DNA from: Chiloscyllium plagiosum
Lineage: Eukaryota
Reading direction: 5' to 3'
DNA length: 64,000 bases
Assembly: GCF_004010195.1 (NCBI RefSeq)
Contig: NC_057742.1
Coordinates: 21,696,287-21,760,286 of the forward strand
Part shown: in pieces, positions 1 to 64,000 of the stretch
Position numbering within the stretch: position 1 is the stretch's first letter
How the letters are laid out: each line of letters starts with the position of its first letter
Notes under the pieces: model-generated
What the model was told of the DNA's origin: nothing
Database searches by the model: none
The model's input: the letters and a program-made list of their open reading frames with translations, nothing else
Position numbers and translations under genes: made by a program

Positions 1-1100
1 ACAGCCATTCCTGTCCCTGCTCTATCCATGTCTCTGTAATGGCCACAACATCGAAGTCGCAGGTACCAACCCACGCTGCCAGTTCACCCACTTTATTTCG
101 GATGCTCCTCGCGTTGAAGTATACACACTTCAAACCAGGTTCTCGCTTGCCAGTGTCAGATACTTGACTTTGGAACTCCCTTCTCTCATCCTCTTCTGTA
201 CCTGTCCTACAATTTTGGCTCCCATTCCCCCCTGCTGTATTAGTTTAAATCCACCTTAATAGCTTTAGCGAATTTCCCACCCAGGATATTGGTACCCCTC
301 TGGTTTAGATGAAGACCATCTTGCTTGTTGAGGTCCCACCTACCCCAGAAAGAGCTCCAATTATCCAAAAACCCAAAACCCTCCCTCCTGCACCATCCCT
401 GTAGCCACGTGTTCAACTCCTTTCTCTCCCTATTCCTCACCTCACTCGCACGTGGCACGGGCAGCAAACCAGAGAAAACAACTCTGTTTGTCCTAGCTTT
501 AAGCTTCCATCCTAGCTCCCTGAATTTCTGCCTCAAGTCCCCAACTCTCTTCCGACCTATGTCGTTGGTGCCAATGTGGACCACAACTTGAGGCTGCTCC
601 CCCTTCCCCCTAAGGATCCCAAAAACACGATCAGAGACATCACGGACCCTGACACCCAGGAGGCAACACACCAACCATGAGCCTCTCTCGTCCCCACAGA
701 ACCTCCTATCTGTCCCTCTAACTATCGAGTCCCCAATGACTACTGCTCTGCTCCTCTTCCCCTTCCCTTCTGAGCAGCAGGTGCCCCAACGCAACCACGC
801 AAATATAAACTGTTCTACTTACCCTTCCCAGACGTCCTTTGCTCGCTGGCCTGAAGGTAAGAAGTTTAAATATACTTATTGAGTCCCCAATGACTACTGC
901 TCTGCTCCTCTTCCCCTTCCCTTCTGAGCAGCAGGTGCCTCAACGCAACCACGCAAATATAAACTGTTCTACTTACCCTTCCCAGACGTCCTTTGCTCGC
1001 TGGCCTGAAGGTAAGAAGTTTAAATATACTTACCAGCCTTCCCGACAATCACCTCGCACCAACATCACCTCCTCCTGGCTCCCATCTCTTGCTGCTCTGA
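1..1100 (-). mobile_element. CR1-type LINE, 5' part: ORF1 SGNH/GDSL esterase domain and start of ORF2 endonuclease
   Basis: ORF 240-794 has VIGDSIVR, VVVHIGTND and DGLHLN esterase motifs. Minus strand of 1-130 reads CVYFNARSIRNKVGELAAWVGTCDFDVVAITETW (APE endonuclease N-terminus). Element continues beyond the window. Confidence 0.9.
727..1032. repeat. 154-bp tandem duplication in the CR1 5' region
   Basis: gagtccccaatgactactgc...aatatactta starts at 727 and again at 881, nearly identical. Confidence 0.92.
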
Positions 1101-1635
1101 GGTGGCTTAAATGGGCAGGCTTCTGAACTTGAATTGGTACTGCACAAATAATGGGATTTAGTCAGATGTGAATAATTAAAAGGGCAATGCACTTCCAGTT
1201 CAAAAGCCATGTGAATCCTTCGTTGACCTTTGAAAGGTCTGATCAGGAGATATAATAGAAACACTGCCAACCTGACTCATTCATCAAAACTATCATGATA
1301 TTCTTTCTACTCCACATAATTGTGAAGCTGAAACCGATAAATGTTAGAGTGAGCAGTGACCTGCTCTATTAATTTGTCAGATTTAATTTGTTAAACTTCA
1401 ACAATACCTAGTGGTGCCTTTTGAGTTTGACCTATTCCTGGAGTTTTGATCATTTGATCACATGATGACATTTAAACACAGGACACTTAATCACATATAT
1501 CACTGTTTGGTTCTTATTCACTGTTAAACTAAAATTCATGCAATAACATTTGTTGAGTACTTTAGTTTCATAAAGCCCCCAAATAAAATGAGGTAAGTTT
1601 TGTATTGTAGTAAGATGAATTACATAATTATAGAA

Positions 1636-2580
1636 CAACCATCTTCAGCAGCTTCATTAATCACTTTCCTTCTATTATAAGGTCAAAAGTGGGGATGTTT
1701 ATTGATGACTGCACAATGTTCAGCACTATTTCCAACTCCACTGATACTGAACCAGTTCATACCCAAATACAGCAAGCCATGGACAATATCCAGATTTGGG
1801 CTGACAAGCAGAAAGCAATATTCACACCACATAGGTGCCAGGTAATGATTGTCTCGAACATGAGAGAATCTAACCATCTTTGACATTTGATGATGGCATT
1901 ATCATCACTAAAGTCCCAACTCTCAACATTCTTGGGATTGCTGTTGATAAGAAACTGAAATGGACTGGGCGTATAATGCTGTGACTACAAGAACAGGTCA
2001 GAAGCTAGGGATCATGCCTTGTATAACTCACCTCCGAATTCCCTAAAGTCTGCCTACCACCTGCAAGGCATAAGTCAGGAAGAGTGCTGGAATACTCCCC
2101 ATTTTCCTGGATCAGGGCATCTCCCATAGCACTCAAGAACCTTGACACATCCAGGACAAAGCAATCAGCTTGATCAGCACCAACATCAACAAATGCACAG
2201 TAGCAGCAATGTCAACCATCTATACAATGTACTGCAGCAATTCAACAAGGCTTCTTAGACAGCGCCTTCCAAATATATGATCATGACCATATCGAAGGAC
2301 AGGGGCAGGTGATGTCCCCATGTAAATTCTCCTCCCCATGTAAATTCTCCTCCAAGTCATTTACCATACTGAGTTGGAAATACATTACTGTTCATTCAGT
2401 GTTGCTGGATCAAAGTCCAGGAACTCCCTCCCTCCCTTGCGGCATTTTGGGTCTACATGCAGCACATGGAACTGCAGCTGTTTAAGAAGTAGTTCACCAG
2501 CACCTTCTCCAGAACAGCTAAGGTTGGGAAATAAATTCTGGCCGATCCAGTAATATCCACATCCCAACGAACAAATAAAA
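1636..2580 (+). mobile_element. Decayed LINE (L2/CR1 clade) RT 3' end
   Basis: FS.FIN.LP, GMFIDDCTMF (YADD-like) and IQIWADK remnants. 3' tail ...ccacatcccaacgaacaaataaaa. Confidence 0.75.
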
Positions 2581-3836
2581 AGAAGTTCAAAGGAAGAACA
2601 ACAAAGATGGGTTTAACAATAACCAGTCTGCCAATAAAAACTACTTCTATAGTGCAACTCTATATTTGATCACATTAAGAAGTATCAAGTAAATACCACT
2701 TATTCAACAGGAACATCGCAAAGTCAGAATCAAAGCAGTTTTGGGGAAATGTAGAAGCTGAATCAGACCGAGTTTAATGGAAGAAGAAAGTAGGGGAGAT
2801 TGATTATTGAAATCATGCTAAATTAGGAAAGAATTCACGAAGGCTGTAAACTGTGAGACTCATCTAGAGAAAAATCATAAAGCAATGGATTTTATATTCA
2901 GCAGTGCCACAGATACTACAGATCGCCAAGAGAAATCTATAAAGAGAATGGGATTAATTTTACAGAGCTGTAGGCACTGCAATTTATTGTGTAAAGCTTT
3001 CAAGGGAGGTCGAATTGTCTTTAAAGCCATTGGCAGCTGGATTTGTTTATTAAAGACATTAAACAGGATGGAAATCATTTAATGGGCTTCAAAAGACAGA
3101 TATCATCCATCTTGATCATTAAAAAAAGGAATAATTTACTCCAGTTGTCAAGAGGAAATTTTCATTTTGAGAACGCAAGCATAGAGAAAACCCAATAGTA
3201 CAGCAGCCCAAAAGCAGCACCATTGATGTACTGCAGCAATATTAGCTTTAAAGGCAAGGAGAATGAAGCAGTAAATGGATCATATCTGCTGTAAACAAGT
3301 TATGAGCCGAATCTCACACTAATGACTGACAGCTGCAAGGCCGTTTTAAAATGCTGACTTTGTTTAACTGTAAGGCTTGGCTAATGACTGCTCAGTGATT
3401 TCTCATTCCAGTTGCTTGAGCCCGAGTGAAAAGGTGGGTGGTTGTTTGGTCTATTTTGTTTTACCCCTCAGAGGGAGATTGGAGGAGGGTCAGGGAGATG
3501 AAACGAAAGTTAAAGGAGCAGAAAAGGTTCATTTCAGAGAAAGGGGGGGAACAGGGAAGGGGACGAGGGACACTCAACTCATTTCACTCTTGCTACAACT
3601 GCAGCAACTCGCCTCCAATGCCCTCAGCCTGGCTTGTTCAACAATTGAAGTTTCCCCTTCCTGCTCAACAACGTTTAGACCTCTGCAAAGTTCCACCTCA
3701 GGTCACACAAAGTCTGAGACATGAAAATGAGCTGATACCGGAGAAAGCTTTGGCAAGCACTGACCTAGTGTTAAGACATTAGACCAAGTGAGCTCTGTAG
3801 ATCCCAAAATAAAAGGAGGATGGTGGTAGCAAGTCT

Positions 3837-3846
3837 CTATTTATAG
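3837..3846. promoter_or_regulatory. Perfect MEF2 site overlapping a minus-strand TATA box
   Basis: CTATTTATAG matches CTA(A/T)4TAG; the reverse strand reads CTATAAATAG. Confidence 0.35.
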
Positions 3847-5450
3847 GAGCCAAATGCCAAATAGCTCGTTCAGCCAGATGAACAGTGGTGACTTTCATCT
3901 TACAACAATAATAAACCAACTAACTAAAATGTGTCTTGGACCAGTCACAAGGCTGTTCAATTCATTGCATCGATCTCCCATTTTCCAGGTTCTTCCCTGT
4001 CTAAATACAAGAACTTCCCAAACTACTTTGTATAATTCCGCAGAAGATCTTTTTTACTGATGGCTAAAACAAGGGTGATCCTCCAGTACATATAAATGTT
4101 GATAATAAGTGACAAGAATAAAATAATGTCTTCCAAATAAAGACACGGCAGCATTTGACAATGAGGGCAGGTAACAATCATCCACCCAGTTTGTCACATT
4201 CAACTGAGAAGCTTCACAATATAAGACTCCTGAGCTATCTTCCCTTAAAGATGCTTGATCATGCAGCAACTCAAAAGTTCCCAAGAGGGTGACAGGCATT
4301 GGTCCAATCCCCATGCCAAAGAATTCAAAGGAGCCAGATGTAAGGAGCTTACCTGAACACTCAAAACAGAAGAGCAAAGAACTGCCCAGGCCAATTTGAA
4401 CTCTTTGAGAAGCAAAAACCTGAATTAAAAACCCAGGCTGTGGAGAGGGAAATTTCCTCTTTGACTATTTTAGGTGATCAAAATTAGTCCCAAAAATCAC
4501 TCCGGCCATTAATGACTTTATACAGAATCTGTCATATCAAGGAGTTGAGTACTATCCTGACCAGAGATGCATCTGGATTGTGCATAAAGAAATTAGCATT
4601 CGTCATACAACCTGACTCCTACAACACAGATCGAAAGCCAGAATGTATCCATCCTTTACAAACAATTCTAAAACAGTGTAACAAACCAATATGTCAGCTT
4701 AGAGAAGGTGAACATTCCATTACAAATCAAGTTTCACGTAGTATTTCCAAATCTCTTTCCTTACTTTCCCTTTCTACATTTCAGGTACTGATTTTCATAT
4801 TTTGCTTCTAAGCTTCACAAATTTGGCAGCCCAATGTCTACATCCTTCATACACAATAAACGGAAGGAAAATAATAAGGAGTGGGGCCAAAATTCAGGAA
4901 ATTCAAAGGGTGCCAAAAACCTTTCTGAAACCAGTACATTGTGTGAATAGAAAATCAATTTAACATTGACTTTATTCTGGTTTTCAGGCTGTGATATTAA
5001 TAAGTAGAATGTAATTTTTTTATGTTAAAATTCTTAGTAAGGTAGAAAACTCCTCATTCAATTCTTTCTCGTCATTTTGTTAAACTTTAAATTCCCCAAG
5101 CAAATCCCAGCTTTCCAGAAGGATTGAATAGAGAATTAAAATACAAGATGAGAAAAGAAATCATTGAAGTATAAATTTAATACATTAAATCCATTTCTTC
5201 CACAGGACTAGGGTTTTATTCCATTCCCTTTGAATAGGTGGCCAGCCCGAGAAGTAAATCAAGCCAGAAGTCACAGAAACTAATGAGTCTGATATCCTGC
5301 TCGAGATACACTTGAGCAGTTCCTCTCACATGACATTTATTGAGTATAACTAATATATGAAGATCTATGTAGGGAGATTTATACAGCTTATTTAAACAAA
5401 TGACTAGTTTGAGAGATTTAATCAGCTGTATTTGCAATGTAAAGTAGCTC

Positions 5451-5539
5451 TAAGTTTGCTAGAGGTACAGTTACCCCTGTAAGTTTGCTAGAGGTACTGT
5501 TACCCCTGTAAGTTTGCTAGAGGTACAGTTACCCTTGTA
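5451..5539. repeat. 29-bp tandem repeat x3
   Basis: taagtttgctagaggtacagttacccctg at 5451, 5480 and 5509. Confidence 0.92.
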
Positions 5540-5729
5540 TGAATGTATCTTGAAATAGTGAAGTGAGAAATGATTTGCCATCTCATCCTAAACATCTCTT
5601 GGGTTTCATTGAATATTTTGGACATCCAAAAGTATAAATATAAAGGAATTCATCCTTGTGTTTAGGGTTCTATACCATGCCCTGGGGGATAAGTTCTTTG
5701 ACACAGTTACAATTGCAAGAGTTCCCTGA

Positions 5730-5895
5730 ATCGAGAGTGTGTTTTGGGCATAAGCCCATCCATCATCCTGATGAAGAGTTTATGCCCGAAACATCAATTC
5801 TCCTGCTCCTTGGGTGCTGCCTGACCAGCTGTGCTTTTCCAGCATCATACTCTTGACTCTGATCCCCAGCTTCTGCAGTCCTCACTTTCTCCCAG
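5730..5895 (+). mobile_element. Short Penelope-derived (family A) element with degenerate hammerhead motif
   Basis: cctgatgaagagtttatgcccgaaacatc...tgctgcctgaccagctgtgcttttccagc...ctgcagtcctcactttctcc; same family as 49152. Confidence 0.8.
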
Positions 5896-6095
5896 AGCTC
5901 TATGAATGCTGAACTAATTAAATTCGAGGTCAGAAAATAGAAGAGGCGGGAAGTCTGCATGTGAAACTCAAAACTGCCATTTTATCCAAGTTAAAAATTT
6001 TAAAGTATTAAAAACATTTAAAAATATGAGGTCACATCAGTGTAAATTGCCAATATGAAAACAGTGCAAAGGGAATGGTTAAATGTCAGGTCGAA

Positions 6096-6109
6096 CCAGC
6101 AGATGGCAG
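6096..6109 (+). promoter_or_regulatory. CTCF-like motif
   Basis: CCAGCAGATGGCAG fits CCASYAGRKGGCRS, in repeat-free sequence. Confidence 0.35.
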
Positions 6110-7079
6110 AATACAGCTAAGGAGGGTGGTTTTGGCACACCATCCTCCTGTAATTAATTATAAATTGCAGCAGTGATCACCGACCAAGGCGAATTACATG
6201 TTGTTAATCATTTTTCTTTTAGAAAGCAAAAATTGTCCAGTAATTGATTTATAAAAAACAGTTTTCTGTTCAAGTTTATCATACATTTTAATTAAAAACC
6301 ATATTGCATCCAATTATGTTCAAATGTTGCTGGGACGATCATGTCATCCAACATGTAGCCTTTTAATTACCATATTACTCAAAATATATTACTGTGATGT
6401 TGCTATGCTTCACAGACCTTACTTCTAATATCCCAATGCTGAAAAGGCAATGAATTTCCATTCTATTTCCAAGGCATTTGAAAATAAAAAAATGACAGTA
6501 ATCTAGTAAGATGAGTCAATCATTTTGCCAGTTCTGGTAATAGAATTGTAACATATTGTGAACTAAAGTAATGATCTAAATGGTGGTAAAATAGCACGTG
6601 AATGAAATCTGCTTTAAATAAAAAGCTTCATTAAAATATCTGAGATCTGTGCAAAAATTGCATTTCATCATAAGTGCCACCATATAAAGGTGAGATAAAG
6701 AGCACAAGAATCAAGATCATTACCGAGGCAATTTCATTAAACAAGCTTGTCACAAACATTTGCAATTTATTTAAAAAGAAATCAATTGAAATAAATTAAT
6801 GTAATTAAATTTAGAACAGTTATGAGATTCAAATGATTGGTTTTTTTTAGTTAGCTCAAAATGGGCAATCAACGCATGCAACCATTAACCTTCATTCACA
6901 AAAACAGAAATTACTGGGAAAACTCAGCAAGTCTGGCAGCACCTGTGGAGAGAAATCAGAGTTAACGTTTTGAGTTGAGTGACCTTTCCTCCGAACTTTC
7001 ATTCTTTGCTGTGGGTGTTGCATCCAATCACTTTAGATAAATGTGAGATGCTGCATTTTGGAAAGGCAGGACTTATACA

Positions 7080-7239
7080 TGGAGCAGGAGAATCGACCTT
7101 TCGGGCATAAGCCCTTCATCAGGAACTTATGTCCAAAACGTCAATTCTCCTGCTCCTCAAATGCTGCCTGACTTGCTGTGCTTTTCCAACACCACACTCT
7201 CGACTCTGATCTCCAGCATGTGCGGTCCTCACTTTCTGC
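7080..7239. mobile_element. Family A mini-element with 13-bp TSD
   Basis: Flanked by caggacttataca at 7067-7079 and 7240-7252. Hammerhead-like core on the minus strand at 7095-7122. Confidence 0.85.
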
Positions 7240-7534
7240 CAGGACTTATACACTTAATGGTAAGGTCCTGGGGAGTGTTGCTGAACAAAGAGACCTTGGA
7301 ATGCAGGTTCTTAGTTCCTTGAAAGTGGAGTTACAGGTGGATAGGTTAGTGAAGAAGGCATTTGATATGCTTTCCTTTATTGGTCAGAGCGTTGAGTAAA
7401 GAAGTTGGAAGATCATGTTGCAGCTCTACAGGGCATTAGTTTGGCCACTTTTGGAATATTGTGTGCAATTCTGGTCTCCCATCTACTTGAAGGATGTTGT
7501 GAAACTTGAAAAGGTTTAGAAAAGATTTCCAAGG

Positions 7535-8443
7535 ATTAGCGAGTTTTGAGAAGATTTGTAGCTCAGGTTGAGGTTCTGGATGTAGGTTTGCTTGCTGAAC
7601 TGGAAGGTTCGTTTTCAGATGTTTTGTCACCATACGAGGTAATATCTTCAGTGAGCCTCCAGATGAAGCACTGGTGGTATAGCCTGCTTTCTATTTATGT
7701 GTTTAGGTTTCCTTGGGTTGACGATATAATTTTCTGTGATAATGTCATTTCCTATGGTGATGCCATTTCTTGCTCTTTTTCTCAGGGAGTGGTAAATGTT
7801 GTCCAAGTCAATGTGTTTGTTGATAGAGTTCCGGTTGGAATACCATGCTTCTAGGAATTCGCGTGCATGCCTCTGTTTGGCTTGTCCTAGGATGGATGTG
7901 TTGTTCCAGTCGAAGTGGTGTCCTTCCTCGTCTGTATGTAAGGATACTAGTGATAGTGGGTTATGTCTTTTTGTGGCTAGTTGATGTTCATGTATCCTGT
8001 TCATGGCTAGTTTTCTAGAAAAGAACACGAGCCACCAGGATATATGAACACCAACTAGGCACAAAACAACATGACCCTCTCTCACATACAGATGCAGAAG
8101 GACACCACTTTGACTGGGACAACACATCCATCCTAGGACAAGCCAAACAGAGACATGCACAAGAATTCCTAGAAATATGGAATTCCAACTGGAACTCTAT
8201 AAACAAACACATTGACTTGGATCCCATTTACCACCCACTGAGAAAAAGAACAGGGAAATGGCATTACCACGGGAAATGACATCACCACAGGAACTGATAT
8301 CACTAACTGAAGGAAACCTAAACAAATAAATAGAAAGTGGGCCATACCACCAATGTTTCAGCTGGAGGCTCACTGATGATGTTACCTAATATGGTGACAA
8401 AACATCTGAAAATGAACCTTCCAGCTCAGCGAGCAAGTCTGCA
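7535..8443. mobile_element. Penelope-like (Poseidon-type) element with inverted 3' ends
   Basis: GIY-YIG C-terminal remnant RIHEHQLATKRH...AREFLEAW on both strands (inverted copies). TSD atttccaagg at 7525-7534 and 8444-8453. Confidence 0.88.
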
Positions 8444-11194
8444 ATTTCCAAGGGTGTTGCCAGGGTTGAAGGGTTTGAGTTAAAGGGAGAGGCTGATAAG
8501 ACTGGGGCTGTTTTCTCTGGAGTATCAGAGGCTAGGGAGTGACCTTATAGAGATTTATAACATCTTGAGGGACATGGATAGGGTAAATTGAAAAGGTCTT
8601 TTCCCTGGAGTGGGTGAGCCCAGAACTCAAGGGCATAGGTTTCGGGTGAGAGTGGAAATATTTAGAAGAGACCTAATGGGCAATGTTTTCATGCAGAGGG
8701 TGGTGTATGTATGAAATGAGCTGCCAAAGGAAGTGGTGGAGGCTGGTACAATTACAACTTTTAAAAGGCATCTGGATGGGTATACAAATAGGAAGTGTTT
8801 CAAGGGATATGGACCATGTGCTGCCAAATGGAACTAGATTAGGTTAGGATATCTGGTTGTCATGGACGAGTTTGACCGAAGGGTCAGTGCATCTCTATGA
8901 CTCTATCATTTAACTCCAATTCAGGATACAAGAATGGCACTGAGGATACCCAAACCCAAACTGTTAAAATTGACATCTGCTGTGGAATGTTAACATTTTT
9001 TTCGAGGATGGTATGAAGAACAACTGGGAAGAAAAGGGGGTCGGGAGTTGGTGATGTTCTGGACTGATGTGGGTGGAGAAGATATGTACTGCTGAATATG
9101 TTGTTCAAAGTTAATTTTGCTTCTCTCTTGGTCAACATTTCCCGCTTCCTTATTGTTGACAGTGTTAGATGGTGCAACACGTATCATTTTTTTCAGACTG
9201 ATGGTCAAGATCAACCACTCAGAGCTGAGATGTATCACTGATAATACATGGTGAATCTTATCCTTATCCTGTTCCAGAATTAGGTTTTCAATACAGCTTA
9301 TTGCCTGGTAAACCTTGGAGCTCTAATCTTTCCTCACGTAAGAAATCAATATCTTGTCTCTTGTCTCCATCTTTTGGCGATTTGAGTGTTTCTTTTGTAT
9401 CTTAAGTTGGACACAATTTTCAAACACGGTCTCATCAGAGCTGGTTAAACAAGCTCAAGAGTGTATTGTACCATCATAGTTATATTATACAAGTATTCAA
9501 TTTTCTTTATTAAATGCCTAACAGTTATTGGATAGGATACACTTTTGTCTTTATTGTGTCTGAAGGACTTTGTTTCCAAATATAACAAAAATAAAATTGT
9601 GCTTCTTACAGTACTACTTTGGGAATTCTCAAAATGAGTTGCTCTGAGCTTGTGGCTGCAGTAGTCACATGGTGACTGCAATCAGAGAAAGGGCACTGTC
9701 CCATATAACATCTTGGTATGATCATGGACGGATATGTATTTAAAACAAAGCAAAACAATTCAATTGTGATCTTAAACAGTTCAAAATCAGATGTTGTGCA
9801 GGGATACTGTGGGTGGTGAAAGTAGGGGTGTGGGAGTGTGGCGAGATGGGGAGATGAGAAACAAGGAAATGAAAGATAACAGCCTTTTCACCATGAACTC
9901 CATCCCATAACTAATAACACTGGCTGCTGTTGCCTACTGGGAAAGATTTGAGTAATCCAAAATTTGTGTAAATCCAAGCCCTTTGTGATAGCACTGTCTT
10001 GTGGCCATTTAGAGAAGAAACTGGTTCTCTTTGGAGTTGATTATATGTCTGTTGCGCACTCCATTTTAGTCTGTCCTGCAAGGATATCACAGCGTGATAC
10101 CAAAAGTCAGCAAAGCTCAATCAATGAGAGTCAACCAGAAAAATAATCTTGATTAAATCATGCAAAATGCTCCCCAGAGAAGAAATTCCTCCCCATCTCT
10201 ATCAGAAATGTGAGACACATAGTATTAACACTTTGCCACCTCGGTGACCCCAGAAATTTGCTCTCAGAATTTACCCTTCCTCATATTTCGATATTTCAAT
10301 AAGTATAAGTCCAAATGGCTCAAACTCCCTCAACAAAACAGCCCTTCATTGTTTTTCCAAGTCTATTAATAACCCCAGATCTCTTTCTAACTCCACCTTT
10401 AACTATACAATACATGGAGTATCAATGTCACTCATCGTTTCTTCTTATTGCTAATTTTAAAATTTCATGCGTCACTTCCCAACTTACTTATATAGTTTGT
10501 TAAATCTGGGTTTTGTAGATCTTGGGTTACCACTTCAGGTTGTATTCAGAGACTGATTCAAAGCAACTAATATAAATTAAATGGAACAGTGACCCAATAC
10601 TGATGAACGGAACACGGACAACCTTTGTCATTCTGACTAAATTACTGTCACATGTGCCTATGCCTCCTTTCCTTAACTTAGAAATAAGACCATAAGTTGT
10701 ATCTTTTGAAAAGACTAGGGACAATCAGCAAATTACTGGTTGTTATTTTCCCGTTGCCCTTTGCTTAAGTTGATCATATTATTCTTACTTTGAAATAGTG
10801 CAACATGTTAAAGCTGGTTTCATCTGGACAGCCACCAAAAGGATCTATTGGTCCAAGAACATGAATGAAGTACAGGAGACCAAAATAGACCTTGGCAGAT
10901 GCATGTACTCTGAAAGTTGAGCCAGATATGCAACCATTTACTAGGTGCCAATTGGAAAGACCTGGAGGAAAGTCAATTTCTTTCCTGAGAGAAAGCGAGA
11001 CCATTAAGTTGGTCAACATAGGCCATTTGTAGGCCTTGTAGCTGTCTTGTAGAACAGGAATTGCAGGGGCTGGAGTGGATTATCTTTTCCTCAGTTGGTG
11101 AATGAAGTAAAAATACTTTTTCTTAAAGAAAGTTGAGATTGAAAGAACAACTATTATGAAGAATTTAAATTGTAAACGGGGAGGGAGGGGGAAA

Positions 11195-11372
11195 CTAGGA
11201 ATCCTCCAACCACAAGGGATGAATGCAGATTTCTCCAGATTCCTCATTTCCCCTCCCCCCCACCTTATCTCAGTCCCTACCCTTGGACTCAGCACCACCA
11301 CGTCGATTCTCCTGTTCCTTGGATGCTGCCTGACCTGCTGCGCTTTTCCAGCAACACATTTTTCAGCTCTTG
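11195..11372 (+). mobile_element. Neptune-type Penelope 3' remnant (family A)
   Basis: LGILQPQGMNADFS endonuclease C-terminus followed by the family A terminus gattctcctgttccttggatgctgcctgacc. Confidence 0.75.
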
Positions 11373-11879
11373 ACACTAAAAGGGATAACAAAGACAGAAA
11401 TTGCTGGAGAAACCCAGTAGATCTGGCAGCATCAACGGAGAGAAAGCAGAGTTAATGTTTCAGATTCAGTCACCTTTCTTTGGAAGAGGCATTATCCTTT
11501 GCTTTTTTTTTCAAAAAAGGGCAAGATTGATGCTAAATATTGTCAGACCTAGGTAGATCAGAAAAGATAAGAAAGGAAATTGAGAAGGAGAATTGGCAAT
11601 AATGAATAGAGAGAATATTGGAGTACTGGAGACAGAGATGTCCTAGAGAGAGATTGAAGATAATTTCTTAGTTAGAGCTTAGAAAAAATAGAGGCTAAAG
11701 GGCAGAGAGAGGCTAAAAAGAGTGCATTCATTAGAATTTTTGGGATCATACATTTGCAACACAGCTAGAAAGGAGAAATTGCAGGTTCTGAATTGGGAAA
11801 ATGAGTTGTGTTAAGCAGAACAAATGCCAGTTGAGAAACATTAAATAGGCTATGATCATAATATCAAAAAAGCTAATTT

Positions 11880-13200
11880 AGCGCTGGTATAATCCTTGTC
11901 CTTTCCCATACTTAAAATAACTAATTGGGAAAGGGTCAATGTCAGCCAAATTCAAATGAGTTGGCCCACATAAATTGGCAACAAAGTGTGGTGCTTAAAA
12001 CTGCAAAGTAAAAAAACAGGCTGTGTTCAAACAGGAAGCACTTGAGTAAAATCAAAATATGTTTCCATGGGGGTAGGTGGAAAAGACAAAGCCAGAGTCA
12101 GCGAATGATATAAGAGAGAAGGAGAGATGAAATAGAGGAAGGATGTGTATAAAGGAAGTCAAGTTGATAATCCAGATGGGAATCAGGCTGAAAGTAGAAA
12201 GTTCAGTGGGTAGATGAGAAAAGAAAACAGGAGAAACAAAGGGAGTGCAGGGATGAAATAGCAGGTGACATGAAATGAAATACAGCAGTCTTCTGAAGGG
12301 AAGTAAATAGTAAAAGATTTGTTAAAAAGAGGAGTGGAGATGATTATGAATGAAAAGATGGCAAAGAGTATAGCAGAGGTAGTAAATTAATATTTTTCTT
12401 CTGTTTTACCCAGAGAAGTAGGTGTTGCCAAAGTCAGGAACATTAGAGCAGGAGTTAGTCATTCAGTGTCATGAGCTTGCTGTGTCATTCGAGCTGATCA
12501 GCTGCTTCAAACCATCCACAACACTTATACATCTTTAGCATCTAGAAATTTATCAATCTTGCTCAATGACTGAGCTTCCACAGCCCTTGGGATTAGAGAA
12601 TTCCAAAGATGCACTATCCTGAATGATAACATTTCTCCTTACCTCAGTTTGGCCTTATTCTGAAAGTGGATCTAGACACTCTAGCCAGAGAAAACATACT
12701 TTACGAAATTGTAAGTTTGAAGAAGTCACCCCTAATTCTTCTAAACTGTAGAGAATGCACCCAGTTTCCTCAATCTTTCTTCATAGCACTGTTCCACCAG
12801 GCAGGATTTAGTCAGATGAACTTCCAATGCACTTTCTCAATGAAGTATATCCTTTCTTGGATAAGGGGACTAAAACTCCAGGTGTGGTGTCACCAAAGTT
12901 CTATAGAATTGAACTAACATCTTTGTCTTCCTGATTATCTCCTGCACCACTATGTCAGCTTTCATTATGAAGAGTAAGTGGGTTCAGGTACTGGATATGC
13001 TCAAAATTGAGAAACAGAGATTATTAAAAACACTGGTAACATTTAAAATTGATAAGTCACCAGTGATTGAAGGTACTAAGGGGAATAAAGGAAGAGATTT
13101 CATAGGCACTGTTCAAAATCTTTAAATGCTTTGAAACAAAGTGAGCACCAGAGGACTGAAGAACTGTCTAATAAAAAGTACAAGGATAGGTCCAGAAACT
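11880..13200 (+). mobile_element. Highly degraded CR1 fragments, with an opposite-strand CR1 3' piece near 12440-12960
   Basis: FNWERVN, YFSSVF, DKSP and LKE...EI-like remnants. Confidence 0.55.
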
Positions 13201-13211
13201 GTAGTTGCATG

Positions 13212-13415
13212 GGAAGTCAGAAGTCACAGAACACAAGGTTGTAGTCCAACAGGTTTATTTGAAATCACAAGCTTTCAGAGCACTGCTCTTTCATCTTCAC
13301 CTGACAAAGGAGCAGCGCTCCGAATGCTTGTGATTTCAAATCAACCTGTTGGATTATAACCTGATGTCTTGTGACTTCTGACTTTGTCCATCCCAATCCA
13401 ACACTGGCACCTACG
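13212..13415. mobile_element. Palindromic mini-element, family B variant
   Basis: Inverted arms agtcagaagtcac...ccaacaggttt / aacctgttgg...gtgacttctgact around cacctgacaaaggagcagcgctccgaa. Confidence 0.8.
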
Positions 13416-13713
13416 CTCATTGTGTGGGAAAGTGGTGGGAAGTTTTTAGAAAGTTCAGAGATTGAGTATTGATGATAAAAGACACATTTCATTGAAGTTC
13501 TTTGTCTTGCCCTCGTCACAAGAATATAAATTGAAGGCAAAAACCAACATTTATTTTCCACATTAGGAGTACTGATTTGTTGATTGACATGTATTGACAT
13601 GTACAATGCACCATTGATACTGATGAAAGTTAACAGCCACGCTTTGTTTAGAGCCTTGTCCTGAGAAATGAACCCGCAAATGGCTGTCATCTATTTAGTT
13701 GAGTTGAAACAGG

Positions 13714-13919
13714 CAAAGTTAAAAATCACACAACACCAGGTTATAGTCCAACAGGTTTATTTGGAAGCACTAGCTTTTGGAGCACTCCTCTTTCATCAGA
13801 TGACGAAGGAGTGGCATTCCGAAAGCTAGTGCTTCCAAATAAACCTGTTGGACTATACCTGGTGTTGTGTGATTTTTAACTTTGTGCACTCCATTCCAAC
13901 ACCGGCACCTCCAAATCAT
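13714..13919. mobile_element. Palindromic mini-element, family B
   Basis: Near-perfect ~85-bp inverted arms (caaagttaaaaatcacacaacaccagg... / ...cctggtgttgtgtgatttttaactttg) with hammerhead-like cores at the centre. Confidence 0.85.
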
Positions 13920-14344
13920 GACAGTATATACAAATGTTTTTTGCATCTATTAAACAAAGGGCTCTATGTATTTATGTATGTATTTTACAGCAAACACCCA
14001 CATTGTGAATCCGATTGACAATCCTAAAGCAGTGAAATTCCTTACACATTCAGGATGATCTAGAAATTGCTCGTTAGATACAGTCAGCACCTTGCTTGTT
14101 GCCAATGACTGAAGGCCACATTTGCTGCAATTTTTCCTGCCACTGTGCAGACCTCAAAGGACCATGCATGGCAGCGACGTCTGGAACTGGAAGTCAATGT
14201 GACAGCAGGTTAATCATGGAACCTCTAAGCCGCTGCACAGCTTTCTGAAAACATAGGCTGCAGATACATGCTATTTGTTATGATCCACCAATCTTTGGGA
14301 CCTACAGCCTACGTACCTGGCATCACATTGGCACTGGAATTCAT

Positions 14345-14438
14345 TCCTGATGAAGAGCTTTTGCCCGAAACGTCGATTTTCTTGCTCCTCGGATGCTGCC
14401 TGACCTGCTGTGCTTTTCCAGCGCCACTCTGATCTAAT
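14345..14438 (+). mobile_element. ~95-bp family A insertion consisting almost only of the hammerhead plus terminus, 13-bp TSD
   Basis: TSD cactggaattcat at 14332-14344 and 14439-14451. Core ctgatgaagagcttttgcccgaaacgtc at 14347-14374. Confidence 0.85.
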
Positions 14439-14599
14439 CACTGGAATTCATATACCACTGTATCCATTTGTGTGAAAGGCAGAACATCTTTTTGGCTTGC
14501 CTGCACTAGAGATCCCTTTTGGCATTCAATAAGGAGACTTCAGTGGTGTTGAACCCATAGTTTGTGTCTGATCTTCTCTGTAGAGGATTCAGAAACATT

Positions 14600-17060
14600 T
14601 CCAAAGATGCTTAAAAATTACAGAGTGAATGGAAGTAAGGAACTTAAAACAGTCACTATCACCAGGGAAAAGATTGTTGGATAAACTATTCAACCTAAAT
14701 GCTGAAGGTGGCCTAAAGGTGGCCTGCCTGCAAATATCTGAAAAGAAATGACTACAGAAATAAAAGTTATTTTGGTTATAGTCTACCAAATTGGTCAGAT
14801 TATAGAGAGGTGCCACAGATTGGAAAATATCTAACATTACACCTCTGTGGAACCATAGAGTCCTAGAGTCATAGAGATATACAAAATGGAAACAGACCCT
14901 TCGGTCCAAATTGTCCATGCTGACCAGATATCCCAACCCAATCTAGTCCCATCTGCAAACACCCCACCCATATCCCTCCAAATCCTTCCTATTCATATAC
15001 CCGTTCAAATGCCTCCTAAATGTTGCAATTGTACCAGCCTCTACCACATCCTCTGGCAGCTCATTCCATACACGTACCATCCTCTGTGTGAAAACGTTGC
15101 CCCTTAGGTCTCTTTCATATCTTTCCCCTCTCACCCTAAACCTTTGCCCTCTAGTACTGGACTTGCCCACCCCAGGGAAAAGACTTTGTCTATTTATCCT
15201 ATCCATGCCCCTTATAATTTTGTAAATCTCTATAAGGTTACCCCTCAGCCTCCGACGCTCCAGGGAAAACAGCCCTAGCCTGTTTAGCCTCTTCACATAG
15301 TTCAAATCGTCCAACCCTGGCAACATCCTTGTAAGTCTTTTCTGAACCTTTTCAAGTTTCATAACATTTTTCTGATAGGAAGGAGACCAGAATTGCACGC
15401 AATATTCCAACAGTGGCCCAACCAATGACCTGTATAGCCACAACATGACCTCCCAACTCCTGTACTCAATACTCTGACCAATAAAGGAAAGCATACCAAA
15501 TGTCTTCTTCACTATCCTATTTACCTGCGACTCCACTTTCAAGGAGCAATTAACCAACACCAGCTTTTGCTACTAAGTAACTTTGTAATCTGATTCACCA
15601 ATCTGCATTCAAGAAAGAATGGAGACTGGAAACTGAAGGCCATCTGCCACTGTTGGAATCCATTCTTAGGGTAGTTATTGCAGGATGCCTAGAAATTATA
15701 ATGTGCTCAGGCAGAGTCAGCATGGTTTTGTGAACAGCAATTCATGTTTAACTGGTTTATTAGAGATTTTTGAAGAGGTAACAAGCCAATGTGAATAAAG
15801 AGGAAGCTGCTGATGTGGACTTATATTTATGAAAAACATTTGAGAAGGTGCCACATCAAGGGTTACTACACAAAATAAGATTATAAGGTGTAGAGGCAAC
15901 AGTCTTGTTTGGAAAAAGGTGTTGTTAGTTAACGGGGAACAGTGTAGGTATCAATGTATCTTTATCAGTTTGGCAAGCTGCAACATATGAATTGCCACAC
16001 AAGTCAGTACTGTACCCTCAACTATTTACAACTTACATCAATAATATGAACAAATGGACTGAATATACGGTCACTAAATTTGTCAATGACTGGTAATAGG
16101 TACAAACGCAAGGTGTCAAGAGAAGGTAGACATTCTGCAAAGGGACATAGGCAGATTAAGTGAGTGGGCAAAAAATTTAGCAAATAGAGTAGAATGTGGG
16201 AAAATGTCAAATTTTCTACATTGACTGGAAGAATAGAAAAGCAGTAACTATTTCAACAGAGAGAGACTGCAGAACTTGGTGCTACAGAGGAATCTGGGTG
16301 TCCTGGTAAATATATGACAAAACATTAGCTTAACCACCTCAAGGGCACCAATCGATGGGCAGTAAAAGCTGATCCTGTTGGCAACACCTACATCCCATTA
16401 ATGATTTTTTAAAAAGAGGTATAATGTGATTAGAAATGAAGACGGAACATTAGTATTTATTGCAAGAAGAATAGGAAGTAAATATTTAGAAGTTTTACCG
16501 CAGCTGTATAGCGGGGCCTTGGTGAGACTCATTCTGAAGTAGTGTGGACAGTTTCAATCACCTTGAAGTAAGATATAATTGCAGGAACAGTTCAGAGAGG
16601 GCTCACTCAACTAATTCCTGGAATGATTGGCTTGATTTACAAACAAAGGTTGAACAGGCTGAGCTTGTACCTATTTAAGTTTAGAAGAATGGGAGATCTT
16701 ATTAAAATATGTAAGATCTGGAGGGAAAAGTGTCCTTTTAGGATAGATAGTTTTAGGGTACACAGTTTGAAAATAAGAAATCTCTCTTTTAAGAGAGATA
16801 TAAAGAGAGTTTTTCTTCTCTCAAGGTCACTTGTCAACGGGAGACTCCAGCCCAGAAAGGAATGGAAACCGTGTCATTGAATTTATTCAAGGAAGAGTTA
16901 GATAGCTTTTTAGATAAATAGGGACATCCAGGGTTATAGTAGGAACAGAGGAAGTGGAGTTGGAGACCACAAGCAGATAAGTCATTAACTTTTCAAATGA
17001 TGGGAAAGGCTCAAAAAGGTGAATGACCTTCTCAAGTCCCTAAATTCTCTGTTTCTTTGA
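14600..17060 (+). mobile_element. Degraded CR1 RT region (host of the 14857 insertion)
   Basis: SQHGFVNSNSCLTGLLEIFEEVT and K.FEKVPHQ.LL remnants. Confidence 0.75.
14857..15560 (-). mobile_element. CR1 LINE 3' fragment (young)
   Basis: ORF 14943-15560 ...GPLLEYCVQFWSPSY...LFSLERRRLRGNL...VRVWNELP; tail (ctctatga)n. Confidence 0.92.
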
Positions 17061-17739
17061 CCTTTGAAGGCCATGGGGACTGAAGCAATTCCAGAAGTAT
17101 TGCGATTGCTCTTGATTCTGGACGAGCCGGAGATCAAGGATGGGGCCTTCTGTTCTGATACTGTCAGATGTTGTTTATATTCAGTGGAGTTTAATTTGAA
17201 TGCCCCACGTAGAATTAATAGTGGATTGTGAATGTGTCTGGTATCCCATTTCTCTATATTGAGATACCATGGTCTCTAGTAGCCTGTCAACGTGACAATT
17301 GTCAGCAGCCTCGTGCAATCCATTATGGAAACTCTTAGACAAGACTTGTTAGAAACTGTTTGTCGTCACTGCTGTGTTCACATTTGAGAGTTCAGTCAAG
17401 GAACAACCTGTTCAACTTCTTCATCTGGCTTCTCAATTACGCATGTATTTCATGAGACGCAAATATAGAGCATTCTCAAATGTTGTTTTGGCTTGTAACC
17501 AACGGAGATCATTTAATCAAGAGTTAAAGGAGCAGTTGTCAGTGTAACAGACTACATAGTTACTTCATTTTGTTCCTGTAAACACTGTACCGAATGGCTG
17601 CTTTCCAAATTTTGCAAAACATGAATGTTCCTAAAAGTGTCAACAATTTAGACTTCATTATGAGGCTTGTGATGAAAGTGAAAAAAACAAATACATAGTT
17701 TAAAGAAACACTGTCATTCTTTCAAACTTGCACATTAAT

Positions 17740-18450
17740 CCTCATTTTGTTTGCCAAACATGATGACGCAATTTACATGACAAAGGAAATTTAGTGCAGA
17801 AAAGAGTTGCATTGATACATTTTGACAGCAGGGATTAGGAGAGGCAATATTGATTTAACAGGACAGTTCTAAAGAATGTGGGTGGTGACAGCAGCAGTTC
17901 TAAATGGACAGAGAGACCGAATCAATGTGCAAAGATCTATGTTGATGGAAGGACGTACTAGTTAGTGTGATGTGTCCAGCACTGGTCACTACACTTTAGA
18001 AAGGATTGGCGAGTTCTTCAAAGTGTGCAGAGGAGATTTACTGGAACATTTTGGGATGAGGAATTTTAAGAAGTTTAGGTTGAAAAAGCTGAGATTGTTC
18101 TCTTTGAGATAGAGGGAAGATTGAGAAATGTATATAAATCCAGGACAGATTAGACAAGGGATGTGAGGAAAATGCATTCCCGCTGATTGACAGAACAAAG
18201 ATAAGATTTAAGATTTTGAAGAAGAAAGCTAGGAGAAATGTGAGGATGATCTTTTTCAAATGCAGCAAATGGGTGGTGGCAACAGCAGAAGCTATCAATG
18301 CTTTCAAAGAAAACTGCAGGGGCATTTGAGGGATATAAATTTAGAGGTCAATGGAAGTAGATCAGTGGAATGGGACTAATCAAATAACTGTATAGCAAGG
18401 CAGAATCAACTTATTGAATTGAACAATGCTCTAGCGCCATAAGTGTCTCA
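17740..18450 (+). mobile_element. Degraded CR1 3' fragment
   Basis: FKVCRGDL / RLKKLRLFSL-like remnants. Confidence 0.55.
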
Positions 18451-18599
18451 ATGGAAACATGTTGCTCCACAAACGTGTTACAATCGCAATAATATAATTA
18501 ACCAGTTTATGCTGATTTCAAATGTTCACAACAATGTTAAACAAATGTGAAGGACTTTCTGATCATGTAAATTTATTTCTCTATTCAATACTTACCCAT

Positions 18600-19150
18600 C
18601 CTAACATTCGTTTTAGTTTGAATAACCCAAATGTTTTGACTTTGTAACTTTGCAACTTTGCTTGGATATATTAATTCTACAATTTGAGCTGATCCAAACC
18701 TCTAACTTCATTTTCTAATCCATTCATCAGTCACCCCTGTACTTACTGACCTAGATTGACCTCTGGTCTGATGATGCCTTTATTTTAAAATGTTCATTGT
18801 TGTTTTCAAATACCTTCCCCGTCTTAGTAAGAGCATCAAACCCTGCAATTTCTGAGATTTCTGCATGCTTTCAATGCTGGCCTCCTGGGCACTTTTGATT
18901 TTAAGCAGCCCATCGCTGACAGCAACATCTTCAGCTATTCAGGCCCAGACGTCATCAACTTCCTCCTGAGATATCCACACCATATCACCTTTGTCTCCTT
19001 CAAGATGTTGCTCAAACACATCTCTTTGATTTAGGATTGTGCTCACTTATCGAATATCACTATGAGAATTAATGTCAAATTTTGCTTTATACTGTTCTTG
19101 TGAAGTTTATTTAAGTGGCCGTACAACTGCACATTGGTGCTGTATTAAAA
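18600..19150 (+). mobile_element. L2-type LINE 3' remnant
   Basis: VTPVLTDL..PLV...FKMFIVVFK resembles the L2 HITPVL..LHWLP..FKIL motif. Confidence 0.55.
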
Positions 19151-21416
19151 AGTGTCTTTTTAAACAGACCAACTGCAGTGTGGGGAATTTCCATGAATAA
19201 GTATCCCTTGTTGCTTATGTTAAATGGCTGTTTCGATCAATTGGCTGTTTAAATGGACTTTGTTTCATATGGGATTCGGAAGTTTGGATGAAAGAAATGG
19301 AATTAAAATTCTGGACTCTAAGCAGTTTGGAATTAATCCTTTCAAGAACAAAAAAAAGATTCAATTTAACAAATTAAATTCTGCATTGAATGGCTCAGAA
19401 CAGAAAACATTAAATAGCTTTTACACTGCATTTGGAAATGTCACTGTAATCATATTTTTTTTTTACTCTTGATGTGGACTAAAATGGGAAAAGGATTGTT
19501 TTTCAGTCAAGGATTATGGAAAGAATTGCTGCACTCTTAAATATAAGCTACATTGTGAGATATATTTACACCTTTGTTTTGTAAGCAATAGAAGAAGAGA
19601 GATATGACTCTTGGCATCAGGGTGTACGAGCAGAAAGAGATTCACCCTGTGAGAAATTGCTGATTGGTTTGGGTAATTGTGATCCATTCTGGATGCCCAA
19701 GTCATCAGCCTAATGACGTATCTCCAATTGGTTGCTGGGCGGGTAAATGGTTTGAGAGCTGATGATGGAGGCAGAAAAGCTTCCTGACTGCTGAAAGAGC
19801 AGGTACGGTGGCTTTATCTCTCTACAGTAAACTAACTGAAGCCTGAAGATTTATTTTCTCTCATCAGTTCCTGTAAGCTTTTGTCCTTAGCCAGTAACTA
19901 ACAGTCTTTATAATTAATGGAGCAGTCCCTCTGTGTCTCCTGCAAAAACGTGAAAGAATCTGATAAAGGAGGTTAGGAAACATAATGTCTTCAGAAGCAA
20001 AAGGAACATCTCATCAGTCCTGGCCTATATTTTTCTATTTTTGCCTCCATATATAACACCTTTGGTTTGTTTACCTCCATATTTACATATAGGGGTTTTG
20101 AAGGGTTAGTGTTTCAACTAGCAGAGTTCGGTGTTGACAGTTCATAGTTTAGTTTATCTGTTGCTAGTGCTTGTTTATTTTTAATAAATAGCAATTCTTA
20201 GTAATTACGCTACTGTCAGTGTTCTCAATCATTCTGAGTTCATCTGACAGGTAAATTGTAGCCTTTGCCTACTTTGACTAACAAATAATCAAAACAAATA
20301 AATTTAAAGATTATAAACTTCCTCCTTTGATCAAATACAAAGTTACCAAAAAATAGATTAGGAGCATATTACAGATCAGAAAATGAGGACTAAGAAACTG
20401 ATTTGTTTAGAAATGGAGAATATGAATGTAAATTAGCAAACAATGTGAAAACAGGCTGCAGCTATGTAAAAAGGAGCAGATGAGCCAAGGCAAATGTGGG
20501 TTCAATTCAGGCAAATTCAGAATAATATATACAATGGGAAATAAGGCAATTGCAAAGAAGCTAAATAATTACTTTGTGCCTGCCTTAATGGAAGATGCAA
20601 AAATAAACTTCAGAAATGTTAATCTAAAGGACCAAGTGAGAATAAAGAGTGGGAAGTAATATGATCCGATGGTCCTAATTGCTCTGGGGCAATGAAATTA
20701 TCAAAAAGTCAGATCCACAAGATGGCGGCAGCCAAGCAAGCAGCATTTGGGTGCCTGTGCACTGGCTTGACCTTCTTGTCTGCATTTTTCTTTTTCCCTT
20801 TCTCCTTTTACCCCATTACCCTTGATCTCCATCTATCCATCGCATTCCCAGTTACCTTCCACCCAGTCTCACTCCCCCCTACCCCCTATTTGGGCTTATG
20901 CCTGAAACGCGACTGTTCTACTCCTCAGATGCTGCCTGACCTGCTGTGCTTTTCCAGCGCCATACTCTCAACGCTGATCTCCAGCATCTGTAGTCCTCAC
21001 ATTCTCCCTGCTTCTGCTTTAGTAAAGTATTACTTGGTAGCAAAGAGAGATCTATATAGCCAGGTTCATGTTGAATATCCTTTATTATCATGTACATTCA
21101 GTTTAAAATACAGTGAAAAGTGTGTACTGTCACTTGTACACAGCGCCATTCACAGAATAAATTTTTTTAAAACTTCAGAATTGAGGCCTACCGGTGCTGG
21201 GCCACACCCCCACATATCGCATCTGAGTGACACGCATCGAGTGGGTGTGGAGCTGGGTTAACTGTTTGCACGCCAAGCAACCTTGTTAATGAGAAAACAA
21301 AACTTCACAAGAAACACTCAGATTTTGGAGCTTTTCAGATTTTGAGATTTCAGATAAAAGATTGTCTACCTGTACAACATTTCCATCTCCGCATACTGCC
21401 ACCAGTGTTCCCGCTC

Positions 21417-22335
21417 TGGGCTTTCCAGCCCACGCCAAGCTCCAGAGAGAGTGTCCCGCTCCGGGCTACACCAGCTCAGGCCATGCCGCAGAGACAGTGC
21501 CCTTCTCCAGGCTACACCAGCCCAGGCCATGCCTCAGAGAGAGTGTCCCACTTTGGGCTACACCGGCCCACACAATGTCCCAGAGAGAGTATCCCACTCT
21601 GGGCTACACCAACCCACACCATGCCCCAGAGAGAGTGTCCCACTCTGGCCTGTACCAACCCAGGCCATGCTGCAGAGAGAGTGTTCTTGCTCTGGGCTAC
21701 ACCAGCCCATGCCATGCCACAGAGAGAGAGTATCCCACTCTGGGCTACACCATGCTGCAGAGAGAGTGTTCTCGCTCTTGGCTACACAAGCCCAGGCCAT
21801 GCCGCACAGAAAGAATGTCCCACTCCGGGCTACACCAGCCCATGCCAAGCCGCAGAGAAAGTGCTCTGCCCCTGCCTACACCAGCCTACACCATGCGGGA
21901 GAGAGTGTGTCCCACTGTGGGCTACACCAGCCCATGCCATGCTGCAGAGACAGTGTCCTGCTCTGGGCTACACCAGTCCAGGCCATGCCCCAGTGAGAGT
22001 GTCCTGCTCTAGGCTACAGCAGCTCAGGTGATGCCGCAGAGAGAGTGTCCCTGCTCTGGGCTACACTAGCCCAGGCCATGCCCCAGTGAGCGTCTGCTCT
22101 GGCCTACACCAGCCCACACAATGCCACAGACAGGGTCTGCTCTGACCTACACCAGCCCATGCCATGCCACAGAGAGTGTCCCACTTCGGCCAACACCAGC
22201 CCACACCATGATGCAGACAGGGTGTCCCACTCCAGGCTACACCAGCCCACACCATGCCACAGAGACTGTCCCGTCCTGCTCCGGCCTACACCAGCCCACA
22301 CCAAGCTGCAGACAGTGTGTCCCACTCCGGCCTAA
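21417..22335. repeat. GC-rich 46-bp minisatellite, about 20 copies
   Basis: Unit ~gggctacaccagcccatgccatgccgcagagagagtgtcccactct; starts at 21463, 21509, 21555, 21601 and onward. Confidence 0.95.
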
Positions 22336-22689
22336 TTAACTGTCTGGCATTTTTATGTCTGTGCTCACGCAGATAGATTGGCAATTTGGAAAACGTCATT
22401 GAAGGCAATAGATATTTTTCTATTCAAACCTCAGAAGAGTAAAGACAATCAGACATGGAGCCAACTCAGCAGGGTTGTGTAATTTGCAACTCATGCAATT
22501 TACTTTCCACCTTTGTTCTAATCTTAACTAACATGCCACATTTGATGCCCATGCTCCAAATGCTTGTTTTAAATACTGGAGAGAATCAATTCACATAGTC
22601 ATATTGCTACAGGAGAGATAAGGGGATAAAGTAATGAATGAAACAATGAAAAAAGTGTGCTAGACATCTAACTTTTTTTTCTCATCAAC

Positions 22690-22795
22690 CTTTTCTGAGA
22701 TGTTCTTACACACCTCTGCAGCAAGTCAGACTTGAACCCAGGCCTCCCAAGTCCAGGCGTAGTGGCATCACCACTGCACCACAACAGGGTCCCTA
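22690..22795 (-). mobile_element. Short tRNA-derived SINE
   Basis: Minus strand has A-box-like TGGTGCAGTGG and B-box-like GGTTCAAGTC. Confidence 0.55.
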
Positions 22796-22839
22796 TACTA
22801 GGAGTCTAAAATGGCTACAAGGGATCATTGCACAACACT

Positions 22840-23115
22840 TTTGGTTTTCTTTTATTAACAACAAGATGACATGCAAACAGCAGTCTCAGCATTATATTGT
22901 TGCTATTGACTGTTGTTTTCTTGTCTGAAAGTTCCTGGTCACTGCCAATTTTCCAAGATGATTATCCCATGGAAGCCAGGAGGGTGGAGTTTAAACAAGA
23001 TCTGAACAGCAAATAAAAATCTCTTAGCAATTCATGTAGGAAGTAATTTATCCTTTTGCACAGTGTTTACTCAGAAATGCAAAACAAAATTACAAAGCTC
23101 AGGAAATGCAATGTT
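22840..23115 (+). repeat. Left copy of ~275-bp inverted duplication
   Basis: Reverse complement of 26274-26540. Confidence 0.9.
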
Positions 23116-23124
23116 CCATTAAGG

Positions 23125-23745
23125 CTCCACATCCCTCCCATTTATCTCTCAGTCCACTTGGGCCACCCACTCATTCCTGATGAAGAGTTTATGCTCAAAA
23201 CATCAACTCTCCTGACCAGCTGTGCTTTTCTAGCACCACAATCTTCAAATTTGATCTCCAGCACATGCAGTCCTCACTTTCTGCTAGTTGATGATAACCT
23301 TCCTGCGAATCCTCTTCCAAGGATGCCTACCTTGAAGAATTTCTATGCCTCCTTCTACAAGGATCTCAGTGAGTCTCTCTCTCACTGCACCCATCAGGTC
23401 ATCTCCTCTGTTCTGAAGCTCTTCAGCCTCATCTCCCCTCCCCTCAACTTATCCCAGATCCAAACTTCCAACTCAGCACTGCCCTCTTGAACTATCCTGT
23501 CCATCTTCCTTCCCACCTATTCGCTCCACCTCCTCTCCGATCTATCATCTTCACCCCGACCTTCATCTACCTATGCATTTCTAGCTACCTTCCTCCCAGA
23601 CCCAACCCCCTCCCATTTATCTCTCAGCCACCTTGGGCCACCTTTTCATTCCTGATGAAGAGCCTATGTTTGAAACATCGACTGTCCTGCTCCTCGCATG
23701 CTGCCTGATCGGCTGTGCTTTTCCAGCACCTCACTCTTTGACTCT
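23125..23745 (+). mobile_element. Penelope family A tandem terminal repeats (pLTR-like)
   Basis: Two copies of ctcccatttatctctcag...cattcctgatgaagag...gaaacatc...tgtgcttttc at about 23135 and 23610. Confidence 0.75.
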
Positions 23746-24774
23746 AAAGCAGAAGCAGTCTTTGTTTTACTAACACAATAAAACGGAAGTCTATCCCCCT
23801 CAAAAATAGAGATAAACAAGAAAAAGTAATTCTATTCCATTCAAACACTGATTTAATTATTTTAAATACACAGGAATAACTCAAGTTGTCTTTATAGATT
23901 GAACAAAACAATAGTTTTATTATAGGGGTCAGTACATCTTAGAAAATTGTATGAACATAATTGTTATTCTAAGAACATCTAGTGCAGTACCTTTAGCAAG
24001 ATCCAGTCCAGCTCATTTCTAAGGGAGCAAGACTTTTCTTTCAATGAGCTTGATGCAATTTGAATTTGAAGTCATCATTGGAACTGTAGATAACTCTGTG
24101 CTCCTGACTTAGCTTTCTTGTAGTGCTATACTATCCCTTACACAGCCTCAATTCCTTTTCAATTAAAACAAACTTCAAAAGCTTAATTATTTTCTTCTCT
24201 ACCAACTGTATCCCAACACTCTGGTTTTGGATAAATAATAACATTGTGTGTTAAGTAATTTCATTATTTTAAACCCCATAGAAACACAACATAGCACATG
24301 TTACTCCATCAAATGACTTTTCAGCTCTGTGGAGCATAATAAATGCTTTTCTCTAAAATAACTTCCCAATACAGAATAAAATGAAATTCGGAGTTTGAAT
24401 TGGAAAATAGACATAATGCACCTGGGTGCCCAATTTTCCAAGGTTTGATTTCAATGGAGCAAACAATCAATACAACAGACCCGAAAACCTTACCTAATTG
24501 AGATATGCACAGATTTTGGGCTGAATCTTATGTTTTTCATGACTAAGTCAGAATTGCACTGATTTTTAAGTTTTTCTGTCTCACGAAGATGGAATGGAGA
24601 ATGGCAAAGAAATAGATCTGGTCAACTTTTATGTTTTCCTTAAAGCAAATTGCTGCTACTATATTAATTTTTTTGTGCACAGTAAGCATTCTCTCCTTGT
24701 CTTTCGATTATGATGTGATTTACACCACCATATTTCTGTTGTCACCCACTAGTTAGATATAGTATAAGTTGTCA

Positions 24775-24866
24775 AAAAGTGTGGCATTGGAAAAGTACAG
24801 CAGGTCCGGCAGCATCCGAGGAGCAGGAGAACCGACGTTTCGCGTATAAGCCCTTCTTCAGGAATG
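24775..24866 (-). mobile_element. Family A mini-element
   Basis: Minus strand cctgaagaagggcttatacgcgaaacgtc followed by the family terminus. Confidence 0.8.
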
Positions 24867-25082
24867 TCACTACCAAAATCCAAGAAGCTAGCAACTCCTT
24901 GGGCATTCACAATGCATGTGAAAAATTGGATAAGAAGAAATTCATGAGCAATTGTGACTCCGATGATGCTCCATTATATATATCTATAATAGAATTAATA
25001 ATCAAACTATGTCATCTTGAGATCAATCTTTTATGCCATGGTGCACTAACGGGAATGTTGCAAGAAACCTTCATTTCTTCTT

Positions 25083-25258
25083 GATTTGGAGGTGCTGGTG
25101 TTGGACTGGGGTGTACAAAGTTAAAAATCACACAATACCAGGTCATGGTCCAACAGGTATATACTCCACAACCACCCTATGAAGGGGCAGTGCTCCGAAA
25201 GCTAGTGCTTCCAAATAAACCTGTTGGATGATAACCTGGTGTTGTGTGATTTTTAACT
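25083..25258. mobile_element. Palindromic mini-element, family B
   Basis: gttaaaaatcacacaataccagg ... cctggtgttgtgtgatttttaac. Confidence 0.8.
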
Positions 25259-25599
25259 ACAATTCTTCATTAATTGACTGAAAACAGGTCCCTCAGGATA
25301 TCAAACTTTGTTCATTTAGTTGACACATTCAGCTGAGGGCCCACAGCTTGACTAGTTGCCATTTCTTTCTTCTTTTCTGCCTTTTCACTCATCCTGTCTT
25401 GTTTCCTGCTCAAACTCATTAAAATCACGATTGGAAGTTGTTATCTGTACCAAAGCTAATGAATGTAGGCGGACAGTGGATTAATGTACAGGTGTTCACT
25501 CAATTTACGTGATGGAGGATAAAAATATTGTTTTTCCGGAATTGTGCCATGTTTGGTAATGTGAGTATGTATGCATAATTGAGCTCTCCTACTCATTAT

Positions 25600-25965
25600 T
25601 AAATGTGATTGTGATACCATCAGATCAGTAATCTGAGACCCAGGCTAATGATCTGAGGATACAAATATAAATTCCAACACAGCAGCTGGTGGAATTTATA
25701 TTCAATTAATCGTTCTAGGATTGAAAAACTAATCTCAGTATAGTGACTACTGTGAGAATTTTTTTTAAAAAATCACTATTGCCCATTACGGAAGGAAGCC
25801 TGTGGTTCCCATTTGGACTGGTTTATATGTAATTTGTACCCACAGAAATATGGTAGGCTATTAACTGAAGTGATTTAGTAGTTACTCAGTATAAAGTGCA
25901 ATTAGGGATGGTCAACAAATATTGGCCTTGCCAGTGATGGCCACATCCCATGAATGAGTAAATTA
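25600..25965 (+). mobile_element. Shark tRNA-related SINE with LINE-derived 3' tail
   Basis: gcagctggtggaattt...ggaaggaa...ggccttgccagtgatggccacatcccatgaatga; related copy on the minus strand at 56010-56285. Confidence 0.6.
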
Positions 25966-26273
25966 AAATGTCACATGAATCAAGTAAATGAATACTCATT
26001 AATTTTTTTTAAAAAACAGTCCACAAACATGTAGCTTCATGCATGTATGCTCTTAACCCCAACTCTCAAATGATATAGAAAGGATATAGAAATTAATATA
26101 GAAAGTCAATACATTTATTAACAAAATGTACTGTTATCAATAGTATTTTGATGGTTTTTTTTATTTGCATGGTCATGCACTAAAACCAGGTATTAATGAC
26201 GATACAATTATGCAGACTGATTGCACTTCAATCTAGTTCTGTGGAAAATCTGATGTAAACACATTTTTATCAA

Positions 26274-26540
26274 AACATTGCATTTCCTGCACTTTGTAAT
26301 TTTGTTTTGCATTTCTGAGTAAACGTTGTACAAAAGGATAGATTACTTCCTACATGAATTGCTAGGAGACTTTCATTTGCTGTTCTGATCTTGTTTAAAC
26401 CTGGCTTCCACGTATTAATCGTCTTGGAAAATTGGCAGTGACCAGGGACTTTCAGACAAGAAAACAACAGTCAATGGCAACAATATAATGCTGAGACTGC
26501 TGTTTGCATGTCATCTTGTTGTTAATAAAAGAAAACCAAA
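26274..26540 (-). repeat. Right copy of ~275-bp inverted duplication
   Basis: Reverse complement of 22840-23115. Confidence 0.9.
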
Positions 26541-28299
26541 TATCAAGGATGAGTTTAAGAGTAAGTGTTGGCCAAGTGTGCAGTTAGGTCTATATGCTTA
26601 TTTTGACTAACAAAGAGGTGAAGGAAGGTAGTAAATTTATTTTTTAAAAAACTTTAGAAAATACTATGGCATGAAATTCTAACAGCTTCTCAAATAATAC
26701 TTTAAAAATTTTTTGACAACTTAAAAATAGCATGAAATCTTAACATATACTAATGCCCTACTAGGATTGAAGTATAAACAGAATTCTGTCCTCTGAGTTG
26801 AGTGGTTTTTCACTAAAAACATTAAATAATCAACTTTATTTTGCTGAATGACCATTTTCAAATGTGATAGGTAACATATTCACTCATTCTCTAAAACAAG
26901 ATCTACCTTTCTTTGGGTTTATTGGTTTAACAAAGGGGTGTGCATCGGCATCCATGGTAGGATTAGACGGATTGTAAAATCAGCATTGAATAATGATTAT
27001 GTAGTTATACAAATAAATAATTTCCACAGAAAAGGGAACCTACTTAGTCAAAAGCAGTAGCTCAAAACTTCTAGCATGGATTTGGTGGAGCTTTTCTACC
27101 ATAGATACTTGAACACTTAGTATCATTACCGAATAAATGCTATGTCCAATAGTCGAAAAGAAATAGAAAAACACACCTGGAATAAATTTGATAAAATTAG
27201 GAATGGAGTTTTGGAGAGTGGGGGAAAGTCTCCATTGTTAATGGAGGCAAAGGGATCACCACTGAAGACCAAACCTATTAACTGTGATACCTTACCCGAC
27301 TCTGCTACCCTCACCCTGTGTGACCAAAAGGTATTTACTCTGTTTCTGTTTAATCCTGATTTTCCAGTGATGAATCCAGCCAGACGCTGCTGATGGGATC
27401 TAGTGTAAAGGTTTATGATGCAATAAGACGTTTAACAGTCAGCTCTTCAATGGTTGCCTGGAGCTTGATCAGCTTCCCCACTGGTGGAGTCAGTCAGCCC
27501 TGAAGATGCTCACCCCATACGTAATACTCTAAATCTTGCCTGATGTTCCATGTGCACTTTTTGCCCATCCTTTCAAGTGTGATTACATACTGAGGGAGTC
27601 AGGCATTATCAATCCAGCAATTAGAGTCTAACATGCCTGAGATTAGCAGTAAATCAGTCAGGAACTGCTGGGGGATTGACTGGAATCTGGTGAATCATCA
27701 GTCTGTGTTGACGTTCCAAATCAATAAGAGATTTGGGAGACTATCAGCCACAGGAGTATGTACACTACAAGTCAAAGGATTGTTATTACAGACTAGAATT
27801 ATGTGGGTAGAGTGGGGTTGGTTGGGGGGCCGGGGAGGTGGTGGTAGTGTGAAGTTAGGGAAATCAAATGCAAGGGTACAAAGGGACACATCTCAACAGA
27901 TGTCTCCCTTATAAGGCTGGGAACACATGGAGAACTGTGGTGGTCAGCTGTTGCTCATCACCACAATCCTGGTTTCACTCAAGAGTCAATGTGCCACTGT
28001 GGTAGATCTGGGACATGGGGTTAAATGAGAGAGATAAAGAGTTAAATAAGAGGAATGGTTTGTAAAGTTGGGAGGCTGAAACCTGATGGGGTTCACAGAC
28101 AATGCAATACAGAAAGGTTAAGGTTGGTGTGGAGGGCATGAGAATAGCAGGTGAAGATGGTAGCTTATTCTCTGGAATGCTAGATGTGATGCCACCTTTA
28201 TCTGAATCACAATGAAAATGAAAAATGGCTACCAGCAAATCCAGACTGGATACAGTAAACATGTGATGTGGAGGACACTGTCACCTTTTGCTATAAATT

Positions 28300-28403
28300 G
28301 TCTTATAATCCACATCCACCTGATGAAGGAACAGTGATCTGAAAGCTAGTGCTTCCAAATAAACCTGTTGAACTATAACCTGCTGTTGTGAGATTTTTAA
28401 CTT
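28300..28403 (+). mobile_element. Family B element, single arm with hammerhead core
   Basis: cacctgatgaaggaacagtgatctgaaagctagtgcttccaaataaacctgttg. Confidence 0.8.
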
Positions 28404-30309
28404 TAATGTTGTCTGTAGGAATCGACTTGACTTGTGTGATCTGAGGACCTTCAGGGAGTTATGGAATTAATCAGGCACCCACATTCCAGCTCAAAGCCAT
28501 CAGCAATCACATAATTCTGCTTGTGTACCACATAGTGACCCTCTGTGGATACAAATCCTGAGCACATTCAATCCCATCACATTACTCATTACAAATCAAT
28601 CCTGGTAATCTGTGAAACACAGGTAATCTGTAAAAGGGCCAACTGCAGTACATAATTCACCCAGGGTACCAATTTTCTCTTTTCTGTTGTGCCTGGGCCA
28701 AATAAAACAAACCTTGCCAGGCTTCTCCATACTGTCACCATGTGACCTAGTGCACAACTGCCTTTTACATATGGTGTCAGTACCTGGAATCCCAAGATGT
28801 CTTGGCAATGGCAAGTATTTCTGCCTACAGCATGTGGGAGAATACAACAAATCATATGCTATAACATCATTGTGCATAGTTAATGCAATGAGTTTGGCAA
28901 GATAACATGAGAAAACAGAACTCTTATGGAGAGACATTTCATTAAACTTGCTAAAATTGACACTTAAGGCAATTTCTGGCAAGATTGAACTTGCCTGAAT
29001 TTTTTCCCTGATGTAACAAGTAGAGATTGTGTTCAGATCCATTCTTGAACCAGATATTTCTCATTGTTGTAAAAGATACCCGAAGGTAACATTAGTCTAA
29101 TCCCACACTTATTGGGACCATGATAAAAACTATTCCATGACCAACATGACAGTCTAATTTCTAATGTGTTATGTTCTAATTTACATGGTGTATAAAGTTG
29201 AATATTTAGTATTTCATAACATTTAATCATGTAAAATTTAATCAGCCTTATTTTAATTTGGTACAATGCTCAATATTGCATGATGCTTTGATGCAATGCA
29301 GCATGAAGAAATGCTCTAGAATTCTGAGAAGCAACCACAACATTATTTCATGAGAAAAGGAGCAATGAGAAAGAACCGGAGCATGAGTTTGTCCTTTCTT
29401 AGTCGATATTCACAATTTGTCCAGCAATTTATTCACTTGACTATACAAATATATCAGATCAATGCATATTATGAAATATCAATAATGCCAGAGGGGTTTT
29501 CTTCCTTACAGCAGAGACACCCTAGAGCCAAACATACAATTGTTAAGATTTGATTCCTCCTCTCCAGGTTTTTCTGCCCTTTCCCGAAAATTCAGACTCC
29601 TTAATTCCATTAGTATCGACTGTTCTTGTAGCGCAGCCACATTTCTATGCTTCCAATTTGTATTTAAAGTTTATTAGGCAACTGCGAATCTAAGTAGTAT
29701 CACAGCTAAGTATACTGATATTATCACCCTCATAAGACCAATGTTCAAAGTTAAAATTCTTTTGCTCTGTAGATTCTGCTACTTTTAAAATAATTACAGT
29801 AACTGAGCTGGCTAAGATTTCAGAGACTGGCACTAATGTATTTTCAATTGGTCATCTGATATACTGTATTTTTGATATGTTTTTTGAATGACTTAGTGGT
29901 TTGAAGTAGGCAGTGTAAATAACAAGGATATAGGAACTTGTTGCTAGAAAATTAGTAATAGTGACTAATGGGCTGTACGTGGAATATCCATATTCCACAA
30001 AATGAAAAGTAAAAAAAACAAACTATAAAGTAAATTATATGGCTTATGTACACCACACAATTGGTCAGAGACTTACATCAGATTAAAATCATAATTTGCT
30101 CTGACATATTCAAAGAAATAGGATCAGAAAACAAACAAAATACACTTTGCAAGAAATCATTTAAGGGTAAAGTTGCACCTAATCTACAAAATGTCAACAG
30201 TAATTACTTGAATTACCAGCAAGGAAGGCAGTTTAAAGCAATTTGCTAAAGTCACATTCAATAAAAGAATTCTATATTCTCCAGATTGGAAACAATGTTT
30301 CTTTTGTAT

Positions 30310-33300
30310 AATAATCAGAAATCCTAATTTTATTGTACATGATTAAAAGTCTGAGGGTACTCTGTCACTTGCATTTCAATGTGTAATCAATATTCTGTAG
30401 ATATGATGGATTATTTCTTCCTTGATCAAACATACTGGAAGTAATGAACCTTGTACAGCCTGGCAGAACAGCCACACCCCAGTTGTTTTTTTTGCTGACA
30501 GCTGCTGTTACTAATCTCATTAACATCGAAAGGAAAAACAGGACCTTAAGTGCCTTTTCATAAAAAAGATAACTGTCATATCAACAAAACTAAAAAATGC
30601 ATCACGTGGATGATTCATTTGTAGAACTTGATTGATTGAATATTTCACTGACATAACAATAGAAACACATCCAGTATCTAACTCATGTTTAATTAGCCAG
30701 TTTATAATCAAATTCATGAAGCAGCTCTGGGTGATCTGGGGAGGGGAAAGGAGAAATAAAATAGGAGCAAATTACTGCAGATGCTGGGATTGGAACTAAA
30801 AACAAAAAAAAAAATCAAAATGGTTCAAGTAGCATCCATGGAGAGAAAGCAGGCTAATGTTTTAAGTCTAAATGACTCTTCATCAGAGCTGATGAAGAGA
30901 AATAAAATATTTTGGATAAAGAACCTACTCAAAAATAAAGCTCGTTCAAATGATCCAGCTTATTGCTTGCTCAAATATTTAGATACAATTTAAAATTGAT
31001 AACTATTACTTTTTATTTTTACTTTAATACTTCAGGATTTATACAAGCCATTAATATTTGTACGTTTTCATTCCTGCGCATGAAAAGTTCAGCAACTTCA
31101 AAACATAGTCCACTCTTTATATATATTCTCTTCCTGTGAGTAGCATGTGAAGCTTCCATTAGTGAAAACCCAATTTAAATCAATTGGTACCATTACTTTG
31201 GTCATTATTCGATATCAAAAAAAAAGGAACTTTGGTGAATCTGCCATGAACAGTGTATGCAAACTTTCAGCAGTATTCACTACATAATCAAACTTCTTAC
31301 AGTACATTCAGTCCATTGCACCAGTTCTATTACCTAGCGCCTTTTCCCAAATCCCTGCGTACAATTCGTATCCAAATAGTCCATCTAATGCCTCCACTGA
31401 ACTGGCATTCGCCATATTTCCAGGTCCTACAACAAGCTGAAGGATATCCATACTTTAATTTAAATGACTAGAATAATCTGTCATGTAGGTGAAGATTATA
31501 CATCATTTTTACAATTGTAATTATGATGATTCAAAACCTTGCACAACTCAAATATGAGTGGATCAGATAAAGTTATCAATTTGATTTTTAAACGATTGCC
31601 AAAAGTTTGAATTTTTAACCAAATTTGGAAAGTTAAAGTTTGATAAGAATAAAAATTAGGTCCTTAAAACAATCATATTGTACATGATATATTTCCAAAG
31701 ACATATATAATGCTGAGGAGTACAAATATACAATGATGAGCTACAGAATTGTGAAGAATAAAGTCAGAGCTGGTAGTAATCTCACACAACCAAAGACAGT
31801 GGTTGTGCGTTAAGTAAATTCACATTAAAATTAGAAATGTGTTTAATCTTCCCAAAACGAATTATTTTAAAATCAAACAAGGTTGAAGTTTAATCAATCA
31901 TTTTAGGATCTACAAGATTTGTGCTCTAATGTTTAAAAAAAACATTTGCATATTGCAACAGCTGAACAATTTAAAAGACTAACAATTCACTTTTTGTTAA
32001 TAAACACATCTTTGGCACATTTTACATCAAGCACATGTACAGATTTACACGTAATGTATATACAGATAAAAGAAACATGTAGCATTCCACCAGTACACTT
32101 ACTAGAAATGAAGAATTGGCGATAGACCATCTACAGTTGATATAGAGGTAGTATAAATTTAGGGAGCAGATTGTTGCAAAACTGAAGGACAGTTGAGATT
32201 TAAAGAAAAAATAAATTTGGACAGCATTTCAAATAGGATTATAAGGGATAATAGCAAGGCAAAGGGAAATAAACCAAGGAATGAAGGGTTCTAAGAATTT
32301 AGTGGTCAAAAAAAAGCTTACATGGGCAAACCTACACTATATAAAGGTTGTAACACTGAACTTCATCACAATTTAGAATATTAAAAAAAAGGTTCAAAAT
32401 ATTCTGTTAAGTGCTTATGATATATGATTTATCTGACTTTGGAAAAATTCCAGCATTGATTAACCAGAAAGATAAAGGTTGAAGGGGCCGAGTGAACGTT
32501 ATATTTCAAGTAATTTAAATAAAACCAATTAACAAGGAATATTCCCTGTACTAGAAAAACGCACAACAAGATATAATCTCAGAATGGAGTTAACCTAGGA
32601 AACCCTTCTTCCCATGAAAAAGATTTAAAGCAGAGCTTGATTAAAATGTCACTGATACAAAATCAATACTGGAAATTAAAAGGACCTGAAAATGGCAAGA
32701 AACCGGAGGTATGAAGCCCTAAGAAAAATAATAAAGGTAGTGAGACAAACTGAATTTCAGAACTATTTCTAAATTTCAGAGTTTAATTCTATCTGAACTC
32801 AAAGTAGTCCAGGAATCAGTGGCGGATAGAGATTTTATAATCACCTATTCATAGAAGGTAAACACATACATCCCTAAAAAGATGCAAATTTAACTCACTT
32901 AATCATACTATCTGTAAGCTACTTTAAATGCATTTTAACTTATTGGTTTGTTAAATGTCATCACTTAATCGATAATGTGCACAGTACATGGTTGTATTTT
33001 AAGCTTCAAGTTTGAGACATTTCTTCTTTGTAATGTATGGCTCAGAATTTGAATTCTCAGTGAGAAAAAGCCCAGATTACTCTGGACCACTGATATTTCT
33101 ACTTACACTCCTAATTTAGAATTTAAACCAGAATATTAATGTTACATAATGTTCTTTTAAAAAATAATCTGACACTTGAAGCTTAAATACTAAACAATGC
33201 CACTATTTTCTCTCCCCACAATAAATCAATCAAGATCTCTTGACTCTCGACAGTAATATTCTGCAAAAGTGAAATAAGACAAAGATTTCTTTCGAATCAA

Positions 33301-33465
33301 CTCTATGTTAATCATTTGAGAAGATTCCTCATTTTAATTATTGCTTCAATATTATTAAATGCTCGAAAGAGCCATTCTGTAGTCTTAAAAATCCCATGTC
33401 ATGACTGATTGGACAGAGAATCATTTTCATTCTTTTCTGTAGAAATGAACTTATGAGCTCATGCA
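30310..33465 (-). other. Probable long 3' UTR of PDK2 with candidate poly(A) signal
   Basis: AT-rich, almost repeat-free stretch after the stop codon. AATAAA on the minus strand at 30329-30334 directly follows TGTAC; another candidate lies near 31012. The true end is not determinable. Confidence 0.45.
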
Positions 33466-33609
33466 TCATTGCTGAATCTTGTGCGCAGCCATGTTCTTTG
33501 GATCACTGCTAGGTACACACCAATCGTCAGCCTCGTGGCTATGTTGGTAATGTCGCCAAGCAGATTTGTTATAAACTGGTAGCCTCTCTACTGAATCTTT
33601 CGATAGAGC
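33466..33609 (-). CDS. PDK2: PDK2 coding exon 11 (terminal, stop TGA)
   Basis: [47 protein letters not shown]; CAG acceptor. Confidence 0.95.
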
Positions 33610-36600
33610 CTGAAAGGGAATGTAAAAATACTAAATTAGTAAATATACAATTTGAGTAAACATGCAAATTACTTACCAAAAATCCACTTAAGCTAATTGA
33701 AAAATAAAACAACAGAAATTAAAATGCACTGCCTCAATAGATTTTTTTTCTGGCAGGGAATTGTAAACTTTCAAACTCAACATTTGTCTACTTTGCTCAA
33801 AGTAGTCAATGTTGACAGTACAAAGTGACTAAACAGTGCTTTTAGTGTTTCCTAAGTGCAAACTGATGGACTGAAAAAAATTGCTTCTCTCTTCAGAATA
33901 AGACATTATCGATAGTCTCAGTCAGCCCTGGACCAGGAACGACAGACAGAGATAGTAGAATGAATCACAGCACAACTCCCCAAATTTGAAATATTACACA
34001 TCCCACCAGAACGTATTCAGAAAACAAAATGAAAATCTGTACCAATAAATTTAAGGGTTACCATGCACATAGTATTTGAGTCGTAATTTGGAATGTTAAA
34101 AATACCTTTTTAACCATATCTCAATCAGCTGTCACTATTTACAAAAGGGTTTGGAAGAAAATTTGTCACCATTGTTGTTTCTCTTATCTGATGTTTTAGT
34201 CATATATAAGTTACTCAAATCTAACTAATGTGCATATAGTTAAGCTATGAGAGTTGAAACTTAAATGTGTTACAATTCTCTTTTCTTGGACAGGTGTCAC
34301 AGTGACTGCAATTTTCCAAAATTCTATTTTACAGAAAGGACATGGGACTTCTTGTCTGGATAAAACTAGAATCTCCTCTCTGAAAACAACATAATGGTGA
34401 AACTAATTTAAACTTATCACAGTGCATGCCAATCAATTTTAATAATCCTCGATAAAAGATAAAGTTCATTGTTAAAAATCTGACATTTCGTAATCACATC
34501 AAAACTATATTAAATACCGTCAGCAGGATGCTGCAAGAAAAAGTAGGTGTCAATTCACAATTATCCACATGTATACAGCAATGGCCATGCACTAGAAGCA
34601 TTCAAGAAACTGACACCAATTATTGCTCAGATCTGATTTGCCGGGCTGCAAGGAGACAAAGCTAAATGTTTAGGATTCCTTAGCCAACAGGTAGTAAAAC
34701 ATTGTTGCAATAGGTAATTTTGTCAGTATTTGAACATAAATATCAGGGTTCAGAGACTGTCTGTTTTAAAAAATGCTCAGACTTAGTCCAGTTTAGTAGT
34801 GAAACCAACAAATGCTGAAGATCACAGCAGGTCAGACAGTGTCCATAGAAAAAGAGCTCTTCAGAGCTTTGAAGAAGAGTCATCTAGAGTCTCCATGGAT
34901 GTTGTCTGACCCGCTGTCATAGTCAGCATTTGTTGTTTTCAGTATAGATTCCAACATCTGCAGTAATTTGCTCCAGTTTAGCAGTTCTGTCCTTGCTATT
35001 GCACTAACTGTATACAATTAAGGCTAATGGTTTCATCTTAGTTTAAACATTTATTTGAATTAGACAAAAAGAACACATAACCAAAACCAGAAACACAGCT
35101 TTTCATCTGTTTTGAATCATCAAAATTTTGGAAACAGTTCTAGACCCATTCATTAAAAGTTCAACTTTTTTGTACCAAAACCAAAAATTTACATAATCAC
35201 AAGTAAATTTCTAATTGAAACTGCTTGTACGTTACTTTTTGCATTAAAGAAAGTAATAAGGTTTGATTGCAAAATAATAAAAACAATTAATAAAAAGATG
35301 GAACAAGATAGAGGTCAAATGATATCACTAAATTATAAATCTTTCAGCTGAACTCCAAACAATGCATGTGTTCAATGAGACAGAAGCTGACTTGAACTAG
35401 TGGCAAATACACAACAAATACCCCACTAGAGTACCATGATCGATGGCTCAATTTCTCGTGTAACAAGGTCTAGTGTGGGCTGTGGGATTTTCATAAGTAC
35501 GCTATCAGTTCTAACACAAACCTTTAAAATTTACTATATGTAAAAAAAGCTTTGGATTTGGGGAAGAAAAAGGGAGCCAAGAACATTCCACAGACCAAAC
35601 TGTGTGTGTGAATACTGACCCAGAAATATTGTGGCCAACCCACAGCCATCCATACAGCCAAACTAATGCCTGCCACTTTATAGATTTCAATAATACACTA
35701 AGTTATTGGAATTCTACTCCACCTCTTTCTCTCAATTTAGATTACCTCATAAATTCTCCATTTACATAGTACTGACTTGTAGCACAGTTTTCCATTATTT
35801 AGATCTTACACTATGCAATTCAAATTCAACCAAAGAATTTGGAGAGCTAAAAGGGGTCACAAAAAGTCTTTGGCAAACAGGATTAAGAGGGTAGCTAGGG
35901 AAAAGGGCAAGTCCACTCAAGAACACAGAAAGGAATTTATGCATAGAGCTGGAGGAAATGGGTGAGGTATTTTGCATTGGCATTCACAGAGAAGGAGGAT
36001 ATGGTGGATGGTGAGTCTTGGGAGGGGTATGATGATATTCCAGAACATATCAATATAAAAATTGAGGTTTTGGGAGTTTAGAAAAAACATTAAAAGTTAG
36101 CCAAGTCTCCAGGATATGATTGGATAAAGCCCTGAATGCTGAAGAAGGCAGGTGAGGAAACTTCTGGGTCCTCTTTAGTCACAGTAGAAGTCCCAGAGGA
36201 GTAGAGAATAGACAATCCTGTTTCTTTGTTTGAGGAGGGCAACAGGGATAATCTGGGAAATTACAGGCTGGTGAGCCATAAATGGTAGGGAAATTACTGG
36301 AGAAAATTCTTAGGGCTAGGATTTACTCACATTTGGCAGAAAATGGACTTATTAGCGATAGCATGACTTTGAGAGGGAAGGTCACATCTCAAAAACTTGA
36401 TTGTATTTTTGAATAAGTGACAAAGATAATTGGATTAGGGCAGAGTGGTAGATGTTGAAGTGGATTTTAGCAAGACGTTTGACAAGGTCCCTCATAACAG
36501 GCTGATACAAAAGGTGAAGTTACATGGAATCTGTGGAGAGCTTGTAAGATGAAGACAGAACGGACTTATTCACACATGACAGAGTAGCAGTGGAAGGGTG

Positions 36601-39600
36601 TTTTTCAGATTGGAGATCTGAAGCCAGTGGTGTTCCACAGGTATTAATATTGGGACCCCTGTTGCTTGTAATATACATAAAATGATTTGTAGGAGAACGT
36701 AGATGGCCTGATTAATAGTTTCGCAGATAACACAAAGATTGGAGGAGCTATGGATAGTGAGGAATGCCAGAGAATACGGTAGAATATGGAATGGCTAGAC
36801 ACTTGAGCAGAGAAATGGCAGATGGAGTTTAAATGAAACAAATAAGACGTGATATATTTTGGAAGATATAATCCAGGAGGGAATTATACAGTATATAGCA
36901 GAACCCTTAGTTGCATCAACATATAGGGGGGGATCTAGGAAGACAGTTCCTTGACAGTGGCAAACAAGTGGATAAGGTGGTCAAGGCAGCATATGTTATC
37001 TTGCCTTCATCAATCGGGGCATAGAGTATTAAAAGTTGGCAAATCATATTGCAGCTGTATAGAACTTTAGTTAGGCTACATTTGGAATACTGTATTTTGT
37101 TGTGGTTGCCACACTACAAGAAGGATATGGAGGTTTTAGAGAGAGTGTAAAGATTGTTTACCAGGATGTTGGCTGGTTTGGAGGGTAATACCTAGGAGGA
37201 GCAATTGAACAAACTTTGTTTCTTTTCACTTGAACAACAAAGGATGAGGGAGTAATCAGATAGAAGTTTATGAGAAGCACAGAGGGGATGAATATTCAGA
37301 CTCTTCTGCCCATGGTAGAAATGTCAATTAGTAGGGAACATAGGTTTAAGGAAAAAAGGACGCAAATTCGAAAGGAGATAAGAGACATGTTTTTTTTAAA
37401 AAACACAGGTGGTGGTAAGTGTCTGGAATACTCTGCCAGAGACACTGATGGATACGTACACAATAGCAACGATTAAGAGGCTCTTGACAGATAAATGACC
37501 AAGCAAGGAATAGAGGGATATGGACAATGTCGAGGAAAAAGGTTTTTAAGTTTAGAAAGGCATCACGTGGACGGAAGGGCTTGTTACTGTGCTGTACTGT
37601 TGTTTGTTCACCATGTTTTGCCTGACCTTGCTCTCCTTATTTTTCTGTACTGAGAGTATGAAAAAAAAACCTTAAAATCTTTAATCCCTCTTAATTCTCA
37701 GTTCACTTTTGTGTTTCATTACACCAAACCAAGTATAAAAATGTAGTTTTCCCATTGTTGACTACAGTTCTGTCAAAATCATGCAACAACTGAATTGCAC
37801 ATTTATTTCACAATAGATTTGGCTAGTTTAACTAATACAATGTTAAGCAAATACTTAAAGTTTCTATATTCAAAATTAGATTTACATTACAGAAGTACAA
37901 TGTGTGGTTACTAAATTTTATACCTTTCACCTCTATTTCAAGTAACACTACTGTAATTAAAGTTAAAAGGTTGTGGGTTCAAACCACACTCGAGACTCAG
38001 TCACCTCATTCACACTACACCTCAGCAGAGTAACAAGGAATGTTTGCAGTGTTGGAACGGTTCTCTTTTGCGATGAGAATTTTAATCATGATCACATCTG
38101 CTTACTTAAGTGGTTACAAGAAATCCCATGGCACCATCTGAAGAAAACAAAGGGTATTCATGTGGCTAATATTTACCCCTCCATTTGAATTTTACTTTCA
38201 CAATCTACTGTCAAACAGCATTAAACAATGTTTTTGTACACAGTGACCGCACTGTTTGCATTTCAATGTGAAGCTCAAAACAGAACAAATTGATACAATT
38301 TGCCCCCAAAAGAAAGCAGATGTTCACCTTTAAATAAATGACTGCATCAGTTCCATAACCCTCCATGGAATAGAGCTGAAGATCTCCCTGAAAATACTTG
38401 GCATAAAGTCTTGAAATAGGCAACCCATAGCCAAAACCAGCCTGAAAATGTAAAAGTGTAGAATGAGTAGACTACATTTGCAAAACAAAATTCATTAATA
38501 CCAATTAAGAAAAGAACACAGTATACAGAATGTGTTCAGAAATAGAAATAATATATGAATAAAACATACCAGTGGTGTACCTCTAGAGCTTCCCAAGTGT
38601 GGTGTGGGAGCTGTGCTATACATGTAACTAAACAGCCGGTCTATCTTACTCAGAGGAACACCACCACCTTTGTCACTCATCTGTAAGAAACAGAGAAAGC
38701 AGATGATGATTAAAAAATGATCCTCATATTGAAGATTTTATATTCATGATCAACATGCTGTATCCATGGGATGACTAGAATAAGAATAAATGGAACTGCG
38801 ACAACACACTCCAGTGGAAATGCATTTTTTTTCATAACATCTGGTACACTTTGTTAGAAGCTGAATTGTCAGTTTAGACATCCTGTTTGCTGTCTTACAG
38901 AGTGCAGGCATAAAGTAATTCCAAAATGCACAATATCAAGAATTTTCACCTTAATTGTGACATCTTCACTGCCCAGTGCAACTTTCACTTTGATAGATGG
39001 AAGGCAAGAACTGGATTCATAATTTTCTACAGTGGCTCTCATGGCATTCTTGAATAAAAATAAAAGATGTCACTGATTATTTTCACTTTTTTGGAAACAA
39101 TGCAAAAAATGACATTCATTGACAGGCAGAAAGTACTAAAAATCCATTAATTAAACACAAAATAGTCACACTACTACCAAAACGAATATTTTTTAAAAAC
39201 TGATTAATAATGTTACCAAACATAAAATGTGTGCATGAGAACAATTTTACTATATTTAGAAAGCTATACTTTCCAACAGGATTACTGGTTTATTAATATA
39301 AACAAAGGGATAGAGAAACTCAGCTGGTTTGACAGCATCTGTTAAGACAGAAACTGAGTTAATGTTTTCGAGCGTGACTTTGAAGAGTTCAAAGAACATT
39401 AATTGGACTGAACATTAATCCTGGACTTGAAATTATTAACTGTGTTCTCCCCACAGATGTTCCCAGATTTGCTGCGTTTCTCCAGCATCTTGTGTTTTTA
39501 CTTCAGATCTCTAGCGTCCATAATACTTTGCTTTTATTAGTAGCGTATTTAAAAGTTAATAAATAAGGTACATAACATCCACTGTAACAAGAAATACAAC

Positions 39601-42600
39601 ACTACTGAACTTTAGAATTACAATGTAGATTTATACACAAGTTGTATTTCAAAGTCCATTAACCAATGGACAAACATTGATTAGTTGTCCTTTGTATCAT
39701 AGCCATGGCATATTCCCATGTAACATTTTAGTGTTGACTCATTCTCCTCTGCAGCTATTGCTCTCATCTGAATCTTAAGTTGTACCTCTGATTTGCTTAT
39801 ACTCCACCCTGTTCTTGGTTACTTTTTCTTACGGACAACATAATGAACTCAATTTAAATCACATGAGGTTATCAGACTATTGTAGCACAAATATGTTTAC
39901 ATTTGCATTTTAATAATACATGTTATTAAGAAGGAAATTGCACTGCTTAATGGCCAGGAGACTAAAGGTTTACAAAAAGCATATAGTTGTCAGTTGTTTT
40001 CTCACCAGGCTTCAGCACTGAAAAGTTACTCAGTTCTTAACATCAAATGATCAGTTACTTATACAGAAATTGAGAAGGATTTCTTTTTAAAAAATGGATA
40101 AATAAGCAATAATAAACAGACAACCCTTAACTCAGTATCTTGGTTAAGGATGGATTTTGCATACATTATCTTTGATTAGTTCCTCTATATTTTGTACATA
40201 TTTTAACTTTTAAGAGCTTATTTCTTGCCTAAAGGGGAAAACCATTTCTTCTGGAGTATGGTAATACTTTAATAGCATTATTGCACAACATCACACTGTA
40301 GTATATACAAAGTTTTACAGCTGGTTTCTTACTTTGAAAAGTTCAAACAGCATGTGATAGAGATGAGATGGTACATAGACAATATGGACAGGTCCTGAAC
40401 CATTTACTGTTGGAACAAAAAAAAATATATTTCAGAAGGAATTATCTTTCAAGTAGTAGAAGCAGTGTACTTAAGACAGCACATGATACACTGCAAACAG
40501 TTCAAGATAAGTTGCTTTGGAAGGAGTACAGGGCAGACTTATTGAATTACAGCCAGACTTAATGGCTAAACTATAGACCAAGATTACACAAACTAGGATT
40601 GCAAGTCATGCAATTTTGAAGGTTAAGGGCTGATTTGATGAATATTTAAGATATCTAGGGCAAAGACATGATAGATAGACAATGATTATTTCTTTGGGTT
40701 GGGAAGTTTAGTACCAACAGTGCTAAATATTAGTGCCAGACCTTTCAATTTTGAAGTTAGGACAGGAAAGCACTATAACATGCAAAGTAATAATTATTGA
40801 ACTAGCAGAAGATGGTAACGAACAAATTAGACAAAGGACATCCATCAAATGTGATCTATTTGGAGTCCCTGAAGGTCTCATACAAGGTACTGCCCAGGAG
40901 GCTGCTAACTAAAAGAGCCCATGGTGTTGGAGGCAAGGTATGGCATGGATGGAGGATTGGCTGACTAGCAGAAAGCAGAGAGTGAGGATAAAGGCACATT
41001 TCCATGACGGCAGTGGTAATTAGTGCAGTTCTGCAGGGGGTCAGTGTTGGGACCAAAACTATTCATGTCATACATTAACAATTTGGATGAAGGAACTGAG
41101 GGCATTGTTGGTTAGTCAGCAGATGACACAAAGATAGGTGAAGGGGCGGGTAGTATTGAGGAAGCAGGGAGGCTACAGAAGGACTTGGACAGGCCAGAAG
41201 AGTGGGCAAAGAAGTGGCAGATAGAATTCAAGGTTGGGAAAGTATGAGGTTAAGCACTTCGGTAGTAAGAGGTGTGGGCTACTTTCCAAATAGCAAGAGG
41301 CTTTGGAGATCTAAAGCACAAAGGGACATGGCGGTCCTTGTTCAGGATTCTCTTCAGGTTAACATTCAGTTGGCAGTTAGGAAGACAAATGCAATGCTTG
41401 CATTCATTTCAAGAGGGCTAGAATTCAAGGGCACAAATGGGACCACATTTGGATTATTACCTGCAATTTTGGGCCCCATATCGAAGGAAGATGTGCTGGC
41501 ATTAGCGGAGGTGCAGAGACGGTTTACAAAATGATCCCAGAGATGAAGGGCTTGTCATATGAGGATTGGATGAAGAATCTTAGGTCTGTACTCAATGTAA
41601 TTTAGAAGGATGAATGGGATCTCACTGAAACTTAGAATACTGAAAGGTCTAGATAGAAAGAACGTGGAGAAGATGTTTCCACTAGTAGGAACGACTAGGA
41701 ATCAAGGGCACAGCCTCAGAGTGAAGGGATGACCCTTTAGAACTGAGAAGAAGAGGAATTTCTTCAGCCAGAAGGTGGTGCATCTGTGAAATTAATTGCC
41801 ATTGAGACCTGTGAAGTCATTGTGTTCTTTTAAGACAGAGATAAATAGGTTCTTGATTAGTATGGGGATCAAGGGTTACAGGGAGAAGGCAGGAGAATGC
41901 GGTTGAAAAACAGATCAGCCACTATCAAATGGCAGAGCAGCCTCAATGGGTCAAATGTCCTAATTCTGCTCCTCTATCTTATGGTCATATATTATGGCCT
42001 GATGGAATAGTCTCATGCAAACAGTAACTCACGTTACATCAATTGTTAACTTTAAAACTGAAATTGATGAATTTGTAATGATCAATGCTAAGACAATGAT
42101 GTAAGACAGACATAGGCATACGAGGTAGGGTCAGATAATTCATCAAATTGAATAGTGCAATCAGCTTGAGGAGCTAATGACATACTCCAGCAATCAGTAG
42201 GTATTGTTGGGGAGGGGGAGAAAGAGAAAAAAAATTATGCAAGTTAGTTAACTGTAAATGTGAATGATAAAGAAATTAATAAAAAACAAAACCTGCTATA
42301 CCAAGTTGGAAGGATATGCAGGTCTTAGGCTAAGACAGACATTAATAACTGCTAAATAGCAATTTCATAAGGCTTATATATTTATTTTTGAAAGGAACAG
42401 TTATATTGGAAAAAGGAACAAACAGCACTAACCAGATGTTCCAGGTTGCTTTGATCATCAATAACAGTTATAAATTAATACATGCAACTTTACCATTGTA
42501 TTGGTCCACTTCCAGTGCAGGAGAGTCCATATAATATTGGTCACAAAGGAGTTTAGCAGTTTCATATGCATCTGTGAACAGTAAGCTGATAGTGACTATC

Positions 42601-45600
42601 CATATAACAACAGCAATCATTTTCAAAGCAAAATTGCATATGTTAATATAAAACCATTTTATGCAAAGCTCCTACATTTCTAATTACTTGCTACATGTGC
42701 TTTATGATACAATGGAACTTCAACAATGAGGCTGTTAACAAATCGAATCCTGATATGGACCAATTTGGTGAACATGGAGACAAGAAGCAAATGTTTTCCA
42801 GTGTGAGAAAATGTTGAAACAAAGGCAGATGAATCAACAAAATCTACATGTACAATGCTCTTACTGGCTGCTGTATTGGCAACACAGGAAGAGATATGGA
42901 AATCATTAAGTGCTTTTTGACCAAGGGAAAAAAGGGAAAGTAAATTTTCATAACCATCTAACATCTTGGAAACAGTTTATTACTACTTTCCATGCATTAA
43001 AAGAGCAATTTGAAGTATTAGATTTTTAAAAAATGTATTTTGATATTCAAAAAAAACTGAATACTTGCTCACTAAAAATAAATGTAAAAAAATGTCACTG
43101 CCACTTTTGTGGCACAGTGGTTAGCACTGCTGCCTCACAGCACCAGAGACACGGGTTCAATTCCCGCCTCAGGCGACTGTGTAGAGTTTGCACATTCTCC
43201 CCATGTCTGCGTGGGTTTCCTCCCACAATCCAAAAATGTGCAGGTTAGGTGAATTGACCATGCTAAATTGTCCGTAGTGTTAGGTGAAGGGGTAAATGTA
43301 GGAGTATGGGTCTGGGTGGTATACGCTTTGGCGGGTCGGTGTGGACTTGTTGGGCCGAAGGGCCTGTTTCCACACTGTAAGTAATCTAATCTAAAATAGT
43401 AGACATTAAATACTGATAAATCACACATTTTGTTCAAGACATATTTGCTTACTAGTACAGAACTTAAACATTACAAAAAGGAAACAAGATTTACAACTCT
43501 CATTCATCAGGATTATGGTAGAGACTATTCCAACCAGGCTTGGAAAATAGGACACCAATTTGAATAGCATGAGAAAAGGGTGATTGTTTGAGCTATTATT
43601 GGCATGGAGATGCAGCCAGAGTAGTGAACTATCGATCTTAGTTCTCAGACTTACCTACTTAGTCTGAGAATTAAGATTGACAGTAGACTGTTCCTGCTGG
43701 ATCTTTCGGTCAATGTTAGCCCAAACAATTAACACCCTCTTATGCTGTATAAATGTGCACTTCCTTTTTTAAGCATGTTTCCTGTATCCTAGTTCTGACT
43801 GGTACAAGATAAAAGCATTCAAATTTTTATTTCCTTTCAGGGATGTTTAAGACATTAGATGTTGATGTTTCCTAGATACTTACAAAGAAATATTTGTGAA
43901 TTGATAGATATGTTGTACGAGAAGCTCAGTATCACCATCTGATTATCGCAGCAGCCAATCATTATATAATATAAATAGTTACATTGTTAGCTTTAAAGAT
44001 GTCATAGGCTAATACTAGAAACAAAAATTATGGTGTTAAGGGGGTATGTAAACACAAATACAAATGAAAACATCATCACAAAGCTTCAATGCTGATTTTA
44101 AAACATTTGCATAGATGTTTCACAGATCTTAAAACATCTGCATATTAATTAAGGAACCAGTGTACATGAGCAGGGATATCTTGCTGCAATCATCCAGGTC
44201 CTTGGTGAGACCACACTGGAGTATTGTGTGCAGTTTTAGTCTCCTTATCTGAGGAAGGATGTCCTGGTTATGGAAGGAGGAATTTAATGTTTACTAGATT
44301 GATTCCTGGGATGGTAGGGCTGGTCGGAAGAGATCCTGGATCGGTTATGAGGTTTAGAAGCATGGTGGTTGGTGACGGTAGGGAAATCTCACAGAAACCT
44401 ATAAAATTCTAACAGGACTAGACAGGATAAATGCAGAAAGGACGTTACTGGTGACTAAAGAATCCAGAACCAGTGGTTACAGTTAAGACATAGCATGTGT
44501 CATTTAGGACTGAGAGCGAGAGAAATGTCCTCACCTACAGAGTGGCGAGCCTGCTGCCACAGAAAGCCTTTGGGGCCAAAATCATGAAAACTTGAAGATT
44601 TAAAGACTTGAAGATATGGTTTTTAAGTCTGAAGAACTCAATGGGAACAGGGTGAAAATGGGAACAAATGATTTGGATGATCAGATCATATTGAATGGCA
44701 GAGCAGGTTCGAAGGACTGAATGGCCTATGCCCTCTGCTATTTTCTATGTTTCTCTTCTACTAAAATTTATGAATATGAAAATTCAAACAGACAAAACAG
44801 ATTCTGATTGTGGATTTTAACTATTTGTGGTAACTTATAATTCCTAATCAATACATGAAAGTACTTTCCAGAGGGGAAAAAAAAACATACCTCTGATGAC
44901 ATTTACAACTTCACAGTCTGGATCAATACTGCCTATGTGCTTGGGATGAGCTGGGTTTGTTGTGCCATCAAAAATTAGTGCTTGGGAAAGAAGAAAGTAT
45001 TAAATGTTAGCAGATTAGATTTTGATTGTGACAAAAGTGATCGAGAACTTTATGACAATAACCCTGTCATTCATAGCATTAAAATCACAAATATTCAATA
45101 TGTGCCATTGTTCACTGTGCACTGCACTGGTTACCTTTAAGGAAAGATGTTAAACATATTAAAGGCAGTTCAGAGAAGGTCTATCCAGGCGAGTGCATGG
45201 AAAGAGTGAGTGGTCATATGAGTAAAGGTTGGACAGGTTAGACTTGTATATGCTAGAGTTTCAAAGAGTGAGACATAACTTTGATTGAAACTTACAAAAT
45301 ACTAAGAGGTCTTAATAGAATAAATGTAGAGAAAAAAAGATTTCCTCCTGAAGGAGAATCTACATCTAGCAGTCGCTGTTAAGTCAGGGGTCACCCATTT
45401 AAAACAGGGGAGGGGTGAAATTTTCTTTTAGCAGGTTGAATGCCTTTGGACCTCTATGCTTGAAAAGATGGCAGAAATAAGAGTCCTTGAATATTAAGGA
45501 AGAGGTAGCCATATTTCTGTGAAGCGAGGCGGCGAAAAGGTCATAGGTGAGAATGAAGATTTGAGGTTACAATTAGACATGCCAAGGTCTTACTGAATGG

Positions 45601-48600
45601 CAGAGCAAATTTGAAGAGGTGAATGGCCTATTCCTTGTTTGTATTACATATTACATTTTTCAATTTTTTACAAAAGTTGTTTCTGAAATGAAAATTCACT
45701 CATGAACAATAACATGGGTTTTCTCACAAATGTTTCACTTACTATGCTGATTGATGAGCATTCTGATGGAAATACGACTCATGTAAAAGCGATCCAGAAA
45801 GTACTGTACATTTTGACTAGTGATGCTATCTTCTAAGTATGATTCCTTGTACTCAATAACACCTTGTGCCATTGTTGGAACAACATCATTATGCCTATTC
45901 CGAATTGTAATTAAGGCATCTGTAAAACTAAGATCGTGCAAAAAAAAAACAAGCCTTTTAGATATAGCACATATGAAAGCTTTATACATTGTTAGATTAG
46001 ACTGATTTTATATCCAATCTTTCTACAGAAAGATTTAATAAACTAATGCAAGTGGTTGGCCCTTGATATTAGGCTTCCAGAATCAAATGTGAAAGACTAA
46101 TATTAAAACACCTTAAAAAAATCGTCTAAAGAATTTAGTGATATTTTCTTCCTCAAATTGCCCTTACAGTCAGATCCCAAATGATATCAATAGTGAAGTT
46201 GATAAGCATTGAAATGCACAAATATGCTGTAGTAAACAAAAAGCACAAAAGTTTTTTCTCTTGTAATCAATAGTGAAAGTGACAATTCACATTTCAATGC
46301 CTTGGGCTCCTGCAAGCTCACAGAAGATTATTGGTGACAAAAATGAATTGAAGACCTTTAAAAAGGTATTGGTTCATAAACAGCCTTAAATTACCTGGAA
46401 TCATAGGTGGTGCATTGGTGATTAGCATTGCTGCCTTACAGCACAAAAGATCCAGGTTCGAATCCAGCCTCGGGCAATTGTCTGTTATGGAGTTTGCACA
46501 TTCTCTCAGTCTGTGTGGGCTCCTTGACTTTCCTCCCATATTCCAAAGATGTGCAGGTAGATTGATAGTGTACAGGGATGTACAGTTCAGGTGGATGAGG
46601 CATGTCAAATGCAGGATTAGAGATAGGGTCAGGGGCTAGGGCAGGTTGGGAAGATCTTTGGTGGGCCATTGATTCGAAGATTACCTTAAATTGATCTTGC
46701 TGTCAATTTCACGTTAACTTAACATATTTCAAAATGCTACCTCAAAGACAAAAATTGTAATGACAACCTGCAGTTGTTAACAGGGTTTTTATTTTACAAA
46801 TCAGTGAATACACTTTCGAAAGGTCGACCATACAAGACACCAATAAGCTGACTTTTTTGGCAAGTGTTAGATGAAGTCACCATTTAGCAACCATGCTTCT
46901 GTGTCAAAAGGTCCAGGTTCACTAATCACTCTGGAACATGACGGCTTTAAAGATGTGTTTATAATGCAGAAATCCTTCCCAATGTACTATACTGACTGCC
47001 ATTGGCAAGAAAGAGATTGCTGGTAAAGAACTCAACAAAAAGAACAGTTGAATATTCTGTCAAAACTCAATAAGTAAATAACAATACTACAGTAAGTTGC
47101 AAATTATTTAATATTTTAAAAGCATACCTTGATAAAACTCGCAGATCATCAGGGTTCTTGTCATAAAACTCAAGAATATCCAAAAGACTTTGAACATACC
47201 TAAATGAAAAGAGAGTTAGCATGTATGAAGCTTCATTTATCACAATGTACAAAACTCATGGATCAATAAAAGCAGTTAAGCAATTTAAGAATTAAAAAGT
47301 ACATTGGTCATATCTAAATCAATTAAAACATGTTTGTGAGAGTGCTCTGCTGAAAAGACGCATTTAGGGTAGCTTCATGGAGTTCAGAGGGCTCAGTGTT
47401 TAAAGAAGGTTTTAGACCAGAAGATCAAGAGGTTTGAGATTTTGAATGTTTAACTGAGGCAGTTTCACTGATTGCAACTACACTATTGTGCAAGTACATT
47501 TGGTTTTATTTGCTTCATTAAACAAATTTGCCAAGTTTTCTTAAAACTGTCAATTGCTAATCTTCAACATTACTGTAGCTACCCTTATTTGCAACATTTG
47601 TCTCAACAAAATCATCTGACAAAACTCTAGTCAGAGAACTGCCTTGACCAGAACAAATAATTAGTTCATTGAGTTCAAGCTCCATGTAAAACACAATGCT
47701 TTTCAAATAGTTAAAATCATCCAAAACAAATTCTTTAAAAGGAGTGACGTTATTCATTTGACTTCAAATTTTCAATTTTAATTTAAATGTTTTCCCTTAT
47801 TTTTAGTAGGGAGTGGCAACCCTCCAAATACTAGCAACATCAGAATGCTATTGTACTGTTGACTTCACACCAAACCCAATCATAATTCAGGATCAATGTC
47901 CTTACATTTGCGCAATGTATAGTGATCAAGCACAAACAGTATCTAATCTTTATTCTTGTTAGATTAGGCATAGCGAGCAATAATAGCACTTCAACATTTT
48001 TCCAGCAAAAATCAACTAGCTCAGCGCAAACTGCTGACTTGAACTGGAAACTTCCAGACCTGTTAATTCAGTTGCACATTAGTTTTTCATCAGTTTACAT
48101 GGTTAGAACATACACAATACTGCAAGAAGGCTCTGTATGGTTCAGATTCAATGGTACCCTATTTAATTATACTTGACTGATTGGTGCCTAATGCAATGTA
48201 AGCACTTGTATTCTAAAAAAGCTCCAAGATTTTACACCATTCAACATTAGTTTCCAACACTGATTTTTTTTTAAATGAATGCTGTTCCTAAAAGCTAAAT
48301 AACTTGGAAAATCTTGATATATCTATCCTTAACAATAACTGTAATATTTAAGAAAATAGACTTGGGGGCAAGTCAATTAGTTTACTAGCATTTGTAAGCT
48401 CTCATATAAACTCACTTATTATATCTTGATAATTTGGCAACCAACTCAAGACAGCCATACTGGTGTATGAAGATGACACTAGTACATGCCCACATTGGAA
48501 ATTAAAATTAATTGTGCATACAGAATTTAGAGAATGTCATGGAAATAAATACTAAATACAAAGCAAAAATGTTCACATTCAGAATTTCTTAGCCAGTCTG

Positions 48601-51600
48601 TACACAAAGCCAGATTTACAAAGTAGACCCAATACGGCCTCTTTCTGCTTAAGACATACTTTAAATTCAACTTTCAGATGGAAAACAGTACTTCACCCTT
48701 CCAGCCTCTTTTATAAAGTTCAACTGTCTGAGTGACACTACAGTCTAGAAAGTTCAGGCGTCAAAGCAGGAAATACGAAACTACTTACTACTCTCTCACT
48801 TCCTCACAAAGCATTAATAAAATTGAATTGAGGTTTAGTGACTGAAAATTAACACTGTTTTGAGTTCTAGGGATACAGAATTCACTTCAGGAGACTGTAG
48901 GACACAATGAATTTAACATTCAAAACTGTAATGCTTCTCAGGAATGTTTTTCTGTACCAAAACAGACTGTAATTGTGGAATTATGTCTATCAAACTATAA
49001 TGAAACAATGGCAATCAAATTTGTCAGTAATTTAATGATAGTGAGTGGATTAATAGGCTCTCACATTTCACTATGCATAAGACATATTGCACTGGCTTTT
49101 ACAATCAAGAAAGGCATAATCCAAATATGAGAAGGTATTTATATAAATAAGAGCTGAAAATGTGTTGCTGGAAAAGCGCAGCAGATCAGGCAGCATCCAA
49201 GGAACAGGAGAATCGACGTTTCGGGCATAAGCCTGAAGAAGGGCTTATGCCTGAAACGTCGATTCTCCTGTTCCTTGGATGCTGCCTGACCTGCTGTGCT
49301 TTTCCAGCAACACATTTTCAGCTCTGATCTCCAGCATCTGCAGCCCTCACTTTCCCATTTATATAAATAAGTCTCATAACTTAAGTGGGGGAAAGTTCAC
49401 AGTATAGTTTACACAGTTCCAGTTGGATAACTGTCAGATAATTGAAACAGGATACATCAGCTTATATAGGTCAACTCATATCATGACCAAACATATTTAA
49501 CCAGATGGCCAGTTTTAGTAACACCCTTCTAATATTGTCACAAGCATAAAGCTAGCATCACTGAGGTGGATGGAAAACATTTCAATATTGCACAATATTA
49601 TTTGTCCTGCATTGAAAATTTACTGCTTTGAAGAAGCCACACATAAGAGACACATTATTCGAGGAGATTCTCTCACTTGTATGACCATCTTTTGTGTGGC
49701 TACTCACCAGCTTTGGACTAACTGAACGGAAGGTGTGCCAAGTAGCCGGTCTGGGAGGAGATTGATTTCCTTCATAATATTAGAGAGTCTCACAGGCAGC
49801 TCTTGCCTCAGAAACATAAAGGAGGTCTTCTCACAGGCATTTGTTGAGCCTAAGTGGATAAGAATGCAACACTGTACTTAAATGCCAAGTTTCAACAACT
49901 TCCACCCAATTTTATTCCCTTCCAAAAATAATAAGAATTATGCTACAACTCAGTTCCATTGTGCTTGCAACTCATAATAACATGCCTGATGCATGCAATT
50001 TAATGTTGTCCTCACTTGATGTCCAAACACACACTGGAGGCTATGATTTATTTGCTGTTACGTTTGCTTAATTCTGTTTTCTGTCCTCATACTTTTACTC
50101 CAACTCTTGTCCACGCATGGAGCTGGTTTGATGGCATGAAGCATCAGCACATGATTTAATTTGGGAATACGGCAAATTAAATTCCACTCTTGAATCCCAA
50201 GGGCATGTGATGCAGGAAATCTCAAGTATCAAATGCACACTGGTATGTACACAGTTTGAGTAGGAAAACTCAAGCTATCGGTATTTAGTGTCCTGGGTCA
50301 GAAACACGCAAGATTCTACATAATACTTCTTGCTTTGAGTTTGATGTCAATGATGTCATAGAAAAAGGACACATCTCCCAGAGAGGGAGAAACTGATTAT
50401 AACTAAGACCATCTCCTGGGAATGTAGCTGATCTTCCTTAATAAATATTTATATATGTGTGTATGTGATGAAGTTAAGTATGCATACTTCATATTGGGGA
50501 AAAAAATCTGTGTATTGCTTATTGGGAAAATTGCAATTTTTGGAACAGTTGTAAGGGCAGATTCTGAAAGAAATGTCAAACTGGTAGCCGCTATAATCAC
50601 AGAAACAAGTTTGCTCACAGTTAACGAAGAAGTTATACTTCCTCTTACCCAGTGTGCTTTTGCAAGCCTGATTAACCAAATTATAGCTAATTCTCCATGT
50701 TAATATCAATATTAAACGGAAAGATCTATGTACCCAGTAAAAGGTTTCTGCAAACTAAAGAGGCATGGGTCTGGAAGCTCCTTTCCCTCCCTTTACCATA
50801 GTTAGATGAATTAATATTCAATAATCAAATAAGATTTTTTGACAGCTTTGAGTGATTGAATAACAGATAGAGGGCAGTTGAGGCTCAACGACCATAAACT
50901 AAAAAGAAACAGTGTGTTTCAAAATCCCAATTAAAATCCAATGACCTTATGGCAGGAGATGGCTATGTGATCTCTTCTACATTTACAATGGTATTTACAT
51001 AATACCACATACAACAACTTTCATTTACGTCATCTAAACATCCCAAAAACATTCCACAGTACCCAAATAATTAGTACAAAGCGCTGTGCTGCAGGAAACA
51101 GCAGAGGTTTGCAGGAGGAAAATTCAAACAAAACAACAGCTAAAGCATCATCAACTTGTGGAGGAATGAAAACCATGCTGTGGCGAATGGTCCCATCCTG
51201 GATAGATCAATGACTATCTCGCATAGGTGACAAGAGATAATTACTACTGCAACTTGGTAAATCAATTCCGTCAATGTCATCATCACCTGAATCAAATCTC
51301 TGTTCCTTGTGTATTCTTTGTTCTTGAACGAACTGTGTTTCTATTTTCAGCTGCTTTCTAGTTAAAACTACACAACTGTTGAGAATGCAATGTATTTAAT
51401 GTACCATTGCGGTTCATAGAAAACGCTGGGAAAATGTTTCTTATTTTCTGAAAGTAAGGTTCAATGGACTTAGAATGATAGGTTAGATGTTTAAGATTGA
51501 GACGAGGACAAATTCCATTCAGTGGATTATGAATCTTGGAAATTCTATACCTTTGTATTAGTATATTCAAGAAGAAAAATAAAATTAACAGATTTTTCAA

Positions 51601-54600
51601 TACTGAAGGAATCTATGGATATGGAGAAAGCACACAACAGATTCATGGAGAAAGTTTAGGCCCTGGAATAAAAGGGACAGTGGTAATGTGCATACAAAAC
51701 TAGCTGAATGATAGGAAAGAGAGAGTTATGATGATACATTAAACATATTGAGTTGTTTACCTTGGAGACAGGAGGGCTAAGAGATATTCAAAATGATCAG
51801 TGGGTTGGATAGAGTGGATAGCATGAAGCTCGTAGAAGGTGTAAGAATGAGAGGGTATAGATTTAAAGCAATTTGTAAAAGAAGCATATGTGGTAAGGGA
51901 ATAAAACTTTCTACACAATGAGTAGCTAGGATATGGAACCAGGGTGTAAGTTTGCTCGCTGAGCTGGTAGATTTATTCTCAGATGTTTCGTCACCATGCA
52001 ATCTAATCATGCTGGATCCAAAACACCCCATTTCTATGGATTACCAAAAGGTACATAAACAAGTGGCTCCCCCTTAGACCCATTGTCTCACTTCCTGGTA
52101 CACCGACATACAGACTGGCAAAGGAACTGCAACTCATACAAACAAACAACTCATAGAAGACCCAAGCCACTCCATCTGCTCCACCCAGAAATTCCTTAAC
52201 AAAGACACCAATGTAGAGGATGACGAGGTCATAGTTTCCTTCAACGTGACGGCCCTATTCACATCAATAAATATCACCCCAGCCAAATAAACACTGGCTT
52301 CACTGCTAGACGAATCAAGGTTACAAATGCCTGACAGCACCAACTTCATCAGCAAGGATAGCATCCTCAAACTAGTAGACTTGTGCCTCACAACCTACTT
52401 CACCTTCACCAACAAAATCTCAAACAAATCAATGGGATGTCTATGGGATGCCAATATCAGAACTCTCAGCAGAAGTAGTTATGCAGAAGTTAGAACAAAC
52501 AGCTCTTCCCATGATCCAGCCCAAGCTTTGGGTCCACTATGTGGATGACATCTTTATCATCACAAAATGCAAAAAATTCAAAGAAACCCACATATCCATA
52601 AACAACATCTTTACTGCTATAAAGCTCACCAAAGAAAGACGACAAGAACAATAACACACTCTCCTTCCTAAAAGGTCACAATAGAATGAAGAGCCAATGG
52701 AGAACTGCAGATCAGCGTCTACAGGAAAGTCTCACACACTGACCAGATACTTAACTACATGTGCAATCATCCCAACACCCACAAACGAGGATGCATCAGG
52801 ACATTATTTAAATGGGCCACAACACACTGCAGCACCAAGGAGTTTGAGAAGCCAAGGAAAAACACCGACAACATATTAAGGAACAATGGGTACCCAATCG
52901 CAGTCCACAGATTCCTACACAATAGACCTCAACAACAAGACACAACATGCTCAGAAGCTCTTAGCTATCCTGCCACACATTCAACACATCACTGAGATGA
53001 CAATCATACTACTCTGGCCCCTTGGCATCATGGTAGCTCACACACCTACCACCAAGCTGAAAGAGTTCCTGATGAATTTAAAGAACCCTGTACCAGAACA
53101 AACATCATATAAAAAAATACCCTGCAAGGACTGCAACAAACATTACATTGGACAGACAGGCAGGAAACTAGTCACTAGAATACATGAGCACCACCAAAAG
53201 ACAAGGCCAACTATCACTAATATCCATACACACAGACAAAGAGGGAAACCAGGTTGACTGGGACAATAGATCCATCCTGGGACATGCTAAACAAAGACAC
53301 ATACAAGAATTCCCAGAGGCCTGGCATTCAAACGGGAACTCCATTAACATATCAATTTGGACCCCATTTACTAACCTCTCAGAAAAAGAATCAGGTATGA
53401 TCATCACCCACCACAACAGACCAAGACACACAAATAACAAGCACGGTAGAATACCAGCATTCATTGGAGGCTCACTGATGAGGTTACCGAGCATGGTGAT
53501 GAAATGTCTGAGAACAAATCTACCAGCTCAGCAAGCAAACTTACAACCTGATCCACAATCTGAGCTACAAACCTCTAAAATCACAAAATGTATTGCCTCA
53601 AAGTGCGGTAGAGGCAGGTTCAACTGAAACGTTTAAGAGGGCATTAGATGATTATTTGGAGAGAAATAAATTGCAAGGCTATGGGAGGCAAAGCAGGACA
53701 CCGGTACGAGGTAATGATGCTAATTTGAAGAGCTGGTGCAGGTATGTTGGGCTGCTTGGTCTCCTTTTGTATAGTAACACTTCTGGGATTCTGTGAAGTG
53801 CAACAGAATGTAAAAATGTGGCTTGACCAAACATTTATGTTAGAAGGTAGCAAGGGAAAATGAAGGTAAATCCATATTTTAAAAGGAAACATTTACAGGG
53901 CTATAACAGGGGTACAAATGAGAGGGAACAGCAGAACAAACAATGCTGAATTCTTCACATCTATCATCCTATGAATTTAACCTATCTCCATTCATTGTAT
54001 TGAGTTAGAAGCCACCTTAGGCAATTATGTCTTAAAAGATGTTAATCAAATTTAATTAACTTCCACTAGAACATCTTTTTAAAAAAGAAACTGCTCAAAC
54101 ATGATGTGACACATCTCTGGGATTGGAGAGACCCATCCCAGTTTTTTTTAAGATTAGATTACATTACATTACAGTGTGGAAACAGGCCCTTGGGCCCAAG
54201 TCCACACCGACCCGCCGAAGTGCAACCCACCCATAGCCCTACATTTACCCCTTACCTAACACTACGGGCAATTTAGCATGGCCAATTCACCTGACCTGCA
54301 CATCTTTGGACTGTGGGAAGAAACCGGAGCACCCGGAGGAAACCCACGCAGACACGGGGAGAACGTGCAAACTCCACACAGTCAGTCGCCTGAGGCGGGA
54401 ATTGAACCCGGGTCTCCGGGTTCTTCTGGCTCAACCACAGGGCACGTTACCATTACACCAAAACATCCTGATTGGAAAATAAATACCAGCATTAAGCATG
54501 CAAAGTCAGCTAATCAGGACCAGTCTGTCCTGAATGTTTGAATTTCTTGACTTTTAGCAATCTTAGAGATGCGCCAACCTTTGGCGCAAGTTTTTCAGGA

Positions 54601-55506
54601 AACTCCCAGGTTAACTGAAAATTAATGACCTTACACGTTCTCCATTGCATTCACTTTTGTTTACACTGCAGTTTAGTTCGTGTAAGCAGATGCAATGATT
54701 GCATTATTTTTGCAAAATGGGTAGCTATCCAAAACAGGCTTTTTAATTTCCAAGTCAATGATTGTGTGCTCCTAATGGCTTCAAGCAATAAACCCCTAAA
54801 AGCCAAGTAGCAGAGTTTTGTTTGATAACTATTTTGATGACCAATGGATGGGAAAAGGTCCAAAATTTTAAATCTGCAGCAGTGCGCAAAACATGTAAAC
54901 ATTTATCATGGGAGCGAAATTTCGAAACATTAAACTTGATATGACTTTGGCAATTACTTTCCAGACACACAAAAACAACTGCCTGCACGTTTCCATAAAC
55001 GAGCCCTCTGCTCAATAGCGTGCTAAAAATCAACTCCATTAAACATTAAATGCTTCAGATAAAAGCAGAATGGGGGATAGGGGCAGCACTTCACTAATAC
55101 CCTTCCACACACAAAAAAACAAATTGATCAAACTCATCGTGCGTCTCTGACAGGGCGAGCTGAGTTGGCAGAGATTTGTTACCAGACAATATTACTTCCC
55201 CCCCCCCCCCAAAAAAAAAGCTCGAACCTGAATTGGGGAAGACTAGCTGCCCTTACAGTACTCTCCAACCCCCCGCCGCCCTCACCTCCATTAGCTGGGG
55301 AGGGGAGGGTGGTATGGACAAGGCAACCCAAGCTCCTCACAAACAAGCCTGGTTACCTCCAATAACCCCAAATTAAAAATACACTCACCAAAATCCAAAA
55401 ACTGCTTAATGGAGAGCGGGGACGGCGAGAATTTGGAAAAATGGTCGATATGTTTTGGTACGTTGGCCAGGGCCGAGTTCTTCATAAGGAAGCGAACGAA
55501 TTTCAT
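33466..55506 (-). CDS. PDK2: Pyruvate dehydrogenase kinase isozyme 2, mitochondrial; spliced gene span, 11 coding exons (118,142,72,185,90,78,74,99,111,114,144 nt = 1227 nt, 408 aa)
   Basis: Exons join in frame with GT-AG introns. N-terminus [40 protein letters not shown] and [20 protein letters not shown] are PDK2-type. GHKL N-box [10 protein letters not shown]1 DKGGG, G2 GFGYG and the C-terminal DW motif are all present. Confidence 0.95.
35830..37610 (+). mobile_element. CR1 LINE RT fragment in PDK2 intron 10
   Basis: [27 protein letters not shown] and LEYC.LLW.P remnants. Confidence 0.85.
37965..38185 (+). mobile_element. Deu-domain-like SINE (SacSINE1-like) remnant
   Basis: ggttgtgggttcaaaccacactc ... 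aaatcccatggcac ... ggctaatatttacccctc resembles the DeuSINE layout as recalled; not searched. Confidence 0.5.
38328..38441 (-). CDS. PDK2: PDK2 coding exon 10
   Basis: [38 protein letters not shown]; CAG/GTGAA boundaries. Confidence 0.96.
38570..38680 (-). CDS. PDK2: PDK2 coding exon 9
   Basis: [37 protein letters not shown]; CAG/GTATG boundaries. Confidence 0.95.
38950..39048 (-). CDS. PDK2: PDK2 coding exon 8
   Basis: [33 protein letters not shown]; GTGAA donor. Confidence 0.95.
40333..40406 (-). CDS. PDK2: PDK2 coding exon 7
   Basis: (V)[24 protein letters not shown]; CAG acceptor, GTAAG donor. Confidence 0.94.
40500..42200 (+). mobile_element. Nested CR1 fragments in PDK2 intron 6
   Basis: QGSVLGP..F..YIN.LD and ADDTKIG remnants; CR1 3' end tcctaattctgctcct...tcttatggtc. 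Confidence 0.85.
42494..42571 (-). CDS. PDK2: PDK2 coding exon 6
   Basis: (D)[25 protein letters not shown]; CAG acceptor, GTAAA donor. Confidence 0.94.
43109..43394 (+). mobile_element. HE1-like V-SINE
   Basis: tRNA head gtggcacagtggttagcactgctgcctcacag, V-domain gagtttgcacattctcccc, (taatc)n tail. Confidence 0.88.
44150..44755 (+). mobile_element. CR1 3' fragment in intron 5
   Basis: LVRPH.EYCVQF.SPYLRK remnant. Confidence 0.75.
44891..44980 (-). CDS. PDK2: PDK2 coding exon 5
   Basis: (T)[29 protein letters not shown](D); AAG acceptor, GTATG donor. Confidence 0.95.
45100..45645 (+). mobile_element. CR1 3' fragment in intron 4
   Basis: AVQRRS, RLDRLDL and LIETYKIL remnants. Confidence 0.7.
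45743..45927 (-). CDS. PDK2: PDK2 coding exon 4
   Basis: [30 protein letters not shown]...[23 protein letters not shown]; GTAAG donor. Confidence 0.96.
46405..46670 (+). mobile_element. Degenerate HE1/V-SINE
   Basis: ttagcattgctgccttacagc...ggttcgaatcc...ggagtttgcacattctc. Confidence 0.75.
47128..47199 (-). CDS. PDK2: PDK2 coding exon 3
   Basis: [23 protein letters not shown]; AG/GTATG boundaries; 72 nt. Confidence 0.95.
49152..49356. mobile_element. Young palindromic family A mini-element in PDK2 intron 2 with ~15-bp TSD
   Basis: ~80-bp near-perfect inverted arms. TSD atttatataaataag at 49137-49151 and 49357-49371. Intact hammerhead core at 49233-49260. Confidence 0.92.
49233..49260 (+). 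ncRNA. Minimal hammerhead ribozyme motif (PLE-type), best family A copy
   Basis: CTGAAGA-A-GGGC-TTAT-GCCT-GAAA-CG-TC: conserved core, 4-bp stem II, palindromic ACGT in place of stem III, GUC site. Confidence 0.7.
49708..49849 (-). CDS. PDK2: PDK2 coding exon 2
   Basis: TAG acceptor; (G)[46 protein letters not shown](W); GTGAG donor. Confidence 0.96.
51940..53590 (+). mobile_element. Penelope-like (Poseidon-type) retroelement, degraded RT plus GIY-YIG endonuclease, in PDK2 intron 1 within a CR1 3' end
   Basis: [37 protein letters not shown] and [23 protein letters not shown]. Short inverted terminal copy at 51940-52000. Confidence 0.9.
53471..53512 (+). ncRNA. Minimal hammerhead ribozyme motif, family C
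   Basis: CTCA-CTGATGA-G-GTTACC-GAGCAT-GGTGAT-GAAA-TG-TC-TGAG: stem I CTCA/TGAG, 6-bp stem II with G-U pairs. Confidence 0.6.
54151..54418 (-). mobile_element. HE1-like V-SINE (young), apparently inserted in a short tRNA-SINE
   Basis: Near-identical reverse complement of the 62708-63022 element. Confidence 0.9.
55389..55506 (-). CDS. PDK2: PDK2 coding exon 1 (start codon, mitochondrial targeting region)
   Basis: ATG at 55506; [10 protein letters not shown]...KQFLDF-G; donor GTGAGT follows at 55388. Confidence 0.96.
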
Positions 55507-55900
55507 ATTTGCTGTTGCTGCAGCTGCAGCTGTTATTGCAGCAGTATCCTCCTCTAAGGACTCACTCCGCCCTCACTGTCCCTTCTACTGTGGGCTTGCT
55601 CTCTCCCTCTCTACCCCCGCGGTGTCGGTGTCACTGTCCCCCCTCCACCCGGAGTCCCCCTCGGACACTGTCCCCCTACACCCGGGGCCTCGCGCTCGCT
55701 CTCTCTCTCACACACACTGCCCGCTATACCCACAGCTCTCGCGCTCGCTCTCTCTCTCTAATGAATCCCGGTGCTCGAGCCACAAGCTGAATAACAGACA
55801 GCCGCTCCACCAATCAGCAGCCTTCTCCGCGTCTGAGTGACGTAATCACGCCACGCCATCAACGTCTCTCCCTGGCGCGAGGTTTGTTGTTCTTCTTGGA
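55507..55900 (-). promoter_or_regulatory. PDK2 CpG-rich 5' UTR/promoter with CCAAT box, CRE-like and SRE-like motifs
   Basis: Only CpG-dense unique region in the window, directly upstream of the ATG. CCAATCA 55810-55816, TGACGTAA 55838-55845, ATCACGCCAC 55845-55854. Confidence 0.7.
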
Positions 55901-56009
55901 TTGTCCTCCCTTCCCTCGCTAACCCTCCCCCTTCATTCCATCTTCTCCTGCCCCCACTTTCTATCTGCTTCGTTTCTCCCCATCACACTTAATCTCCCAA
56001 CCCCTAGCG

Positions 56010-56285
56010 AGGTTAAGAGTCAACCACATCGCTGTGGGTCTGGAGTCACGTGTAGGCCAGACCAGGTAAGGATGGCAGATTTCCTCCCCGAAAGGACATT
56101 AGTGAACCGGATGGCTTTTTCCGACAATGGATTCATGGTCATCATTAGACTCTTAAACCCAGAGTTTTATTGAATCCATAATTCCCCCATCTGCTGTGAT
56201 GGGATTTGAACTGGGGTCCCCAGAACTTTTCCTGATTTAATGGATTAGCTTTCCAGCAATAATACCACCAGCCCATTGCCTCCCC
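56010..56285 (-). mobile_element. Shark SINE next to the PDK2 promoter
   Basis: ggttaagagtcaaccacatcgctgtgggtctggagtcac...gggatttgaactggggtcccc; related to the 25600 element. Confidence 0.6.
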
Positions 56286-56325
56286 TCACACTCACTCCTT
56301 ACACACTCACTATGGTGAACACAGG

Positions 56326-56405
56326 GTGACTCCCTCCCCTCACTCTCCCCCTGTCAGTGTGACTCCCTCCCCTCACGCTCCTACTGTCAGTGTGACTCCC
56401 TCCCC
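56326..56405. repeat. 33-bp tandem repeat, about 2.5 copies
   Basis: gtgactccctcccctcacnctccnnctgtcagt repeated. Confidence 0.8.
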
Positions 56406-57599
56406 ACCTACAGACCCTGACAATACCTGGTTAGTAAACCTTTTGATGTTATCAACTGGAAAGTATTTCCATAACTGTCTTGAGACAAGCCCCTTCAAAA
56501 TATTTTGATGCAGTGGTTCACAACATAGAGGCTATTTGGTATTTCCCTCTTGTTTAATCCCAGTCTCAAAAATGCTTTGTCGAAATCAATTTCACTTTGT
56601 GAATTCCTGCTTCAGGCAAGCACTCAATCTTGATATAAGCAAGAATGTTTTAACTCAAATTTAATGCATCAAGTACTTGAGTACATTAATATTTCTTCTT
56701 TTAATTTCAGCAATGAACTACTATATGCTGTGGAAGACTAATTCTGTTCAGTTGATACCAGTGAGTGGATAACCTATTTTTGGAATACTAATTCATTTGA
56801 TACTATTTTTGTTCTCGATGAAAGTTTAAAATAAAAGCTACAAGGGCTAGTATATAAATAAAATTGTTTATCTTTCTGCAATCTTTTGAAACATCAAATT
56901 GCATTTAGTAAACTAAATACAGCACTGCTTTATTACATCATGACCTCGTGCTAGTACATATGGTATTTAGTTTCAAATTCTACATGATATGATGCAGCAC
57001 TTCACTTAAATGGTACATTAGATCAGGGAGAATGGTTTTCATGTCAGTTTTCTGCAAGTAAGCGAGTTCATCATCATCCTGTAGACAATATCACTGAATG
57101 GAATAAATTTTCTGAAAAATGGGAGCAAGTAAGGTGATCTTTTTCATGAAGATAGGACTTTAAAAGATGGCTTTGTTTTTAATGGTCTCTTCATTTAAAG
57201 TGAAGTAGAATGGTCTGGATGGGGTCATGGTGATTTATTAACTCTGCCCAAATGGATTCAAATACATCAGGAATAAGATAGAACAGAGATAATAGATCTT
57301 CTGCATTCTGCAGTAGCAAGTGACACAATGTAATCACTACAAAATGGCAGTGATTCGAGCATCAAACAACGTAAACATAAGAATGGATAGAAATGCCATG
57401 CAGAACATTGGATCTTCGACCCTTAGTACCAGATGGAACAGTTTATGCTGCGAAAACTGTAGAAGTGTGCAGGATCCAGTTTATGCTGCGAAAATTGTAG
57501 AAGTGTATATCAATTGAACATTTACTTGCAGGTAACCGTAGGTCTCATAGGCATACATAGTCATTAAGGGGTTCGAGCTTATTAACATGACTTTCAGTT

Positions 57600-59790
57600 C
57601 CTCCTGCCCACATGACTAAAAATGCATAACATTAGGGGTCAGGCAAAGATAGGGTTGGTCCTAGAAATTAGAATCCTAATCGCTATGGAAGAAGAGACTG
57701 TGGAACTGACAAGGAGGTTGGTGGCCAATCCATTGCTGATATTAAAGCTAGAATATCAATGACGATATTTACAGCCTGCTTTTCAAAACTGGGCATAAGG
57801 ATTCAGACATGGTACGATGATGTGGAAAGAGAATGTCCATAACCATTAGTTAATTTTTGTTATGCAGCTACTTAATCATGATAAATGGAAATAAACAATC
57901 TGCAGCAAGCCCAACCTTTGCCTCCGAGGATAAAACAAACCAGGAGGAATTACACCATCACATCATTATCCTGCACTCTCTACCAATGTAGAGACATTCA
58001 GTTCAGTGGTTATGATTTCACAGATAAACTTGAGGTCATAATTTAGTGAAGGTACCACTAAGATATCCCCATACCTGAGGGCCCCAGTAATCAGAGGGTA
58101 TTTTGAAACCAGGTCCATGTTTAGACCCAATTCTGGAAACAGTTGTAAGATACTTCATAAAGAAGCAAATACTGTTAGGGGAACAGCTCGTAGAGATGTG
58201 GGGAGGCCATGCACAACCTTGAGAAAATGTTGAATAAGTCCATTTGTGTCCACAGTTCTGTCGTTCCAGTACCTGAGAACATGGCATACTTTCTGGTACA
58301 GTTAGTGACCATCAGGGAGTGTCTAGCACAGCATTCAGTGCTGCCATATTCCGCCACGGGGTTTAAACAAAAGTGACTTGGTTATGAAAGGGCGAAGCAC
58401 CTTGATCTCTCTCCAGGCTGCCCAACTCCATCTGACATCTGTGAGATGCAACATGCACCAGAGAGGATCCATGGGTGAGCTACTGCTCCTCCTTCACTCT
58501 CCCAGTGACCTCATCATCGACAGTAGGTGAAGCTGAAGTTGGTGCAACTGCACATATACAGGAAACCCCTCAGCAGGCTGAAGATCTAAGCCTGAGCCAT
58601 TGGATGATGAAAGTCAAGGTCATCTCAGGTAGTGGGACAAAGCAATCAACAGGCTGCTTCCAACTCATTTGCGGATGTAAGGATAACCATCAAAACATAG
58701 TATTGGAAAAGTAAGATAAAAAAAACTAATAGCTCAAAGTGTTGATTTTTTCCATGAATATTATATGTCATATAAATGTATAGTTTAAATTATTTTATTC
58801 ATGTATGTTGAATGGAATTGTTATTATGTTAACAGTTGTACAAATTGATAGGTACACTTAAGGACATGACGCAAATGGACAATCAATGATGGCGCTATGG
58901 AAATATCAATCATTGTGTAAAATCTGAAGTGGTGGGATCTCAAAATCATCTAGTTCAGATTTCACTTTTGCGTAACCTTTCTCAAGCCAGAGTTTAGAAA
59001 CCAACTGGCAAGCCAGCAGGCACTTTTCATCAGTTTATCATCCATCAAAGGCTAATATCTAAATAGCTTCTGTAGTTGTGACATTGTTGTATTTCAGGTG
59101 ACTGCATGAATGTAAAGAGTTTCTACAAAGCATTGAGACATACAAAGCATGCGAGGGAATCTGCAGCACTCTTCCTTCTGGGTACTAGAGGTCACAGATT
59201 GGTCCAAACGAAATATGCCAGATCCATAGACATTTTCATCACAACATTTGTTGGAGGTAAGATCGGACATTGGGCAAGATCATTCTATCTGGCATCTTCC
59301 ATTGACATTGCATCAGCAGTATAGCTATGTCATACACTCCCTTAGACTCTTTACCTTCCTCACTTGAAGAGACATCCAGCTGCTCCATCTCCCTGTTGGA
59401 CAATTTCATATCCTTTTGTTGCATAGGAATTTGGAGGGTGCTGCAAGTCATAATGATTCATGAGAATCTGAGATGTACTCTAATGCTCCACTGAAGTGAG
59501 CCAAGCAGTGGAACCTAATCTTCAGTGTTCCAGTGTTGCCTTCAAGCCATAGGAGGCATTGAACGTATACTCTTAAGGCTTTTTGGAATCTGCATAGTTG
59601 TCATGAGCCAGATCTTCACAGGGTACTCCTTTTTCCAAAGAGCATCCCTCATAATTGTTGAGGGAAGCAAGCAGTTGTGGCACCTGAGTATGACAGAAAG
59701 TAGGAGAGACAATTGGAAAGCAAGCGCATCTGCTGGGCTTGTTCGTGGTGGTCACTCAAGAACAGCACATATTTTCTCCCAATCATTTAA
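57600..59790. mobile_element. Fossil PIF/Harbinger DNA transposon: transposase remnant (minus) and possible Myb/SANT partner remnant (plus)
   Basis: Minus 59300-59780 reads, across frameshifts, GKKEYPVKIWLMT...FNASY...LKIRFHCL..SGALEY...IIMTCSTL (cf. DDE_Tnp_4 GDxGYPLxxWLMTP..FN..H..LKxRFRCL..GGxLxY..CCxLHN). Plus ~57627 reads HNIRGQAKIG...IRILIAMEEETVEL. Confidence 0.6.
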
Positions 59791-59839
59791 TTCATGATGA
59801 CCACAAAATGATTCCAAACAACTCATAGTACAACACATA

Positions 59840-62690
59840 TTGTTAGGGCTTGGATGGAGAGGAATTTGTTACGTTTTTGCAAGAAAATGTTCTTATTAGT
59901 ATGTGGATATACATACTGGAGAAGGTATAAAACATGACCTACTCTTGGGAAATACGGCATGGTAGGTGACCAAGCTATTAATAGGGCAAGTGATCATAAT
60001 TCTAGTAGTTTTAAAATAGTGATGGAAAAGAATAGACAGGATCTAAAATTTGAAGGTATAAACTGGAGGAAGGCCAATTTTGATTGTATTAAGCAAGAAC
60101 TTTCAAAAGTTGATTGGGGGCAGATGTTCATAGGTAAAGGTGCAGCCAGAAAATCGAAAGCTTTCAAAAATGAGACAAGAGTCCAGAGACAATATTTTTC
60201 TGTTAGAGTGAAGGGCAAGGCTGATAGGTGTGAGGAATGCCGGATGACAAGAGAAATTGAGTTTTTGGTTAAGATAAGAAGGAAGCATATGTCAGGTATT
60301 GACAGCAGAGTTCAAGTGAATCCCTCAAAGAGTATAAAGGCAATTGTTATATACTTAGGAGGGAAATCAGAAGGGCAAAAAGGGGGCATGAGTTAGCTTT
60401 GGCAAATAGAATTAAGGAGAATCCAAAGGATGTTACAAATACATTAAGAATAAAAGGCTAACTCGGGAGAGAATAGGGCCCCTTAATGATCAGCAAGACC
60501 ACCTATATGTGGAACCGCAGGAGATCGAGGAGATACTAAATAAGTATTTTGCATCAGTGTTTATTATGGAGAAGGATATGGAAGCTAGAGAACTGAGTGG
60601 GAAAATAAATAGCGACATCTTGAAAAATGTCCATAGTACAGAGGAAGTGGTGCTGGATGCATCAGGGTGGATAAATCCCTTGGACTTGATCAGGTATAAG
60701 CTGAAAAATGTGTTGCTGGAAAAGCGCAGCAGGTCAGGCAGCATCCAAGGAGCAGGAGGAAATGAGGAAGCTGGAGAAATCTGCATTCATCCCTTGTGAT
60801 TAGAGGGTTCCTAAGCGGAAGATGAGGCGCTCTTCCTCCAGGCGTCGTGTTGCCATGGTCTGGCAATGGAGGAGGCCAAGGACCTGCAAGTCCTTGGCAG
60901 AGTGGGAGGGGGAGTTAAAGTGTTCCGCCACGGGGTGGTTGGGTTGGTTGGTGCGGGTCACCATCACCTTAACCTCCTTCCACCTATCGCATTCCCAACG
61001 CTCCTCCCCCACGTCCCTTCTCCCTACCTTTTATCTTAGCCTGCTTGGCACACCTTCCTCATTCCTGAAGAAGGGCTTATGCCCGAAACATTGATTCTCC
61101 TGCTCCTTGGATGCTGCCTGACCTGCTGCGCTTTTCCAGCAACACATTTTTCAGCTCTGATCTCCAGCATTTGCAGTCCTCACTTTCTCCTACTTGATCA
61201 GGTGTACCCTAGAATTCTGTAGGAAGCTAGGGAAGTGATTGCTGGGCCCCTTGTTGAGATATTTATATCATCGATAGCCGCAGGTGAGGTGCTGGAAAAC
61301 TGGATGTTGGCTAACATGGTGTCGCTATTTAAGAAAGGTGTAAGGAAAAGCCAGGGTACTATAGACCGGTGAGCCTGGCATCAGTGTTAGGCAAGTTGTT
61401 GGAGGGAATCCTGAGGGACAGGGCTTACATGTATATGGAAAGGCAAGGACTGATTAGGGATAGTCAATGTAGCTTTGTGTCTGGGAAATTGTGTTTCACT
61501 AACTGGATTGAGTTTTTTGAAGAAGTAACAAAGAGGATTGGTGAGGGTAGAGCGGTGAATGTGATCTATATTGACTTCAGTAAGGCAATCAACAAGATTC
61601 ATCATGGTAGACAGGTTAGCAAGATTAGATCTCGTGGAATACAGAGAGTACTGGTTCAAAGGTAGCAGACAGAGGATGGTGGTGGTGGGTTTCTTTTCAG
61701 ACTGGAGACCTGTGATCAGTGGTATGCCACAAGGATCACTGCCAGAGCCACTCCTTTTCATCATTAATATAAATGATTTGGATGTCAACCTAGGAGATAT
61801 GGTTAGTAAGTTTGCAGATGACGCCAAATTGGAGCTAAACTGGACAGCAAAGAAGGTTACCTCAGAGTACACCAGAATCTTGATCATATGGGGCAATGGG
61901 CTGATGAATAGCAGATGAAGTTTAATTTAGATAAATGATAGGTGCTGCATTTTGCAAAGACAAATTAGAAGTAATATCCTTAATGGTAAGGTCCTGGGAG
62001 TGTTGCTGAACAGAGACATTGGAGTGCAGGTTCATAGCTCCTTGAAAGTGGAGGCGCAGGCAGTTAGAATAGTAGAGAAAACATTTGGTATGCTTGCCTG
62101 TATTTGTCAGTGCATTGAGTATAGGAGTTGAGAGGTCATGTTGCAACTGTACAGGATATTCGTTAGGCCATTATTGGAACACTGTGTGCAATTCTGGTCT
62201 CCCTGCTTTAGAAAGGGTGTTGTGAAACTTAAAAGAGTTCAGAAAAGACTTACAAGGATGTTTCCAGGGTTGGAGGGTTTGAGCTATAGGGAGAGGCTGA
62301 ATAGACTGGGGCTATTTTCCCTGGAGTGTCGGAGGCTGAGGAGTGACCTTATATAAAATCATGGGAGGCATGGATAGGGTAAATAGACATCTTTTTCCCG
62401 GGGTGGGGGAGTCCAAAACTAGAGAGCATAGTTTTAACGTGAGAGTGGAAAGACTTAAAAGGGATCTAAGGGGCAACTTTTTCACACAGAGGGTTGTGCA
62501 TGTATGGAATGAGTTGCCAGAGGAAGTGGTGGAGACATTTAAAAGACATCTGAATGGGTATATGAATAAGAAGAGTTTAGAGGGATGTGGGCCAAATGCT
62601 GGCAAATGGGACTAGATTCATTTGGGATATCTTATTGATATGGACACGTTGGACCAAAGAGTATGTTTCTGTGCTGTATATCTCTATGAA
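59840..62690 (+). mobile_element. CR1 LINE ORF2 remnant (endonuclease C-terminus through RT to 3' tail)
   Basis: SDHNS, NWRKANF, LNKYFASVF, GYYRPVSLASV, DFSKA, GMPQGS, FADDAKL, RPLLEHCVQFWSP. Confidence 0.93.
60696..61191. mobile_element. Neptune-type Penelope fragment with family A inverted termini, 12-bp TSD
   Basis: Minus ORF HPVAEHFNSPSH...LEEERLIFRLGTL. TSD acttgatcaggt at 60684-60695 and 61192-61203. Hammerhead core at 61065-61092. Confidence 0.88.
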
Positions 62691-62692
62691 TA

Positions 62693-63022
62693 GCAGCACG
62701 GTGGCACGGGCGGCACGGTGGCGCAGTGGTTAGCACTGCTGCCTCGCAGCGCCAGAGACCCGGGTTCAATTCCCGACTCAGGCGACTGACTGTGTGGAGT
62801 TTGCACGTTCTCCCCGTGTCTGCGTGGGTTTCCTCCGGGTGCTCCGGTTTCCTCCCACAGTCCAAAGATGTGCAGGTTAGGTGAATTGGCCATACTAAAT
62901 TGCCCGTAGTGTTAAGTAAGGGGTAAATGTAGGGGTATGGGTGGGTTTCGCTTCGGCGGGTCGGTGTGGACTTGTTGGGCCTAAGGGCCTGTTTCCACAC
63001 TGTAATCTAATCTAATCTAATC
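62693..63022 (+). mobile_element. Full-length HE1-like V-SINE
   Basis: ggcggcacggtggcgcagtggttagcactgc (A box), gggttcaattccc (B box), V-domain, (taatc)4 tail. Confidence 0.92.
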
Positions 63023-64000
63023 GAATGTATGACATTCAATCAATTGCTTCTTCTACCTCTGGAAATCCAGTGATGATGTAGCATCTGACCAATTGGCTTT
63101 GAATCTGCTTTTCACAAATTTGTTGGCTCTTCTGAACAAGGCATTAATTACCTCCTTAATATATCTGTGCATAGTTAATTATAAGATGCTACCCATCCTC
63201 ATTGGAGCCCTGGAATGAACTGGTGATTTTGAAATTAAATCCTTTAATTACTCTGAAATTTGTTGAAATTAAATTACCTCCCAATTCATAAGGAAAAATA
63301 TCTTCCAGAAGCAGCTGAATAACAGAATCCTTTGACATCGCTGACATTTGCACGTTGTTGCTATGCCAACCGTATATTCAACTACATAGCAATCAGCAAC
63401 CAAACATTGTTATAATCATGACTTCTGCTGGTTCCCTTTTGTTGACATTCCTGGCATATTTTATGCAAAGTACTTTGTCACATTTTGTTAGTTTTTCTCT
63501 AGATTCATCATAGCTAGCAGAAGCACTGGGTGTACTTTTACCCATCTTCTCTGTCTGAGGTGAAATGCAGACAAAAAGCTAAGATCTGGTTAGCATAGTC
63601 TTTATTGCCTCCGTCCTTATGAGAACTTTTGACCAATGGTGAACCCTATACTTTATAACAACAGTATCCTGGTCTCAACTACACTATTATGCACTCTCCG
63701 TCCTCAATATGTACTCCCTGGCATTTGGGCCCATCATCTGTTACGCTAGACTCTCAGGACCTTGTCATTGTCCTTCTTTCTGTAACTCTGGCTCTTCTGA
63801 CATTCATGCTTGTAATAGATGGTCATCGTCCCTGTGTACTTCAGCTTCCAAGTTCCTCATTCTGCTCCTACATGTTTTTGTAGATCCACCACAACTCACC
63901 TTACCTCCCTCAGCCAGCTATGATCTGATTTCAGTTCACTGCCAGCAGCAAATCTCAATGCAACAGTATCTTCTCTCTCATGATGCAAGAAAACATCCCA

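Follow-up and report, generated by a model that had tools for sequence, protein, structure and literature searches.

Minimal hammerhead ribozymes (min-HHRs) reside in the terminal repeats (pLTRs) of metazoan Penelope-like elements; among fishes they are known from the Xena, Poseidon and Neptune groups (Cervera and De la Pena 2014, PMC4209133). Neptune elements encode a C-terminal GIY-YIG endonuclease with a CX2-5CxxC linker that is absent in Poseidon, and a rotifer pLTR carries a TATA box and an Inr-like motif (Craig et al. 2021, PMC8557442; Arkhipova et al. 2013, PMC3846280). In work on the anole Poseidon element PAc, uncleaved RNA was the template, both target strands were cut and extended, and hammerhead mutants left insertion unaffected (Frangieh et al. 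2024, PMC11167929). Minimal hammerheads, their U3-A8 variant, inverted pLTRs and the TATA/Inr elements of pLTRs are thus already published, and several hammerhead families per genome are the expected case for Penelope-like elements. Li et al. (bioRxiv 10.64898/2026.07.22.740005) describe non-LTR retrozymes from one chondrichthyan genome. The passages and two supplementary files of PMC4209133 that were searched name no cartilaginous fish; its file 1, the alignments of Lunse et al. (RNA Biol 14:1499) and the supplements of 10.64898/2026.07.22.740005 may include some. Our literature search likewise found no shark report of such hammerheads.

In the 64-kb stretch of shark DNA analysed here (the window), we found all 16 hammerhead sites named in a first-pass annotation, to within 1–3 bases of the positions given there, among a total of 28 element ends (see table). 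Three mononucleotide shuffles of the window gave zero family-pattern matches at ≤8 mismatches. Helix I, the group D copies and other partial copies had been overlooked in the first pass. Most copies are dead. Both core boxes and the UH cleavage doublet are intact at 9 of the 16 sites, stem II is also fully paired at five (7122-, 23652, 49233, 53475 and 61065), the palindromic tetramer is present as well at one (49233), and the fully intact motif including helix I occurs at none. The 49233 copy has lost helix I and sits inside an 87-bp inverted repeat. Among the 12 tandem repeats of the window there is no head-to-tail array of units that each carry a complete hammerhead.

Table. Hammerhead sites and pLTR copies in the window (positions are those of the whole stretch)
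Feature	Position	Strand	Remarks
Family A sites	5768+, 7122-, 14347+, 23177+, 23652+, 24861-, 49233+, 61065+
Family B sites	13301+, 13799-, 13800+, 25176+, 28320+
Family C sites	7651-, 8373+, 53475+
Family A short pLTR copy	5739..5892	+	hammerhead 5768-5795, broken stem II; short decayed head-to-head partner 5739-5766 (-)
Group D pLTR copy	6898..6997	-	5' start 4 bases before core
Family A hammerhead	7095..7122	-	core and stem II intact, palindrome broken
Arm facing the 7095..7122 hammerhead head-to-head	7126-7237	+	begins within stem II
Family C (Poseidon-type) 3' ends, head-to-head pair	7544..8445	both	C-terminal endonuclease remnants
Hammerheads of the family C pair	7618-7651 (-), 8373-8406 (+)		G12 gone in both, CpG decay
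Family A fragment	11300..11370	+	behind Neptune-type endonuclease C-terminus; hammerhead 5' half deleted
Group D pLTR copy, decayed	11389..11480	-
Subfamily B2 head-to-head pair	13214..13412		hammerheads 13269-13297 (-) truncated, 13301-13329 (+) dead core
Subfamily B1 head-to-head pair	13714..13918		hammerheads 13771-13799 (-), 13800-13828 (+); junction is the core's 5' edge
Family A copy	14343..14437	+	hammerhead 14347-14374; starts 4 bases before core; one stem II mismatch
Family A copy without 5' core box	20892..21006	+
Family A copy	23134..23282	+	hammerhead 23177-23204, G12 lost
Family A copy	23431..23745	+	hammerhead 23652-23679; ~240 bases of 3' UTR
Family A copy	24767..24869	-	hammerhead 24834-24861, broken stem II
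Family B head-to-head pair	25082..25258		hammerhead 25176-25204 (+), damaged 5' core box; - arm 25082-25162
Family B copy	28275..28404	+	TATA box upstream, ~28292; hammerhead 28320-28348, intact core, one stem II mismatch
Group D head-to-head pair, old, decayed	39313..39499	both
Family A head-to-head pair	49147..49354		87-base arms, 95% complementary
Hammerhead of the 49147..49354 pair	49233-49260	+	best preserved in the window, yet folds into a long hairpin
Family C element remnant	51940..53574	+	reverse transcriptase and GIY-YIG pieces 52400-53400; hammerhead 53475-53508
Inverted short arm of the family C remnant	51940-51999	-
Family A element end	60699..61189	+	hammerhead 61065-61092 with ~300 bases of the element before it; inverted arm 60699-60758 (-)

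An Rfam scan of the window returned no hammerhead among 13 matches at E ≤ 10, a result that, like the broken state of most copies, would fit chance look-alikes, that is, short core words in ordinary repeats with no selected RNA structure. We regard such an origin as extremely improbable. The descriptor search proposed in the first pass, run with a strict descriptor, gave 93 matches in 1,342,927 sampled genome bases, against 1, 0, 1, 1 and 2 in five order-4 Markov controls; the motif occupies the same position in lineages with ~30% protein identity; and helix I, stem II and the 3-8 pair all show two-sided changes. We estimate ~1 million ends genome-wide. Non-CpG core positions of sampled copies have decayed by 4.5–10% and CpG positions by 19–45%. 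The suggestion that cores should be better conserved than flanks among copies was borne out mildly in A (4.5 versus 7.9% decay) but not in B (6.9 versus 6.9%), and the comparison is uninformative: as grounds for refutation it is ill-posed, because genomic copies decay neutrally after insertion, selection having acted in the source elements.

We worked with 16 subfamily patterns. Core boxes and UH doublet stand in type I order in all majority lines except that of CpG-decayed B2, and the core is invariant apart from B2 and D2. Of 225 sampled copies that span the core, 115 retain the core boxes and UH doublet and 63 retain core, stem and palindrome. Stem II opens with G10.1-C11.1 and one extra base follows position 9 (mismatch at the extra base, 0–6%), while a palindromic 15.1-16.1 tetramer replaces helix III, with one palindrome in the majority lines of A, D2 and C and another in those of B. 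Helix I is a distinct 3–4-bp duplex in each of A3, D, D2, B and C, with two-sided changes, and has only two perfect pairs plus a mismatch in A1, A2 and A5, the commonest A subfamilies. Both bases of its third pair are exchanged within B (C-G to U-A) and again within C (U-A, G-C and C-G); in A4 the fourth pair of stem II goes from C-G to U-A. In D2 the core itself has been exchanged: U3-A8 is fixed, with 885 exact copies against 27 of other forms (C3-A8, 20; C3-G8, 1; U3-G8, 6). The covariation of helix I and stem II between subfamilies, together with this fixed pair, indicates that selection acted on the source elements. A convergent U3-A8 in family B, hinted at by one copy and a query-biased search, was rejected, since it appears in just one of 73 exact B2 copies and the others are C3-G8 forms and their CpG decay products.

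Linkage to open reading frames supports the view that these minimal type I motifs belong to the pLTRs of several Penelope-like lineages. GIY-YIG frames lie 240–960 bases upstream of A, B and C motifs, confirming the physical linkage to GIY-YIG remnants claimed for A and C and extending it to B, which the first-pass annotation had left out. One B element contains a reverse transcriptase match (E = 6e-8), the GIY-YIG and reverse transcriptase matches of A and C are weak, and a Neptune-type endonuclease lies upstream of D2 in 3 of 20 loci. A CX4CxxC linker precedes GIY-YIG in A and B; the D and D2 frames, seen from GIY-YIG onwards only, resemble A; and family C has a C-terminal GIY-YIG without the linker finger. 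On this linker motif alone, rather than a tree, we name A, B, D and D2 Neptune-type and C Poseidon-type. The earlier description of three unrelated families stands as regards several lineages, but A and B are distantly related, with 29–33% endonuclease identity, and more than three families were found. All frames seen are broken. A Pfam search of 30 stop-to-stop frames of the window gave no GIY-YIG, only a LINE-type reverse transcriptase, an esterase and a weak APH match, and the three extended B loci inspected for a tandem pLTR-ORF-pLTR layout were 5'-truncated with no upstream sense pLTR.

The 5' ends of copies pile up just before the core. Of 373 Neptune-type copies, 156 start within -12 to +6 of it (successive equal 19-base bins, 11, 8, 156, 58 and 49; p = 3e-29), and the 220 copies from subfamilies with well-known upstream sequence give 7, 5, 89, 34 and 18; the peak is broad (0–8 bases), not a single base. 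Family C gave only four short copies. The idea that cleavage in vivo had left its mark as copies starting at the cut site was rejected, since such starts are not enriched: 10 of 394 copies start at most one base from it, compared with 2.6–3.3 per base around it, and of the seven that start exactly at it most of those inspected by eye are decayed CpG ends or deletions. Cleaved RNA may still serve rarely as a template. B copies begin 4 bases further upstream than A and D copies (medians -7 versus -3, n = 25 versus 98, p = 0.0007). The TATA box, which by eye starts at -40 in B1, -36 in D2 and -35 in three long D copies, lies ~31 bases before the 5' edge in B and D/D2 and moves with it; family A lacks a canonical TATA box but conserves a T-rich motif around -36. 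Because the TATA box tracks the edge, the template is likely an uncleaved RNA whose start lies at the ribozyme. In contigs from a related organism, depth on D2 rises in a step at the base 4 ahead of the core. The 3' ends fall into two classes ~35 bases apart, the upper one near the 3' limit of the repeat library.

Rather than a transcription start, the 5' edge might be a splice acceptor, as in Drosophila Penelope, or might arise by self-priming on antisense templates, a mechanism put forward for the inverted pLTRs of rotifers. In D2 the core is preceded by a pyrimidine run and an AG, helix I is where the intron of D. virilis stops (PMC4209133), head-to-head junction palindromes have been interpreted as antisense self-priming (PMC3846280), and an inverted partner is present for 145 of 394 ends (37%), sampled copies being solo or head-to-head. 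However, the AG itself survives in most D2 arms (mode 4 bases upstream, seen in 20 of 49 inverted arms), copies lacking an inverted partner show the same pile-up and make up 69 of the 158 edge copies, and 68 non-inverted edge copies revealed no common upstream exon-like sequence and no spliced short exon upstream of the edge. We consider splicing or self-priming an unlikely source of the edge and lean slightly towards transcription starting there. No excess of a cap-derived extra G was seen at the small number of junctions available.

Another alternative is that the same elements carry the hammerhead fold as a structural or protein-binding signal, or as a relic, with no in vivo cutting, and that the 5' pile-up reflects a stall or fold-back where this fold lies. 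The scarcity of ends at the cut site would fit, as would RNA reads from the related organism (2,851 and 254), which show no pile-up of molecule ends at the predicted start or cut site, a weak test, as the poly(A) library was fragmented. Reads upstream of D2 are strand-biased and probably stem from internal oligo-dT priming. Predicted folds point the same way: for all eight natural copies co-folded, the active dimer lies 7–21 kcal/mol above the minimum and is never the most stable fold, predicted monomer folds are no better than shuffles in five of seven, and helix I has 2 bp in the common A subfamilies. Cleavage of the anole element is also dispensable for insertion in vitro, with RNA-seq ends absent at the site (PMC11167929), and Naiads thrive without hammerheads (PMC8557442). 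Against these points, the compensatory U3-A8 is fixed in D2, and the UH doublet and palindrome, both needs of catalysis, are kept in all lineages; moreover, a hairpin stall would put ends at the 3' foot rather than 5' of the core, and the 5' peak shifts with the TATA box. A fold without cutting seems somewhat unlikely to us, and intact subfamily RNAs probably cleave under some condition.

Our results very probably reflect hammerhead folds carried in the pLTRs of two or more Neptune-type lineages (A together with D, and B) and one of Poseidon type (C), selected in their sources and decaying neutrally in an estimated ~1 million copies. These folds would cut only as dimers or with protein help, and the stubs likely arise by run-off of uncleaved RNA. 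Under this model, uncleaved RNA would likely begin at the ribozyme's own first helix, reverse transcription would start 85–125 bases behind the core, and cDNA running off the RNA 5' end would leave short copies. The dimer requirement and low activity, protein-assisted cleavage, internal initiation and cleavage of both target strands are taken from published work. Head-to-head pairs could be two such cDNAs at one target joined by microhomology, a reading we hold with some doubt. We also tentatively propose that, in these vertebrate Neptune-type elements, a TATA promoter starts RNA at the first hammerhead base pair, that the ribozyme stays uncut in the copied RNA, and that the element protein makes solo and head-to-head stubs of the first 85–125 bases by the hundred thousand. 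The genome would then preserve the template 5' end to the base, which would speak against cleaved or circular monomers as the principal template, and the U3-A8 swap in D2 would show that the core is nonetheless selected for a different step, such as the uncapping or regulation of surplus tandem transcripts.

The motifs described here share with those of PMC4209133 the type I order, the lack of helix III, a palindromic 15.2-16.2, an extra base between 9 and 10.1, and G10.1-C11.1, as well as the coexistence of several consensus families in a genome, a predominance of solo copies from truncated elements and close opposite-strand pairs. They differ in stem II (4–6 bp) and helix I (2–4 bp), and the U3-A8 variant, seen there in Schistosoma, occurs here in a vertebrate Neptune-type subfamily, D2, which is young and has a compensated core. 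Our estimate of ~1 million compares with 4,000–9,000 descriptor matches in coelacanth and Xenopus (PMC4209133), although the counting methods differ. Family C is like anole PAc in its Poseidon-type frame, an ATG at the start of the stem II region and a hammerhead in the pLTR, and our two 3' end classes recall its tail and two reverse transcription starts (PMC11167929); the PAc work is biochemical and is not known to map genomic 5' ends against ribozyme or promoter, and A, B and D are Neptune-type. Published Penelope-like insertions share the 5' truncation, adjacent inverted copy and 30–40-base tail (PMC8557442, PMC3846280), but here short head-to-head pairs hold 37% of ends, and 5' boundaries cluster at the ribozyme edge. 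The ~190,000 short genomic palindromes estimated from the paired ends would give double-stranded RNA on read-through. Drosophila Penelope, unlike B and D/D2, has a TATA-less internal promoter (PMC2377424), and our literature search turned up no passage that joins TATA box, hammerhead and 5' ends. What is added here is a natural experiment on the hammerhead's role, in which datable 5' ends, numbering in the hundreds, steer clear of the cut site and follow the TATA box. Animal non-LTR retrozymes are likewise non-coding, hammerhead-bearing pLTR derivatives, but they are defined as head-to-tail tandem arrays (10.64898/2026.07.22.740005), whereas the copies described here are solo or head-to-head and, when longer, joined to open reading frames.

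All 16 hammerhead motifs named in the first-pass annotation are present in the window, within 1–3 bases of the places given there, and no comparable motifs appeared in three shuffles of the window at up to 8 mismatches. The core, stem II and palindrome had been described as kept, which is true of the window copies only in part: they are worn, with core boxes and cleavage doublet intact in 9/16, a fully paired stem II in addition in 5/16, and the palindrome as well in 1/16. This last copy, at 49233, has helix I replaced by an inverted arm and is predicted to fold into a long hairpin (z = -16.7). An Rfam scan of the window gave no hammerhead match. A library search found 28 ends of Penelope-like terminal repeats (pLTRs) in the window, among them group D, which had been overlooked. 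Other features of the window are listed in the table. GDSL/SGNH esterases are found in the ORF1 proteins of some LINEs, the SINE-like family presumably resembles elasmobranch SINEs, and the two long inverted arms could belong to a DNA-transposon-like element or represent a young inverted pair.

Additional features of the window
Feature	Position	Strand	Remarks
GC-rich tandem array	21404-22334		~20 units x 46 bases, 74% matches
Inverted arms of ~270 bases, 92-95% complementary	22840-23115 and 26274-26540		3.2 kb between, with several pLTR copies
192-aa frame	240-818	-	GDSL/SGNH esterase match, E=1.5e-13
154-base tandem duplication	723-1032		
LINE-type RT fragment	61333-61662	+	E=1.3e-6
Repeated LINE 3' regions	8446-8888, 14892-15560, 62012-62689	both orientations	
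SINE-like repeat family with tRNA-like head	43109-43291, 46410-46480, 54197-54419, 62718-62974		two members match at 96% over 223 bases

We sampled 140 stretches of 10 kb out of the 3.56 Gb genome, all from large contigs and at round-number positions; two of the stretches flank the window. Run on this sample, a strict minimal-hammerhead descriptor (C3–G8 core) gave 93 matches in 1,342,927 bases, compared with five order-4 Markov controls that gave 1, 0, 1, 1 and 2. Of the 93 matches, 88 fall into multi-member clusters, and the 5 singletons look like A or D by eye. Similarity search of the 138 non-flanking stretches (1,324,752 bases) yielded 394 ends (A 214, D 82, B 77, C 21), each arm of an inverted pair being counted singly. 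This density of ~300 ends per Mb extrapolates to roughly one million genome-wide, and the window, with 28 ends in 64 kb, is therefore ordinary for C. plagiosum. At one other locus (L117, near 4343), a 33-base piece of subfamily A4 forms a head-to-tail micro-array behind the hammerhead.

The reported linkage of A and C to GIY-YIG remnants extends to B, as longer copies of all three run back into same-strand Penelope-like ORFs, every one of those seen being broken. In A and B the GIY-YIG domain is preceded by a CX4CxxC linker; a linker of the CX2-5CxxC type is the mark of Neptune (and Nematis) according to Craig et al. (PMC8557442). The C endonuclease lacks the linker, as in Poseidon. An A-like endonuclease precedes D and D2, whose downstream repeat is common to A. 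One B frame matches RVT_1 (E = 6e-8), and the GIY-YIG and RT matches of the A and C frames are weak. The endonucleases of A and B are 29-33% identical; to C, identity is 27-37% over short stretches. Taken together, linker types and endonuclease identities suggest that the ends are not three unrelated families and are better put as two deep Neptune-type lineages and one Poseidon-type, each with subfamilies.

Across the majority lines of 16 subfamilies the core is invariant, except in D2 and CpG-decayed B2, and helix I and stem II alter on both sides, a sign of selection on the fold. Helix I, unmentioned before, has two forms of its third pair within B and three within C; stem II has a different fourth pair in A4 than in A. 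In D2 a fixed U3–A8 pair replaces C3–G8: exact genomic copies number 885 for U3–A8, versus 20 for C3–A8, 1 for C3–G8 and 6 for U3–G8 (the last two patterns searched 2 bases shorter). A second origin of U3–A8 in family B was rejected, the pair being present in 1/73 exact B2 copies. Genomic copies decay neutrally, at 4.5-10% for non-CpG core positions and 19-45% for CpG positions, G12 included; of 225 copies that cover the core, 115 have it intact, 92 have stem II in addition, and 63 the palindrome as well. A comparison of core with flanks on genomic copies, proposed earlier as a test, would therefore mislead.

Minimal motifs of this type are reported not to fold as monomers and to cleave weakly as dimers (PMC4209133; review PMC6765202). 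Our fold predictions agree with these limits, since for 8/8 natural copies the active dimer is less stable than the co-fold minimum by 7-21 kcal/mol. The anole Poseidon hammerhead is described as cleaving solely with protein and as dispensable for insertion in vitro (PMC11167929).

It is the 5' ends that inform on how these elements work. In 373 Neptune-type copies, these ends are distributed as 11, 8, 156, 58 and 49 over equal bins from -50 to +44 relative to the first core base, peaking at -12..+6, and 10/394 ends lie within 1 base of the predicted cut site, where local background is ~3 per base. Upstream of edge copies lies unique sequence or an inverted arm, and no shared exon was seen there. 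Read by eye, TATA boxes begin at -36 in D2, at -35 in three long D copies, at -40 in B1 and at around -47 to -53 in C. Ends of B are displaced 4 bases upstream relative to those of A and D (p = 0.0007). Over a D2 copy in contigs of a related organism, depth goes up at the base 4 before the core. The simplest reading, drawn from Neptune-type copies, is that transcription would begin at helix I and that RT, primed 85-125 bases downstream, would run off uncleaved RNA. Counting against a start at helix I are the breadth of the 5' peak, the absence of a canonical TATA box in family A, and the lack of any pile-up of starts or ends in RNA reads of the related organism, a weak test with a fragmented poly(A) library.

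Head-to-head pairs, which hold 145/394 ends, would on the run-off reading each result from the joining of two such cDNAs at a single target; antisense self-priming has also been proposed for such junctions (PMC3846280). In D2 inverted pairs (loci L236-L264), both arms retain the palindromic strand of helix I, and the junctions contain 0-15 bases of what looks like templated filler, copied from sequence nearby. In a few cases (window 11300 and loci L188 and L132), endonuclease or 3' UTR sequence is fused directly at, or close to, the cut site; these copies are internal deletions. The 3' ends form two classes ~35 bases apart, and an internal RT start at two sites is reported for the anole Poseidon element (PMC11167929). 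Behind the hammerhead, from about +45 to +95 relative to the core, the pLTR of A and D is partly self-complementary. This region is the most conserved stretch that A and D have in common with D2, and it is a candidate hairpin for protein binding or for the RT start.

In literature coverage without Lunse et al. and some supplements, we found no description of these families in a shark and no work tying 5' ends, TATA box and hammerhead together. Already in print are minimal hammerheads in many families per genome (several in PMC4209133), solo and opposite-strand copies, and the U3–A8 variant, published for Schistosoma (all PMC4209133), as are inverted pLTRs with tails and the pLTR TATA/Inr (PMC8557442, PMC3846280). 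Hammerhead retrozymes have been reported in one chondrichthyan in a preprint (bioRxiv 10.64898/2026.07.22.740005).

Follow-up and report, generated by a model that had tools for sequence, protein, structure and literature searches.

A palindromic pair of Penelope-like element ends in intron 2 of a PDK2-like gene of Chiloscyllium plagiosum, probably assembled anew at insertion

Intron 2 of a pyruvate dehydrogenase kinase gene of Chiloscyllium plagiosum carries a short palindrome, with a hammerhead motif and its own flanking direct repeats, and its presence raises the question of whether such a structure belongs to a separate mobile family, copied from a palindromic master, or is built at each insertion from the end of a larger retroelement. 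The window analysed here, to which all coordinates refer, is a stretch of 64,000 nucleotides. The insert is 205 bp long (49152–49356) and lies between exact 15-bp direct repeats, the left and right copies of the target-site duplication (TSD; 49137–49151 and 49357–49371). It is composed of two head-to-head copies of a Neptune-like Penelope pLTR, for which parent positions are counted from the A of ATTCC (+1). The inverted, tail-less arm (49152–49233, minus strand) corresponds to approximately +14 to +95 and contains helix II to GAAACGUC without the CUGAAGA sequence; the direct arm (49232–49323, plus strand) corresponds to +4 to +95, and the two are joined by a 2-bp CC/GG microhomology (49232–49233). 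Only the direct arm continues into an unpaired 3' extension of 33 bp (49324–49356, plus strand; parent +96 to approximately +129), which is the PLE "tail" as defined in PMC8557442 and in the accessible part of PMC11167929. The paired arms (49152–49233 and 49242–49323) are 82 bp each, with 3 mismatches and a loop of 8 nt; the repeat search reports them as 87 nt at 95% identity, a figure that includes a chance extension. The predicted RNA fold has an energy of −175.5 kcal/mol (z −24.4), and none of 200 shuffled sequences was equally stable. The insert has no coding remnant: in copies that extend beyond the tail a long ORF begins, its ATG approximately 38 nt past the tail. All of this bears out the first-pass annotation, which had described an insert of about 205 bp made solely of Penelope termini, with near-perfect inverted arms of about 80 bp, no coding remnant and a clean target duplication of about 15 bp. 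At the tail end (49350–49356, and likewise at locus L158) it was observed that many inserts finish in TTTCCC, although TTTCTCC is read where the same insertion holds an internal copy of the template; this difference hints at a one-base slip while priming at the tail.

An empty site in a related species, which the first-pass annotation had asked for, was found when four DNA runs were aligned over 48700–49800. In organism B, the related species, contigs from two studies (X13 and X9) pass from 49136 directly to 49357; single contigs span 48819–49136 or 48700–49136 and then resume at 49357 with no gap, and the 15-bp repeat is present there as a single copy. These contigs lack exactly 220 bp, that is, the insert plus one repeat, and therefore the TSD is genuine. 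In two other samples of organism A the flank contigs run into the element, on both sides in X3 and on the right side in X5. Most simply, the insertion postdates the split between organisms A and B. The PDK2-intron insert is thus a real and recent insertion of the ribozyme-bearing end, and of this end only, of a Penelope-like element. The target site (49137–49151) is AT-rich and includes a 12-bp palindrome, in agreement with the reported AT preference of PLE endonucleases.

The location within intron 2 of PDK2, as originally proposed, agrees with the splice sites, an RNA contig and the identity of exon 2. Judging from peptide motifs, the minus strand encodes a pyruvate dehydrogenase kinase, with exon 2 at 49849–49708 and exon 3 beginning at 47199. 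The RNA contig joins both exons and skips 2,508 bases (47200–49707, minus strand), which constitute intron 2, and the insert lies 336 bp from the exon 2 donor. Exon 2 scores best with PDK2 (75.3 bits), by a thin margin over PDK1 (73.3), and then with PDK3 (63.4) and PDK4 (58.4). The pre-mRNA corresponds to the minus strand, so that it carries the half motif only, the full hammerhead core lying in antisense orientation. For this strand of the insert the predicted fold is −162 kcal/mol, in line with the long hairpin that had been anticipated in the PDK2 pre-mRNA; according to this prediction, the insert would form an 82-bp hairpin within the pre-mRNA that would be removed by splicing.

The hammerhead motif itself is only partly complete. 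On the plus strand, the core CUGAAGA (49233–49239), helix II (49241–49252), GAAA (49253–49256) and the cleavage C (49260) are present; following the motif definition in the accessible part of PMC4209133, positions 49233–49260 hold a minimal type I hammerhead motif, with the conserved core, a 4-bp helix II and a palindromic ACGU at the helix III positions in place of helix III. To call this a full core, as in the first-pass annotation, says too much: the arm junction leaves helix I with 1 bp, where minimal PLE hammerheads have 4–5 bp, and helix II closes with a G-U pair. The minus strand holds helix II to GAAACGUC only, just as the first reading of the sequence had it. Furthermore, the motif is buried in the hairpin, and forcing it open has a predicted cost of approximately 27 kcal/mol. 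Since the core is antisense, helix I has a single pair, helix II closes with G-U and opening is this costly, self-cleavage of the PDK2 transcript is not expected from the predicted folds. An Rfam scan of the window matched no hammerhead family. The same scan gave eight weak matches, all below the gathering scores and mostly microRNA models placed on hairpins, and these were discarded as microRNA candidates.

The parent of the insert can be recognized at locus L187, where the pLTR is directly downstream of an ORF that includes a reverse transcriptase (RT), a C-x4-C-x2-C linker and a GIY-YIG-type motif. The RT match to PF00078 has an E-value of 1.8e-6 and 28.2 bits, slightly below the cut-off of 29.6. 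The linker, CX4CxxC, fits the CX2-5CxxC pattern in one broken copy that has a stop inside the motif; according to PMC8557442, this linker before GIY-YIG marks Neptune and Nematis and is absent in Penelope/Poseidon. Judging from these motifs, the parent appears to be a Neptune-like EN+ PLE, although the linker also fits Nematis. Mobilisation in trans by a Neptune-type RT, as first suggested, agrees with a PLE ORF with a linker of the Neptune/Nematis type. No intact full-length PLE ORF was present among 20 stretches fetched, many of them broken by N gaps, and Pfam gave no match for the 47-residue linker piece or the 52-residue endonuclease C-terminus. In tandem copies the ORF start comes after the tail. 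In the genome, an exact 30-mer over the ribozyme has 29,143 matches, and the pLTR upstream of the ribozyme, searched with a different pattern, has 10,104.

The window holds approximately 12 pieces of the parent repeat. A sister insertion of the same young subfamily (60699–61191) has the same tail-less left boundary and a 15-bp TSD with 1 mismatch; the boundary is followed by an inverted piece of the endonuclease C-terminus (60759–60960, the same as in the parent ORF) and then by the pLTR and tail. The first-pass annotation had also noted two similar tiny inserts, both of which belong to the older CUGAUGA subfamily. The one at 7080–7239 is indeed a hairpin, with an inverted arm of approximately 45 bp, a direct arm with the tail and a 13-bp TSD; the one at 14345–14438 (plus strand) also has a 13-bp TSD, but it is a single tail-less unit that starts at +1/+2 and is not palindromic. 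Several other arrangements were observed. A partial tandem of the older subfamily (23132–23745) consists of a pLTR, the tail, the 5' end of the ORF and a second pLTR, and the script found no TSD around it. Outside the window, tandem units at L158, L164, L174, L176 and L177 comprise the tail and 100–400 bases of the ORF 5' end before a jump back to approximately ATTCC, as if the template had been switched at the RNA 5' end to an ORF-containing RNA. Within the window, pieces of a different Penelope-like family (7552–8436 and 52880–53627) have a GIY-YIG-type C-terminus and hammerhead-like cores with a longer helix II at 7651, 8373 and 53475; a third repeat has a hammerhead-like core at 28320, inverted copies near 13214–13921 and a further piece at 25079–25258. 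A degenerate tandem array (21404–22334; units of approximately 46 and 92 bp) retains long open frames on the plus strand, and a near-perfect tandem duplication of 154 bp (98.7%) was seen at 723–1032.

The hairpin in the PDK2 intron is a known kind of element. An inverted pLTR, an optional tail of 30–40 bp and a TSD are the standard architecture of PLEs (PMC8557442; PMC3846280 in its accessible part), and the features described for EN+ PLE insertions were found here: a pLTR after an ORF with RT and with GIY-YIG at its C-terminus, a tail, and an adjacent inverted and 5'-truncated copy with a TSD. The inverted-pLTR EN+ PLEs of Arkhipova et al. 2013 (PMC3846280) and Craig et al. 2021 (PMC8557442) share the head-to-head pLTRs, the tail at one end, the TSD and the palindrome at the junction; in the present case, in contrast, the insert consists of the two arms alone (approximately 205 bp) and exists in at least 12,993 copies with a measurable spectrum of junctions. 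The minimal PLE hammerheads described in the accessible part of PMC4209133 have the same type I core, the extra base before helix II and the palindromic 15.2–16.2 positions, and they are likewise mostly dispersed single motifs, with close opposite-strand pairs noted in that study; the PDK2 insert differs in that it lacks helix I, has G-U for the conserved G10.1-C11.1 and holds only half of a second motif. For PAc, a Poseidon element of Anolis, Frangieh et al. 2024 (PMC11167929, accessible part) reported in vitro two internal RT start sites that bracket the tail, cutting and extension of both target strands, and insertion with no need for ribozyme cleavage. The start sites and the use of both strands resemble what is described below, whereas the clade is different and the PAc start sites lie within the ORF, instead of upstream of the ATG as they do here. 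Non-LTR retrozymes, according to the accessible text of bioRxiv 10.64898/2026.07.22.740005, in which the word "shark" does not occur, are also protein-free, derived from pLTRs and provided with type I hammerheads; however, they are head-to-tail tandems with at least two complete ribozymes, and the PDK2 insert is a single head-to-head pair with one incomplete motif.

A MITE has fixed symmetrical termini and a short transposase-generated TSD of fixed length, while the ends of the hairpins are asymmetric and their TSDs range from 10 to 19 bp. In the twin priming of L1, the two target 3' ends each prime a cDNA, and joining of these cDNAs at a microhomology creates an inversion within the TSD; there each cDNA is copied from a different portion of the RNA, whereas here both would copy the same portion and yield a palindrome. 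Our literature search, to which subscription journals and Repbase were outside the scope, found no description of a shark-type hairpin population, of twin priming by PLEs or of a PLE strong-stop cDNA, and the formation of inverted PLE ends is called undefined in PMC8557442. The present analysis contributes an empty site, tests of lineage and a bias in the side of the tail.

The end points of the insertions across the genome are far from random. Of the first 78 matches to the ribozyme 30-mer, 70 were scored; the remaining eight are arms of hairpins, and three pairs among the 70 are the two arms of one insert. The samples comprise the first matches along a single chromosome, and searching by exact match is biased towards young copies. 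The 5' limit falls between −3 and +4 in 49 of these 70 core-bearing copies, with a peak at +1/+2, and the other 21 extend further upstream; 49/70 is a conservative figure, since the eight omitted matches are mostly arms of hairpins already represented. At the 3' end, 37 of the 70 finish at +85–105, 29 at the tail and 4 elsewhere. An inverted partner is present in 28 of the 70, and 25 are single short units. A single limit at the 5' end and a pair of limits at the 3' end are what would be expected of an RNA that starts at an initiator-like site, together with two internal RT start sites. The term initiator-like refers to the likeness of ATTCC to the initiator consensus; by eye, no fit to a Drosophila-type downstream promoter element was seen at the right distance. 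The first-pass annotation had offered repeated truncation and inversion of full elements as its fallback, and this is closer to what was found, except that the ends are not random but concentrated at one 5' and two 3' sites.

The palindromic pattern detects at least 12,993 hairpins in the genome, a lower bound that comes from exact matching. The exact junction 26-mer of the PDK2 insert occurs 1,198 times, and never in a reversed control. Among the first 50 hairpins there are 35 junction strings in 27 classes, of which that of the PDK2 insert is the commonest (9/50), and in only one of the 50 does the longer arm extend past −1. The side on which the tail is found was informative. Of the first 50 copies with the junction of the PDK2 insert, 42 have the tail on the arm that is shorter at its 5' end, 6 have it on the longer arm and 2 have no tail (binomial p 1e-7). 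Six copies of the older subfamily show the same preference, 5 to 1 for the shorter arm; over all junction classes the bias is weaker, 31 to 18 among 50, and about even in some classes. The PDK2 insert is of the minority type, with its tail on the longer arm. Since a simple fold-back would always leave the tail with whichever arm extends furthest 5', the majority copies need two separately primed antisense strands.

From these observations we consider it likely that the insert was assembled in one event from two short cDNAs and not from a palindromic master, and this is, with good confidence, the best explanation of the data. The template RNA would start at approximately ATTCC (+1), the initiator-like site three bases ahead of the hammerhead core, and the endonuclease of the element would nick both target strands approximately 15 bp apart. 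Each target 3' end would then prime RT at an internal start, either at +129, which includes the tail, or at +95, which does not, and both cDNAs would run off the nearby 5' end of the RNA, probably of one RNA molecule. The 3' ends of the cDNAs would anneal at a microhomology of 1–3 bp (here GG with CC) and be filled in, and the resulting hairpin would have a single tail and be flanked by a TSD. It may be that the shorter, tail-less cDNA usually finishes first and anneals to, or invades, the other one. The product is probably a dead end, because its ribozyme motif is without helix I, locked in a duplex and antisense to PDK2. The +1 start is read from the insertion ends only, the RNA runs having no pile-up of starts or ends, and a 2-bp microhomology would not, by its length alone, explain why a single class accounts for 9 of the 50 hairpins, which counts against this explanation. 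Taken separately, the two-cDNA route is given somewhat better than an even chance.

A different route to the same structure is a single cDNA, primed at the tail, that reaches the 5' end of the RNA and snaps back, or an antisense template that primes itself, which the accessible part of PMC3846280 proposes for the rotifer Penelope. This would account exactly for the PDK2 insert, whose tail and loop belong to one and the same arm, so that by itself this copy fits two-cDNA joining or plain snap-back alike; it would also account for the 14 rare variants that are private to one copy and occur in both of its arms. Nevertheless, snap-back cannot place the tail on the loop-less arm, and this is where 42 of the 48 tailed same-junction copies have it. 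They could be explained only if a free hairpin with two tails were trimmed at +95 on either strand, and we regard this route as unlikely.

It has also to be considered whether the unit from +1 to +129 is a SINE-like source with an internal promoter, which is re-transcribed and provides most of the templates, the hairpins being a by-product. The single short units among the core-bearing copies (25/70) speak for this, as does the internal TATA-less promoter of the Drosophila Penelope (PMC2377424, accessible part). However, the tandem units capture the authentic 5' end of the ORF behind the tail, which argues that an mRNA of the autonomous type is the template at least often. Such a source seems improbable, and it is compatible with the joining step of the two-cDNA explanation.

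The first-pass annotation proposed a retrozyme- or MITE-like family of non-autonomous elements, and its check was to collect copies from the whole genome and compare their junctions. On this reading, a hairpin master would be transcribed and re-inserted whole by the PLE enzyme. An identical junction does recur (the 1,198 copies), lengths cluster near 205 bp, a TSD of at least 10 bp is present in 43 of 48 scored copies (10–19 bp, mostly 13–17), and non-autonomous derivatives of PLEs exist (PMC8557442; the accessible text of bioRxiv 10.64898/2026.07.22.740005). Yet the copies do not form a lineage, as the diversity of junction strings already indicated. The same junction is found in the TTAT, CTAAT, CTCAT and CUGAUGA subfamilies and on many haplotypes, and the same geometry also occurs with other loop variants. 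In their subfamily mix the same-junction copies match 41 copies that are not hairpins (chi-square p 0.57), and in the sample of 50 the junction class is spread at random over the subfamily clades. In the older CUGAUGA subfamily, 45 of 855 cores (5.3%) have this junction versus 1,198 of 29,143 (4.1%), an approximate comparison given that the patterns are unequal in length, and six older-subfamily copies with the same junction carry arms of the old type. Within the first 50 same-junction copies, scorable subfamily sites have the same state in both arms in 34/35, 33/35 and 30/30 cases, where shuffling gives means of 27.0, 21.9 and 18.8 (p 1e-4, with unscorable arms left out), although this agreement could be partly due to later gene conversion. 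Among the 50, the position of the end without the tail ranges between +27 and +105. There was no sign of shared transduced flanks; only two pairs of flanks matched, at 85–88% identity, and these look like unrelated repeats rather than transduction. The notion that an identical junction means a true family was therefore rejected, on the basis of the subfamily spread, the covariation of the arms, the tail on either arm and the TSDs that each copy owns; with neither a tandem array nor a short TSD of the transposase type, a palindromic family is very improbable. The recurrent junction is a preferred microhomology near the 5' end of the RNA and not a pedigree, and each hairpin probably arose afresh when it was inserted, without a mobile family of its own from which it was copied. 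The identity of the insert as a Neptune-like pLTR, together with its de novo formation, is held with high confidence.

RNA data were considered as well. In run X21, all 1,225 reads were on the repeat and 98% continued into other loci. Among these poly(A) single-cell reads and contigs, none from X21 was on the unique flanks of the insert and none from X22 aligned, and the reads, which derive from other copies of the repeat, show no pile-up of starts or ends at 49260 or 49232. The A>G and T>C differences in X21 were rejected as candidates for editing, as they mirror subfamily variants of the genomic copies. In the accessible part of PMC5625713, a palindromic 200-bp repeat is reported as the most edited family in a frog, and Penelope as heavily edited in a lizard; by analogy, A-to-I editing of the PDK2-intron hairpin is plausible.

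At the PDK2 locus itself the insert, being lineage-specific and spliced out, is probably neutral. Its relevance lies in the thousands of young copies whose ends, junctions and tail sides can be counted, and which provide a direct test of snap-back versus two-cDNA joining; this test could also be run in the existing in vitro PLE system. We tentatively propose, with slightly less than even confidence, that the hairpins are fossil products of two strong-stop cDNAs made from one RNA with both nicks priming, and that these more than 13,000 near-perfect hairpins of 80–95 bp, many of them presumably intronic, might represent the principal substrate of ADAR in this lineage.
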